From Candidatus Marinacidobacterales bacterium (lineage in GTDB: Bacteria; Acidobacteriota; Vicinamibacteria; Marinacidobacterales; SMYC01): DNA of 64,000 bases. Positions 1 to 64,000 of this stretch are shown one piece after another; within the stretch, counting starts at the first letter, position 1; every line of letters starts with the position of its first letter. Both the position numbers and the translations under genes were made by a program. The DNA lies in NCBI GenBank assembly GCA_965237955.1, contig OZ250169.1, positions 7,968,001 to 8,032,000 on the forward strand, written 5' to 3'. The notes beneath the pieces were generated by a model. The model searched no databases, was not told the DNA's origin, and saw only the letters and a program-made list of their open reading frames with translations.

Positions 1-914
1 CCACGCTAGTTCTGTCATCCGGAACGAACCGGGAAACGAGACTCCTTCCCGACAGCGGAACAACGCCGCCCCATGTCGCTGAAAGGACATTCGGAAGTGA
101 GCGCACACGCTCGAGGACCTCGCGATAAAAGACCAACGCTCTCATCTTGTCGTATCGTGCCGACATCAAGTTGAAATCTACAGACAAAATCAGCACCTTG
201 GCCGTGCGAAATCCGTAGTCTACCCCGTACGCCTTTTCTAGCGTCCTACCGAAGAGACTGGCGCCGCTTAGTAAGCCCACGCACAGCGCTACTTGAGACA
301 TCAACAGAAGACTCTGGACCCGCGAACGGGAGGGGCCAGCACTGGAGCGAGGGCCGTCCCCATGGAGATTCGTTGTTAGGTAGCGTTGCGAGCCAACCAG
401 TACCGTGCCTAACCCAAATAACAGAGCGGTCACGAAGGTCAGCATAGAGGCAAACCCGATAACGCGGCGATCGAGCTGTAGTTCGAAATGCACTGGCATG
501 CCAGAGAGGTCGAAAGGCTGTTCCGCCCAAGAAAACAATGGGAGTATCTCCAAGAGGCCCATCACCCATGTAGCAATCGGAACGCTAATAAGCAAGCCTA
601 GAGCATAGAGAAACAGGCTCTCCGTGAACAACAGGCGAACGATTTTCGTCCGGCTGGACCCTAGGGCGTATCGGACGGTTAACTCCGTTTGTCTTCGGAG
701 GGTTCGAATGGACTGCAGGGTCGCAACATTTGAGCACGCGATGAACGATACCAGAAGAGCGATTCCGAAAAGGATCGCCCCGTAGGACATCACCGGTGCT
801 CTGTCGTCTGGCCGTAGGCGATCCTCCGACAACGGGCGCATTTGAATGCTCCACCCCTGATTCGTCTGCGGATATGCAAGTGCGAGCTGTTTTGCGTGCG
901 TTTCCACCGCAACT
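1..914 (-). pseudogene. Internal fragment of an ADOP-type (Acidobacterial duplicated orphan permease, MacB/FtsX-like) ABC permease, 5' end cut by IS, runs off window
   Basis: Manual minus-strand translation gives LLVSFIACSNVATLQ..ELTVRYALGSSRTKIVRLLFTESL..SQVALCVGLLSGASLFGRTL, typical ADOP motifs; absent from ORF track because it lacks a stop in the window. Confidence 0.75.
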
Positions 915-1999
915 GGCGTTGTTGCACGGCCCGGAGCAAATCGCTGACCTCCCTGTGCCGGTTGCAGAGTCACCCGGCGCAGTACGTATCGGGCATCCCG
1001 AGCGCAGCCATCTTGTTGAGTATCTCGCACCCAATTCGGTGTTCAACTCGTTGCCTCGCCAACGTTCGAGCCCGCATCTCCGGCCCGATGATCGCCTTGT
1101 AACGATAGACCGCGTTCTCCACCATGCTTCGCTTGGTGTAGCCTGAGAGCTTGTACCATTCACGTCGGCCGTGTCTTTCGATTGCACGAATATGGCGATC
1201 GCGCTCCTGCATGGCGGTGTTCGAATTCTGACTGAGCGTCGCGTTTCGTTGCGGCGGAATCACCACGCGCGTCCTTCGTCCAGGACTGTGCGCTTCGATG
1301 GCTTCGTAGACCGCTTCCTTGTCGTATGCACTGTCCGCCGCCACCGACACTAGAGGTGCTTGAATCTGTGTTAGCAAAGCGGGGACTCGGGTTGCGTCGC
1401 GAGCTCGTGACGCCGTCAGTTCGGACGCAACAATGTTCCCTGTCTCGCGATCAACGGCGATGTGCAACTTGCGCCATGCGCGCTGCTTTGGCGGTTTGCG
1501 AGCGTTTCCAACATGAATCCTCAAGCCCGTGCTATCGATCATCAGGTGGATGGGTTGAGTGCTCGCGGCTTTCGGAATCCGCAGCTTCTTGCGGAGCAAC
1601 CTCGAGCGCCGACACAACGTCGAGTAGTCCGGGATCTCGATACCGAGCCCGAGAAGCGAGGCGATCGAGTGCAAGAAGCCTTCGGTTTGTCGGTAGGCGA
1701 GCTTGTACACCATCCGGACAACCAGGCCCGTTTCAATCGCCATGTCTGAATAGACCCGTTGACCGCCAGGCTTACCGGTCTTGTCAGCCTTCCAGTTCGC
1801 GATTGCCTCCTCGTCAAACCAGACTGTCAAATCGCCCCGGCGGCGCAGCCCTTCGTTGTATTCCGCCCAGTTGCGAACGTGGTACTTCTTCTGCTTCGCG
1901 TGCTTGTACTGGCAGCGCTTGGGATACTTCATGCTCGAACATACCTCGGCCACCACCATAGGCGGATTTCGCTCTCAGCCAGAGCGGTGCAACAACGCC
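915..1999 (-). mobile_element. IS5-family IS903-group element 'A', copy 1 (1085 bp; transposase 970..1959)
   Basis: Terminal IRs GGCGTTGTTGCAC/GTGCAACAACGCC; transposase motifs NWAEYNEGLRRRGDLTVW, IDSTG, WRKLH, D-AYD; no TSD. Confidence 0.95.
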
Positions 2000-2316
2000 G
2001 CCCAATGGCCGAACTGATGGCCGCCATAGCAGGTCGCGTGCGGGTCCATTCCGTCCAACACCCGATTCCCCGAAAAAACATGGATGAAGTCCTCTGAACG
2101 GCACGTCTCGGGCGAGAGCCCGAGCTCTTCGGCGACTTCCGAGGCGAAAGCGACCAGCTCCGGAGCACGGACTTTGGCGGGCCAAACACGGGAAAAGCAC
2201 GCGCCCAAGACTTGGCGCGGTCGATTCGTCTCGTCGGGATCGGCCGGGAGCTCCCGGGTGAAACGGTTGTCGAAAACGAGCTCGTCCAGAGCCGTCGATT
2301 CCAAAAGGGAGCGCAT
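2000..2316 (-). pseudogene. selO: 5' fragment of protein adenylyltransferase SelO/YdiU, cut by IS
   Basis: FDNRFTRELPAD..YGGHQFGHWA motif, ending exactly at the IS IR. Confidence 0.85.
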
Positions 2317-2356
2317 CCAACATGCTAGCACGCGCCGAATCGCCCGCCGCATCGTC

Positions 2357-2906
2357 GGTGCTTCCGCCATTAAGCGTTGCTACGCGGCTAGAGGTATTCG
2401 TGCAACCGGAGGACGGATCGACGTGGCTGAGCTGCCGAGCCTCGTCTGAGAACCAAACGGTGATGTCGCCACGGCTCCTGAGGCCACGCTCGTACTCCCG
2501 CCAGTTGGTCACGCGATATTCGTCTTGTATTTGCGGTTCACTCGGCTGGACTTGCGCGCGACCATGGGTTCATCTCCTCGATATTCAATGTATCGAGAAG
2601 CTGAGTCGAAGCGGTTACCGGAGTCAAGAGCGATTCGTGCACCAACGCCTCGAAGAGAACGTCTTTCCGCACCCGACGCACCGGTATCGCCGGCGTTTCC
2701 CGGACCTCGTTGTGTAGAAACCGTGGCGGATGATGCTTCCAGAACCCACTTTTCCCAGCAGCGGACATTCGGGGTTGAGACAGCTCAAATTCGTCACTTC
2801 GCATGGGCCTTGTCGACGAGAGAACTCGTTCTCTCGGATCTAGGCTCAAACTCTAGCACGCGAACGGGTTACCGCCTGGCCGCCAACAGTTCATGGCGGA
2901 AGCACC
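2357..2906 (-). mobile_element. Internally deleted IS1-family element
   Basis: IRs GGTGCTTCCGCCAT at both ends (IS1-like); InsA-type zinc ribbon remnant GSIIRHGFYTTRSGKRRRYRCVGCGKTFS at about 2650-2750. Confidence 0.65.
2430..2649 (-). mobile_element. Left-end remnant of a third IS903-group element nested in the IS1-like element
   Basis: IR GGCGTTGGTGCACG; N-terminus ..VTNWREYERGLRSRGDITVWFS; inner boundary approximate. Confidence 0.75.
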
Positions 2907-3346
2907 CTGATTTCGTGGGCGGACGCGTTTTGATGAGGCACAGCGTGACTACGGGTCCGTCCCGTTTAATAATAATGATGAGCCACAGGCAAGCCTGCCC
3001 TCAGAAAGGCGCTGATGTAGGATCGGCGGAAGTTTATGCTAGAGCGAACGACACCGAGCTTCGGGCAGGCGCAGAAACGCCCTCCAAAGCACGAACGCGA
3101 GAGCACGGCGGGGCCCGCGTGCGAGCAGGAAGCGAAAGACGCCTCTGACCTACGCTCGGCCTTGGTACAGTGGGAAGACGAAGGGGGCAGCTGGCTTCCT
3201 CTTACTGAACCGTGATCTCGGTCCGCCGAATTGGCGCGCCGGGCGTTGAGCTGGTGCGGTTCGGCGTTGGATTCGAGAAGCCGCGGTAACCGTTACTTGC
3301 GCGTTTGCGTCATGCCTGGCCGTTCGAGAGCCTCGTATCGGTTTAT

Positions 3347-3787
3347 CTATGGAGTTGAAGGGGACTGAGCGATGGAACTGTAGTCGCGGGAGTTCTTGAT
3401 GCGTGCGAGCGTCTCCAACAAGTTCCTTGTCGACTCGAATGGCCAGTCGTGGCCCTGCCCCATTTCGCGTGCCCGCGCCCCGAGAGCACCCATGAAGCGG
3501 TGGAACTTACGAACAGCTGACAGCGTGTCGAGTCCCGTGAATCGACATAGCCGCTCCTCGAAAAGGACGTCGATGGCATGGAGAAAGCGGATATCGTCTG
3601 GGAGGGAAAGGCTTGCGGGGTCGTTCAAGCGTTGTCGTTGGCCGACGGTGGGCGCATCTGTGCGCTCGCAGTTAATGAAGATCCGGACGACGTCACGACC
3701 CGGAGTTACGTTTCGGCGGGCCGCGTATCCAATAAATCCCAAGCGTTCTACCTCGCAGGACTCTCTACGACTACCCACGGCGCTCAA
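3347..3787 (-). CDS. Hypothetical protein
   Basis: 146-aa ORF with protein-like composition, no recognised motif; start uncertain. Confidence 0.3.
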   Translation of the reverse strand: MSAVGSRRESCEVERLGFIGYAARRNVTPGRDVVRIFINCERTDAPTVGQRQRLNDPASLSLPDDIRFLHAIDVLFEERLCRFTGLDTLSAVRKFHRFMGALGARAREMGQGHDWPFESTRNLLETLARIKNSRDYSSIAQSPSTP

Positions 3788-3844
3788 TTCGCCTTTTCAC
3801 GTTTCGGAATCCGCTCCGAGGCGCCTCAGGAAAACCTTCATTTC

Positions 3845-4106
3845 GGAGGTGCCCCCACCATAGTTGAAGGTTCGAGGTGGTGGCGGCTCCTGACACATGG
3901 TTTACCCGACTTTGGCGTGCTTGTCGAGCGCTTGATTCTCAGTGACCTCCGCTAACTTCGCTTCGAGGATCGGTAGCGATTGGTATCCAATGATACGACG
4001 GAAATTTTTCTCCGTGGCGAGCAGAGCCGAAGCGGCCCATCTCAGAACCATCTTGCCATTGCGCCAGCGGGTGACGCGACGGGTACGACCTCGCGCACCG
4101 CTGAAG
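3845..4106 (-). mobile_element. 3' fragment of the IS256-family element seen complete at 45798..47243
   Basis: Near-identical to reverse complement of 46981..47243; IR GGAGGTGCCCCCACCATAGTTGAAGGTT; cut by IS903-A. Confidence 0.9.
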
Positions 4107-5191
4107 GGCGTTGTTGCACGGCCCGGAGCAAATCGCTGACCTCCCTGTGCCGGTTGCAGAGTCACCCGGCGCAGTACGTATCGGGCATCCCGAGCGCAGC
4201 CATCTTGTTGAGTATCTCGCACCCAATTCGGTGTTCAACTCGTTGCCTCGCCAACGTTCGAGCCCGCATCTCCGGCCCGATGATCGCCTTGTAACGATAG
4301 ACCGCGTTCTCCACCATGCTTCGCTTGGTGTAGCCTGAGAGCTTGTACCATTCACGTCGGCCGTGTCTTTCGATTGCACGAATATGGCGATCGCGCTCCT
4401 GCATGGCGGTGTTCGAATTCTGACTGAGCGTCGCGTTTCGTTGCGGCGGAATCACCACGCGCGTCCTTCGTCCAGGACTGTGCGCTTCGATGGCTTCGTA
4501 GACCGCTTCCTTGTCGTATGCACTGTCCGCCGCCACCGACACTAGAGGTGCTTGAATCTGTGTTAGCAAAGCGGGGACTCGGGTTGCGTCGCGAGCTCGT
4601 GACGCCGTCAGTTCGGACGCAACAATGTTCCCTGTCTCGCGATCAACGGCGATGTGCAACTTGCGCCATGCGCGCTGCTTTGGCGGTTTGCGAGCGTTTC
4701 CAACATGAATCCTCAAGCCCGTGCTATCGATCATCAGGTGGATGGGTTGAGTGCTCGCGGCTTTCGGAATCCGCAGCTTCTTGCGGAGCAACCTCGAGCG
4801 CCGACACAACGTCGAGTAGTCCGGGATCTCGATACCGAGTCCGAGAAGCGAGGCGATCGGGTGCAAGAAGCCTTCGGTTTGTCGGTAGGCGAGCTTGTAC
4901 ACCATCCGGACAACCAGGCCCGTTTCAATCGCCATGTCTGAATAGACCCGTTGACCGCCAGGCTTACCGGTCTTGTCGGCCTTCCAGTTCGCGATTGCCT
5001 CCTCGTCAAACCAGACTGTCAAATCGCCCCGGCGGCGCAGCCCTTCGTTGTATTCCGCCCAGTTGCGAACGTGGTACTTCTTCTGCTTCGCGTGCTTGTA
5101 CTGGCAGCGCTTGGGATACTTCATGCTCGAACATACCTCGGCCACCACCATAGGCGGATTTCGCTCTCAGCCAGAGCGGTGCAACAACGCC
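4107..5191 (-). mobile_element. IS903-group element A, copy 2 (transposase 4162..5151)
   Basis: Same IRs and ORF as copy 1; no TSD. Confidence 0.95.
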
Positions 5192-5809
5192 GCACGGGCT
5201 TGAGGATTCATGTTGGAAACGCTCGCAAACCGCCAAAGCAGCGCGCATGGCGCAAGTTGCACATCGCCGTTGATCGCGAGACAGGGAACATTGTTGCGTC
5301 CGAACTGACGGCGTCACGAGCTCGCGACGCAACCCGAGTCCCCGCTTTGCTAACACAGATTCAAGCACCTCTAGTGTCGGTGGCGGCGGACAGTGCATAC
5401 GACAAGGAAGCGGTCTACGAAGCCATCGAAGCGCACAGTCCTGGACGAAGGACGCGCGTGGTGATTCCGCCGCAACGAAACGCGACGCTCAGTCAGAATT
5501 CGAACACCGCCATGCAGGAGCGCGATCGCCATATTCGTGCAATCGAAAGACACGGCCGACGTGAATGGTACAAGCTCTCAGGCTACACCAAGCGAAGCAT
5601 GGTGGAGAACGCGGTCTATCGTTACAAGGCGATCATCGGGCCGGAGATGCGGGCTCGAACGTTGGAGAGGCAACGAGTTGAACACCGAATTGGGTGCGAG
5701 ATACTCAACAAGATGGCTGCGCTCGGGATGCCCGATACGTACTGCGCCGGGTGACTCTGCAACCGGCACAGGGAGGTCAGCGATTTGCTCCGGGCCGTGC
5801 AACAACGCC
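5192..5809 (+). mobile_element. 3' half of IS903-group element A, abutting copy 2
   Basis: Starts mid-transposase (TGLRIHVGNAR) and ends at IR GTGCAACAACGCC. Confidence 0.9.
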
Positions 5810-6563
5810 GGCCGCGGGCGCAGTCGCGTTTCGGGTTCACCCTTTCCCCGATACCGACGCGCTCTTTCATCTCGTTCGCTTCAACGCAGCATTCGTCGCG
5901 GGAATCGGTTCTTTCGAGCTGTGCCGAACTCTCGTGGAACGTGGCCTCGATTCCTCGAAAAAAGAGGGCATTCGTCGGTGGGCCGTGCGTCTCGGGAGTC
6001 GTCCTCTCGCGTTCGCCGTTGTCGTCGTCGTGCTTCTCCCCGAGAGCGCGCCGTTCGTGTGGAGGCCCGCCATGTTCGACCCTCTCTACTACCCGAGCAC
6101 GTACGAATGGGACGAATCGGTGCGGCGTCTCGAGCGTTGGATGCTCGAACAGTCTGACCCGGATACGGTCGTCCTGACCGGAGACGAGACCGGGGAATGG
6201 ATCGCCGCGCTCACCGGCCGACGGGTCGTGACCGGAGTGCGTGTTCTGAGACGCGACGAAGCACGACAACACCGCAGGCGGTTACGCCAGTTGTTCTTGT
6301 CGAGCGAGCCTTCCGAAATGCGCTCGGCGCTCGATGCCCTCGGCGCGGATATTCTCGTGCTCGATCCGGAGCTTCGTGAAGTGTATTGGGAGCTCGACGA
6401 GAGGCTGTTAGAATCAAGCGGTTTGGTCATAAGAGCCCATCAGATCGGTGATCGCTACACGATCTACGTGCGTCGCGTCACCTCGGCTCGAGCCGAGGGT
6501 GATGCATCGATCCACCGCCCACGGTATCAAGACGACGATGGGCTGGCCGGGAACCGGCGTCGC
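5810..6563 (+). pseudogene. 3' fragment of a membrane protein, probably from a glycosylation locus
   Basis: Hydrophobic segment followed by a soluble domain (WIAALTGRRVV..LGADILVLDP); bounded by element ends. Confidence 0.45.
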
Positions 6564-6674
6564 GGTACTTTCGAGTGAACGAACGATTTCGGTCACTCCC
6601 CGATGACCTCCGCCCACGCGCCTCGACGTTCTGATCTTAGCTTCATCTCGCCAACACTTAATGGCGGAAGCACC
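6564..6674. repeat. Fused element ends: GGTACTTTCGAGTGAAC end (also at 50201 and 59623) plus IS1-like right end
   Basis: 6564-6620 matches reverse complement of about 50145-50201; TTAATGGCGGAAGCACC at 6658-6674 matches 2357. Confidence 0.75.
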
Positions 6675-6716
6675 CACTGCGCAATCTATGACTTCGTACC
6701 CGAAACGACCCCCTGA

Positions 6717-7178
6717 TCACAAGGCCTGGCGATACGTGAAGTTCACCGCGGATTCAGGTGCCTTCTTCAGGGCAGCGAGGTACAGCTCCAGGTCCACGGT
6801 GAGCAGAGGCGTTTCGGCGGAGACGACTTCCAGGATCGCAGCGTCGGTCAGTCCAAGTTGGCTGAACGCACTGTTGTGAGAGGCATCCACGCTAGCGACG
6901 ATAATCTCTTGACTGTTCTCAATCAGGCTCCGGAGTACGTTGAAGAACAGGGAACGTTCAGGGTCGTTGTGGTAGGCGAGCAGGTTGGACGCTTCGGTAA
7001 GCGTGTTCGGCGTAACGAACAGTAATTTGTCTCCTATCTCAACCTCGACCAGACGGTCGTAATCGTCCACGGAGAAGCGCTTCAGCCGGCGGTGTTTGTT
7101 AATCAAGTGTCGACTTGTCATGCCCACGACGAGCAGAACGAGCAGGTTCGCGTCGATAACCCATCCAGTCTGGCGCAT
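6717..7178 (-). CDS. PIN-domain protein
   Basis: N-terminal VIDANLL, central LTEASN, C-terminal LGLTDAAIL..LLTVD acidic PIN motifs. Confidence 0.8.
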   Translation of the reverse strand: MRQTGWVIDANLLVLLVVGMTSRHLINKHRRLKRFSVDDYDRLVEVEIGDKLLFVTPNTLTEASNLLAYHNDPERSLFFNVLRSLIENSQEIIVASVDASHNSAFSQLGLTDAAILEVVSAETPLLTVDLELYLAALKKAPESAVNFTYRQAL

Positions 7179-7182
7179 AGGC

Positions 7183-7482
7183 TCAGTCCAGTGAGCGATG
7201 CTTTACTGACTTGACACTACCGTCGCTGTTATTGACATTAACGATCTTGTAGACACGGCGTGCTGTAACCCCGCCAAGGGATGCCGCCATGGACTGAAGT
7301 ACATTCGGTGCAGACCATTTCCGAGTGAAACCAATCGTTATTTTCCAGACGTCCGAGCTGTTATCGAACTCGACCTCTTCAAGCATAGCGTCACTGATCG
7401 GTTCTTCGGCAAAGAGATCGCGAACATATTCCTTGGCGATCCGCGCGGCTTGCTTCACGTCCATTTTTACCAGCCCTTCCAT
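7183..7482 (-). CDS. Small hypothetical protein upstream of the PIN gene (possible partner/antitoxin)
   Basis: 4-nt gap to PIN gene; MDVKQAARIAKEYVRDLF..LEEVEFD. Confidence 0.6.
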   Translation of the reverse strand: MEGLVKMDVKQAARIAKEYVRDLFAEEPISDAMLEEVEFDNSSDVWKITIGFTRKWSAPNVLQSMAASLGGVTARRVYKIVNVNNSDGSVKSVKHRSLD

Positions 7483-7552
7483 TCGTACACGTTACAATGT
7501 TATCTGAATCCTGACGTCCTGTAAACGGTACCTCCCCGGCCGTGTGCACCCT

Positions 7553-7646
7553 TGTGGTCCGCAAAAAGTCTATCCAGTGTTGATTGCGCGTTTTAGACCT
7601 GACATGGTCGGCTGCTTCTGGCCTGTTTTCTTTTTTGCGGATCACA
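7553..7646 (+). mobile_element. 94-bp MITE of the TGT..ACA (IS481-like) family with 5-bp TSD ACCCT
   Basis: Ends TGTGGTCCGCAAAAA / TTTTTGCGGATCACA; ACCCT at 7548-7552 and 7647-7651. Confidence 0.85.
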
Positions 7647-7745
7647 ACCCTTTCGGCGAAGTGGAGGAGCGACGTTCTTTTTCCACGACTTCAGGGACGC
7701 ATCCGCGGGACGGTTGGCCAGCCCCTCGACCGGTTTGCCTGAAAC

Positions 7746-7875
7746 CTAAAGACACGCGCTCTTGAGGATGCGGATGTAGCCGGTCTTGCCGGCGGCGTTG
7801 TCACCGTAGACCACGGTGAGATTTGGCCCGAACTTAAGAGACTGGCTTTCCGCAAGGGCATTCACGTCCCGGTGA
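7746..7875 (-). pseudogene. Short fragment of an SMC/AAA-type ATPase
   Basis: LTVVYGDNAAGKTGYIRILK Walker A; cut by IS. Confidence 0.6.
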
Positions 7876-8960
7876 GGCGTTGTTGCACCGCTCTGGCTGA
7901 GAGCAAAATGCGCCTCTTGTGGTGGCCGAGGTATGTTCGACCATGAAGTATCCCAAGCGCAGCCAGTACAAGCACGCGAAGCAGAAGAAGTACCACGTTC
8001 GCAACTGAGCGGAATACAACGAAGGGCTGCGCCGCCGAGGCGATTTGACGGTCTGGTTTGACGAGGAGGCAATCGCGAACTGGATGGCCGACAAGACCGG
8101 TAAGCCTGGCGGTCAACGGGTCTATTCAGACATGGCTATTGAAACGGGCCTAGTTGTCCGGATGGTGTACAAGCTCGCCTACCGACAAACCGAAGGCTTC
8201 TTGCACTCGATCGCCTCGCTGCTCGGGCTCGGTATCGAGATCCCGGACTACTCGACGTTGTGTCGGCGCTCGAGGTTGCTCCGCAAGAAGCTGCGGATTC
8301 CGAAAGCCGCGAGCACTCAACCCATCCACCTGATGATCGATAGCACGGGCTTGAGGATTCATGTTGGAACCGCCCGCAAACCGCCAAAGCAGCGCGCATG
8401 GCGCAAGTTGCACATCGCCGTTGATCGCGAGACCGGCAACATTGTTGCGTCCGAACTGACGGCGTCACGAGCTCGCGACGCAACCCGAGTCCCCGCTTTG
8501 CTAACACAGATTCAAGCACCTCTAGTGTCGGTGGCGGCGGACAGTGCATTCGACAAGGAAGCGGTCTACGAAGCGATCGAAGCGCACAGCCCTGGACGAA
8601 GGACGCGCGTGGTGATTCCGCCGCAACGAAACGCGACGCTCAATCAGAATTCGAACACCGCCATGCAGGAGCGCGACCGCCATATTCGTGCCATCGAAAG
8701 ACACGGCCGACGTGAATGGTACAAGCTCTCAGGCTGCACCAAGCGAAGCATGGTGGAGAACGCGGTCTATCGTTACAAAGCGATCATCGGGCCCGAGATG
8801 CGGACACGAACGTTGGCGAGGCAACGAGTTGAACACCGAATTGGGTGCGAGATACTCAACAAGATGACCGCGCTCGGGATGCCCGATACGTACTGCGCCG
8901 GGTGACTCTACGACCGGCACAGGGAGGTCAGCGATTTGCTCCGGGCCGTGCAACAACGCC
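7876..8960 (+). mobile_element. IS903-group element A, diverged and inactivated copy 3
   Basis: Same IRs and length; many SNPs; conserved Trp codon TGG changed to TGA near 8005. Confidence 0.93.
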
Positions 8961-10574
8961 GACGAGGTGCCGGAGCGGTGGAACTGGGTCTACCCAATCA
9001 TGATGACACGCAACAAGCATCTCTATGCCGCCTCTCAGCAACTTTGGAGGTCGCTCGATGAAGGGAAGACTTGGGACAAGATCAGCCCGGATCTGACGCG
9101 CGCCGATCAGGAGACGATGGGCCCTTCGGGGGGACCTATTGTTCTAGATCAGGACGGCCCGGAAATCTACGCGACCATTTTCGCCGTCGCTCCGTCGGAG
9201 GTGGACGCGGATACGATCTGGGTCGGCTCAGACGATGGTCTCGTTCACGTCAGCAACGGCGGGGCCGATTGGATCAACGTCACGCCACCTGACATGGCTG
9301 CCAACACGCGAGTCAGCCTGATCGAAGCCTCGCCGCACGACGCTGCAACCGCCTTTGTCGCGGCTAAGCGCAACCAGATGGGAGATCGGGCTCCTCACAT
9401 CTGGAAGACGCACGACTCCGGGAAGACCTGGAAGCGGATCGTCAATGGAATCCGAGCGGACGATTTTGTTCACGCCATTCGGGAAGACCCCCAACGAGCC
9501 GGACTGCTCTACGCCGGGACCGAACATGGCGTGTACGTTTCCTTCGACGAAGGGGATCTCTGGAAGTCGCTTTCCCTAAACTTGCCCGACGTTCAAGTAC
9601 CGGATCTCGTCGTGGAAGGCCGTGATCTCGTCATCGCAACGCATGGGCGTTCTTTTTATGTGTTGGATGACCTCTCACCCCTCAGGCAAATGGCCCCTGG
9701 CCAATCCACTCCTGCCGTTCACCTCTTCAAGCCGTCCGACGCCGTCCGTCGTGCCTATACCGCTAACATCGATTTCTATCTGGAATCCGTGACGGAACCC
9801 ATTCGTCTGGAGGTTCTCGACGGCAAAGGGGCTTTGGTGCGTGAGCTCCGTGTCAGAGGAGCCGACTCCAGAATTCAACCCTCGGCGGGACAGGGCAGTG
9901 GGAGACAACGTGGCGGAGGCTCGGGAGTGAAGGCCGGGCTCAATCGGTTACGTTGGGATCTCCGTTGTCCCGGCGCCACGGTCTTCGAAGGCATGATTCT
10001 CGAAAGCTCAAACCCAAGGAACGGTCCATGGGCCCCGCCGGGACGGTACGCGGTCAAGCTCACGGTGGGCAATCAAAGCTGGACCCAACCGCTCACCGTT
10101 CTCAAAGACCCGCGCCTTGGTCAGGTTACGCAGCAAGATCTGCAAGAGCAATTCACCCTGGCAATGAAAGTTCGAGACCGAGTCAGCGCCGCTAACGAGG
10201 CCGTTATCTTGATTAGGAAGTTGAAGACTCAGATGGATGACGATCGAATTACCGGTGAGCCGGAGCTCCAGAAGCCGCTCGCCGAGCTGAAGAACCGCTT
10301 GAGCCTCGTGGAAGCCGAGCTCTACCAGGTGAAGAATCAGAGTCCGAAGGACAAAATTGCCTTCCCGATCCGGCTCAACGACCGGCTTGCCGGGCTGTTT
10401 GCGCTCGTGCAGGAGGCGGACGGTGCTCCGAACCGGGCTCACTACGAGGTCTTTGAGCAACTTTCATCGGAGCTCGATGGGCACTTGGCCGAGTTGGACC
10501 AGCTCCTTGAAAACGACCTCGCGGCAGTCAACGAGCGGCTGTCTGAAAAACGTCTTCGTCTGGTCACAAAATAG
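8961..10574 (+). pseudogene. 3' part of a VPS10/BNR-repeat glycosyl hydrolase-like protein
   Basis: Asp-box repeats (SLDEGKTW, THDSGKTW, SFDEGDLW) and DLVIATHGRSFY; starts at IS end. Confidence 0.8.
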
Positions 10575-10662
10575 GTCCCGTCCGGCGGAATTCGGTACGC
10601 TTTCCCAGCACGTCGTTGAGCTTGGGTATACAATCGCCCCTACGCAAAGATGGGGGTTGGCG

Positions 10663-12732
10663 ATGAAATCGACATTCGCAGTGACTGCTCTTTTGGCTGC
10701 GTTTGTGGCTTACACGACGATCGCCATGGCGCAGTCCAACCATTTCGAGATGATGGACGTCTTTCAGCTCGAGTTTGCCTCCGATCCACAAATCTCGCCT
10801 GACGGAAAGCACATTGTCTATGAGCGCAACTCGATGGACATCATGGAAGACCGTCGGAGAACCGAGCTGTGGACGGTAGACGCCGACGGCAGCAACCACC
10901 GCAAGCTAACGAGTAGATCCGTTGGCGAGTCTTCACCCCGCTGGTCACCCGACGGCTCCATGCTCGCCTACCTGTCCAAAGAGGAAGGCAAGACCCAGAT
11001 TTTTCTGCGCTGGATGGACACGGGCCAATCGGCGGTTTTAACGCAAGTGCTCGACTCGCCGCGACAAATCGCCTGGTCTCCGGACGGTCAATACATTGCT
11101 TTTTCCATGCTCGTGCCCGAGCCGGAGCCTTCGCTGGCCACGCTTCCGGCAAAACCGAAAGGAGCCAAGTGGGCCGACCCGCCCAAGCTGATCGAGCGGG
11201 TCCGCAATCGCGCGGACGGCACAGGGTATCTTCCGCATGGATTCAATCATCTCTTCGTTGTTCCCGTCTCTGGAGGCACGGCAAGGCAAGTCACGACGGG
11301 CGACTTCCACCATCGCAGCGCGCTCTCCTGGACTCCGGACAGCAAGACGCTCGTCTTCTCGGCGAACCGGAACGAGAACTGGGAGTACGAGTTCAAAAAC
11401 TCGGAGATCTACTCGGTCTCGCTCGAGGACGGAGAAATCCGGGCGCTGACGGACAAGAACGGCCCTGACGAGAGCCCCGTGGTCTCGCCAGACGGGAACA
11501 GCATCGCCTACCTGGGTTACGACGACAAGATCCGAACCTATCAGGTGACCGAGCTTCACATCATGAACATCGACGGCACGGGTAAAGGCCGTCTCACCGA
11601 ATCGCTGGACCGCAGTGCTTCCGATCCGGTCTGGTCGAGCGACGGCCGCGGCCTGTTCTTCCAGTATGACAGCGAAGGCAACACGAAGATCGCCCACGTC
11701 ACGCTGGACGGTGAAGTGCGCGTTCTTGCACACGACCTCGGAGGTACCTCCTACGGTCGTCCGTATGGCGGCGGCTCGTTCTCTGTAGCGGAAAGCGGTG
11801 CCTTTGCTTTCACGCTCACGCGGCCGGAGCGCCCGGGCGACGTCGCGCTGGGAACGCTTAGTGGTTCGCGCGTCAAGTATCTCACCGCGCTCAATGACGA
11901 CCTGCTAGCGCACAAGACAGTCGGGGCGGTCGAAGAAATCTGGTTCGACTCATCCTTCGATGGACGGAAGATTCAAGGCTGGATTGTCAAGCCGCCCGAC
12001 TTCGACCCACAGCGCAAGTACCCGTTGATTCTCGAGATCCACGGCGGCCCCATCTCGAACTACGGCGATCGTTTCTCCGCCGAGTTACAGCTTTACGCCA
12101 CCGCGGGCTACGTGGTCCTCTATACGAATCCACGCGGAAGCACGAGCTACGGCGGAGAGTTCGGCGATCTTCTTTACCACAATTATCCGGGCGAGGATTA
12201 CGACGACGTGATTTCGGGCGTCGACGCGGTGATCGCCAAGGGATATGTCGACGACTGTAACCTGTTCGTCACAGGTGGGAGCGCGGGTGGCATCCTTACG
12301 GCCTGGATCGTGGGCAAGACCAACCGCTTCACTGCCGCGGTAGCAGCAAAGCCGGTCATCAACTGGTACAGCAAGGTTCTGGTCGCGGACAACTACTACG
12401 TCTACCACAACTACCGCTACCCCGGCTCACCCTGGGAGAACCCCGAAGCCTACATGAAGTTCTCCCCTATCTCCCTCGTGGGGAATGTGGAGACACCGAC
12501 GCTGCTTCTGACGGGCGACGCCGACTTGCGCACACCTTTGTCGGAGTCCGAGCAGTTCTTCCATGCGCTGCTGCTGCGGCGGATCGACACCGCGGTCGTG
12601 CGCATTCCTGGAGCGTCCCACAACATCGTGGCGCGGCCGAGCCAGCTCATCGCCAAGGTAGCGAACATCATCGCCTGGTTCGAGCGCTACCGCGACGAGG
12701 GACCGGGGACGGCGACGACCGAGCAGCCTTAA
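10663..12732 (+). CDS. S9 family peptidase (dipeptidyl aminopeptidase/acylaminoacyl peptidase) with signal peptide
   Basis: MKSTF signal peptide, PD40 repeats, IHGGP, GGSAGG nucleophile, D-R-P and GASH. Confidence 0.9.
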   Translation: MKSTFAVTALLAAFVAYTTIAMAQSNHFEMMDVFQLEFASDPQISPDGKHIVYERNSMDIMEDRRRTELWTVDADGSNHRKLTSRSVGESSPRWSPDGSMLAYLSKEEGKTQIFLRWMDTGQSAVLTQVLDSPRQIAWSPDGQYIAFSMLVPEPEPSLATLPAKPKGAKWADPPKLIERVRNRADGTGYLPHGFNHLFVVPVSGGTARQVTTGDFHHRSALSWTPDSKTLVFSANRNENWEYEFKNSEIYSVSLEDGEIRALTDKNGPDESPVVSPDGNSIAYLGYDDKIRTYQVTELHIMNIDGTGKGRLTESLDRSASDPVWSSDGRGLFFQYDSEGNTKIAHVTLDGEVRVLAHDLGGTSYGRPYGGGSFSVAESGAFAFTLTRPERPGDVALGTLSGSRVKYLTALNDDLLAHKTVGAVEEIWFDSSFDGRKIQGWIVKPPDFDPQRKYPLILEIHGGPISNYGDRFSAELQLYATAGYVVLYTNPRGSTSYGGEFGDLLYHNYPGEDYDDVISGVDAVIAKGYVDDCNLFVTGGSAGGILTAWIVGKTNRFTAAVAAKPVINWYSKVLVADNYYVYHNYRYPGSPWENPEAYMKFSPISLVGNVETPTLLLTGDADLRTPLSESEQFFHALLLRRIDTAVVRIPGASHNIVARPSQLIAKVANIIAWFERYRDEGPGTATTEQP

Positions 12733-12895
12733 CGGTTTCTTCTCTTAGGTCACGATGTCGATTAGCCCCGCGCAGCATAGGAAACTGGGGTTGTTCAAGG
12801 TACCGATAACGTCTCCATGGATTCAGACTGCGAAAGCCTCAGGAAGAAGATGATTGGAAAGCCGTATTCTGGAAAACCGACGAAAGGAGGAAAGG

Positions 12896-12993
12896 ATGCT
12901 TAAGAAGCATAAGATCTTGTTGGCATTGGTACTTGTTGGGGGATTAACATTTGTTGGTTTTCTAACGAGCTGCAAGATTTCAGAAGTAGAACC
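12896..12993 (+). pseudogene. 5' stub of an exported (lipo)protein cut by IS
   Basis: AAGGAGG RBS, MLKKHKILLALVLVGGLTFVGFLTSC signal-like peptide ending at IR. Confidence 0.5.
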
Positions 12994-14078
12994 GGCGTTG
13001 TTGCACGGCCCGGAGCAAATCGCTGACCTCCCTGTGCCGGTTGCAGAGTCACCCGGCGCAGTACGTATCGGGCATCCCGAGCGCAGCCATCTTGTTGAGT
13101 ATCTCGCACCCAATTCGGTGTTCAACTCGTTGCCTCGCCAACGTTCGAGCCCGCATCTCCGGCCCGATGATCGCCTTGTAACGATAGACCGCGTTCTCCA
13201 CCATGCTTCGCTTGGTGTAGCCTGAGAGCTTGTACCATTCACGTCGGCCGTGTCTTCCGATTGCACGAATATGGCGATCGCGCTCCTGCATGGCGGTGTT
13301 CGAATTCTGACTGAGCGTCGCGTTTCGTTGCGGCGGAATCACCACGCGCGTCCTTCGTCCAGGACTGTGCGCTTCGATGGCTTCGTAGACCGCTTCCTTG
13401 TCGTATGCACTGTCCGCCGCCACCGACACTAGAGGTGCTTGAATCTGTGTTAGCAAAGCGGGGACTCGGGTTGCGTCGCGAGCTCGTGACGCCGTCAGTT
13501 CGGACGCAACAATGTTCCCTGTCTCGCGATCAACGGCGATGTGCAACTTGCGCCATGCGCGCTGCTTTGGCGGTTTGCGAGCGTTTCCAACATGAATCCT
13601 CAAGCCCGTGCTATCGATCATCAGGTGGATGGGTTGAGTGCTCGCGGCTTTCGGAATCCGCAGCTTCTTGCGGAGCAACCTCGAGCGCCGACACAACGTC
13701 GAGTAGTCCTGGATCTCGATACCGAGTCCGAGAAGCGAGGCGATCGAGTGCAAGAAGCCTTCGGTTTGTCGGTAGGCGAGCTTGTACACCTTCCGGACAA
13801 CCAGGCCCGTTTCAATCGCCATGTCTGAATAGACCCGTTGACCGCCAGGCTTACCGGTCTTGTCGGCCTTCCAGTTCGCGATTGCCTCCTCGTCAAACCA
13901 GACTGTCAAATCGCCCCGGCGGCGCAGCCCTTCGTTGTATTCCGCCCAGTTGCGAACGTGGTACTTCTTCTGCTTCGCGTGCTTGTACTGGCAGCGCTTG
14001 GGATACTTCATGCTCGAACATACCTCGGCCACCACCATAGGCGGATTTCGCTCTCAGCCAGAGCGGTGCAACAACGCC
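12994..14078 (-). mobile_element. IS903-group element A, copy 4 (transposase 13049..14038)
   Basis: IRs and ORF as copy 1; no TSD. Confidence 0.95.
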
Positions 14079-14140
14079 CAGCTGAGTTGCAGATCGAAAT
14101 GGCACGGCCACCGCGACCGTAGCAGCGCCGATCAAGGCGC

Positions 14141-15370
14141 CTAGAGCTTCCAAGCCACCGTGCCTTCCGGGTGGTCGTACCATCCAGGATCTTCGTAAGA
14201 CGTGATGCCCTCCCGAATCTTGACCACGGTAAACATGCCACCCATTTCGATCGGACCGAAGGGTCCATCGCCCGTCATCATCGGAAGCGTATTGCGCACG
14301 CCTCTCATATGCGCGGCATGGCTCGCGTGCTCGGCCATTCCGGTCTCTCCCATGGCCATGTAGCCGAGAACCAACTTGGAGATCTTTGAACCCACATCCG
14401 ATTGGTCTACCCCGATGACATTGGGAATGTCATGCTCCATGACATTCATCGCGTGATGGTTCTTGTGACAGTGCAAAGGCCAGTCGCCGGGGTTGTCGGC
14501 TACGAATTCCACAACACGACAAGTTCCGGGAGCCACGTTCATGGTGGTCTCGGGCCAGTAAGCGGTGTCCGGCAGCTGTCCGCCATCGGTTTCCACGACT
14601 CGAAAAGAGTGTCCATGAATGTGGATGGGGTGGGAATCCATACTCAAATTCGCGAAACGGATCCTCACCCTCTGGTCCTTTCGAACCACGAGCGGAGAGG
14701 TTCCAGGATAGGCTCTTGCATTGAACGTGAACGTGTTGAAATCGGTAATGATGTTCGGGTTTGGTGTGAACGAGCCCGGCTCCACGTACCATTCCGCAAG
14801 AAAGACGGCAAAGTCGCGATCGATGGGCTGCGCTCGCCGCTTCGGGTGAATCACTAGAAAGCCCATCATCCCCATTGCCATCTGGACCGTTTCATCGGCA
14901 TGCGGGTGATACATGTAGGTTCCGTGCTGTCGCAGGGTGAACTCGTAGGCAAAGGTTTCCCCTGGCTTGATGTGCGGTTGCGTCAGACCTCCGACACCAT
15001 CCATGCCGTTGGGCAGAATAATCCCGTGCCAGTGAATCGTGGTGTGCTCGGGAAGACGATTGGTCACGAGAAGGCGAACGCGATCGCCCTCGACGGCCTC
15101 AATAGTCGGACCAGGGGTCATCCCGTTATAGCCCCAACAGTTCACCATCATGCCAGGGGCAAATTCGCGCTTGACCGGCTCGGCGATGAGATGAAACTCC
15201 TTGACGCCGTCCTTCATCACGTAAGGGAGCGTGGCTCCGTCCGGAGTTTCGACCGGGGTGTAACCCAATGGGTCGGCGGCGGTGCCGCTGCTGGAGCCGG
15301 CGCGCGTTAGTCCGGCAAGTCCGGTTGCGGCTGCTGCACTCTGCCAAAAACCACGTCGGGTGAACTTCAT
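14141..15370 (-). CDS. Tat-exported multicopper oxidase
   Basis: TRRGF Tat signal; HWHG, MYHPH, HPIHIHGH and HCHKNHH copper ligands. Confidence 0.92.
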   Translation of the reverse strand: MKFTRRGFWQSAAAATGLAGLTRAGSSSGTAADPLGYTPVETPDGATLPYVMKDGVKEFHLIAEPVKREFAPGMMVNCWGYNGMTPGPTIEAVEGDRVRLLVTNRLPEHTTIHWHGIILPNGMDGVGGLTQPHIKPGETFAYEFTLRQHGTYMYHPHADETVQMAMGMMGFLVIHPKRRAQPIDRDFAVFLAEWYVEPGSFTPNPNIITDFNTFTFNARAYPGTSPLVVRKDQRVRIRFANLSMDSHPIHIHGHSFRVVETDGGQLPDTAYWPETTMNVAPGTCRVVEFVADNPGDWPLHCHKNHHAMNVMEHDIPNVIGVDQSDVGSKISKLVLGYMAMGETGMAEHASHAAHMRGVRNTLPMMTGDGPFGPIEMGGMFTVVKIREGITSYEDPGWYDHPEGTVAWKL

Positions 15371-16773
15371 GGTGTGACCTCCTTCTTCGGCTCGGGCCGT
15401 TCAGACGTTTTCTGAGTACTCGGTCCAAGGCGCCCACCGAGCGCTCTTTCGAGCTCTACACGCGCAATCCAATAGTCACGCCACGCTTCGATATAAGCGC
15501 GCTCGGTCTCCACTTCGCGCTCCCGCGCCGCGAGCAGGTCGTAGGTGCCCTGCAGCATCATGTTGTATTGCTCGAGCGTAAGCTCCACAATCTGTTGTCG
15601 CTGCGGGAGCAGCCGATCACGGTAATACTCGGTCAACTCACGCGACGCGATCATGAAGTCTCGCGCCAGACGGACTTCCGAGCGCGCGTGAATCGAAAGA
15701 TTCTCCAAACGACGTTGCGACTGAAGAAGTTGGGACTCTAGCCGCGCGACCGCGGCCTGCCCCTGATCAAAAATGGGGATCTGGATCCCGAGCGACGGCC
15801 CAGTCACACGCCGGCCATCCGGGTCTTTCTCGGATTCGACACCGATCTCGATGCCTACGGGAAAAAATCGAGTACCTTTGGTAAGCGCTAGCGCGCGTGC
15901 CAACTGCTCGACCCCCTTCCGCGCGGCGGCCACATCGAATCTCTGCTCGAGCGCGACGGCCTCGAAGGACTCCGGGTGCGGATCCGTGCGAGGGAGAGAG
16001 GGCAGCCCTCTTCCAGCGCGCCAACGAACCTCTTCGCCCCATAGTCCCATGTGACGGTTCAGCGCCTCGCGTCGTCGACGTAGGTCGAGCTCGGCCTTCA
16101 CGATATCGACGCGTATCTGATTGTAAACAGCCCGATGTTGCTCCAGATCGAGCTCGTTCAAGTTGCCAGCTTGCTCCTGAACTGCGGCGAACTCAGAAGC
16201 GGCCAGACGGATCTCCCCCATCAACTCGAGTCGCTCGAGCAACTCTTGGCTGGCGAGGAGCTCATAGAAGGCCGTTTTCACATCAGCTGCCAGCCGAATC
16301 ACTTCGTCGGCGACGCGCAGCTTCGTGCGTTCGAGCTCAACGCTCGCAAGCTCCTTCTTGAGTGGCAGGATGAAGACATCCAGGAAGTCGAGAGCAAGAC
16401 CCACCTCGGAACGGCTCCAGTGAAACGCCTGGTTGCTGATACGTGACGCCTGAGCCAGATCGGCTTGAGAGATGCCAATCTCCTCGAAACTTGCGAGAAG
16501 CGCGCGATTGTTCAAAAGGGCGATGCGCACGGCCGTGTCGACGTCAATCGACTCGGCCAGGAGATCGTGAACGACCTGTCGGGTCACTTCCGTCTGCTCG
16601 GCGTTCCGGGGCCATTCAGGTGCATGGCCCGAACGAGAGGCGACCTTCTGTCGCATGTCCTCGAACGCCGGTCGAGGATTGGTACTCGCGCATCCGCTCA
16701 GCCCGAGTAGCGCCACGCTCCCGAGAAGCGAGCCTCCGAGGAAGCGCGCGATGTAACGAAGAGCGTTACTCAC
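15367..16773 (-). CDS. TolC-family outer membrane lipoprotein of a copper-resistance module
   Basis: LSGC lipobox, helical OEP repeats, IPIFDQGQ; 4-nt overlaps with both neighbours. Confidence 0.85.
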   Translation of the reverse strand: MSNALRYIARFLGGSLLGSVALLGLSGCASTNPRPAFEDMRQKVASRSGHAPEWPRNAEQTEVTRQVVHDLLAESIDVDTAVRIALLNNRALLASFEEIGISQADLAQASRISNQAFHWSRSEVGLALDFLDVFILPLKKELASVELERTKLRVADEVIRLAADVKTAFYELLASQELLERLELMGEIRLAASEFAAVQEQAGNLNELDLEQHRAVYNQIRVDIVKAELDLRRRREALNRHMGLWGEEVRWRAGRGLPSLPRTDPHPESFEAVALEQRFDVAAARKGVEQLARALALTKGTRFFPVGIEIGVESEKDPDGRRVTGPSLGIQIPIFDQGQAAVARLESQLLQSQRRLENLSIHARSEVRLARDFMIASRELTEYYRDRLLPQRQQIVELTLEQYNMMLQGTYDLLAAREREVETERAYIEAWRDYWIARVELERALGGRLGPSTQKTSERPEPKKEVTP

Positions 16774-17141
16774 GGGACCGGATCCTCTCTCAGCACGAGC
16801 GTCATCCCGCAACGAGGGCAGCTGCTCCCCTCCTCGCCGGTAACGTCCGGGTGCATCGGACAGGCGTAAACCATCTCAGCCATCTCGTGGTGGTGCTGCG
16901 AATGGGAGCTCGCGGGCGATGGACTCTCCGATCCAGCCTCTGACTCCTCGTTGGAGTCCGCGGAAAGACCCGTGCTATATGGAGACTCCCCGCCAATCGC
17001 CGCACGGGGATCGCTGGGATCCGGCTGCGACAGCTGCGAAATCGTGACCGAGCACCCGGAAGCGAGCACGGCCGCGACCCACACCAGACTCGCGCTGGAT
17101 GGTAAATAACGAGACGACAACATTTTGCTAATGAGTGTCAT
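16770..17141 (-). CDS. Heavy-metal-binding domain lipoprotein
   Basis: ASGC lipobox, His-rich stretch, YACPMHP..CPRCGMTL. Confidence 0.8.
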   Translation of the reverse strand: MTLISKMLSSRYLPSSASLVWVAAVLASGCSVTISQLSQPDPSDPRAAIGGESPYSTGLSADSNEESEAGSESPSPASSHSQHHHEMAEMVYACPMHPDVTGEEGSSCPRCGMTLVLREDPVP

Positions 17142-17242
17142 TTCTCGACCTCAACACTGGTAAGCCAAGCGAAAGGGATTCCCGCGAACTGGGAAAGTGA
17201 TCGGATTGTGCGCTCGCGGGAGCGACTAGCGAGGTTGTCGCC

Positions 17243-17647
17243 TCAAATCAACAAGACGGTGCTGCGGACATAGGGAAGGAGAGGATTGGTCAGGCTGACG
17301 GACGCCTCGCGGAGCACGCCGTATGAAGGGATGTCCGTTTCAATCGGAAGACGTTCGAGTGGAGCAGCAAACTTCGAGGCTTTGGCGGCAACTTTCTCGA
17401 AGCGCGACGCCGAGACCATCCTCCAGCTCGCGTGGTTGCTGCAGCCCTCGTTCTCTGAAGGCTCGGGCGTTTCGTCGTGACAGTTCCCCGGGCTCCTAGG
17501 CACGGAAGAGCTGTGCTCCGCACTCTGGTGGATGGCATGTGTCTCCTCGCATGGGAGCGCGAGGCACTGGGCAAGGCATTGACCCTGAGCGACGATGGAA
17601 AAACACAGCATCAACAGCGTCGCTCGAAGCATCCGTGTTCCAGCCAT
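17243..17647 (-). CDS. Cys/His-rich hypothetical protein upstream of the copper module
   Basis: CLAQC..CHD motifs typical of leaders of metal-resistance operons. Confidence 0.5.
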   Translation of the reverse strand: MAGTRMLRATLLMLCFSIVAQGQCLAQCLALPCEETHAIHQSAEHSSSVPRSPGNCHDETPEPSENEGCSNHASWRMVSASRFEKVAAKASKFAAPLERLPIETDIPSYGVLREASVSLTNPLLPYVRSTVLLI

Positions 17648-17840
17648 CAGGCTCTAATTATAGGTCAATTGAAAGATACACCAAACTCACTCTCGAACAA
17701 TCGGCTCGCTCGTACCGCCCACCGAAAGATGATACAAGAACTCTATTAGTTGGAGATAAAATCATGAGGTCATTCGTCGCTATCGCAACGTTCACCGCGA
17801 TCCTCTTCTCGTCTGCTTTCGCCTCTTCTCATGAACGGAA

Positions 17841-18925
17841 GGCGTTGTTGCACGGCCCGGAGCAAATCGCTGACCTCCCTGTGCCGGTTGCAGAGTCACC
17901 CGGCGCAGTACGTATCGGGCATCCCGAGCGCAGCCATCTTGTTGAGTATCTCGCACCCAATTCGGTGTTCAACTCGTTGCCTCGCCAACGTTCGAGCCCG
18001 CATCTCCGGCCCGATGATCGCCTTGTAACGATAGACCGCGTTCTCCACCATGCTTCGCTTGGTGTAGCCTGAGAGCTTGTACCATTCACGTCGGCCGTGT
18101 CTTTCGATTGCACGAATATGGCGATCGCGCTCCTGCATGGCGGTGTTCGAATTCTGACTGAGCGTCGCGTTTCGTTGCGGCGGAATCACCACGCGCGTCC
18201 TTCGTCCAGGACTGTGCGCTTCGATGGCTTCGTAGACCGCTTCCTTGTCGTATGCACTGTCCGCCGCCACCGACACTAGAGGTGCTTGAATCTGTGTTAG
18301 CAAAGCGGGGACTCGGGTTGCGTCGCGAGCTCGTGACGCCGTCAGTTCGGACGCAACAATGTTCCCTGTCTCGCGATCAACGGCGATGTGCAACTTGCGC
18401 CATGCGCGCTGCTTTGGCGGTTTGCGAGCGTTTCCAACATGAATCCTCAAGCCCGTGCTATCGATCATCAGGTGGATGGGTTGAGTGCTCGCGGCTTTCG
18501 GAATCCGCAGCTTCTTGCGGAGCAACCTCGAGCGCCGACACAACGTCGAGTAGTCCTGGATCTCGATACCGAGCCCGAGAAGCGAGGCGATCGAGTGCAA
18601 GAAGCCTTCGGTTTGTCGGTAGGCGAGCTTGTACACCTTCCGGACAACCAGGCCCGTTTCAATCGCCATGTCTGAATAGACCCGTTGACCGCCAGGCTTA
18701 CCGGTCTTGTCGGCCTTCCAGTTCGCGATTGCCTCCTCGTCAAACCAGACTGTCAAATCGCCCCGGCGGCGCAGCCCTTCGTTGTATTCCGCCCAGTTGC
18801 GAACGTGGTACTTCTTCTGCTTCGCGTGCTTGTACTGGCAGCGCTTGGGATACTTCATGCTCGAACATACCTCGGCCACCACCATAGGCGGATTTCGCTC
18901 TCAGCCAGAGCGGTGCAACAACGCC
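17841..18925 (-). mobile_element. IS903-group element A, copy 5 (transposase 17896..18885)
   Basis: IRs and ORF as copy 1; truncates a signal-peptide ORF starting at 17763; no TSD. Confidence 0.95.
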
Positions 18926-19604
18926 GCTCGAGGGCGCGAGAGTCTGCGGGGTCGAAAGACGCGGCAAGTTCCTCGTTTTTGATCTGGGACGAGCGCGTTC
19001 GGCGGTGCTCGTGCACTTGGGGATGACGGGGACGTTCGCGCGCGTGACTAAAAAGGCAGAGCTCCCCAAGTTCACCCGCGCGACGCTCGAGCTGTCTCGC
19101 GGCGAGCGCATTGCTTTTCTCGACCGACGACGGCTCGGGGAGTTTCGCCTCGTTACGGAAAAGGAAAAAAAGCGCCTCGACGCGCTCGGAGTGGAGCCTC
19201 TGGAGCGTGAGTTCACACCCGCTCGCCTTTACGAGCTCGTGCAAAAGTCCGCGCGTCCGATCAAGATTTTTCTCATGGATCAGAAACGCATCGCGGGGAT
19301 TGGAAACATCCATGCCGCCGAAGCTCTTTTTCTCGCCGGTATCCATCCGGAGCGAAGCGCGTCCGGACTGACACGAGAAGAAAGCGTGCTCCTCGCCCGT
19401 TACATCCGCCGCGAGCTCCGGGCTGAGATCGCGCGATCGCGCTCGGAAAACCTCAGGTATCTACAGCAGGGCGAAGCGAACCGGTTCCGGGTGTACGGGC
19501 ACGCGGATGAGCCGTGCCCGCGATGTGGTGCGTCGATTGCAAAACTCGTCCAAGGGGGGCGATCCAGCTACTATTGCCCCGAGTGCCAACCCAAGAGGAA
19601 ATGA
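18926..19604 (+). pseudogene. mutM: 3' part of formamidopyrimidine-DNA glycosylase (Fpg), catalytic N-terminus missing
   Basis: HLGMTG, LMDQKRIAGIGNI H2TH motif, CPRC..CPECQ zinc finger. Confidence 0.88.
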
Positions 19605-19605
19605 C

Positions 19606-21409
19606 ATGAACCGCGAAGATCTGAGCCTGTCGACACGAGCCATCCATTCAGGCGCGAGTGGACCGCGCGAGAATCGACCCGTCGTCCCGCCCATCCATTT
19701 GTCCGCGACGTTCGAATCGAAAGACGTCGACGAGCAAGTTGCCATCGAAGAGGCGAAAGCCGATATGTTCTACACCCGCTACGGCAATCCTACCCTCACG
19801 ATTGCCGAGCGCACCGTCGCCTAGTCCCCTGGAACAGAAAAAGCTAGACAACACCGGCCCTTCTGTGATCTGCTAAATGCATGAAACACAAGGGCCGGCG
19901 AAAAGCCGAATTGAAGCTGTCGTCTCAAGAAAGCGAAGCGCTGACGCGACTGGCGCGACGCAGCCGTAGTTCGCCGCACCAAGCCTTCCGAGCGAAGATC
20001 GTGCTGGATTGCGCGGCGGGTCTGACGAATATGGAAGTTGCTAGGAAGATGCACACCATGAGGAGCACGGTGGGCAAGTGGCGAAGACGCTTTGTAGAAC
20101 AACGAATGGAAGGGTTGTACGACGAACCTCGGCCGGGAGCGGCTCGCAAAATCGGCGATGACCAGATCGAGGAAGTCGTGACCAAGACGCTGGAGACGAC
20201 TCCAAAGGGGAGAACCCATTGGAGTACGCGCTCGATGGCCAAGCATCTTGGGCTGAGTCATTCGACGATTGGACGTATTTGGCGAACGTTCGGGCTTCAA
20301 CCGCACCGCTCGGAATCGTTTCGTCTCTCGCAAGACCCACAACTGGTCGAAAAAGTACGCGACGTTGTTGGCCTGTATATGAACCCACCGGATAACGCGG
20401 TCGTCCTGTGCGTCGACGAGAAATCGCAGATTCAAGCGCTCGAGCGTGCTCAACCTGTCCTGCCCATGAGCTTGGGCCAGCCCGAGCGACAAACCCACGA
20501 CTACATTCGGCATGGAACGACTGACCTGTTTGCCGCACTCGACGCCGCAACAGGTGAAGTCTTCGGAAAGTGCTACGCGCGACATCGAGCGCTAGAGTTC
20601 AAGAAGTTCCTCGCTGAGATCGAAGCAGCCGTTCCCAGCGAGTTGGACATCCACGTCGTGCTCGACAATCTCGCCACGCACAAGACACCGGCGATCAAAC
20701 GCTGGCTTTCCAAGCGACCTCGGTTCCACTTTCACTTCACACCGACACACGCCTCTTGGCTCAACTTCGCTGAGCGCTTCTTTGGCTTGCTCACCGAACA
20801 CGCCTTGCGACGAGGCTCGCACACGAGCGTGCCTCAGCTCCGCGTTGCGATACAAGACTATCTCGATGCTCACAACGAGAACCCAAAGCCGTTCAAGTGG
20901 ACGAAATCCGCCGACCAAATCCTCGAAACCATCGCTCGGTTCGCCCAGCGAACGCTCGATACACATGGCAAATCGAATTTGGACAGTAATTAAAGATCCA
21001 GGGGACTAGCTCGAAGGAGCAGAATCGGCCGCGGTGTTCGGCTCGGGGATGGCCGCCATTACCACGACGCTTCTCGCGCACTTGCAGCGGGGCGACCACG
21101 CGGTCTTTCAGCGCGAGGTTTACGGCGGAGTCCATCGATTTGCCTACGAGCTCCTTCCGCGCTACGGCGTCGACGTCAGCTGGTTCGAGGCCACCGATGT
21201 CTCCGGCTTCGAAAGCGCGATTCGAGACAACACCAAAGTGGTGTACGTAGAATCACCGACGAACCCGACGTTGAAGCTCGTGGATATCGAGCGCGTCACG
21301 TCGGTAGCGAGACCACGAGGCATCGTCTCACTCATTGATTCGACGTTCGCCACTCCGCTCAACACCCAGCCGCACACGCTCGGCGTCGACGGCGTCCTGC
21401 ACTCCGCTA
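19606..21409 (+). pseudogene. Cys/Met metabolism PLP enzyme (methionine gamma-lyase/cystathionine gamma-synthase type), split by IS630 and 3'-truncated by IS903-A
   Basis: YTRYGNPT, FGSGMAA, ESPTNP, DSTFATP, HSA; cut just before the PLP lysine. Confidence 0.88.
19821..21009 (+). mobile_element. IS630-family element at a CTAG target (transposase 19881..20993)
   Basis: CTAGTCCCCTG..CAGGGGACTAG ends; [27 protein letters not shown] motifs. Confidence 0.93.
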
Positions 21410-22494
21410 GGCGTTGTTGCACCGCTCTGGCTGAGAGCGAAATCCGCCTATGGTGGTGGCCGAGGTATGTTCGAGCATGAAGTATCCCAAGCGCTGCCAG
21501 TACAAGCACGCGAAGCAGAAGAAGTACCACGTTCGCAACTGGGCGGAATACAACGAAGGGCTGCGCCGCCGGGGCGATTTGACAGTCTGGTTTGACGAGG
21601 AGGCAATCGCGAACTGGAAGGCCGACAAGACCGGTAAGCCTGGCGGTCAACGGGTCTATTCAGACATGGCGATTGAAACGGGCCTGGTTGTCCGGATGGT
21701 GTACAAGCTCGCCTACCGACAAACCGAAGGCTTCTTGCACTCGATCGCCTCGCTTCTCGGGCTCGGTATCGAGATCCCGGACTACTCGACGTTGTGTCGG
21801 CGCTCGAGGTTGCTCCGCAAGAAGCTGCGGATTCCGAAAGCCGCGAGCACTCAACCCATCCACCTGATGATCGATAGCACGGTCTTGAGGATTCATGTTG
21901 GAAACGCTCGCAAACCGCCAAAGCAGCGCGCATGGCGCAAGTTGCACATCGCCGTTGATCGCGAGACAGGGAACATTGTTGCGTCCGAACTGACGGCGTC
22001 ACGAGCTCGCGACGCAACCCGAGTCCCCGCTTTGCTAACACAGATTCAAGCACCTCTAGTGTCGGTGGCGGCGGACAGTGCATACGACAAGGAAGCGGTC
22101 TACGAAGCCATCGAAGCGCACAGTCCTGGACGAAGGACGCGCGTGGTGATTCCGCCGCAACGAAACGCGACGCTCAGTCAGAATTCGAACACCGCCATGC
22201 AGGAGCGCGATCGCCATATTCGTGCAATCGAAAGACACGGCCGACGTGAATGGTACAAGCTCTCAGGCTACACCAAGCGAAGCATGGTGGAGAACGCGGT
22301 CTATCGTTACAAGGCGATCATCGGGCCGGAGATGCGGGCTCGAACGTTGGCGAGGCAACGAGTTGAACACCGAATTGGGTGCGAGATACTCAACAAGATG
22401 GCTGCGCTCGGGATGCCCGATACGTACTGCGCCGGGTGACTCTGCAACCGGCACAGGGAGGTCAGCGATTTGCTCCGGGCCGTGCAACAACGCC
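21410..22494 (+). mobile_element. IS903-group element A, copy 6 (transposase 21450..22439)
   Basis: IRs and ORF as copy 1; IDSTG changed to IDSTV; no TSD. Confidence 0.95.
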
Positions 22495-23075
22495 GTTCGG
22501 AGGCAACAATGGTGCCCGTCTTGCGCAAAACGGCGATGTGCAACTTGCGCCATGCGCGCTGCTTTGGCGGTTTGCGGACGGCTCCAACATGAATCCTCAA
22601 GCCCGTGCTATCGATCATTAGGTGGATGGGTTGGTTGCTTGCGGCTTTCGGAATCCGCAGCTTCTTGCGGAGCAGCCTCGAGCGCCGAGACAACGTCGAG
22701 TAGTCCGGGATCTCGATACCGAGCCCGAGAAGCGAGGCGATCGAGTGCAAGAAGCCTTCGGTTTGGCGGTAGGCGAGCTTGTACACCATGCGGACAACCA
22801 GGCCCGTTTCAATCGCCATGTCTGAATAGACCCGTTGACCGCCAGGCTTACCGGTCTTGTCGGCCTTCCAGTTGGCGATTGCCTCCTCGTCAAACCAGAC
22901 TGTCAAATCGCCTCGGCGGCGCAGCCCTTCGTTGTATTCCGCCCAGTTGCGAACGTGGTACTTCTTCTGCTTCGCGTGCTTGTACTGGCTGCGCTTGGGA
23001 TACTTCATGGTCGAACATACCTCGGCCACCACCATAGGCGGGTTTTGCTCTCAGCCAGAGCGGTGCAACAACGCC
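22495..23075 (-). mobile_element. 5' half of a diverged IS903-group A variant, cut by copy 6
   Basis: Left IR ends at 23075; transposase stops at IVASE. Confidence 0.9.
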
Positions 23076-23084
23076 TCTCACTGG

Positions 23085-26000
23085 TTAGAACGGGACTCCG
23101 AGGCGGACGTAGTAGCGGACTCCTTCCCCTTCGGCCAGCGGAAACGCGACCCCGATGCGCAGCCGGTGCGGGACTTGGTAGAAGGTAAGCAAGTCCGTGC
23201 TTAGCTCGAACCCCGCTGATATCAGGGGAAGGGGTCTCGGGTACTCCACATCGGAAAACGGCGTACTGGAACCCCACACGTTCCCGGCGTCGATCAAAAC
23301 GGAGCCAAACAGACGATCTATATGGAAGGGCCACGCCCCGAGCCCGCGGTTGACGAGCGCGAGCGGCGCACGGAATTCGACTGATGCTGACCAGGCATGG
23401 CGTCCCGATCGTGTGGATGTCTCGTAACCCCGAACGGGTAGAGAGCCAGAAGCACCGCCCACGTGGAAGTACCCAGTGCTTGTCCCTGGACCTCTTGCGG
23501 TGCCGATGTCGGCACGCACCGCCAGAACCGGCGCCGCGAAGCCTGGTCCGGGCAGAGGCACGTAGCCTCTAAATCGGGCAATGAGATCATCGGCAGACTG
23601 ATCCATCGCAGAGCGACCAGCGAGCGTCCCTGGAACGTTCAGGTCATTGCGCGTCCGGGCGCGCACGAACATTGACGCCCCGCGCGCTTTTCCCATCTGG
23701 AACGCGTGCGATCTAGCGGTGGAGACGCTCAGCGAGACGGTGAATTCGCTCAAGGTGCTGCTCGGACGCGTAAGCTGGTAGCGGTCGGTCGACTGCAGAA
23801 TGTCGTCCAAGAGTTCCCGGTCGCTCTGCACCAAGCCTCCGGAGACGGTGAACGCGACTGGCGTGCGCATTCTGGGACGACGCAGGCTCATCGATGCCGC
23901 CACTCGCCGTTCCCGCTCGAGAACAAAGAAGGTCTCTGGCGAGCCCTCCTCCCCCGCCGGCGGGCGCCGCACCCGAACACCATCGTGGCCCCACGTCTGG
24001 GACGCCGTCAGACCGACAGTCGGGTTTCCGAGCCCTCGATACTCGTACGACATGTCGCCCTCGCCCTTGCCGCCCGATGTGAAGATCCGCAAGCCAACCT
24101 CGTAGGCGTGCCGTCCGACGAGGTCGAACCCCGACGTTCGGCCGCCGACCGCGTAGCCGAGCAACTCGGTGCGTGGAACCTCGACATCTCCAGCAGTCGT
24201 CGGCCCGGTCGCCGTCGGCTCGCGCAGCGATGGCAACCAGTACGTCGGGCGAAGTGTCGGGAGCGGTGTGTAGCCGCGTACCGTTCCGTTCAGATCACTT
24301 GTCAGCGCCTCGGCAGCGGCGTCGGCGGTGCCAGCCGTCATATCGTCAACGGCGGGAACTGTATCGAAGCGGGCAGCCGGATCGGGAGCGAGCGGCGCGG
24401 AACCGGGCTCGAACGGGACCCGCTCCACCTTCCAACCGTCGACGTGGTATCCCGAGAAGTAGATCCAGTCGCCCGCAGGATCGACGCTCGGAAACGTGGC
24501 TCCGGTGCGCATGTTCGTCAGCATAATGGGCGGGCTTGTAGTGCCGTTCTGCTGATCGACCTCGCTGGCAAGGATGTTCAAGATCCCCGTGCGATCAGAC
24601 GACCAGACTAGATGGCGCCCGCTGTCGCTCCAAGTCGGCGCGAGGTCGAGCGCTCGGTCTTGCGTCACCTCGTGCACCAGACGGCCGTGGGCATCAAGGA
24701 TGACGACATCGTGCAGTCCTTCGGTCCACCGCGTCGCTGCTATCCAACGCCCGTCGGGCGAGACGGCCGGGTAGGCCCAGTGGGTGTCCGCTTCAGGTGG
24801 CACGAGTTCCTCAATTGAGCCACCGCGCAGGTCGACCCGAACCAGACCGTTCGTCCCGTCGCCTTCCACCACGGCGACAGCCCATGCTTCGTCGGGCCCG
24901 ACCGATGGTGCCGTCAGCCTAGTCCCCTGTATCAGAACAAACTAGATAAAGCAGAGCTTGCCGAAACCATTCTAAGTGCATGAATCTTATGAATCTTATG
25001 GGCTGGCGAAAAGCCTAACTTTGTATAGTAATCAAAGATCCAGGGGACTAGCTTCCTCCGTCACGCGCCGCACCGAACCGCCAGGCGTGACGATGTAGAG
25101 GTCACTGAAGACTCGATAGCGATCGGCGAAGTCGCGCTGGGCGAAGACAATCTGACCGGAAGGAAGGAAGTCGAACGTGGTGATATGATTCGTCCGCGTC
25201 AACGTCGAAGATGCGCTGCCGTCGGGCCGCATCGAGACGATCCTTGGATCCGACCGCCCATCTGCGCGGACGTAGACCAGAGAACGGCTGTCGGGTGACA
25301 CCTTCGGGTGGACAGCTTGGCGCGCGTCCCGTGTCAGCGTCTCGGGCTCGGTGATTGGACCGAATTCGTCCAGCTCGCTCTCAAGAGCCTCAGCCAAAGC
25401 CCGCGTCTCTTCAGTCCACGCATCCCACTCGCTCGATAGCGAGACTCCGAACGCACGCCTTCCCGCGCGGTTGAGCCGATAGGGCACCCACTGCCCGGCC
25501 AGAGCCTCGACCAGGGTGGCCATACGATCCGGACCGTACTTCTTCAACAGATGTTCGAAGAAGAGCGAGCCGTACACGTACCGGCGACCGACTCCTGGCC
25601 ACTCCGGTGAATTACCGCCCGCCTGTCCAATGGTCTCGAAGCGTCCTTCGAGCGCTGCGGTACGCAGCACCATCTCATGAAAGGTCCCGTGCACGCGGCC
25701 AGCGTCTGTCAGCGCCGACTCGTACCAGGTCGCAAGTCCCTCGATGACCCAACTGGGAACCATGGCTCCCGGAAAGCCAACCGGAAAGCCAGCCGGAAAG
25801 ACAGCCGGAAAGATAACCGCCGCCGGAGCCCGTCCAACCAGGGCACGGAAGATCTTGCCGAACGCCCCGGCGTGGTCGAGGTGAAACACGTGCGCCAGCT
25901 CGTGCGTGACCAACTGCTCCAGCCAGTCGTCGAAGTAGGCCAGCGCGAGATGGTCGACCGGAGGCCGCGCGTAGAGCGTGATCCGGTTCGAAGGCCAGTA

Positions 26001-26285
26001 CAGGGCCGAGCCATTCGACACATCAATGTGGTCGGTTAGGATGACATCGATCGGACCGTTCGGACCTTCGAGGAACTGCGCGGAGAGCTTGCGGTGCGCC
26101 CGCTCGGCCAAGTCAGCCACTCTCCTGCCCAGCGCTTCGAGATGCTCAGGGAAGGTGACGCGAAAGTGCTCCGTCTCAAGTGTCTGCCACGCTTCGTCCG
26201 GGGGGGGAACCTGAGCCGTTGCCGCCCCAGCCGCCAGCAGGCAGACTATCCCTGCCAGGAGGAGATACGACGCGGGACGCGGCAT
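23085..26285 (-). pseudogene. Large exported protein (HEXXH peptidase-like + TolB/PD40 + BamA-like barrel) interrupted by a MITE
   Basis: Signal peptide, THELAH, PD40 repeats, C-terminal YYVRLGVPF; removing the MITE restores VTEEARLTAP in frame. Confidence 0.8.
24919..25051 (+). mobile_element. 133-bp IS630-related MITE, copy 1
   Basis: Ends match IS630 at 19821; near-identical to 33554 and 59740. Confidence 0.9.
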
Positions 26286-26519
26286 GGGGAGTTCTCGGTC
26301 AGTGCGAAGTAGGCGAGAAGGTGCGCGTTCGAGCCGACGAAGCCGTACCAGATATCCTCAGGAGCTTTGAGCCGTCGAGACGTAAGTCTCCCACTCCTCG
26401 TAAAGCTATTCGAGCGTCGCTTTGAGAGACTCGTGGGTTCTGACGACGTCGGCGGATCTGTTGAGGTCTTCGTAGAAACCCGGCACCGCCATTCGACCCC
26501 GTCGTGTCCAAAAATACAA

Positions 26520-27226
26520 ACGCGATCGACGGAATGCTCGAGAGGTCAGGCCCCTGTGCCCCATCCGTCACACCGGCGAACCAGGCAATGACCGATGAGC
26601 GGTGTCGGCACTTGCCGTTGACCAGCATCAGCGTATGGTCGTGCGAGAGATTGCGCAGACTGGCTGGTCGCACCAGCGTCGCCGCATCACTGATCGGGTG
26701 CGTGGCGACATTGAACGAAGGGACCAGGGTCCGCAGCTGGTAATCGAGCGTCGTGGAGCCCTGGCTGACGACATCTTGGAACGGGATGGCGTCAATCGGG
26801 ACCGGCGATTCCGTCACCGACCGTGGCTGAGCGCGACTCCCGACAACCACGACCTCCTCCTCGAACTCGAGCGCCATTTGGACATTGAGGATGGTCGCTG
26901 CACCAGCCCCGACCTCCACTTTAGCGTATACGACTTCCCGGAATCCGGACCGTGAGAACGTCACGTCGTAGGCACCAAGCTCGAACGCGCTCAGAGTGAA
27001 CATGCTGCCAGTGCTATCGGTCGAAGCGGTCTGGATTGGCCCCGCAACCCCCACGGGTCGCGCCTCCACAGCGACGGCGGGCAAGCCCGCGACCGGTCAC
27101 GTCGGTGACCGTGCCAGAGAGCTCCCCGGCCCGTATGCCCGCGAAGCTAGATGCCGGTGCCAGAGCGACCAGAACTACCGCCGCGGCTACAAGAACATCT
27201 GTCGAGCGCAATGCCGTGCTGTGCAT
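26520..27226 (-). pseudogene. 5' fragment of a TonB-dependent receptor, frameshifted
   Basis: ELSGTVTD carboxypeptidase-regulatory domain, EEVVVVGSR, plug ASLRNL..TLMLVNGK; 3' boundary approximate. Confidence 0.75.
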
Positions 27227-27249
27227 TTGCGAGTACCTCCTGCCTAGGC

Positions 27250-27414
27250 CGGTCTGACCACGCGACGGCTCGCCTTTCGAGACATCTTCTTGGCGACGAC
27301 GCTTCCTTTGTGGTTGCGGATCGAGGTTTTCCTGCTCACTGGGGCGCGCAACCCGGTCTCTTCCGCACCTGTACCACTGCCCGTAGCCGCGTAGCACTTG
27401 ATGGCGGAAGCACC
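27250..27414 (+). mobile_element. 3' remnant of the IS1-like element
   Basis: GLTTRRLAFRDIF..AA* followed by ATGGCGGAAGCACC IR, homologous to 2357-2390. Confidence 0.65.
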
Positions 27415-27561
27415 TGCCCTCGTCTGTCACCGGTCGGTGACTTCCAGAGACATATCCGCTCCCAAAAACTTGATGTTCAACTTCACATCCTCCCTGAGAT
27501 AGATCGCAAAAATAAGGACCATCGCCACGATTACACAGACTGTCATTTTCTTCATGGCGGC

Positions 27562-28080
27562 CTACTTTCTGCGTGCAGGCTTGGCCAACGCCGCCATCTG
27601 ACTGATCGTCGTCGCCACCTGTTTCGTTGCGGTGATCCTGCTCTTCAGCGTCCGGGCGGTCTCGCTGCAGGTTTTCGCTAGTTCCTCAAGAAGCTCCGGT
27701 AGCTTTTCTAACGCTTCCAGGCGGTATGAACGCGGGGCGTCATTGAACCGCCAAGCTTCTTCATCGGGATCCTCAAAATGGCCTTCGAGGGTGCGGATTG
27801 CGATTCCCCACTTACCGGAGACCTTGGCGTACCCAAGTGAGCGTTCCCGGAAATATTCGTAGGCTTGGTCATATTGTCCAGTGACCTTCACCCAGGTTAA
27901 AATACCTAGATTCAACTTTTGCAAGGCCGCGTCGATTTCTGAGATCGGTTTGGCGAGCTCGTCGGAAGCGACGTTCAATTCCGTAGCGGATACGACAAGC
28001 TTCTCAAAAACCGCCGAAATACGCTCAACTAGCGGCTCGTCTTGCTGGAGAGATTTTGACGCGGAGCGGGGGATAGACAT
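27562..28080 (-). CDS. Hypothetical protein
   Basis: Helical, protein-like ORF with GGAG RBS before ATG at 28080. Confidence 0.55.
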   Translation of the reverse strand: MSIPRSASKSLQQDEPLVERISAVFEKLVVSATELNVASDELAKPISEIDAALQKLNLGILTWVKVTGQYDQAYEYFRERSLGYAKVSGKWGIAIRTLEGHFEDPDEEAWRFNDAPRSYRLEALEKLPELLEELAKTCSETARTLKSRITATKQVATTISQMAALAKPARRK

Positions 28081-28284
28081 GTAAACTCCTTGGACCCGAC
28101 AGGCCCTGGATACACGGCACCGTACAGGTGCCATTTGTTAATCCAACCGCCAGTTAAGCGGTGGGGTTAGAAAGATCGGCTTCCACCGACGCCAGCCAAA
28201 GCAGGCATCTAACCTTGACTTGAGGTTACTACAAACGGGCTCGATCGACAAGTGATCTCCCGTGGCTCCAGCCTGTTGTGATCC

Positions 28285-28360
28285 CGTCCTGTGCCAAAAC
28301 TAGGCCCTTTTGAAATAGACCATAAATCAGCAGCTTAGTGTCTGTGTTTGCGACCGGGCC
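28285..28360 (+). mobile_element. Orphan left end of the CGT..ACG rve element
   Basis: CGTCCTGTGCCAAAACT..CTTAG, matching 37865. Confidence 0.85.
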
Positions 28361-28468
28361 AATAAAAGGCCCGCCGATGAAGCTCCTTCATCACCATTAT
28401 AGTCGGCACCCTGGGCATCAGCGGGGGAACTGTCCGGCCCAGCAGGCTTCTGGTCAGGCTCCATCGCG

Positions 28469-28540
28469 GTAGGGTCGAGGGCTGGCACGGTGCTCCGTAG
28501 GCGCGGCCTATCTGTTTCTCCCCGTTTCCTGTGGGAGTGC
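28469..28540 (-). ncRNA. 3' terminus (domain VI) remnant of a group II intron
   Basis: Minus strand GGAAACGGGGAGAAACAGATAGGCCGCGCCTACGGAGCACCGTGCCAGCCCTCGACCCTAC; domain V absent, cut by an element end. Confidence 0.55.
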
Positions 28541-28541
28541 C

Positions 28542-28631
28542 CGTAAGGTCAAAATACTCATGCGGCTTCCCTATGGTAGAAACGTAGCAACCCGCCAAGC
28601 CGTTCACGGGAGCGCACCATAGACACTAAGC
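28542..28631 (-). mobile_element. 3' end of a third rve-integrase element family
   Basis: RERLGGLLRFYHREAA* then GTATTTTGACCTTACG; end matches 55157-55173. Confidence 0.7.
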
Positions 28632-28745
28632 TGCCTTGGTGCATAACTCCGGACAACTCTAAAGGAATCAGCAGGTTACGTTTTTGAGCCAAAAATAGCA
28701 GAGTCAATGGAATCAATGACTTACCTGTATTTATGCACCAAGGCA
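28632..28745. mobile_element. 114-bp MITE with IS903-B-type ends
   Basis: TGCCTTGGTGCATAA..TTATGCACCAAGGCA; same terminal 12 bp as element 53886..54972. Confidence 0.8.
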
Positions 28746-28959
28746 CCTTCCCGCCGGGAAAGCTTTGGACTTTCCTGCCCTTGGCAACGATGACTTTGTT
28801 GGCGCCTTTGATGAGCGCCACAGCGTCTTTGCGACCCAGCTTTTTCGAGGCAGAGACGACTTCCTTCGCTTCGATTTTCTTGGCGTCCATGAACTTGGAC
28901 GCTCGACCACAGCTTGTTCACCCGTTGCGGTGGTAGTACCAGTCGACTTTCTTCAGCAT
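28746..28959 (-). pseudogene. ArsC-like thioredoxin-fold selenoprotein (UxxC), 3'-truncated by MITE
   Basis: MLKKVDWYYHRNG-TGA-TSCGRASKFMD; GAGGG RBS-like sequence; hairpin GCGTCCA-AGTTCA-TGGACGC 15 nt after TGA. Confidence 0.75.
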
Positions 28960-29085
28960 CCCTCTTTGTCACCCCTTGTTGGGTCCAGGTAGGAGTCTAT
29001 TCTATCAATTAACATTGATAATGATGATGATGTTGCCGAGCTGTCGCCTTCACTCGAGCCGGAGAACACGGGGAGCATTCTAGCG

Positions 29086-29772
29086 ATGTGCGGCCGTTTC
29101 ACGCAGAAACTGACCTGGCGTCAGATTCACGACCTCTACAGCCTGACAGCATCGGTGGTCCCGCTGAATCTGCAGCCTCGCTACAATGGGGCGCCGGAGC
29201 AAGAATTTGCCGCGTGCAGGCTGGACGACGACGGCAACCGCACCGTGGTCCAGCTCCGCTGGGGATTGGTGCCGTCTTGGACACGAGACGTCAGGATAGC
29301 CACCCGCCTCATCAATGCCCGGTCGGAGACCATCCACACGAAGCCGTCATTCGGCGCCGCCTTCGGTTCGCGTCGATGCCTGGTGCCGGCCGATGGGTGG
29401 TTCGAGTGGCAACGGACCGGGTACGGCAAGCAGCCCTACTTTTTGGCGCTTGAGGACGGGTCGTCGCTTTCGTTTGCCGCTCTGTGGGAGCACTGGGGCA
29501 AGGGCAACAACTCCCTCGAATCCTTCACCATCATCACGACGACGGCCTCTCCAGAGCTTGCCGACATTCACCATCGACAGCCCGCCATCATCGGTCCCGA
29601 CCGGTTCGACGAATGGCTCGACCCAACATCGCCGGTGCCAAGGCTACTCGACTTGGTACGCGAACCTTATTGCGGCCCTTACGAGAAGCGTGCCGTTAGT
29701 ACCAGGGTGAACAGCGTTCGGAACGACGACCCGGACATTCTTACCCCCAGGTCGGGGATGGAACTCTTTTGA
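29086..29772 (+). CDS. yedK: SOS response-associated peptidase (SRAP/HMCES family)
   Basis: MCGRF N-terminus, LRWGLVPSW, INARSET, RRCLVPADGWFEW, IHHRQP. Confidence 0.92.
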   Translation: MCGRFTQKLTWRQIHDLYSLTASVVPLNLQPRYNGAPEQEFAACRLDDDGNRTVVQLRWGLVPSWTRDVRIATRLINARSETIHTKPSFGAAFGSRRCLVPADGWFEWQRTGYGKQPYFLALEDGSSLSFAALWEHWGKGNNSLESFTIITTTASPELADIHHRQPAIIGPDRFDEWLDPTSPVPRLLDLVREPYCGPYEKRAVSTRVNSVRNDDPDILTPRSGMELF

Positions 29773-29870
29773 CCGCTGGGGGCAGAAACCATTCGTGTGG
29801 TCAAATGGAACCCCTCACTGCTTGTGACATTTGCCTGTTCTTCTCGACCATTTCTCTGTTCGCGTATTTC

Positions 29871-30069
29871 AAATTCCCTGTTCGATCATCTTAAATTCCC
29901 TGTTATTTCGGAACAGGGAATTGCCACCTAACCGTTCGAAATTCAGATGGTTACCACGTGAAAAAACGGTCCAATCAGGCTCAAAATGACCCCAATTCCC
30001 TGTTTTTCCCTGTTATTCAATAGCTGCCAGCTGAGACCGGCTAGCTCCAAACTGCACCATCCGCCACCC
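29871..30069. repeat. Cluster of AATTCCCTG(TT) direct/inverted repeats followed by a 37-bp motif containing TCCGCCA
   Basis: Five TTCCCTGTT/AACAGGGAA units; GAGACCGGCTAGCTCCAAACTGCACCATCCGCCACCC recurs at 33546-33711, split by a MITE. Confidence 0.7.
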
Positions 30070-30433
30070 AGTCTGGTCAATCGTGGCACTGCAGAGACAC
30101 GTGAGATTTTCCGCGCGGTTGGGGGGGTTTTGCAGGGGTAGGTGTCACTAGAGACGCGCTAGAAGGGCGGAACGGGCCTCATTTTCGGTTTTCGTCTCTA
30201 ATCCCGATTTTCGAGTGCCACGTTTGCGCCAAAGGGGGGGAGCGGGTCGCCGACAGGGCCGTGCAGCGTCGGAAAAGAGGCCGCACGAGGGGTCCAGAAT
30301 CAAGGCCAGGGCAACCGCGGCGTAGCCGGCGCAGCAGCTCATCGACCTTTGGGCGGTCGAGCTCCTTCGAGCTACTCCAACCAGTTGACGCCGCAAGACA
30401 CGCGACCGATATCTTCGCGGGTTTTTGTCGGCA

Positions 30434-31705
30434 CTAAGCGACCGTCTCCAGCACCTTCAGCAGCTTCTGAATATCCGCTCGGTTGTTGAACAGCGAGACC
30501 GACACCCGAATCACCGAACTCTCCTTCTCGCGGAAGGTGACGACGATGCCCTCCTTGTCGAAGAGCTTCTGCAATGCGTCAGGATCTCGTCCGTGAGCGA
30601 AGCTGACGATTGGGGAGTTGTTGTTGGGAGGCGTCCAGACGTTGAATCCGAGACTCGCAAGCCCGTCTCTTAGCTCGTGGGCGAGCGGCAGGGTGTGCTT
30701 TTCGATGCGGTGGAGGCCGACTTCCTTCAAGTACCCGAGGCCCGCGTTCAACTGATAGATGATGTTGTAGGCGGGGGCCGCGTACTCGTACTTTCTCGCC
30801 GTCGTGTGCAGTCGGTAGTGGTAGTCGTCGAGCGTCTCGTTAGGCGCCGGGAGGTCAGCACCATGGTAGACGAACTCGGACCCCCCCCGCATGGAGACCC
30901 GAGACTGGTGGCCGTAGCGGTCCGGGCGGATCCGATCGAGGAGCTCCTCACGGACGAAGAAAGGCGCAGCGCCGTAGCTCGCGAACAGAAACTTGTACGA
31001 GTTGGTGGTGGCGAAGTCGACGCCCTCCTCGGTGAGGTTGGTGCGGAAGGCTCCGATGGCCTGGACGGCGTCGGCGTAGAGGTAAGCGCCTTTGCGGTGT
31101 GCCAAATCCGCCAGACCTCGTACGTCCTCGCGAAAGCCGTTACGATTCGAGACCCACGCCACCGACACGAGCTTCGTTTTGTCATCGATGCGGGCGTCGA
31201 AATCCTCCAGGTCCGAGCGACCGTCTCGCTGAGGCACGATACGGAGCTCGATGCCTTTCGCCTTCTCGAGTTCTCGATACAGGACGAAGGTCGTCGTGAA
31301 ATGGAGCTCGTCGATCACGACGTTGTCGCCGGGTCCGAGGTCGAGAGCGCTGGCGACGATGTTCTCACCATCGCTCGTGGAGTAGAGAATGGCGATCTCT
31401 TCGGGCTTGGCGCCGAATAACGCGCCAAACCGCTCGCGCGCCTCCTCTCGAATCTCGTCCCTGCGGGAGGCGAAACCCTTGTAGGTCTTCACATCCGCAT
31501 AAGCGAGGGTGGCCTCCCTCACCGCTATGGGAAAAGGTGCGCGGTTGGCAGTGTCGAGGTAGGTAAGCGTGTCGGTGATTGGGAAGTCGCGGCGCACCCC
31601 CAGAGGGTCTTCGTCGGAGGGCGCTGCCAGCGCCCGGCTCGCAGGCACGACTCCGAGGCTAGCTGCGGTGGTCTTCAAAAAAGTGCGGCGGTCAAGTGAG
31701 CTCAT
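30434..31705 (-). CDS. Tat-signal aminotransferase class V (cysteine desulfurase/selenocysteine lyase-like)
   Basis: DRRTFLK Tat motif; YLDTA, DAVQAIG, SYKFL PLP lysine, IRVSVSLFN. Confidence 0.88.
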   Translation of the reverse strand: MSSLDRRTFLKTTAASLGVVPASRALAAPSDEDPLGVRRDFPITDTLTYLDTANRAPFPIAVREATLAYADVKTYKGFASRRDEIREEARERFGALFGAKPEEIAILYSTSDGENIVASALDLGPGDNVVIDELHFTTTFVLYRELEKAKGIELRIVPQRDGRSDLEDFDARIDDKTKLVSVAWVSNRNGFREDVRGLADLAHRKGAYLYADAVQAIGAFRTNLTEEGVDFATTNSYKFLFASYGAAPFFVREELLDRIRPDRYGHQSRVSMRGGSEFVYHGADLPAPNETLDDYHYRLHTTARKYEYAAPAYNIIYQLNAGLGYLKEVGLHRIEKHTLPLAHELRDGLASLGFNVWTPPNNNSPIVSFAHGRDPDALQKLFDKEGIVVTFREKESSVIRVSVSLFNNRADIQKLLKVLETVA

Positions 31706-31895
31706 GAGTTTTCTCCTTTTTTTTTACTATTGAATCGATTTCAGCGTCTTGTCTGTCAGCGTTTGCCCTCTTTCGCTACCCATGCAACACCCCTGGGCTA
31801 TTCGGCGATCTCCAGGCTGAATATCGTAGGGGATCGCGTCACGCCCTAATACCACATACCACGAGCATCGATCAATCGTTCGTATACCTCTGAGA

Positions 31896-32700
31896 GGTAC
31901 TGTCAAGTTGGGCCTCTAACTGACAGAATGAGCCAATGAACAGCAAGTCGCCGAGCTACCGCGGATATCGATTTCCACCGGAGATCATCAGCCACGCCGT
32001 TTGGCTCTACCATCGCTTTTGTTTGAGCTTTCGAGATGTAGAGGACCTCCTTGCCCAGCGCGGGATCACCGTCTCGTATGAAGCGATCCGACTTTGGTGC
32101 ATCAAGTTCGGTCCAGAATACGCTCGCGGGCTGAAGCGACGGCAAGGTCGCCTCGGCGATACGTGGCACCTGGACGAGGTGTTTGTAACCATCCAGGGTC
32201 AACGGCAGTATCTCTGGCGTGCGGTGGACCAAGATGGCGACGTCATCGATATCCTCGTCCAGCCTCGACGCGATCGGCGAGCCGCTAAACGCTTCTTTTG
32301 TAAGCTGCTGAAGGGGCAGGGCCGGCCACCCTGGCGGCTCGTCACCGACAAGCTGAGAAGCTACAGCGCCGCTCACCGCGAGGTCATGCCATCCGTCGTC
32401 CACTGCACCGACCAGTACCAAAACAATAGAGCCGAGGTCTCGCACGAGCCGACGCGGCAACGTGAACGGCAAATGCGACGGTTCAAATCTCCGGGTCAAG
32501 CCCAGCGATTCTTGTCCGTTCATGGACTTGTCCAAAACCTCTTCCGCGTCGGACGACACCTGTTGCAAGCGCGTCATCACCGACAGCTTCGAGGTCGCGC
32601 GTTCCTCGCTTGGGACGCAGTAACGTGAGCGGCATGACCCGAACGGAGACGTCATGCCGACGGCACCGGCTTGCTCTCGCAACGTCAACTTGACAGTACC
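31896..32700 (+). mobile_element. IS6-family element (transposase 31936..32628)
   Basis: IRs GGTACTGTCAAGTTG/CAACTTGACAGTACC; RFPPEII, WHLDEVF, YLWRAVD, NNRAE; no TSD. Confidence 0.93.
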
Positions 32701-32759
32701 TTCGGAATGGATGTTCACCTTCGGCTGGAATCTGCGTTCACGATGCCCCGGAATACGCA
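32701..32759 (-). mobile_element. IS21-like terminal remnant cut by IS6
   Basis: Minus strand TGCGTATTCC with repeated GTGAAC..ATTCC subterminal units. Confidence 0.55.
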
Positions 32760-33553
32760 GCAAGCTGCTCTCCGACACTGGCCTCCACCAATCAGCCTCA
32801 AACTGGCCCAAATTCCCTGTCATGGTTTCCAGACTCGGATAGCTCCTTGTACTGGACCGTCTGCGGAGTCATCTTCGTTTCCTCCGTAAAACTCCGCTGG
32901 ATGAATTCGAGGTTTGGCCAATTCGAATTCCGCTATTCGCCTTCTCCTCAGGCGCGATCTAGGCGTTAAGCGTCTTCTCATTGTCTGCACGATTAAGCGC
33001 AAAAACGTCCCGATAAGCCCCCAAATAGCACCAAATTGCCCGTTGATGGCCTGTTTTGCTCTCTTTCTGATAATTTCCAGCCAAGAACCGGAAGCTCCAC
33101 TCAAGCCTCCCGACTGCGATAGCCGGAAAGATGTTCCCGTCGACGAATATTCGCTGATGAGACGTAAAGCTTTTTATAACAATGAGTAACGGCCGGCGGT
33201 GGCGCCGGAGGGTTCACGACACGACCTTCTTTCAGGCGTCCGGGAGATTGAAATTGCCGTATAGAAAATCTTACTAAAGCCAATTAAAATCCAGGCTCGA
33301 ACGACCACCCGTCGATAATGCGTGCGGGGACCAGCACGTGACGGAGGCCGTTAAATCACTGTAGGGGAAGAGGATGGAACGAAATGGGCAGCATGGTTGA
33401 AACCCGAGAGGGCGTAAAACAGCCTTCTCCCAAAACCTGTGTACGCGTCAAGAAAGTCAAGAAATGCGCGAAACTCGAAACCTCCTAAATCTCCACTTAT
33501 TTTTCTCTTTGAGGATTTCCGCCAAAAGCTGGACCGCCTTTTGCCGAGACCGG

Positions 33554-33686
33554 CTAGTCCCCTGGATCTTTGATTACTATACAAAGTTAGGCTTTTCGCC
33601 AGCCCATAAGATTCATAAGATTCATGCACTTAGAAGGGTTTCGGCAAGCTCTGCTTTATCTAGTTTGTTCTGATACAGGGGACTAG
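33554..33686 (-). mobile_element. 133-bp IS630-related MITE, copy 2
   Basis: Reverse complement of 24919..25051; empty site present at 30033-30069. Confidence 0.9.
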
Positions 33687-33711
33687 CTCCAAACTGCACC
33701 ATCCGCCACCC

Positions 33712-34219
33712 CGTCCTGTGCCAAAACTCGGCCCTTTTGAAATAGGCCATAAATCAGCAACTTAGTGTCTGTGTTTGCGACCGGGCCAAGGGCCGTGGGC
33801 TTTACAATCATCTTGGGCGGGGGCGGGTCGTCACCATGCAGATGACCACGTCCTGTGCCAAAACTCGGCCCTTTTGAAATAGACCACAAATCAGCGGCTT
33901 AGACGCCCTTGGAATCCGCGCAGAATCGAGGGTATTTCGTGCTGCCGGGCTGTCTTCCGAGCGACAGGCCCACCGGGGGTACGCACGGCTGGCTCAAATC
34001 AGCTGCGGGGCGAGCTACGGGCAGTGAATTTCGCACCCGGAAGTTGCGGACCTAGCTTCTCGCGGGGAACAACGCGTTCTTTCTCGAGCACGTTATTGCG
34101 TCGGTGGCCCGGCAGCGACAGAGTGCAGAACCTCCACCGAGGCGAACACGAGTTCGCAGGACCTCAACTCCCATGGCTGTCTGCCCGTCAATTCGCGATC
34201 TTCTTTTTTGCGGATCACA
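33712..34219. mobile_element. Stack of orphan ends: CGT-element left end (33712), CGT-element right end (33849), TGT-element right end (34219)
   Basis: Matches to 37865-37965, to reverse complement of 39245-39354, and to GCGATCTTCTTTTTTGCGGA end of 52401. Confidence 0.8.
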
Positions 34220-34320
34220 GCGGTACAATGAGCCCACCCACCCCCGCTTGCGGGTGTGGGTTGGCCGAGCCGCCGGGTCTGGGGCGATGTACGGGGTGAA
34301 GTCAAGGTTAATGCTCAACT

Positions 34321-34660
34321 ATGAAGACAGGACGCTTTCGCTTAGCGCTGAGTAAACTGCAACCCTCCGATTGGGACCAGTTCGAGCACCTCGCCTCGAT
34401 CTATCTTGCGTCGGAGTTCCCGGGCCTTCGAACCCTTGCAACCCCGTCGGGAGACTCTGGTCGTGACGGAACGCTCTTCGCACCAAAAGGCGATGCCGTT
34501 GTGTTTCAATACTCGATATCGCAGGACTGGCGGCAGAAGATCCGACGCACAGTAAAGCGTCTAAACGAGGAGTTCCCGGAAACGGCGCGTGTCCTGGTGT
34601 ACGTCTCGAATTGCCGAATTGGTGCTGATGCGGACGAGTTCAAGCAGGAGTTACACGTAC
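34321..34660 (+). pseudogene. 5' fragment of a protein with an Mrr-like/PD-(D/E)xK nuclease N-terminus
   Basis: FEHLA..GDSGRDG..VFQYS pattern; appears truncated, boundary approximate. Confidence 0.45.
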
Positions 34661-34739
34661 ACATCACCAACAGCAAACAGCGCAAGCACCCTTTAATGTA
34701 AAGGGTGGGAACGTTCGATAGTGCAAACAGGAGATTCTG

Positions 34740-35942
34740 ATGCTGCACATGCTAGCCCACACCACCCGGAGCGCTGTCGCGGCCCTCGTCGTCGCGATGC
34801 TCCTGCCTGCCCTGCTACACGCCGAGACGTCCCAGGCACCCGACGGCCTGCTACCGGTCGAGGCCCTTTCGCCTGGATTCCTGGGCATGTATCGCAAGGT
34901 CATGGAGGTCGAGGACGACATCTCCAAGTATGCCGACAAGTACGACGTTGACCTGACGTTGGCACGCGCCCTGTGCATCCAAGAATCTGGGGGCAACGCG
35001 AACCTGAACTCGTGGGCCGGCGCGAAAGGCTACTTCCAGGTCATGCCATCCACATTCCGGACGCTGAAGGTCAAGACGAACATCGAGGCGGGCATCAAGT
35101 ACTTGTCGCAGATGATCCGGCGGTTCGACCGTGAGGACTACGCGGTTGGCGCATACAACGGTGGGCCGGGGCGGGTCGCCCGCGGCCGTCCTTTGCTCGA
35201 AACCCTGCAGTACATCCTGTTCGTAGGCCAGTACCGCAACGTCCTGAAGCTGCACGAGCCGTCGGTCCGGCATCACGCGTCCCAAATGCAGCTTGACGAG
35301 GTCCGTGAGGGCGACGACTGGTGGACGATCTCCGAACGGCTTGATGTGTCGGTGTTGCAGCTCCGCATGCACAACCCGTTTCTGGCAACCCGCGCGCTGA
35401 GAGTCGGACAACTCGTCGCGTTCCCGCCGACGCCGCGCACGGGTCTGTTCGTGTCCAATGGCGAGGGACTTGAGTATCGGACCCGCCACGGAGATAACTA
35501 CCTGCTCCTGTCGTTCGTCCTCGACGTGGACCGAGACGCGCTGCGCGATCAGAACGGGCTCTGGCGCCTGCAGACACTTCCGGCCGACCAAGTGCTACAG
35601 ATTCCGCTGACCTGGAAGGGAAAGTACAACGAGTACGAGACGAAGCCGGGTGACACCCTGAGGTCGGTGGCCAAGGTGATGAAGTCTCAGCCGTGGCGGA
35701 TCATCCGGGACAACAACTTGTTCTGGGACGAGACGCTTCGGCCCGGTACGGTGCTCAAGGTGAGACCATCGCCGCCCAATCCAACCTACGCCACCCACAA
35801 GGTGTCGCGCGGCGACACCCTCCTGGGCCTCGCGAGCAAGTACGGCACGAGCGTCCGAGCGATCCAGGCCTCCAACAACATGGGGCGTAAGACCACAATC
35901 CGAATCGGACATCGCCTTCGGGTGCCGACGCGCGCCAAATAG
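34740..35942 (+). CDS. Lytic transglycosylase (SLT) with LysM repeats
   Basis: IQESGGN, GYFQVMP, GAYNGGPG; LysM HKVSRGDTLLGLASKYGTSV. Confidence 0.88.
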   Translation: MLHMLAHTTRSAVAALVVAMLLPALLHAETSQAPDGLLPVEALSPGFLGMYRKVMEVEDDISKYADKYDVDLTLARALCIQESGGNANLNSWAGAKGYFQVMPSTFRTLKVKTNIEAGIKYLSQMIRRFDREDYAVGAYNGGPGRVARGRPLLETLQYILFVGQYRNVLKLHEPSVRHHASQMQLDEVREGDDWWTISERLDVSVLQLRMHNPFLATRALRVGQLVAFPPTPRTGLFVSNGEGLEYRTRHGDNYLLLSFVLDVDRDALRDQNGLWRLQTLPADQVLQIPLTWKGKYNEYETKPGDTLRSVAKVMKSQPWRIIRDNNLFWDETLRPGTVLKVRPSPPNPTYATHKVSRGDTLLGLASKYGTSVRAIQASNNMGRKTTIRIGHRLRVPTRAK

Positions 35943-35974
35943 AGGAGCGGGCCGTGCGGCAGCAGAAAAGAGGC

Positions 35975-36010
35975 TGTGCTCCGCAAAAAAGTCGATCCGG
36001 CGTTGATTGC
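35975..36010 (+). mobile_element. Orphan left end of the TGT-family element
   Basis: TGTGCTCCGCAAAAAAGTCGATCCGGCGTTGATTGC fused directly to the hsdR fragment. Confidence 0.8.
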
Positions 36011-36633
36011 TCGACGAGGACGGACAGGTAGACTTCAAGGGCAAGGCTAAGGCGTTCGAGCGCGCGTACGGCTTCCTCGCCTCAATCCTGCCATACACGC
36101 ACGCCGAGTGGGAGAAGCTCTCGATCTTCCTGAACTTCCTCGTGCCGAAGCTTCCCGCGCCTGTGGAAGAGGATCTGTCCAAAGGCATCCTTGAGTCCAT
36201 CGATATGGACAGCTACCGGGTCGAGAAGAAGGCGGCGATACATGTCCAACTGGCGGACGAGGATGCTGAGATCAAGCCGGTTCCGACTACCGGCGGCGGC
36301 CACAGACCGGAAGCCGAACTCGACCGGCTCTCGAACATCCTCAAGAGCTTCAACGACCAGTTCGGTAACATCCCCTGGACCGACGGCGACCGCATCCACC
36401 GACTCATTACGGAGGAAATTCCGAACCACGTGGCGGCCGACCGGGCCTACCAGAACGCCAAGCAGAACTCCGACAAGCAGAACGCGCGGATCGAGCACGA
36501 CAAGGCGCTCCGGCGGGTGATGACGGCGCTGCTGCAGGACGACACGGAGTTGTTCAAGCAGTTCAGCGACAACGAGTCGTTCCGGCGGTGGCTGACGGAC
36601 ACGATCTTCGCGATCACCTACAAGGCCGCGTAG
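36011..36633 (+). pseudogene. hsdR: 3' fragment of type I restriction enzyme R subunit
   Basis: LDEDGQVDFKGKAKAF..LSNILKSFNDQFG..LFKQFSDNESFRRWL, typical HsdR C-terminus. Confidence 0.75.
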
Positions 36634-36744
36634 GAGGTGCGGGGGCTCGGGCTCCCGAGCTGGCTGACGATGGAGGGTGCGCGGACCCTCTCAAGCATTG
36701 CCGGACCCTGATTGAGGCCGAATCCGAGGCAAGTAAGGACACTA

Positions 36745-37864
36745 AGGGCCGGCGACAAAATAAGTTCCCGTTTTCAAGACGGTCGGATGGTGTAGTTCCA
36801 TTTGGGTAGAGTCTGGTCCTTTGTAACGGAAAGCGCCTGCATCCGCTCGTCAGTGATTTTGACGCCCTTCGGATAACGACGCCGGATAAGGTGTGCGCGT
36901 ACTCGCAAACCGGAAGAGGTGGTGGTCGTGCGGATGTATTTGAGGATGGTTTCGTAGCTGTCGAGAGGCCTGCCCGCCCAGTTCTTGCTGATCTCGCTGA
37001 ACAGACGGTGCTCCACTGGATTCCACTTGGATGTACCGGACGGATAGTGGGCTATGGTGATAGCGATGTCGTGGCGATTGCAAATCCGCGTTTGAAGCCC
37101 GTGCTTCCAACCCCGACACCGATAGCCATTGCTGCCCCCGGCGTCTGCCAATATCGCGAGGCACGGGCTGCAGGATAGCGTCGCCGTCCTTCCGTTCGCC
37201 ACCACTTCTCGATGGCATTCACGGCGAAGTCCGGGGTGTTGTACGAGGTACCAATGAACACTGTCCCGCGGTTCGCGAGCAGATCGTAGACGCCGTAGGG
37301 GATTGCGATGCCGTTCGATTCGGAACGGAAGTCATGGTCTTTGACGAGAGTCGGCTCGCGGTTCCAGGCCTGCCCGCCGTTTTTGAATAATCCCACCAGC
37401 TCCCGTTTCTTCGTGTCTACGCTGATGATGGGATGACCAGCTGCGGCAAAACGCTCGCGCAGTTCGGCGATACACGCGAATTGGGTATCGCGATCTTCGG
37501 ACGTGGCACCGCATAGCTTCTTGTGGTTCACCCGCAACGAGAAGCCGAGCTGTTTGAGCAGTCGACCGACGGTTTTGCTGCTGACGTTCACACCGAGGCT
37601 TCTTAGCTCGCAAGCAATCTTGTCGGTGGTCCGCCGCGTCCATTTCACTCCCGTCATCGGATCGCCCGCGGTGTCGTGCTTCATGAGTTCTTCGATCTTG
37701 GCGATGACTTCTGGCGTTTTTTTTGCACGGCGCGCCGTCCGCCACCCTTTCGCCGAACTCCGTCGAGCTCAACATCTCTCATTAGCAATTCCCTACGACC
37801 TCTGGCTACCGTGCTCGGATCCATCCCGAGCAGTTCGGCAATCTGTTGGTCGCCACCGTGACCG
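36745..37864 (-). mobile_element. ISAzo13-family element, 5'-truncated and frameshifted
   Basis: ISVDTKKRELVG, ADAGGSNG, SKWNPVEHRLFS; A-run slippery site near 37720. Confidence 0.85.
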
Positions 37865-39354
37865 CGTCCTGTGCCAAAACTCGGCCCTTTTGAAATAGCC
37901 CATAAATCAACAGCTTAGAGTCTGTGTTTTGCGACCGGGTCAAGGGCCGTGGGCTTCACAATCGTCTGGTCCGAGGGTGTTATCTTCGAAGCCATCATGA
38001 CGTACCACGTACAATTCTTACTGCTCGTTCTGGCTGGCTGGGTCAACCGCCAGCAGCAGGATGTGATTGACTACCTGCGAGAGGAGAACCGTGTGCTCCG
38101 GGGCGGGCTTCGGGGCAAGCGTCTCAGGCTCTCTGACGACGACCGGCGCAGGCTCGCCGTCAAGGCTCAGGCTTTGGGCCGCGAGGTGCTGGCCGAGATT
38201 GCCTCCGTTGCCACACCCGCTACGCTACTGCGCTGGTACCGCTACCTCATCGCAGCCAAGTACGATGGCAGCAAGAACCGGAGTCCAGGCCGACCTCCGA
38301 CGGCGAAGGACATCCGTGAGCTCATGATACGCGTGGCGCGGGAGAACCCGGCGTGGGGCTATACGCGCCTACAGGGCGCACTCAAGAACCTCGGACATGA
38401 ACTCGGACGCAACACCATCAAGAGGGTCCTCGCTGAGCACGGTATCGCGCCTGCCCCGGAGCGGGGCAAGAGCATGTCGTGGAGCAACTTCATCAAAGCT
38501 CATGGGGGCGCTATCGCTGCGACAGACCTGTTCACCGTCGAGGTGGTGAACCCGTTCGGGCTCGTCCGCTACCATGTCCTGTTTGTCATCGATATCGTCA
38601 CTCGCTGCGTGTGCATCGGTGGGATAACTTCGGACCCCAACGGAGAGTGGATGAAGCAGGTGGCAAGAAACCTCACGGACATGTGGGATGGTTTTCTCCT
38701 TGGCAAGCGATACCTCATCCACGACCGGGACCCGCTATTCACCGAGGCGGTACGTGGACTCTTGAGAGATTCAGGCGTGAAGCCCCTGCGCCTTCCCGCC
38801 AATAGTCCGAATCTGAACGCATACGCGGAAAGATTCATTCTCTCCATACGTCGAGAGTGTCTCAACCGTTTCGTACCTCTCAGTGAGGGACACCTGCGGA
38901 CAGCGGTAACCGAATATGTCGTGCACTATCACACCGAACGGAACCACCAAGGCATCGGCAACGAGCTCATCACACCTCTGCCTGCAAGCGTGAAGGACGC
39001 TGGCCCCGTCGTGTCGCGAGAGCGACTTGGAGGCATTCTCAATTACTACTACCGTGCCGCATAGATTGTCGTCGGCGACGGTCGCCTGTGCCTTCTATTT
39101 ATTCATCCGCGCGCCCCGAACTTGATTGGTCTCCGGTCTGCTGGGTGTGCTCCGCAAAAAGTCTATCCGGCGATGATTGCGCGTTTTAGGCCTACTATGG
39201 TCGGCTGCTTTTAGCCGATCTTTTTTTGCGGATCACAACAGGTCGGAAGACAGCCCTGCGGCGCGAAATACCCTCGATTCTGAGCGGATTCCAAGGGCGT
39301 CTAAGCTGTTGATTTGTGGTCTATTTCAAAAGGGCCGAGTTTTGACACAGGACG
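37865..39354 (+). mobile_element. rve-integrase (IS481/IS3-like) element with about 54-bp IRs starting CGT; transposase 37997..39064
   Basis: IRs CGTCCTGTGCCAAAACTCGGCCCTTTTGAAATAG..CTTAG; [27 protein letters not shown]. Confidence 0.85.
39146..39237 (+). mobile_element. TGT-family MITE nested in the CGT element
   Basis: Homologous to 7553..7646; no TSD. Confidence 0.85.
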
Positions 39355-39459
39355 GGATCGACCTCAGCCACGAGCTACTCGACGGGAGCTCCGTCGAGCG
39401 CGAGGCAGTATTAATGAGCAACTACACCGCGCACTTGGACTACTACATGACCGCGACCC

Positions 39460-40364
39460 CGTCCTGTGCCAAAACTCGGCCCTCTTGAAATAGCCGATAA
39501 ATCAGCAGCTTAGCGTCTGTGTTTTGCGATGGTGCCAAGGGCCGTGGCCTTTACAATCGTCTGGCCCGAGGGTGTTCTCTTCGGATCCATCATGACGTAC
39601 CATGTGCAATTCCTACTGTTGGTCAGGCAGCCGTTGTTCGATCGGGCAGCCCTGCCGCTCACACAGAGCCACACGGGTCACGATGGCGACTTTCGCGAGG
39701 CTATTCGACTGGAAGGAAGCCCTTATCGTGGTCAAGCCCGATACGCTCGTTCTGTGGCACAGGAAAGGGTTTCGGCTGTTCTGGCGTTGGAAGTCTCGGC
39801 CAAAAGGACGTCCAACGCTGCCAGAGGAGCTGAAAAACTAATCGCTGAAATGGCGATCGCGAACATCACGTGGGGCGAAGAGAGGATCGCCCAGGAGCTG
39901 CTCGTCAAGCTTGGCGTCCGCGTCTCGCCGCGCACCGTTCGGAAGTACATACCCATTCGAGATGATGGCAGCCCGGACCGGCGCAATGCGTCGCATCGCT
40001 GGGCGACATTCGTGCGGAATCACGCAAAAGCGGTCGTCGCTGCGTATTTTTTTAACGTAGTCACCGTCAGCTTTCGCGTGCTTTAGGTCTTCGTCATCAT
40101 GGAAATCGGCACCCGCAAGATGCTTCACTTCAACGTGACGGCGCATCCGACCGCGGAGTGGACGCTGCAACAGTTCCGGGAGGCGATTGGGTGCGAGCAC
40201 GACTATCGATTCGTCATCGTGGACCGCGATGACAAGTTCTCAGCAGACCTCCGCCGCTCCGTTCGGGGGATGGGTGTTCGGCCGTTGAGGACGCCGCGCA
40301 GAGCACCGCAGGCAAATGCCTATTGTGAGAGACTCATCGGCATCACACGCCGGGAGTGCTTGGA
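39460..40364 (+). mobile_element. Chimeric decayed rve element: CGT-family left end fused to TGT-family transposase body
   Basis: [11 protein letters not shown] start, then ARLFDWKEALIVVKPDTL homologous to 52574..53668; frameshift and internal TAG. Confidence 0.75.
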
Positions 40365-40901
40365 TCAGGAAGCTCTGGCATGATCGTTCACCCAACGCCC
40401 GAGACTTCGCCAGCAGCAAAGAATGTCGTCGTAGCTGTAGTGCGCATTGCGACCACTGGGGTTCGGAAGAACGAACAACCGTGAGCCTCCCAGAATTTCG
40501 CCGCGCGGTCCGCATTGGATGGTCTTCGGTACGCGACCGGCGGAGAGCTCAGGCCAGAACCATCGAAAAACGGTGACACCGAGGAAGCCGATGGCCTTCG
40601 GACGGTAACGCATCACCTTCTCGGCGAGAAGCCTACGCCCTTTCTCGAACTCGACCCGGTCGAGTTCCGAGCTCCCACGCGACGCCCTCGCGACGATACT
40701 GGTCAAACCGATACCGAACTCGGGCAGACGCAAGTCATCCTCGTAGGTCATGAGCCGCGGGACCAGTCCGGACTCGTGCAGCAACCTCCAGAACTTGTTT
40801 CCACGGCCGGCAAAGTGATGGCCAAGCTCATCGGATCGCTTCCCTGGATTGATCCCGACCAGCAGGACATCGAGGCCGTGGGAAAGGTAGTCCGGTAACA
40901 C
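40365..40901 (-). CDS. mug: G/U mismatch-specific DNA glycosylase
   Basis: VGINPG, GHHFAGRGNKFW, LPNPSGRNA. Confidence 0.88.
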   Translation of the reverse strand: MLPDYLSHGLDVLLVGINPGKRSDELGHHFAGRGNKFWRLLHESGLVPRLMTYEDDLRLPEFGIGLTSIVARASRGSSELDRVEFEKGRRLLAEKVMRYRPKAIGFLGVTVFRWFWPELSAGRVPKTIQCGPRGEILGGSRLFVLPNPSGRNAHYSYDDILCCWRSLGRWVNDHARAS

Positions 40902-40924
40902 TCGGAAAGCATAGCGCAGGGCGG

Positions 40925-41219
40925 TGTGCTCCGTAAAAAGTCGTTCCAGCGTTGATTGCGCGGTTTAGAGCTGCCATGCTCGGCTGCTTCGTGCTGGTCG
41001 ACCGGACGACGCCACCGGCGTTTTAGGGACGTGGAGAAGGCTCGCGCTTGCGACTGTTTTCGGATATCCGGCCTATTCTCCTGGACGCCGTCGCGTTCGC
41101 TCGAAACGTATGCTGCTCGCGCAGCTGTGCTCCGCAAAAAATCGATCCGGCGTTGATTGCGCGTTCTAGACCTGCTATGTTCGGCTGCTTCTGGCCAATC
41201 TTCTTTTTTGCGGAGCACA
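40925..41219 (+). mobile_element. TGT-element left part (40925-41125) truncated by a 94-bp TGT MITE (41126-41219)
   Basis: Left end plus ORF start RLFSDIRPILLDAVAFARN homologous to 53668 start; MITE has 15-bp perfect IRs. Confidence 0.85.
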
Positions 41220-41799
41220 GGCCATCGAGGCGTTTATCCGCTAGACCGTATACCGATTCCCGAACGCGAAGCAAACCAGGAGTCCGCTTGATCGGGAGCG
41301 GTCTGGCATATGAACGGAGCGGACGAGACGGGAGCGGGGTAGGGCCGGCACTTCGGGTTCCCCCGTACGCGCAGAGAAACACCATCCAGAAACGGGATAC
41401 CGTGCTCCCTGGGCGAAGACCCTTGGATCCAGGCCCTGGGCAAAGACGGACATCAAGGAGGCCCGGGCCGCACCTGGACCAGAACGTGCTAAGGCCAGCT
41501 CCAGCTACGCGGCGGTAACCTCAGCCTCGATTCTGGTCTCTCGGGTGGCCTCTTTTCCGCTGCCCGCAAGGTATCCTTCTTAGAAATCAAGGATCTTGAG
41601 AATCTTGCGAGCAGATCTGCGCGGTTGGGCCAAGCATCTTGAGGTAGATCCGTGCTTCCAGGCGCGCCGGATCCGTCTTCGTGGTGTTGGCGATTCGACA
41701 ATATCGGCCTTGGTGGCGATGGTATCGGCGAAGATTCGAGCGGCTCGGAGGGGTGCTAGTCGTTAATCCGATGGCGAACCGGGTAGCGATCGTCACCAT

Positions 41800-41860
41800 T
41801 GTTAGCGGCGGCTGTAAATTGCACATTTGTGGCGGACGAAAATTGCACACTCGGCACCCC
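41800..41860 (+). mobile_element. IS21-like terminal remnant
   Basis: TGTTAGCGGCGG with repeated GGCGG..AAATTGCACA units. Confidence 0.55.
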
Positions 41861-41949
41861 ATGACGAACCCTTAGATGATGGCGGTCGGGGCTCTAAATT
41901 CATTTGGATCAATTAAATGGAAGGGACAGCTGAGTTTTGGCACAGGACG

Positions 41950-42362
41950 GGATACCGAAATATCGTAAAAAGGTGCTCATCGGTCCGGTAGCGGTTCGTG
42001 TGCGCGATCTCATTCGTCAGATCGCGATGGAACATGAGCTGCACATTATCTCGGGTAAGGTTGCACGCGACCACGTCCACGTCTTCCTGTCCTACCGTCC
42101 GCACCAGGACCTCAGTACGATCGTGCAGTGGCTAAAGGGTATCAGCTCCCGTATACTCCTTCAGGAGTTTGCTCACCTGAGGAAGAAGTTTTGGGGCCGG
42201 CACTTCTGGGCCCGAGGATATCTGGCGGTGAGTTCAGGATCCATAACGGACGAGATGGTAAAGGAGTACATAGACTCCCAGGAGGGTGAGCCCGTTCACG
42301 ACGACAGTCAATTTCCAATTGACAACCCTTGAAGCCACCGCCTTATAGGCGGTGGTTGTTCA
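41950..42362 (+). mobile_element. tnpA: IS200/IS605 element: 5'-truncated TnpA (Y1 HUH) and right-end hairpin
   Basis: PKYRKK, DHVH, KGISS, FWARGY; hairpin CCACCGCC-TTATA-GGCGGTGG then TTCA; cut by a CGT-type end at 41949. Confidence 0.85.
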
Positions 42363-42393
42363 CTATCATGTTTCTCATTGAGGAGCGTCTAGT

Positions 42394-44187
42394 TTGACGG
42401 ACGTCGAGCGCGGCTCGAACAGGGATCGGTGGTTTCCTTCTGGCCCCTGGATGCGTCCCGTCGGATGGTTGCTTCTCGTCGCCGCGGTCGCCACTCTCCT
42501 CACCAACGCTTACTACCTGAGATTCCTGGAGCCCGTCGTCTCCCGGAGACTTCTCGCCGTTTGTCTCCTCGGTTCCATTGGGCTCTTCTTCTTCGTTGCT
42601 CGGGTCGGACTTCCCCGCACCCGAGAGGACGTTTTCGGTATAGCCCGACGCCTCGCTGTACCGGCGTTGCTTGTCGCGATCCTGGCGTGGGGTTTCGCGC
42701 TTCGCGTTTGGGGCATTAGCTCCGGTCTTCCTCAGAGCTACGTCGCCGACGAGTACGACTACGTCCACTCGACCATCACGATGATAAAACGGGGTGAGCT
42801 CAACCCCTATTGGTGGTACTACCCCAGCCTCAAGACGTATCTAAACATGGGCACCTACACTGCGGTGTACCTGGCGGGAGCGCGTTCGGGACGTTGGCAG
42901 AGCGTGAACGAGATTACCGTCGAAGACATGTTGTACTGGGGCCGTTTCGTCGCCGTCGTCTTTGGTACCGCTGCTGTTCTGCTCACGTTCTTACTGGGAA
43001 GGCGACTCTTCGGGACCCGAGTTGGCTTGATGGCCGCTGCTTTGCTGGCGGTCTTCCCGTCGGCGGTCGTGCAGTCCCAAATCAATAAGCCCGATGGAAT
43101 GCTTGCTTTCATGACTACCTTAAGTGTCCTGGCCAGCGTCGTGTACTTTCAAAAAGGGGGGGCGAAGCTCGCCGTCTTAAACGGGCTCGCCATCGGTCTG
43201 GCGATGGGTACGAAGTACAACGGCGTTTTGGTCGCGTTTCCGTTTCTGGTTGCCGTATGGCTGCGTCACGGTCGGCGACTACTCGTCGACCCCGATTTGT
43301 ACGTGGGTGTGGCTGGCTCGATCGCGGCTTTTTTTGCTACCAATCCCTTTCTGATCACGGACTTCGCGAGATTCCTGAACGATATTACCGAGCCTCTATA
43401 CACCTACGCCGTTGCCGGCAAAGAAGGGGGTACCGGTGTCGACAACTGGTACCACCACGCACGTTACGCGGTGCTCTTCGGAACCGGTCGGTGGGCGTTC
43501 CTTGCGGCGCTAGCTGGTCTCACCCTAGCGCTTTACCGACTCAACGCCCTGCTTGCCGTCGCATTGTGCTTTCCTGTCGTCTATGCGTCACTCGCGAGCT
43601 CCCAGCGCGTCCATTGGGCGGGTTTGTTCATCCCCGTTTACCCGTTTCTTGCGATCCTCGCGGCCTTTGCCGTCAATGAGGTGGCGGTGTTCGTTGTCAA
43701 GCTGCGCCGCGCCGTATGGGTGGAGCCATACGTCTTGGCGGCCTTGGTCGTACTCCTCATGTTGTTCCCAACACGCATGTCGATCCTCCATGACTCGGAG
43801 GCAACGCTTCCCGATACGGGAAACGTGGCGCGAGAATGGATCAACGCAACGTTCGAGCCGGGCACACACTTCGTGGCGGAAAGATTCACGCCGGTTCCGG
43901 ATCGGAAGCGTTTCCGCGTGTCACAAGAAGCAAGAGCCATTCACAAGTCCGTCGCGGACTATCGCCGCGAGGGCGTAGAGTATATCGTCGTTTCGTCGCA
44001 GATCTATGGCCGCTGGGGACCGGAGCACCGGGTCACTCGTGCCTATCGGAGACTCTTCGAGCTTTGTCTGCCGGTTGCGGAGTTCGAGCCGGTCGAAGGA
44101 AGGCTGCAGGGCCCCGCGATCCGGATTCTCCGCGTGCCGCCGGAAAGCGAAGCGGCTTCGCTCAAGCCAGATGGCGGGGGAGCTTGA
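42394..44187 (+). CDS. GT39/ArnT-PMT family membrane glycosyltransferase
   Basis: Multi-TM protein; ADEYDY, YYPSL, MGTKYNG; start may be 42451. Confidence 0.8.
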   Translation: MTDVERGSNRDRWFPSGPWMRPVGWLLLVAAVATLLTNAYYLRFLEPVVSRRLLAVCLLGSIGLFFFVARVGLPRTREDVFGIARRLAVPALLVAILAWGFALRVWGISSGLPQSYVADEYDYVHSTITMIKRGELNPYWWYYPSLKTYLNMGTYTAVYLAGARSGRWQSVNEITVEDMLYWGRFVAVVFGTAAVLLTFLLGRRLFGTRVGLMAAALLAVFPSAVVQSQINKPDGMLAFMTTLSVLASVVYFQKGGAKLAVLNGLAIGLAMGTKYNGVLVAFPFLVAVWLRHGRRLLVDPDLYVGVAGSIAAFFATNPFLITDFARFLNDITEPLYTYAVAGKEGGTGVDNWYHHARYAVLFGTGRWAFLAALAGLTLALYRLNALLAVALCFPVVYASLASSQRVHWAGLFIPVYPFLAILAAFAVNEVAVFVVKLRRAVWVEPYVLAALVVLLMLFPTRMSILHDSEATLPDTGNVAREWINATFEPGTHFVAERFTPVPDRKRFRVSQEARAIHKSVADYRREGVEYIVVSSQIYGRWGPEHRVTRAYRRLFELCLPVAEFEPVEGRLQGPAIRILRVPPESEAASLKPDGGGA

Positions 44188-44266
44188 TAGAAGAGGAGGG
44201 AAGCCGCTCGGCCTCGGCCAGACACCCGGCGTAATCGTTGAACATGGCGCTCGGGTTGTGCTCCAC

Positions 44267-45411
44267 CTAGACGTATTCGCGCGCGCAGACTTCGAGCCTT
44301 CGCCTGCGTTCCGGATCGCGCAGGAGATCCATCACGTCACAGAAGAGACCGTCCTCGTCGCCGTCGAGGCTCGTTCGGGCGACGACGGTGTCGGGGTAGT
44401 CGAGCTCGCGCATCTGATCGGTCACCATGACGGCTCTACCCGCCGCCAGCAAGCGAAGCAATGTGGCAGAGGTCTCCCCGGCTGAGGGATAGCGGAGATT
44501 CAAACAAATGTCCGCGGCCGAGGCATAGAGTCGGAAATCGGATTCTGAAACGCGTTCCGTGAGAAGTATGCGCTCGGCCACGCCCAATTGCTCGGCCTCC
44601 CGGCGCGCGTTGTAGTGCGCTACGGTTCCCCCGACCAGCAGGTACCGCACATCGACGTCCTCATCGAGCATCCGTTTGAGACAACGAAGGGCGATCGAGA
44701 TGCGTTTTTCTGGAGACACCAACCCAAAAGACGCCGTGACAATCTGTTTTCCTAAACCCAACTGCAGGCGGGCCTCGTCGCGTGAAACAACTTCGGGCAG
44801 CTCGATGCCCATGCGCACGGCGCGAATCACGCTTTCCGGACACCGCTCGTCAAGGGCGGCGCGGCTGTGGACGAGCGTCACTTGCTGGCTCGCACCAGCA
44901 GTTCGTGAAGCGGGTACTGGTAGAGCAGCCGGGCGCCTCCCATCCGTATGGCGATCTCGGCGATTTCCCCGCCGCGGTTGGGGTACGAAGCTTCGACCTC
45001 CGCGGTGTACTCGGAGAGTTTGGCGATCAATCGATCTCGCTTCCCGGTATCGCCCATGTGCGCCTTGTAATCGGCGACTTCGGGGCTATTCGTGTACATG
45101 GCGAGCCGGTAGTGGTGCAGCACGAGATCGTGCAACACCAGCATGCCCGGGTGGTGAAAGACCAACGGGTACATAAAGTCGTGGTGCAGGCTGTTCCCCA
45201 TCTGATAGAGAGGCAGTGCCTTCGGTTCGACGGACTGTCTCTTCTCGAACTCCTGCCACGAATAGCAGGACACGTCGAGGGGTGGGTCGATCGGCTCGCC
45301 GGTATAAGCCTCCACCGGAAACGCTTCCGACAAGCCTTGCAGAAGAAGCCGGCTGTAATCCGCCACGCCGGTGGGCGAGGGAGGCAAGGGCGAGAACAGA
45401 GCGATTCTCAT
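44267..45411 (-). pseudogene. GT4 glycosyltransferase, frameshifted near 44880
   Basis: FSPLPPSPTGVADYS, YQMGNS, LHDLVLHH, LRYPSAGETSA in two frames. Confidence 0.8.
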
Positions 45412-45418
45412 CAGCCTT

Positions 45419-45650
45419 TTATGTCGCGAAGAAGTCTCTAACTTCCTTGGCGACGCGGCGGGCGTCGTCCTCGCCGAGCTCGGGGTAAATGGGAAGCGAG
45501 AGGACTTCTTCGGCCGCGGCTTCTGCCTCCGGAAAACTTCCTTTCTTCAAGCCGAGGTCCGCATAAGCAGGCTGGAGATGATGAGGGAGAGGATAGTGGA
45601 CGGCCGAGGCGACGGCGTTTTTCTCCAAGTATCGGCGCAGCGCCGGCCAG
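45419..45650 (-). pseudogene. 3' fragment of DegT/DnrJ/EryC1/StrS aminotransferase
   Basis: VHYPLPHHLQPAY..EVLSLPIYPEL. Confidence 0.8.
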
Positions 45651-45797
45651 CGTTCGTGGCCGCGCATACCGACTTCGGCACCTTCGAGGCAATGTTCGAG
45701 GCCAGCGGCTTCACCTTCGAATCGCCCGAAGACTTCGCGACGATCCCAGATGCCGAGTGGGATGCCTTCATCGCCAGCGTCACCCGGTTTCCCGATT

Positions 45798-47243
45798 GGA
45801 GATGCCCCTGAGATAGTTGAAGGTTAGGAGTGGCGGCTCCTAAGGCCGGGTTCGATAGAATCCGGCTGTGAAGGAAAAAGAAAGGAGCCACCACGATGTC
45901 AAATTACCAAATCATCGATGCGAAGAACAGGAAGAAGCTTCGAGAGATACTGAGCTCGAAGGGGCAAGCTCTGTTGCCGTTCTTGGATGCGATTGAGCGA
46001 ACCGAGATAGCGATCGACGAAGTGATCGACGTTGCTGGCCGAGCGACGATCGAAGCGGTCTTGGATCTGTCAGCCCAAAGTGTGGCTGGGGAGAAACACC
46101 CGGGGAAGAAGGGTAGCGATGTTCGCTGGCACGGCCGGCAGGGTGGCGTAGTAAGCCTTGCGGAGCGGAAGTTGAGAGTGAGCCGGCCACGTCTGCGGCG
46201 TAAGGGAAAGGCAGAGGGAGGGGAGGTTGCGATTCCTGCCTACGAAGCGGTGAACAACTCGTCTCGGCTGAGCCAACGCATCTGGGAAATCCTGATGCTG
46301 GGTGTGTCGACGCGCAAGTACGCGTCGGTTCTTCCCGAGATGGCGGAGACGGTAGGGGTTAGCAAGAGCGAGGTGAGCCGTGAGTTCGTGGAAGCAAGCG
46401 CGGAGCAGTTGCAGGGGCTGATGGAGCGTCCGCTGGACGAGCTGGAGATCGCGGTCGTGTACCTGGACGGGATTCGCTTCGGCGAGCACCACGCGCTGGC
46501 GGCAATCGGCGTAGATACAGAGGGATACAAGCATGTTCTGGGGCTTCGGGATGGAGCATCGGAGAACCAGATAGTGTGCAAGGCGCTGCTGGAGGACCTG
46601 GTCGAACGAGGCCTGAGCCCAGAGCGGTGTCGGCTGTTCGTGATCGATGGCTCCAAGGCGCTACGGGTCGCCGTCGACGCTGTGTTCGGTACCCACAACA
46701 AGGTCCAGCGTTGCAGGAAGCACAAGGAGCGCAATGTGCTCGGTTATCTGCCGCAGGAGCTGAAGCCGCAAGTGCAAGCGAGCCTGCGTTCGGCCTGGCA
46801 GCTCCCAGCAAAGAAGGGCAAAGCGCGGTTGGAGCAACAGGCGAAGTGGCTCGAGGACGACTACCCCTCGGCGGCGGAGAGCATCCGGGAGGGGCTCGAC
46901 GAGATGTTCACCATCAACGAGCTCGACCTCCCCGCATCTCTGAAACGCTGCCTTGGATCGACGAACATCATCGAGTCGTGCTTCAGCGGTGCGCGAGGTC
47001 GTACCCGTTCGCGTCACCCGCTGGCGCAATGGCAAGATGGTTCTGAGATGGGCCGCTTCGGCTCTGCTCGCCACGGAGAAAAATTTCCGTCGTATCATTG
47101 GATACCAATCGCTACCGATCCTCGAAGCGAAGTTAGCGGAGGTCACTGAGAATCAAGCGCTCGACAAGCACGCCAAAGTCGGGTAAACCATGTGTCAGGA
47201 GCCGCCACCACCTCGAACCTTCAACTATGGTGGGGGCACCTCC
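45798..47243 (+). mobile_element. IS256-family element with 8-bp TSD TCCCGATT; transposase 45896..47186 with a 1-nt insertion near 47008
   Basis: IRs GGAGATGCCCC..GGGGCACCTCC; YLDG, VIDGSKAL, QRC..HK.RN, STNIIES; extra T relative to fragment at 3845. Confidence 0.92.
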
Positions 47244-47929
47244 TCCCGATTGGAAGACGATGCAGGAAAAAGCTGCAGTGGACTGGATGGCCCGAGGGAT
47301 ACGCCTCGCGTAGCTCGTGGATATCAAGTTCGACAGCTACCCGCGGGGGTCCCAACCCACAGGCCCGTCACCTGCCGATGGTGCCAGAGTCCTTCTTCCA
47401 CCGTCGCCGTCCGAGGCGCGTCGGGAGCGATAAGCGTCGGCGAGAGCCAACGGGGCTTCTATGTCGGCATCGAGTATGGCTTGGCGACCGCCGCGATTGT
47501 AGAGTCCTCCGTCTTCCATGTCAGTCATCGGACGAAGTGCGACGTGCTGCTCTATTCCGACCCGAGTATGGCTCCGACCGGTGCGGCGGAATGTAGCGAC
47601 GATACTCCGAGGATGTGCTCCAACAGCTTCGATCCGGGGACCGGGTTTGCGGGCGGCCTTAGCGCAGGCTAAGACTGGGGCAAGCTGCGCTTCGAAGTCG
47701 AACACCTAAGCCGCTACCAGAGCGAGGACTCTTCGCCCCTCCGCACAGGAGGGGGCGGGAATGAAGTGCTGGCAGCCAAGTCCGGCGAGTGGAATCTGGA
47801 AGACCTGCCCTCGGAGAGAATTTCCGAATTCCGCGCCCACCAACTCCAGAAGGCGATCGGCTATACCTTCCTGGCGCCCGACATCATCCGCCATTGTACC
47901 TTGTGCCAGAGAGGCAGGATCACTTTTGT

Positions 47930-48233
47930 GCCTTCGTTCATTTCGCGATTTACGAGACCATCCAACTCATACTGCGGCCAGTTCTTGGCGAAGAAGACCT
48001 CGCTCCACCTCGAGGAAGACTACTTCTTCATCGATACCGAAATCGTGGTCCAGCTTCACCGGGCTGGATTCCGCTACATTCAGAAAGGCGTTCGCCACTA
48101 TCCCCGCACCGCAGGGAAGTCGACGGTCGGCCCGACCGACGTTCCCCGTACCTTTCTAGCCCTCATGAGGCTCTGGGTAAAGCTGCGGCTGCTGAGCTCG
48201 GGTAAAACGAAACGCGCGGCACCGCGCGATTAG
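47930..48233 (+). pseudogene. 3' fragment of a GT2 glycosyltransferase
   Basis: FFIDTEIV..VRHYPRTAGKSTV; 5' boundary approximate. Confidence 0.6.
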
Positions 48234-48242
48234 TCGGCCAGA

Positions 48243-48474
48243 GTGTTCAACCTTTCCGTGTGTTCCGGCGTGTGGAAGGCGGCCGGCGCTAGTGCGCTCG
48301 GGACGATCCTCCTCTTAACGCTCGCCTACCGATTGCCCACGACGTTGGTCGTCGACATGGGCGACGCAGTGGTCGGCGCACTCCTCACCGACAACTTTCA
48401 CGACGCAGAGGAGGGCTACCGCTGGACCCGCGGCACGAGTCACATGCGTTTCCTGGATCCTGGCGCCAGCCCGA
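48243..48474 (+). pseudogene. 5' fragment of a membrane protein cut by IS256
   Basis: TM segment then NFHDAEEGYRWT. Confidence 0.5.
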
Positions 48475-49842
48475 GGATGTGTCCCGAGGTCGGTGGAAAA
48501 AGAACAGCGCACCTCGACTCCGTCATCAGGGTATCAGATCAAGCGGCAACCTCCGCGTGTTCGAGAACCTCGCTCAGACGTTGGTAGCCGTCGATGCGTC
48601 GTAGTTGAATCTGGCCAGAGGCGATAAGCCCAAACAGCAAAGCGACCGCGGACTCCTCGCTGAGAACGACGCTTGGGTTTTCGTCCGGCGTCGAAACTCG
48701 CGGTTGAGATTCTCCAGAGCATTGGTCGTGCGAATCGATTTCCACATGGCACGAGGGAATTCGTAGAAGGTCAGCAGCTGATTACCGGCCTCCTCTAGGC
48801 TTCGGACGACGGCCGGCGCGAGAGGCGTCCACTTGGCGACGAGCTTGTCATAGGCTTTGCGAGCATCGATACCGTTTTTGCTGTAGACGATCCGGTTGTA
48901 GTCACGCCGGAGCTCGCGGCGTGCGTGCGCCGGGCAATGTTGGAGCAAGTTGGCGCGCTTGTGCTCGGTACATCGCTGCAACCGGCACTCCGGCCACTTC
49001 TCGAGCGCCTTCGTCAGCCCCTTGTGGCCGTCGCTGATCACCAGCTTGGGAGCCCGTAGTCCTCGGGCCTGGAGTCCTTCCAGCGCGGAGCCCCAATGCG
49101 TCGAGGATTCGCTCACTGCCAGACGCAATGACAACAGCCGTTTCTGGCCGTCTGGCGCGACCCCGAGCGCTGCCAGCACAGGCACGCTGATCACACGCTT
49201 CGCCATCCGCACCTTCAGGTGGAAGCCGTCCAGGTAAACGATCGCGTAGACTTCATCGCTAAGGTCACGGCTCTGCCATTCTTCGAAGCGCTCTTTTAGT
49301 CGGCTAACTACGCGAGACACCGCGCTTTTCGATAAGTGCTCTTCACCAAGCAGCGGTTTCAGCGCCCTGCGGATCCGACGGCTGTTCGCGCCCGACAAGT
49401 ACGTCCCCAAGATCGCCTCGTCGACCTCACGAGTGCGGCGCGCGTACCGGGGCAACAGCTCGCTTTTGAACTCTGTCGTCTCTCCCGTTTCCTCGTCTCG
49501 CACACGGGCTCGTGGCACTCGCAGCTCGCGTGTTCCCACCGATGTCGTCACGCGGCGGGTCTCGGCGCCGTTGCGATAACCACAGCGTCCTTCCGTACGC
49601 TCGTAGCTAACACAACCCAGCGCTTGGTCCACTTCCTCCTCGAGCACAACCTCGATCGCCTCCAGTACCCGCTTGCGCAACCGAAGCTGGACGAACTCCC
49701 GGTACTCGCTTACAGACTCCTTGGATATGGTGGTAGGCTTCTTCATGGCGTAATCCTCCTCCTCGCCTTTTCAGGCGCGGTTTTGATTTTGGTTAACCGG
49801 AGGTTGCGCCATTCTTATTTCCACGGAACCCGGGACAGATCC
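48475..49842 (-). mobile_element. Second IS256-family element (transposase from 49746, frameshift near C-terminus)
   Basis: IRs GGATGTGTCCCG/CGGGACAGATCC; GYRNG, YLDG, ISDG, RTTNALENLNREFRRRTK; no TSD. Confidence 0.9.
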
Positions 49843-50015
49843 CTCTCGCCCTGGACCGTGGAGCTTCGGGCTCGAAGCGGGGTCGCGTCCGACGAGACGG
49901 TTCGAGGGACGTTACTCCGCGCCGATGATTTCGAGCTATCGGGAGCTCTGAGCTCCGATTGGAGCCTCCACCGAGCGACGCTCCCCGCTGCTTTCCTGCA
50001 AATACTCTCGTAGCA

Positions 50016-50201
50016 AGTATTGTCAAGTTGAGGTCTCAAGCTCGGAGCGGGCCGCTAGATAATGGGGCTTGAGCGTACCGCGTTGCCAACATCTTGGGGT
50101 CGGATCGGCCCTGAATACCTCAACTTGACAGCAATGGCACCGCCCGCGTGGGCGGAGGTCATCGGGGAGTGACCGAAATCGTTCGTTCACTCGAAAGTAC
50201 C
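50016..50201 (-). mobile_element. Non-coding element with IS6-like ends and two NrdR-like boxes
   Basis: TGTCAAGTTGAGG..CCTCAACTTGACA IR pair plus GGTACTTTCGAGTG end; homolog at 59623..59918. Confidence 0.6.
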
Positions 50202-51456
50202 CTCCCGATGCCTGCCTGAACTTGAGCTTGGTGGTGCCTTACAAGCAGTTTCTCACCACGCTCCTGAGGCCGGATTGGTACGGACGAAACCAACAGCAGA
50301 GCGGCCTGGGGTACTCGCTCCTCAGCCTTGCCTTGATCGCGGCCGTGGTTTTGTTTCTCTTCCCGAAGGCGTCCTCCCTTGCTTCTCGAGGTCACCCTCT
50401 TGACGATCCTGGTGACCTGGATACCGGCGCTGTCCTTCGACTACAAGCTGACGTTGATGTTCGTCCCTTTGTTGAGTGCTTTCGTTCGAAAGAGACGCGA
50501 AATCTGTTTCTGCCGATTCTCATGATCTCGTTGCTGTTGATCTCAAAGAAGATTTTCGGCTACGAGGGGGCGAAAACGATCGACCAGCTCGTTGTCGCTG
50601 CCCTGTTCCTCTGGACCGTGATCTCGATCCTCGAGTGGGAACGGCCTCAGGAAGAGGGCACGGTGGTGGTGCAAAAGCTTCCCTGGGTGGCGCTGACTTC
50701 GATGGTGACGATCCTGGTTCTGACTTATGGTTCGAAGACCCACGCCTTGATGGGACTACCCGAGTTTCGCGGAGAGGGCGAGACCATCGACTTCATCCCC
50801 AGAGAGCCGGAAGGACATTTCGGTCAAGGCTGGTTTGCTTTCGAGAGTGACGGAACAAATACCTACCGATGGATGAGCGCACCAGCCGCACACCTTTACG
50901 TTTGATTGGAAGCCGGCCGCAACTACCGCCTCGAGTTGGACCTGCGCAACCACGTTCACAATCCCGATCAACAGGTGCGGGTGTGGCTGGATTCGGTGGA
51001 GCTCGGCGCGTTCGACATGGAGAGCGGAGAGTAGAGACAGTTCGCCTGCCAGCCAGTCTCCTCTCTCCAGGTGCTTTTCGCTACAAGGTCTCCGTCAGCG
51101 TGGACGTTTTGAACCCGCCGGGGAGAGGAGATCCTCGGCGCCTGGGTGTGGCCTTGAACAGCATCACCTTTCACGGTGAGGAAGCGCTCCCTCTCTTCGA
51201 TGGACGGGGCGATGCGATCACCTTCTCGCCGTCAGACGAAACGATTCCGCTTCTGGCGTTGATTGGCGGCGGAGTGCTGATGTTGATGAGTGACGAGCTC
51301 ATCTGGGGTGGTGGCGGTCGTTTCGTTTTTGGCTGCTACCTGGGCCTGGTGATGTCTCACTTCGTGGTCGATACCGGCGTATGGCGGTTGAGCGGCTCGT
51401 TTCAAAGGCAGTATCTATCCGAGCCTTTCGATTTCATTCTTGCCCGGCCGCGGTAA
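50202..51456 (+). pseudogene. Frameshifted fragments of membrane protein(s)
   Basis: TM-rich pieces in several frames, FGQGWFAFE..YRWM and DPRRLGVAL motifs, internal stops. Confidence 0.45.
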
Positions 51457-52260
51457 ATCAGTCACGTAATCGCGTTGCCGGCGGGCTTCGGCGACGCGCG
51501 TCCGGCTGCGCCACAACCACCACCTCATGCAAAAAACCCCTCGAACGTCCTTCCAGGCAGCGGAGATGATCCGGACCCGGCTGTCGTCGTCATCCACCCA
51601 CCGGACCGGCACGTCCTTGATGCGATAGCCCAGTTTCTCGGCAAGCACCAGTAGCTCGGTGTCGAAGAACCAGGCGCTGTCTTTCACTTGGGGCACCAGA
51701 TCGCGCGCCACTAGGGCCGACACCGCCTTGAAGCCGCACTGAGCGTCGCTGAAGCTGGTGAACAGCACCGATTTTAGAAACAGGTTATAGCCGCGGGAGA
51801 TGAACTCCCGCTTCAAGCCCCGCGTTACCCGGGAGTCTTTCATGAGCCGTGAGCCAATGGCGATGTCATAACCCTCTTCCCAGATGGCGCGACACAGCTT
51901 TTCCAGCGCTTCCAGTTCCGTGGAGATGTCGACATCGGTGTAGGCGAGGATGTCAGCAGAGCTCCGGGTCCAGACCTTGCGCAGAGCCCGGCCCCGTCCT
52001 CGCTCGCTGAGCGAGAAGGAGAAGACATCGTCGAACTTTCCTGCCAGCTCTTCGGCAATCTCGCTGGTGCCGTCCTCGGAGCCGTTGTCGGCAATCACGA
52101 TGCGGGCCGGGAAGGGAAAGCTCTGGTGGAGAAAGCCGCGGATGGTGGTCACGCTCTTCTCCAGCACTCGCGCCTCGTTGAGGCAGGGGATCACCAGCTC
52201 AACCAGCGGAGCCGCAGCGGGCTTGTCTACCAAACGATGACCTCCATCACGACGATTCAA
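51415..52260 (-). CDS. GT2 glycosyltransferase (dolichyl-phosphate glucosyltransferase-like)
   Basis: VIPCLNE, IADNGSEDGT, YTDVD, DAQCGFKA, WFFDTELL. Confidence 0.88.
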   Translation of the reverse strand: MNRRDGGHRLVDKPAAAPLVELVIPCLNEARVLEKSVTTIRGFLHQSFPFPARIVIADNGSEDGTSEIAEELAGKFDDVFSFSLSERGRGRALRKVWTRSSADILAYTDVDISTELEALEKLCRAIWEEGYDIAIGSRLMKDSRVTRGLKREFISRGYNLFLKSVLFTSFSDAQCGFKAVSALVARDLVPQVKDSAWFFDTELLVLAEKLGYRIKDVPVRWVDDDDSRVRIISAAWKDVRGVFCMRWWLWRSRTRVAEARRQRDYVTDLPRPGKNEIERLG

Positions 52261-52339
52261 CGACAGCCACAGAGCTTATCATTGTCTTTCCTGAAAACGG
52301 ACACTGTACAGGGCGACCCCAAGGTTGCTGCTGTCCGCC

Positions 52340-52400
52340 TGTGCTCCGTAAAAAGTCGATCCAGCGTTGATTGCGCGTTCTAGACCTGTTATGGTCGGCT
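52340..52400 (+). mobile_element. TGT MITE left portion truncated by the adjacent autonomous element
   Basis: TGTGCTCCGTAAAAAGTCGATCC..GGTCGGCT directly abuts 52401. Confidence 0.8.
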
Positions 52401-53788
52401 TGTCGTCCGCAAAAAAGAAGATCGCAACTCGCTGCGACAGAACTGGGAAGGCGATGCTCGTGAAATCGGTCTCGAGGCGTCGTTGATATCCTGAACTGGC
52501 TTCCTCCCCAGGACGAGAAAGACAAACGTCCAGCGCGAACCGAGCGCTCCTCTGCGCGCAGAGAATGCTTCAGTCAAGCGGCGTGGGCCAACCGGTAATC
52601 GTGATGGAGACCGCCAAGAACGGGCCTTGAGACGATTCGCTTTCCGCTCGGAATCTGGTGACGATAGGGAGCAGGATCGACATGAAGAGCGCTCGCCGGC
52701 TCGGGAACATTGGGTCCGAGAGACGAATGCGGCCTCGCGCGATTGTAGTAGTCACGCCATTCACACAACAGTCGACGCAGATGCTTCTCCGACAGCGGGA
52801 TAAGGAAGTCTAAACATTCTCGGCGGGTGGTGCCGATCAATCTCTCGCAATAACAATTCGCTTGCGGCGCGAATGGAGGTGTCCTCAACACCCTGACGCC
52901 CATCGCTCGCACGGACTTCCGTAGATCTTCGGAGAACTTGGTATCCCGGTAGACGATCACGAAGCGATAATCGTGCTCACACGGTATCGCCTCTCGGAAC
53001 TGCTGCAAGGTCCACTCCGCGCTCGGATGCGTGGTCACGTTCACGTGAGTCATCTTGCGCGTACCGACTTCCATCACGACGAGGACGTAGAGGAATTGGA
53101 ACCGAGCCGTGACGACCGTGAGGAAGTCGGTGGCGATGATTGCCTTCGCGTGATTGCGAACGAATGTGGACCAGCATTGCGATGAATGGCTTGCGTCTCG
53201 GTCGCTGTCATCTCGACTCGGCATGTACTTTCCCACCGTGCGCGGGGACACTCGGACCCCGAGCTTGACGAGGAGCTCATGAGCGATTCTCTCTTCGCCC
53301 CAGCTGACTTTCGCGATCGCCATCTCGACGATCAGCTTCTTGAGCTCTTCTGGCACGGGTGGGCGTCCTTTGTGCCGAGATTTCCACCGCCAAAACAGAC
53401 GAAATCCTTTCCGGTGCCAGCGGACGAGCGTGTCGGGCTTCACGACGACTAGGGCATTCTTCCAGTCGAACAGCCGAGCCAGCGCCGCCATCGTGAACCG
53501 TGTCACGTTGTCGGTATGGTGGGGCGTCTGCTCACGCTCGACAAAAAAGGTGCGCTGCTTACGGAGAAAGAGATTCTCGGCGGCGAGGGCACCCTGCGAA
53601 CGGACAAGATTCCGAGCGAACGCGAGGGCGTTGACGAAAGCGGGCACAATATTCGAGAGCAGACGCAAGACTGCACCTTTCCACGGTTACAATGACGTCG
53701 GATCACGTCATCCGTTCGCCACGAAACGGCCAATCCTGGCAGGTCTAAACTGCGGAATCAACGACGGATCGACTTTTTGCGGAGCACA
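52401..53788 (-). mobile_element. Autonomous TGT..ACA rve-integrase (IS481-like) element; transposase 52574..53668
   Basis: Ends TGTGCTCCGCAAAAAG / TTTTTTGCGGACGACA; TDFLTV, NCYCERLIG, LGGLHHDY; second catalytic Asp region reads YRD, not DRD as at 40220. Confidence 0.85.
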
Positions 53789-53885
53789 GGTCCGGAAGGA
53801 TCCCTGTAAGTGACGCAACCCGGGGGTACCTCCAGGTCGTCCGATGACTCCAACGTCGCTCCTGAGCCAATCTCGAGCGTCTCGT

Positions 53886-54972
53886 TGCCTTGGTGCACAA
53901 CTCGCGATCTCGGTCCACAATTGTCCTTTACTCACGGATTCGAGGTTCCCCATGAGCATTTTCAAACGCACTCAGCGGAAGTATGTGAAGAAGGCCTATC
54001 GCGTGAGGAATTGGCGTGAATATGAGGCGGGTCTACGCAACCGTGGGAGCCTGACCGTCTGGATCTCGCTCACCGCCGGCAAGCTTGTGAACTGGGACGC
54101 GCCCCGGCCGAGGAGGAGGAAACCGGGCCGTCAACGCAAGTACTCGAACCACGCCATCGAGACGGCTGTCACCCTGGGCATGGTGTTTCATCTGTCATCT
54201 AGGCAGAGCGAGGGATTGCTGCGATCGTTGTTCGCTCTGATGAAGCTAGACAATGATGTGCCCGATCACACCACGATCTCGAGGCGCAAGGCGAAGCTGG
54301 GTAAGGTCCCCTTCTACCAAGACAAGCAGAAGACGCCGTTGCACATCTTGATCGACAGCAGCGGTCTCGCTGTCCACGCCGGCCAGCTGCGCAGAGCACC
54401 AAAGAGCAGGGACTATCGCAAGCTCCATCTGTGTGTCGACGAGCAGAGTGGCGAAGTCGTCGCCGGCGAGCTGACGAGCAAAAGAGCCCGCGATTCATCG
54501 CGGGTTGCATCGCTTGTCGGACAGATCGACAGTCCCATCTCATCGGCCAGAGCTGACACCGCATACGACGCCGGCGGCGTCTATGAGGCGATCGAGAATC
54601 ACAGCGCTCATTGCTCGCCGAGGGTGCTGATACCGCCGCGCAAGGGCGCCCAGCTCGCATCGGGGCCGGCGAGCAGCCGACAGCGCAATCGCAACATTGC
54701 AGCACAAGCTCGGCTCGGCAAACGAAAGTGGCACACAGAATCGGGCTACAGCAAACGGAGCAAAGTCGAGACAACGTTCCATCGCTACAAGGCTATCGTG
54801 GGCTCAGCGATGCGAGCGAGAGGGTTGGCGGCACAGAGAGTCGAGGCAAGGATCGGGTGCAAGATTCTCAACACCATGACGGCGCTCGGGATGCCTGATA
54901 GCGAGATGATCGGATGATGGGAGTCGGGGCCAAGCGAGCTCTCGGCCTCTATCGGAGTTGTGCACCAAGGCA
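53886..54972 (+). mobile_element. IS903-group element 'B' (transposase 53952..54917)
   Basis: IRs TGCCTTGGTGCACAACTC; NWREYEAGLRNRGSLTVW, IDSSG, RKLH; no TSD. Confidence 0.92.
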
Positions 54973-55173
54973 ATTCTCGGCCACGAGATACTCGTTCCGC
55001 AGTAGCAGGTCCTCATCCACGGAACCTGAAATGTAGGCCAGCATCGTCTTCCAGTCCATCGCGACTCCTTCCGAAGAATGGAATACCTATACGACCGCGA
55101 TGGCGGTTTCAAGTGACCTGCGGGTTCATCGAACGTGCTGAGCCGCTGGCCGTTCGAGTATTTTGACCGCACG
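54973..55173 (-). mobile_element. 5' end of the third rve element family
   Basis: End CGTGCGGTCAAAATACTC; MDWKTMLAYISGSVDEDLLLRNEYLVAEN. Confidence 0.7.
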
Positions 55174-55400
55174 GGAACGGTGGCAACCGTTTCCGTGCCC
55201 ATCGGGATTCCGCTGGCGATGTGCCGTGCTAGAGGCCAAGTAATGATGAGAGCGAGCAGGAAGTAAACGACGAGCTCGAGAATACGAAACGCCGGCTCTG
55301 GAAGAACAGTCCCGGCAGGAGGCGCGCTGGTTCCGTCGTCACGGCCAGCTTTGACGCCTCTCGAGCGCGATTTCTCGGACGTCGTGCGGCGACGGCTCAA
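55174..55400 (-). pseudogene. 5' fragment of a membrane protein
   Basis: YFLLALIITWPLARH; overlaps the upstream stop and is cut by an element end. Confidence 0.55.
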
Positions 55401-58156
55401 TGTTCCTGCTGAGTTTGCTCGGGGGTTCGCGCAGTGCCCTCGTCGAGCTCATCAAGGTGCTCGCGCAAGGCACGAACCCTCTCCTCGTATCCTTGGATCA
55501 GCTCCTGGAGCTCGTCTCTGTTCTGCTCGAGCTCGCTCGCACCGCTGGTAGCATCTCCAGTGGCATAGAGGCGGTTGAACTCTTCCATCGCGCGGAACGC
55601 TCCACCACCATCGCCCGCATGATCGAGCACTCGGGCGACATGAAGGCTCAGGCCAGCTCGCACGTGGCCGAGCTCCATTGGTGACAGCTCGCGCAGGTAC
55701 GGGTCGTTTTCTGGCGGCGCGGCGATCCAAAGCTCGGCGAGAAGCTCGACGAGCTCCTTCCCAACGAGCCACGAAGTCTCGTTGGCCCGACCCCGCCGAT
55801 GCGTGACCGGGGCGTTGTACTCGATGAAAGGGCGATCATCCGTATTCACCGGGTAGGTTCGAAGAAGCCTTTCCGCCGCCATGAGGTTTCCCGAGTACTG
55901 CAGCAAAACGTCGCGGAATCCAAGGGGAGGGACCTCCGCGTCGGCATCGTCTCCGGAGTCGACGCGCTGCTCCCTGAGTGCGATGTTGCCAGATTCTGCC
56001 AATCGGCGCTCGATGGCGTCGCGGTCGAGCGGTGCCGCGTTCCGATGGCCTACGAGCGCGACCGTCTCCCAGCCGGGAGCGATGGTTCCGCGCCAAAGGG
56101 TCACCAGCGCAAAAACTTCACACATCGTGCGGGCGACCACGCCGAGCTCCTTCCGGGAGATTTGGTAGAGTGGAAGCCACTGCACATAGAGTCCTCCATC
56201 CTTCAGCCGGTCTCGCGCGACCTCGTAGTGCTCCAAGCTGTACAGGCTGCCTACGCCCGCCTTCCACGGCATGAACAGGTCGGCCACGATGACGTCGAAC
56301 CGCTCCGATGTCCCTAACAGATAGTTGCGGCCGTCCTCCGCCACCACACTAGCCCTCGGGTCCTCGAAAAGCCCGTGCACATAGGGCTCGAAATACGTGC
56401 GCGCCGCCTCGACGACGTCGGCCCCGAGCTCGCTAACCACGACACGCTCGACTGGATGTACGAGGGCGGCCCCTGCAGTAATGCCCGTCCCCATACCGAG
56501 AAAGAAAATGGAATCGGGTTGGGGGTGGAGGAGCAAGGGAAGATGTGTCTGCCCCTCCTCGAATGCCGAAGCACCCGTACCTCCCAGGGAGTAGTCGTTG
56601 TCCATCTTGATGGTGAGCGATGCGGGCTGCCGGATCACAGAGACGATGCCCGAGCTGCCTTCCCAGACCTCGAGAATGCTCTCTCCCTTCTCGAGCGGAT
56701 CGACCTTCACGATCGGCAGCCGCGAAGGATCGAGAAAGGACACGAGAAGCAAGAGACCACCGAGAGGAATGGCCCGGACGAGCTTTTTATTGATCTCCAC
56801 CTTGTGTGCCACGAGAAGGGCCGCGCAAAAGTAAGCAGCCGCCACGAGTCGGATGCTGGCCCAGAGACCAAAAAGATCCAAGAGGACGAAGCCGGCCACG
56901 AGCGATCCAACGACGGCGCCTACCGTGTTGATCGCCGTGAGGTCGCCCACCGTTCGTCCGGCGCCTGTCGAGAGGGGCTCGGCCAAGTGCAACAGGTAGG
57001 GAAAGAGGGTTCCGAGAAGAATGCCGGGTATCAGCATCACGGAAGCGGCACACCAGAACGAGCCGATCATGTAGCCACCAAAGCTCAACCCTCCCCCGAA
57101 ATACTCCAGCCCGTTCGTCATCCAGTTGAAAACGAAGGGCGTCGTGGCGACGAGAAGCGCGGAGGCGGTCAGGATAGCGAAGAGTAGAAAGATCGGCTCG
57201 CGACCTTTTCGAATGAGCCAGCTCGCCAAGGCCGCTCCGATCGCGAGGGCGAGGAGGAAGGTCACCAGGATCGTCGAGAAGGTGTATACCGAGTTCTGGA
57301 GCACCTGGGCGAACATCCGTGTCCAGAGCACTTCGAGGCTCAAGGCGGCAAACCCGGAAAAGAACGCCAGCGCACGAATGCCGTCTCGGGACAAATCCGA
57401 GACGATCTGTTCGGCGTCCCCCGCTTGCTCCGGTAGCGCGCTTTCGGCGGCGGCCGTTGTCGAGCTCAGAGCCCAAGCGACAACGGCGGCGGCGGCCGTC
57501 ACTGCCATGGCGACGAAATAGGATCTCGCGAAACCCAGCTCGCGGGGCAGAACGAAACCGGCCGCGAAAGCACCGAAAGCGGCACCCAAGGTGTTGACGG
57601 CATAGAGGACCGAAGCGATCCGGCCGAGGGTTTCCGGACTCCGGACGAGGTGCTGGCTCATCATGGGCAGCGTTCCGCCCATGAAAAAAGACGGCGGAAA
57701 CAGCACCATCATGGCCAGTAAGAACTTCACCGCCAAGAAGAGAGCCGGCCGGTCCCCCAAGGCCTGAAACAGCGGCGCATACACGGCGTGATACAGATCG
57801 AGTAAGAGAAAGTACGCAAGCGCGCTCAGGCTCACCCCGGCTTCCAGAAGCGCGTAGGCCGCGAGCGGTTTGCTCAGGCCACCGGCGCGCCTTCCCCAGA
57901 AGCGCGCTCCGGCAACGAGGCCGAGAAAGAACGCGGCCAAGGTGGTGGCCGCGGCATGGGACGTGTTGCCGAAGAGGAGTCCGAGCTCCTTCATCCAGAG
58001 GACTTCGTACACGAGACCCGCAAAACCGGAGGCGAAGAACAGGACGAGAGTGGATCCGACGTGGAAGCGCGCGAGCTCAACGGTCGGCGCCACTCGGGAC
58101 AAGCTCTCCATCTCGGCGTGCTCTTTCCCCATGGGACGTCCACCTTCGAGTTGCAT
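55397..58156 (-). CDS. Fused MFS-like membrane domain/spermidine synthase-like methyltransferase
   Basis: SGFAGLVYEVLW repeats, LGMGTGITAG, EDGRNYL, FDVIVAD, VQWLPLY; start may be 58132. Confidence 0.88.
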   Translation of the reverse strand: MQLEGGRPMGKEHAEMESLSRVAPTVELARFHVGSTLVLFFASGFAGLVYEVLWMKELGLLFGNTSHAAATTLAAFFLGLVAGARFWGRRAGGLSKPLAAYALLEAGVSLSALAYFLLLDLYHAVYAPLFQALGDRPALFLAVKFLLAMMVLFPPSFFMGGTLPMMSQHLVRSPETLGRIASVLYAVNTLGAAFGAFAAGFVLPRELGFARSYFVAMAVTAAAAVVAWALSSTTAAAESALPEQAGDAEQIVSDLSRDGIRALAFFSGFAALSLEVLWTRMFAQVLQNSVYTFSTILVTFLLALAIGAALASWLIRKGREPIFLLFAILTASALLVATTPFVFNWMTNGLEYFGGGLSFGGYMIGSFWCAASVMLIPGILLGTLFPYLLHLAEPLSTGAGRTVGDLTAINTVGAVVGSLVAGFVLLDLFGLWASIRLVAAAYFCAALLVAHKVEINKKLVRAIPLGGLLLLVSFLDPSRLPIVKVDPLEKGESILEVWEGSSGIVSVIRQPASLTIKMDNDYSLGGTGASAFEEGQTHLPLLLHPQPDSIFFLGMGTGITAGAALVHPVERVVVSELGADVVEAARTYFEPYVHGLFEDPRASVVAEDGRNYLLGTSERFDVIVADLFMPWKAGVGSLYSLEHYEVARDRLKDGGLYVQWLPLYQISRKELGVVARTMCEVFALVTLWRGTIAPGWETVALVGHRNAAPLDRDAIERRLAESGNIALREQRVDSGDDADAEVPPLGFRDVLLQYSGNLMAAERLLRTYPVNTDDRPFIEYNAPVTHRRGRANETSWLVGKELVELLAELWIAAPPENDPYLRELSPMELGHVRAGLSLHVARVLDHAGDGGGAFRAMEEFNRLYATGDATSGASELEQNRDELQELIQGYEERVRALREHLDELDEGTARTPEQTQQEH

Positions 58157-58195
58157 ATCAGATTCTTACGCTGATTCCTGTCATCATCTCGTCGA

Positions 58196-58769
58196 GTGGC
58201 CCGCGTGCAACCGCAGCAAGACGAAATCCGCCGGGTTAACGACTTCGACCGCCGGGAACCCGACAGGTCGGGCCACGTCTCCGGCCGCCGTAGCTACCTC
58301 AAAGCCGCTCTCCCCGTCGCGCTGGCGGGGTTGTTGCTGGGTGTCGCTTCCTATCTTTTCTTCGACCCTGCCCTTCTCGATTCCGCGCCCGATTTGCATC
58401 TCTCCCAGCTGGTGCAGGGCCTTCTGGCCTCGCTCGCCGTGGCCATTTTGGTCGTTTGGTACCACGGCGCTCGTCGTGATCCCACCTTCCCGCGGACGTC
58501 GGATGCCCTTTCTCTTCCCTTGCGCGGCGACCGTGTGCGCCGCCATGCGCAGTGGTTCGTGCAGATGAGGTGGGTCGCCGTAGCAGTGAGCCTCGCCCTC
58601 ATCTTCATCGCCGTCTTCCTTTCGGAGATTCTACCCTATGCGGCACTCCCCACTCTTCTCGCGTGGTGGGTCGCCCTGATAGGGACGAACGTCTGGTTCG
58701 CCCGACGGCTGCGATGGGCTCAAGATCTGGAAAAGGAGATCGTGCTCCAAGCCTCGGTGGATCTAGTTC
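58196..58769 (+). pseudogene. 5' membrane part of a probable sensor kinase
   Basis: TM helices, WFVQMRWVAV, LQASVDL; then fused to unrelated DNA. Confidence 0.45.
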
Positions 58770-59124
58770 ACGGGCTCACCGCTTCTGTTGACACTTCTGT
58801 GCCTCGTGGTGCTCCAGGGTGGCGAGATCCCGAAACGCCGCGCCGACTTCTACCGGCAGTGTCTCGAAGTGCTCCTGAGCAAGTGGCGAAAACCCCTGGT
58901 CGACGTCGACGCGGCGGTCTCCATTCTTCGCCAGCTCGCCTACAAGCTTCACACGCGAGGAAAGACCGACGATCTCTCGAAGATGGAGTTCCTTTCCCTT
59001 GCGAAACGCCGCCTCGAGGAGCTGAAGCTGAAGCCAACGCCTCTAGAGCTTCTCACCTGGCTTCACCAGCAAGCCGGCGTGCTCCAGGAGTTCCGGACGA
59101 ACCGGTACGGCTTCTCGCATCTCG
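58770..59124 (+). pseudogene. Internal fragment of a NACHT/STAND NTPase
   Basis: SPLLLTLLC (GxP-like), RRADFY, YGFSHL winged-helix motif. Confidence 0.7.
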
Positions 59125-59482
59125 GACGACGCGGAGAGGGTTCATCCGTTCGTGCTCGTCGCCTTGGAGCTTGCGTGGCGGTTCGGGAACGCCTCTCAGG
59201 ATGGGTATCGTGAACAGAATCCACCAGATGGCGACGCTTAGAAACGCGTACCGGGATGCCTCGGCTCCGTCGGCGAACCCGAACTTGTCCGGCCAACTGA
59301 TCCACGCAAAATGCAGGGCGAGGAGTAGTCCGCCCCCGACGTAGCCTATTGCGTAGCCGGCGGTGGAAACGCGGTCGATCTCGTCGGGCTTGGCGACGTG
59401 CGGCAGGAGCGACTCGTAGAAGACGTTTCCGGAGGCGAACCCGATGTTCCCGATGATGAACGCGACCGATGCGAACAACCAT
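59125..59482 (-). pseudogene. Internal fragment of a UMF1-type MFS transporter
   Basis: [34 protein letters not shown]. Confidence 0.75.
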
Positions 59483-59622
59483 TGGCCCTCGGTCGCGAAG
59501 AAGAGCTACGGCGTGTCCGGTCTCTGGGTTGGGATGCTCGTGGGACCGTGCTTCGTGGGAGCGGTCCTGCTGCCGGTTTGGACCTGCCGTCTGAGAAGCT
59601 ACTCGAGCCCAGCGTAGGCGTC

Positions 59623-59918
59623 GGTACTTTTCGGTGAACGAACGGATTTCGTTCATTCCCCGATGACCTCCGCCCATTCGGGCGGTGCCATTGCTGTCAA
59701 GTTGGGAGCGCGGACCACAAGATATGGGCGTTGCTACACCTAGTCCCCTGTATCAGAACAAACTAGATAAAGCAGAGCTTGCCGAAACACTTCTAAGTGC
59801 ATGAATCTTATGAATCTTATGGGCTGGCGAAAAGCCTAACTTTGTATAGTAATCAAAGATCCAGGGGACTAGCCTGACCACACCATATTGTGGTACCTCA
59901 CCTTAATTTGACAATATC
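59623..59918 (+). mobile_element. Second copy of the IS6-like non-coding element, interrupted by the IS630 MITE
   Basis: GGTACTTTTCGGTGAAC..ATTGCTGTCAAGTTG..AATTTGACAATATC, homologous to 50016..50201. Confidence 0.6.
59740..59872 (+). mobile_element. 133-bp IS630-related MITE, copy 3
   Basis: Near-identical to 24919..25051; CTAG at both ends. Confidence 0.9.
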
Positions 59919-60046
59919 GGGCCGATGCTCCGAGCTTTCAAACCGGCAAGCTCGGAGATGTCCGTCTGGGACCGCGCCGTTGACGCCGCGGCAAGGATGG
60001 TCATGAGGAAAATCGCCAAAAGGCGGGGGGAAAGATCCGCGTGCAT
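59919..60046 (-). pseudogene. 5' stub of a VPS10-type hydrolase
   Basis: GGGAG RBS, signal peptide, LAGLKARSIGP motif. Confidence 0.55.
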
Positions 60047-60437
60047 CGTGGCTGACTCCCTGTATTGAATTTTGGTAAATTTCGTGCGTCCCCCGGGCGT
60101 TGCCGCACGGAATACTACACCATCACCGCGAGGGTCACATCACCTTGCTTGTGGCGTTCAAAAAAATCGCCGGTTAACCATGATTCCGACTATTTGGGTT
60201 AAAAATCCAATCTCCCGAAGGCGCCGATCCATCGTTCTGAACGACGGATTCGTCAGTCGCTAGTCCCTCCAAGCTATTCTCAGATAGAAGATTAATCTGA
60301 TCGAGGGTTCCGGACTGACCGTCTGGTCGGTCGGATGACATCCAAATTTTTGAACAGGAAAGGGTATCGGGCAGGGGTACGGCCATCTAACACGTTTATT
60401 TCTATGGACTTATGTGTTATTTTTCGGTGGCTGGCAG

Positions 60438-60453
60438 TGGAATACAACTTGCA
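60438..60453 (+). promoter_or_regulatory. Putative sigma54 (-24/-12) promoter of the TonB receptor gene
   Basis: TGGAATACAACTTGCA has GG-N10-GC spacing, about 30 bp upstream of the AGGAGG RBS. Confidence 0.5.
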
Positions 60454-60503
60454 TATGTTCGCGCAGGAGTCTTACATTCACAGGAGGTAGAACTAAATGT
60501 TAT

Positions 60504-61887
60504 GGGTCTACGCGGGTTCGTGTGGGTTGAAAACGGCATTTCTGGGTAATGGCGGAAGGAATGCCGCCACGATCTTCAGCTTGAGATATCCCTCGTCACG
60601 ATAGCCGTAGGCGCGTCGTTGCAGAACACGGATTTTGTTGTTGACCCCTTCAACCAGTCCGAGACTGACTTTGTTCTCAGGATGACAGTAGGAGGCGATA
60701 CCATCCCAATGGGACTCAATCATTCCGGCGAACTTCTGGTAGGGATGCAGGCGCTGCCATTTGAGGCTGTCTTTCCAACGTGTGAAAAAGGCGCGAGCCC
60801 CGCGTTCGGTGCGGTAATCCCAGAGTTGCCCGAAGGCCTCCTTCAAAACATAGGCGGTGTTCAGGCGCCGGTTGGCCTGGAGCAACTTCTTGAGTGCGCG
60901 GCGACCGTCCAGGCTCAGGTTCTCCCGCCGGGAAAGCAACGTGTAACGCTGCCCCTTGATATACGACCGGTCCTCGCCGCTGAGGCGTTTGTACTCACGG
61001 CGCCGGACCTCATCGAGAGCCTTTGACAGGTGACGCATGATATGAAACTTGTCGAAGATGATCCGCGCATTGGGTGCGTTGTTAATCACCGAGTTCCGGA
61101 AGGGCTTCCACATATCCATGGCGGCCAGCTTGATACGGGCGCTTTTCTTCCCGCCCAGCGCCTTGAAGAACAAATCGATGTCGGTTTCTTTGCGACCCTC
61201 ACCGCCCACCCAGATGGGACGCGCCCGCTCCAGGTCGCTGACAATGACACGATAGTTATGTCCCTTGCGGATGGAGATCTCATCGATACCGATGGCCCGA
61301 GGCGCCGGCAGCCCCGCCCGCTCGACTTGCTCTTGCATGTAGAGCTTATCCAGGTCCTTCACCGTAGTGTGGTGCAGACGTTCCATCTCGGCCACCGCCT
61401 TGTTCGGCATATCCCGGCACAGCTTGCCCACATGCGTCGCAAAGCGCTGGGTGTAGCGCGGGTTGTTCGCCAGCCAGTCCAAGTGTTCTACATGCACACC
61501 ACCGCACCCACGACAGTTGACGCGCCAACGCTCGTATTCCAGATAGATCCGCCAGCCTGCCAACGACAGGTCGCGGACCCGGCACACTTGCTTGTCATAG
61601 CGCCCCCGGCACCGATGCCCACAGTACGAGCACACGGCTGTTTTTTTCGCCTCTTGAGCTGGATGACGCGGGCGTATCGGTCACCGAATACACCGTTCAA
61701 TCGGGCGCCAGCCACGAAACCTGGTAGCGCAAAAAGCGAGCGGATCGACTGGGGATTTTTCACTCGGTTAGCCTATCCGAAAAACGGATCACTTCTCAGC
61801 ACCTGATGAAGTGCTGAATACCTTTTCCACACAATGAGTTACACTATTTCTCCGTCAGCATTCGCCCACAGATTTCCGCGTAGACCC
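60504..61887 (-). mobile_element. ISL3-family element with 8-bp TSD AATGTTAT; transposase in two frames (A7 slippery site near 61645)
   Basis: IRs GGGTCTACGCGG; zinc finger, GIDE, MDMW, FDKFH, EGVNNKI, RRAYGYR. Confidence 0.93.
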
Positions 61888-61888
61888 A

Positions 61889-64000
61889 ATGTTATTTAAG
61901 GCAATTGCTCAAGGTGGACCACGACGCGCCTTGGTGGTGGTGCCGCTGGCCCTTTTACTGGCCTGCGGGGCGGCCTTCGCGCAGGAAATCACCGGACAAA
62001 TCTACGGCAAGGTCACGGATGTTCAAGGGCTCGGGGTACCGGGCGCTACGGTGACGGTCACGAGTCCGGATCACATCAAGGCGGAAGTTCGAACAACGTC
62101 GGAACTGGGTACCTACCGTGTTCTGAGGCTACAGCCCTCGTCCAACTACACGGTGATGGTCGAGTTGACGGGATTCCAAACCGCTACCTATACAGAGATC
62201 ATCCTGCGGGCAGGGCAGGTCATTGCAATCGATGCGACGCTGTCCCCGTCCGGGGTGGAGGAGAGCGTGACCGTCGTTGGAACATCGCCGCTGGTCGACA
62301 TCAAGAGCTCGCAGGCGATGCGGACGCTCGAGCGGGAGCGGCTCGAGAACATCCCCCTGGGACGCGATTACGACGATCTCCTCACGTCGATGGCGGGCAT
62401 CATCGATACTGAGTATCAATTCGCTCCGGCACAATCGGTTCTCGGGAGCGACCCCCGGGGCAACCTGTACCTCATCGATGGAGCGGTCGCCAATGACACC
62501 ACGGTAGGCTACATTTTGACGGAAATCCCGATCGACATGATCGAGGAAGTCCAGGTAACGACCACGGGTCAAACGGCGGAGTTTGGCATGTCCCATGGCG
62601 GGGTTTTCAACTTCGTGACCAAGTCAGGAGGAAACGACCTCTCCGGTTCAGCGTACATGTTCTACAAAGGCGATAGCTTGGAGTGGGACAACCTCACGGC
62701 TGAGGAAGTGGAACAAGCTGGGGGGGTCGGAACGAGTGTGATCAAGGACCAGGACATAGGCGGAACTTTCGGGGGACCGATCAAGAAAGATGCTGTCTGG
62801 TTCTTCGGCAATCTCCGTCGGCTGAACCACTCGCTGCAACAACCCATCATCCCCACCCAGCCATTCGAGACCAATCAGACTCATTCGTTCTTCAAGATCA
62901 CGGCTCAGCTGGCCTCGGCCACCCGGTTATACGGCTCAATCACAACTCGGAATCAAGATAGGTATCCGTCCAACGTTACCAGTTTCAGAAACGCCGACGA
63001 CCCGTTGACCTGGCAGACCCAAAGGCGGAACCAGTATCTCTTCGGTTTCGGTCTGACGCACCTAATCGGCACCGATACCATTGTGGACGCAAGGTACAAC
63101 CGGCAGTGGAAAGAGTTTGTTCACGATATTCCCAACAACCCTGACGCGATCATCGGCTATACGGACGGGGTGACCGGATTGGAATTCGGGGGGCTCACCG
63201 GGGACCTATACCATATGATTTGCCGGTGCACGTGGGGAACGGGCGCTAATGTCTCGCACTTCATGGAGAACGCGAGTGGCTCACACGAGTTCAAGGTTGG
63301 CGTCTCCGTGGATTTCCCTAACTCCGAGCGGACGTTTACTTTCCCCAATAATGTCGACACCCGACAACAGCTTTCGAACGGAGCGGCCTATCGTATAACC
63401 AAGGAGTGGTTACCGAACACTCAATCCACGGGCATTGACCGCTTTTCATTCTTTGTGCAGGACCAATGGACGATCGGAGATCGGCTCACCCTGAACGTGG
63501 GACTACGCCACGTAACCACGGAAGGCTGGCTCCCCACCCAGAGTCGGGGTGGCGGCCGCTGGTTCCCCGTGGCCACCTTCCAGGAGGTCCGCGACGTCAT
63601 CAACTTTAGCACCTGGGCGCCGCGCCTTGGCATGGTGTACGCGCTGGGTGAGCAAAAAAGGACCTCTATCAAGGCCTACTACGGGCGACAGTTCAAGGCC
63701 CTCCTCACCCAGGATATGAGTTCCGTCGGACCCTCTTCAGGAGGAAGGGAGACCTACGAATGGAACGACTTCAATGGTGACCTCACATTCCAGGCGGGTG
63801 AGGAGGGGGACCTTCTCTCGAGTACCTTGAACCCCGTTATTAGAGATCGTTCGGACCTCGCCGACCCCGACATGACAGATTCCTACGTGGATTCGTTTCA
63901 CTTCACCGTCGAGCACGAGGTGAGTAGCAACATGGTGGCCTCGGTGCAAGCAACCATTAAGAGGGAGCGTAACCTCCTCGAGACGATTGTTATTCGGAGC
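61889..64000 (+). CDS. TonB-dependent receptor with carboxypeptidase-regulatory N-domain (Oar-like), runs off window
   Basis: MLFKAIAQ signal peptide, ITGQIYGKVTD, FNFVTKSGGN, FVQDQWTIGDRLTLNVGLR, WAPRLG. Confidence 0.88.
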   Translation, partial: MLFKAIAQGGPRRALVVVPLALLLACGAAFAQEITGQIYGKVTDVQGLGVPGATVTVTSPDHIKAEVRTTSELGTYRVLRLQPSSNYTVMVELTGFQTATYTEIILRAGQVIAIDATLSPSGVEESVTVVGTSPLVDIKSSQAMRTLERERLENIPLGRDYDDLLTSMAGIIDTEYQFAPAQSVLGSDPRGNLYLIDGAVANDTTVGYILTEIPIDMIEEVQVTTTGQTAEFGMSHGGVFNFVTKSGGNDLSGSAYMFYKGDSLEWDNLTAEEVEQAGGVGTSVIKDQDIGGTFGGPIKKDAVWFFGNLRRLNHSLQQPIIPTQPFETNQTHSFFKITAQLASATRLYGSITTRNQDRYPSNVTSFRNADDPLTWQTQRRNQYLFGFGLTHLIGTDTIVDARYNRQWKEFVHDIPNNPDAIIGYTDGVTGLEFGGLTGDLYHMICRCTWGTGANVSHFMENASGSHEFKVGVSVDFPNSERTFTFPNNVDTRQQLSNGAAYRITKEWLPNTQSTGIDRFSFFVQDQWTIGDRLTLNVGLRHVTTEGWLPTQSRGGGRWFPVATFQEVRDVINFSTWAPRLGMVYALGEQKRTSIKAYYGRQFKALLTQDMSSVGPSSGGRETYEWNDFNGDLTFQAGEEGDLLSSTLNPVIRDRSDLADPDMTDSYVDSFHFTVEHEVSSNMVASVQATIKRERNLLETIVIRS

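Follow-up and report, generated by a model that had tools for sequence, protein, structure and literature searches.

Two IS903-like elements without flanking target duplications in a patchwork zone of a marine acidobacterial chromosome

Introduction

How does a stretch of chromosome come to consist of unrelated gene fragments lying side by side between mobile elements, and is such a stretch a locus of its own kind? The question is raised by a window of 64 kb (the whole stretch of DNA analysed) from an uncultured marine bacterium, whose DNA has been detected in sponge samples. A preliminary description, made from the sequence alone, regarded it as a candidate locus for the accumulation of DNA fragments, either a sink for insertion sequence (IS)-bounded pieces or the residue of repeated deletion. 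Below, G000 denotes the genome that holds the window, C1 its chromosome coordinates, and G008, G013 and G018 genomes of other genera.

The window is typical of a larger zone

The mosaic is genuine, but the 64-kb locus is the wrong unit, as the window is a typical part of a 1.6-Mb patchwork zone (Z1). The chromosome of G000 measures 8.1 Mb and is 98% complete, with high-copy DNA fractions of 0.31-0.38 in its zones and 0.11 in its core. With a fraction of 0.305, the window matches the mean of the repeat-rich Z1 (0.307, versus 0.108 for the core); among 126 bins of 64 kb it ranks 22nd for this fraction and 11th for the number of repeat runs. Since it equals the zone mean and other bins rank higher, the idea of a special accumulation locus was not borne out. 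With its 16 IS903-type ends, the window is joint first among the bins. Z1 shows no GC skew, within an otherwise skewed replichore. The contig ends share just a 9-base overlap, and circularity was assumed.

Gene content and junctions of the mosaic

The count of about 35 unrelated segments between elements agrees with that given previously (Table 1). Most genes had been said to be cut exactly at element ends, which is right for 11 of the 16 IS903-type ends (8 in host genes, 3 in transposases; 3 further ends are intergenic and 2 are unassigned), but about 14 of about 33 host genes are whole by end-to-end alignment to full-length homologues or profiles. These include the S9 peptidase, multicopper oxidase, TolC, the heavy-metal-binding protein, a small neighbour, the PD40/Omp85 protein with its MITE, SRAP, a class V aminotransferase, SLT-LysM, a PMT-like protein, a GT2, the spermidine-synthase-like protein and the TonB receptor at 61889, the latter with a duplicate at C1:360 kb; the Mug/UDG gene is nearly whole. 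The missing halves are, as described, absent across the element at all 16 ends, while the labels hsdR and NACHT found no Pfam or NCBIfam match in the profile search. Some joins are element-free: comparison with donors placed them at 58765/58767, 59126 and 59505, between the three gene pieces that follow the spermidine-synthase-like gene, and sequence reading added others at about 26306 and 45640. The SLT-LysM gene ends in half a TGT MITE abutting a fragment at 36007-36633.

All seven target-site duplications (TSDs) named before are present, namely those of ISL3 (8 bp), the IS256 at 45798 (8 bp), the TGT MITE at 7553 (5 bp), and IS630 and three IS630-type MITEs (TA in each case). Comparison of the window flanks gave no TSD around the IS256 at 48475 or the IS6 element.

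Table 1. Positions of elements and host segments in the window (A and B, IS903-group elements)
Position	Strand	Feature	Relation
1..914	-	ADOP permease, N-terminal part missing at A end	97.5% copy at C1:343 kb
915..1999	-	Element A, full, 1085 bp, 329-aa IS5 transposase, TSD-less	
2000..4106	.	selO 5' piece and remnants	Inverted 99.4-99.8% duplicate of C1:7,953,851-7,956,065; intact selO at C1:3.649 Mb
4107..5191	-	Element A, full	Left end interrupts IS256 remnant 3845-4106, right end another A
5192..5809	+	Element A, truncated by neighbour	Junction also at C1:7,818,530; its 9-bp partner at 7,821,297
5810..7875	.	Membrane-protein C-terminal half, two small ORFs, P-loop stub	96% to G013
7876..8960	+	Element A, full, 97% variant, TSD-less	
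8961..12993	+	VPS10-type half, whole S9 peptidase, start of third gene	99.4% end to end, G013
12994..14078	-	Element A, full, TSD-less	
14079..17840	-	Copper-type cassette, complete: multicopper oxidase, TolC, heavy-metal-binding protein	99.7% to G018
17841..18925	-	Element A, full, TSD-less	
18926..21409	+	mutM (5' cut) and Cys/Met PLP enzyme (3' cut)	Nested copy of core locus C1:2.18 Mb
19824..21006		IS630 with TA	Inside the mutM/Cys-Met PLP segment
21410..22494	+	Element A, full	Junction in common with copy at C1:7,948,119
22495..23075	-	Element A, truncated by neighbour	
23076..26306	-	PD40/Omp85 gene, whole except IS630-type MITE 24922-25048	97/93% to G008
28632..28745	.	Non-autonomous MITE with element-B ends	Interrupts ArsC-like gene
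31896..32700	+	IS6-family element, TSD-less	NF033587 match
34691..36013	+	SLT-LysM gene, whole	98.3% to G013
37855..41219	.	IS481-like (rve_3) elements and TGT MITEs around Mug/UDG gene	Second TSD-poor class
45798..47243	+	IS256 with 8-bp TSD	Internal control
47996..48474	+	Gene pieces, stopping at left end of TSD-less IS256 (48475-49842)	100% to G008
53886..54972	+	Element B, 1087 bp, TSD-less	Transposase 48% identical to that of A
55174..59616	.	Spermidine-synthase-like gene, whole, then three gene pieces	94% to G013
60504..61887	-	ISL3 with 8-bp TSD, before TonB receptor gene	Internal control

Family membership of elements A and B

The transposases of A and B match the IS5-family profile NF033579 with 266 and 238 bits (cut-off 140) and are 33-34% identical to that of the annotated IS903B. 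The terminal ends of the two elements (1085 and 1087 bp) are GGCGTTGTTGCAC and TGCCTTGGTGCAC, versus GGCTTTGTTGAAT in IS903. Judged by transposase type, size, IS903-like ends and the 9-bp target duplication that they make, A and B belong to the IS903 group; the group trait that they lack is simple insertion, with its abutted 9-bp repeats, as the rule. Instead, they display the set of traits of the IS6/IS26 type (abutted TSD missing, inversions with split TSD, adjacent deletions), although both match IS5 models only and their target is 9 bp, not the 8 bp of IS6/IS26. Direct-repeat arrays of the translocatable-unit type are absent, as IS903-type neighbours within 15 kb are direct in 19 cases and inverted in 20. 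Element A is 99-100% identical across three genera, and the viral contigs held no relative of its transposase. In a quick tree, which contained two wrong-frame rows, the TSD-less elements were not united as one supported clade.

Target duplications are lost in place and found split apart

None of the 125 full copies of A and B in G000 lies in a TSD of 7-12 bp, whichever offset was tested, and at most one carries 5-6-bp repeats. TSDs are likewise missing from 57 copies of A in four other genomes and from 35 distinct relatives, which come from marine contigs, two plasmids of cultured alphaproteobacteria and 11 further genomes, so that in-place 9-bp TSDs amount to 0 of 217 copies (125 in G000 and 92 elsewhere), versus 11 of 20 for canonical IS903B. 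An exact 9-bp TSD is likewise missing from all 11 genomic copies of the MITE with element-B ends. Nine other families in the G000 assembly retain their TSDs (e.g., 40/52, 25/33 and 17/18), also within Z1 (IS256 4/4, ISL3 4/5). Recombination between IS copies, to which the TSD-less junctions had partly been attributed, is contradicted as their main source, given that equally abundant families keep TSDs.

The flank profile of both elements is self-complementary at length 9 (r of 0.95 for B and 0.64 for A; at most 0.38 at other lengths), and TSD partners were found split apart, seven for B (shuffle mean 0.74) and two for A (0.09). The signature and the split duplications together indicate that the transposase does cut its target. 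Every B pair consists of a left and a right end, five of the seven in inversion geometry, and six of the nine pairs, once rejoined, restore a continuous frame or a known sequence, this sign of continuity being missing in the other three. One B inversion cut dprA, whose halves now point in opposite directions at a distance of 355 kb. Whole junctions were also duplicated, in five groups for A and three for B. Both A pairs join like ends (L-L and R-R), an arrangement that a single replicative step would not produce.

TSDs could also be lost if simple insertions of the ordinary kind were very often followed by adjacent deletion, which is made less likely by the finding of none in place and nine split pairs. 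Alternatively, flanks might have been exchanged between identical IS copies of co-occurring species during metagenomic assembly. Element A hardly differs between genera and has very high depth in the sequencing runs, G000 shows 6.2% contamination on one contig, and among the contigs listed for 14035-17885 in four runs none bridged 14078 or 17841, one of them carrying the copper cassette IS-free. Such an artefact is nonetheless highly improbable. Longer and equally identical repeats retain TSDs, zones included, so a loss of flank pairing in all large repeat families, as expected from misassembly, is not seen; TSDs are missing likewise in short-read contigs and cultured isolates, and the split pairs give clean inversions. 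The shared segments differ from their donors by many substitutions, with the TolC of G018 carrying an insertion missing from G000, and one contig of run X15 spans 5782-6590, including 28 bases of the IS end (below the 31-base bar) plus flank.

Origin of the segments

Low-copy bases make up 37.2 kb of the window, and 23.7 kb have a copy of 93% identity or better, with 16.5 kb matched by DNA of another genus and 9.3 kb by DNA at other sites of G000. Identity to other genera is 94-99.7% for five segments, compared with 68-74% for core DNA. The donors are IS-free at all five breaks checked, as seen in G013 for the membrane protein of 5810..7875 and both breaks of 8961..12993, and in G018 for both breaks of the copper cassette, which in the window is flanked by direct copies of A. 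Within G000, selO and metC are intact elsewhere, and mutM-metC exists as three nested copies (7.928 Mb, 7.947 Mb and the window) of a syntenic core locus, whose mutM bears a +1 frameshift. For 13.4 kb of the low-copy DNA there is no close copy in the genomes compared. The matches of 41861-45796 are confined to an IS200 piece or have 65-76% identity, and 50202-52339 has no match at the cut-off used. The ADOP piece is unmatched in 18 family genomes; its copy in G000 also ends at an A end, but further out. Twin junctions retain 262 versus 185 bp of IS256.

The two branches of the preliminary description, copies or imports on the one hand and repeated deletion on the other, thus each hold in part and act together: the former is supported by the intact selO and metC, the nested copies and the cross-genus segments, the latter by the nested junction series and the lost partner flanks. 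Collinearity of window neighbours in a donor was rejected. Three window pieces occur in 160 kb of G013:C1, among about 40 pieces that are scattered over G000, and their order differs from that in the window; in G018, no other window segment lies within 55 kb of the cassette.

Ordinary symbiont decay, with neutral IS expansion, RecA recombination and deletions eroding native genes in place, would agree with the many broken genes including the core mutM, an intact recA and a high-copy share of 16.7% of the whole genome. RecA would, however, scramble every large family, yet most retain TSDs; the IS load is zonal in a large and nearly complete genome rather than similar throughout; the fragments are extra copies or foreign, with intact genes elsewhere; and the replichores without zones, of about 2.9 and 3.0 Mb, fit gain better than loss. 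As the sole cause decay is already largely refuted, and we consider it very unlikely. Loss of recA as the cause is ruled out by the intact gene.

A true sink would add IS-bounded units successively, as one-IS circles or by donor DNA recombining between shared IS, with trimming being secondary. The near-identity of A in three genera could provide portable homology, a complete cassette lies between direct copies, entire junctions are duplicated, and IS26-type units can move between species by natural transformation, as described in part of a previous study (PMC3410848). comEC is intact, and VirB4 was found in none of 19 family genomes with one family model. We nevertheless find this explanation unlikely. 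Neighbours are about equally direct and inverted, while passages on IS6-type compound units describe them as always direct (PMC7986276); two of the five IS-bounded window segments lie between inverted copies, the checked donor breaks are devoid of IS, and dprA is now split. The single-sink claim fails as well in that the unit is a megabase zone, and is further weakened by the low-copy duplicate segments of Z1, only 40 of 472 of which end at an IS903-type end. A test for composite transposons (Tn903 type) gave no partner TSD pair outside any window segment.

Proposed mechanism

The sharpest junctions of the window were probably made by the two IS903-group elements through replicative transposition within the chromosome, in a zone of copied and shared DNA. 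If A and B moved in this replicative, intramolecular way, copies would never sit between their own 9-bp target copies. Each event would either delete the DNA up to a nearby target, with loss of the partner flank, or invert it and add a copy, and repeated local rounds would shorten and rearrange segments until pieces with no relation to each other lie end to end. Extra junctions may come from the IS481-like elements, from IS6 and from a few joins that lack an element, and uptake of free DNA is a guess as to how foreign DNA enters. IS903-type ends account for only 16 junction sides in the window.

A broader proposal is tentative and rather doubtful: a widespread IS903-group branch might be an obligate replicative, IS26-like transposon, and in this family of sponge-associated bacteria it and other shared IS might build self-feeding landing zones flanking the replication origin. 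Through these zones kilobase pieces of DNA would be exchanged among genera with no need for conjugation, forming a chromosomal cross-genus gene pool hidden by fragmented MAGs.

Comparison with known systems

IS26 is treated as an exception among insertion sequences, in that it never moves alone. Parts of two accounts of IS26 describe copies without abutted TSDs, inverted copies with split target repeats and mosaics in which deletion leaves unique flanks and partial genes (He et al. 2015, PMC4471558; Varani et al., PMC7986276). A and B resemble it in their TSD-less copies, the split target repeats at inverted copies and the flanks and genes trimmed by deletion, but differ in family (IS5, NF033579), the 9-bp target and the lack of direct-array bias. 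In contrast to resistance plasmids and islands, megabases of chromosome are affected here, in an uncultured marine bacterium and with cargo free of resistance genes.

IS903/IS903B and the Paracoccus IS903-group elements are like A and B in transposase group, size, end motif and 9-bp target, and adjacent deletions by a replicative path, as proposed here, are known for IS903, according to sections of two papers (PMC3281130, PMC11708052). The frequency of retained TSDs separates A/B-type elements from IS903B (33% identical), and the trapped Paracoccus elements are listed with 9-bp repeats in the same sections, unlike the A/B type (PMC3281130, PMC11708052). In the portions of Ngan et al. 2024 that concern them, TSD-less IS5/IS903-type and IS481 elements occur at deletions and duplications, for which insertion into existing breaks, with the target uncleaved, is proposed (PMC11708052). 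The IS481-like elements here are TSD-poor too, but the 9-bp signature and split duplications of the A/B flanks speak against that proposal for A and B. In a literature search covering open-access articles, neither a TSD-less branch of IS903 nor such zones in sponge Acidobacteria were the subject of any paper.

If the proposal is true, a further widespread branch, unrelated to IS26 but sharing its genomic signature, would make with IS903B a natural pair in which to study what shifts a DDE transposase from the simple to the replicative mode. The zones show kilobase-scale near-identical DNA among genera of likely sponge symbionts, contrary to the view in part of a sponge study that transfer between symbiont species is little (PMC11410982). 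Many IS copies and pseudogenes are shared with IS expansions in host-associated bacteria, e.g., Amoebophilus (PMC3196728); here, by contrast, the genome is large, the IS load zonal, and there is a net gain of cross-genus DNA. In complete genomes of this kind, marker genes that are duplicated or broken are not necessarily a sign of contamination.

Repeat zones and the mosaic of the window

The source genome is a single contig (C1) of 8.13 Mb with a GC content of 60%, 98% completeness and 6.2% contamination; because the runs containing at least half of the words of positions 10000-19900 include two labelled as sponge metagenome, besides seven under coded organism names, a sponge habitat is suggested. 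The phylum is probably Acidobacteriota, judging from the best named hits of one window protein and from an ADOP permease. Repeated 31-mers outline a repeat-rich zone, Z1, that begins at ~7.78 Mb, continues past the contig ends as far as 1.25 Mb and contains the window (C1:7,968,001-8,032,000); two lesser zones span 2.78-3.23 and 3.55-3.76 Mb. The borders were placed by eye on the 31-mer profile, so that comparisons between zones and the remaining chromosome (core) are descriptive: high-copy DNA makes up a fraction of 0.305 in the window, 0.307 in Z1 and 0.108 in the core, low-copy duplicates 0.216, 0.219 and 0.041, and, for two insertion elements, all 116 ends of A (1085 bp) lie inside zones and 118 of 211 ends of B (1087 bp) inside the core. 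The repeat mosaic of the window is part of the zone and not a separate locus.

The preliminary description had taken the whole window for a candidate accumulation locus of gene fragments joined at transposon ends. About 35 unrelated segments do lie side by side, partner halves are missing across the element ends, and the seven insertions named as keeping a target-site duplication (TSD) are all present. The fragment mosaic is real, but was partly overstated: of some 33 host genes, about 14 are whole, and some joins in the window involve no element at all.

The dnaA gene lies at 2.35 Mb, a dif-like site and a switch of GC skew at 5.98 Mb; the replichore arms measure 3.63 and 4.51 Mb, or about 3.0 and 2.9 Mb minus the zones, and GC skew is absent in Z1. 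Among the 40 best candidates scored in each genome, A copies form two blocks flanking dnaA in the source genome and in the comparison genomes G018 and G015 (dnaA at 9.09 and 1.95 Mb). These A-rich zones, roughly 0.4-2.7 Mb off on both sides in two genera, perhaps arose as copies hopped, or DNA was inverted, between sites that mirror each other on the two replichores.

Elements without target-site duplications

None of the 125 full A and B copies of the source genome, found by their ends, has a 9-bp TSD (the best has two mismatches), and shifting the ends revealed none of 7-12 bp either. For a MITE that shares the ends of B, an exact 9-bp TSD occurs in 0 of 11 copies. Nine families of this assembly, some named from their ends and ORFs, do retain TSDs (40/52, 25/33, 17/18, 14/20, 9/10, 11/13, 7/7, 5/5 and 5/6). 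Plain decay of the region fails internal controls and is very unlikely; misassembly fails them as well and is highly improbable. TSDs are likewise absent from A copies in G018, G015, G012 and G009 (0/57; 60 loci taken, three without both ends) and from related copies in another 11 genomes of the phylum (0/22; 25 loci), in marine contigs (0/7; 57 loci) and in Rhizobium and Skermanella plasmids (0/6 distinct; 18 loci), where the copies are older (84-100% alike). Five enterobacterial plasmids, picked for their many IS903B-like copies, served as a control: TSDs are present in 11 of 20 distinct cases (26 loci, including three partial and three duplicates).

The literature searched yielded no account of an IS903-group branch without in-place TSDs; ISfinder, outside the search, may list zero-repeat members. 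The process itself has already been described for IS26 and for IS903, where it is a minor path. Other TSD-poor elements of the genome are a TGT MITE (1/23), two more (10/34 and 6/16) and the rve_3-type elements (1/22 full copies), which, with over 350 genome-wide hits of their end motif CCCGTCCTGTGCCAAAA, are a second junction-making family.

Split targets and inversions

The A/B transposase does cut a 9-bp target. Scored on held-out profiles, the flanks exceed random DNA, and they are self-complementary over a length of 9. The 207 distinct B ends include 7 split pairs, against a mean of 0.74 and a maximum of 4 in shuffles, and the 110 A ends include 2 (shuffle mean 0.09). In every B pair a left end is matched to a right end. 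Five pairs are arranged as an intramolecular inversion would leave them (6.6, 9.5, 247, 279 and 355 kb), another encloses 265 kb in direct order, and the members of the last lie 2.8 Mb apart. Both A pairs join like ends, and more than one step is therefore needed. When partners were rejoined by script, six of the nine pairs gave a continuous frame or a match to an intact copy, and three gave neither. More than 90% of A/B ends have no surviving partner, which we read as the product of later adjacent deletions. The same three signs that A and B show are given for IS26 by He et al. (PMC4471558), and according to Ngan et al. (PMC11708052) the replicative path is believed necessary for IS903 adjacent deletions.

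Probably, DNA arrives in the zones through transfer and duplication, and local hops of TSD-less replicative elements would invert and trim it. Accretion unit by unit, weakened by the absence of a direct-repeat bias, is unlikely. No account of such zones in this bacterial family was found in the literature searched. The 279-kb B inversion, in the core, splits a metallopeptidase gene, presumably M1-like by its motif.

The 355-kb inversion, between inverted B copies, cuts dprA, whose halves lie on opposite strands (profile positions 3-156 at 3.156 Mb, 147-211 at 2.801 Mb); comEC is intact (1.72 Mb), and VirB4 was found in none of 19 genomes. Our guess for the entry of foreign DNA is transformation, with a precedent in PMC3410848; the dprA split may have weakened it recently.

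DNA shared with other genera

G013, G018 and G008 belong to other genera, with which the source genome shares 68-74% identity in orthologous core DNA.

Features of the window and of contig C1
Feature	Position	Remark
Element A	window	6 full and 2 partial copies; IS5 family, IS903 group
Element B	window	1 copy; IS5 family, IS903 group
Shared segment	5810-6558	96% to G013
Shared segment	8961-12993	99.4% to G013
Shared segment	14079-17840	99.7% to G018; copper-type cassette
Shared segment	23076-26306	97/93% to G008
Shared segment	34691-36013	98.3% to G013
Shared segment	47996-48474	100% to G008
Shared segment	55174-58765	94% to G013
ORF pair	6720-7491	
IS630	19821-21010	
rve_3-type end motif	28280, 33706, 37865, 39455	
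UDG copies	40368-40964; C1:1.038 Mb	
Chimera	58458-59616	99.6% duplicate at C1:363,280-364,560
dprA, split 9-bp target	C1:2,800,988 and 3,155,879	
Metallopeptidase gene, split	C1:1,284,227 and 1,562,828	

Since relatives continue without an IS at 5810, 8961, 12993, 14079 and 17840, as do contigs of other runs, the cut state is derived in the source genome. In G013 and G008, the zones that were sampled are also mosaics, of 0.3-6 kb pieces matching sites across the source genome. G018 and G015 carry A at 99-100% identity.

The copper-type cassette (multicopper oxidase, TolC, heavy-metal-binding protein) is complete and recurs at 88-99.7% in G005, G009, G015 and G018, in differing surroundings. 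The chimera consists of three gene pieces with no element at the joins, and its duplicate terminates at a B end. The two small ORFs at 6720-7491 match neither Pfam nor NCBIfam; by eye, we take them to resemble a PIN-type toxin-antitoxin pair.

Copies of the genome's own genes

Four relatives carry the mutM-metC core locus (2.18 Mb) in a collinear arrangement. Three copies of it, at 7.928 and 7.947 Mb and in the window, are 98.9-99.5% alike and nested, two with a common right junction; metC is whole in the core copy only, and a whole selO lies at 3.649 Mb. Because the core mutM (C1:2,183,2xx) carries a +1 frameshift within a run of Gs, which is either genuine or a sequencing error, and only the 7.928-Mb zone copy (7,928,1xx) is in frame, the latter may now be the working mutM.

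The IS630 sits in CTAG, where the core and 7.947-Mb copies read CGAG and the 7.928-Mb copy CTAG, a stop (C1:7,929,205); the three copies fit no simple tree, which may point to gene conversion or to the footprint of an excision. A Mug/UDG gene adjoins mutM in G005 and G006 and is missing at the core locus of the source genome.
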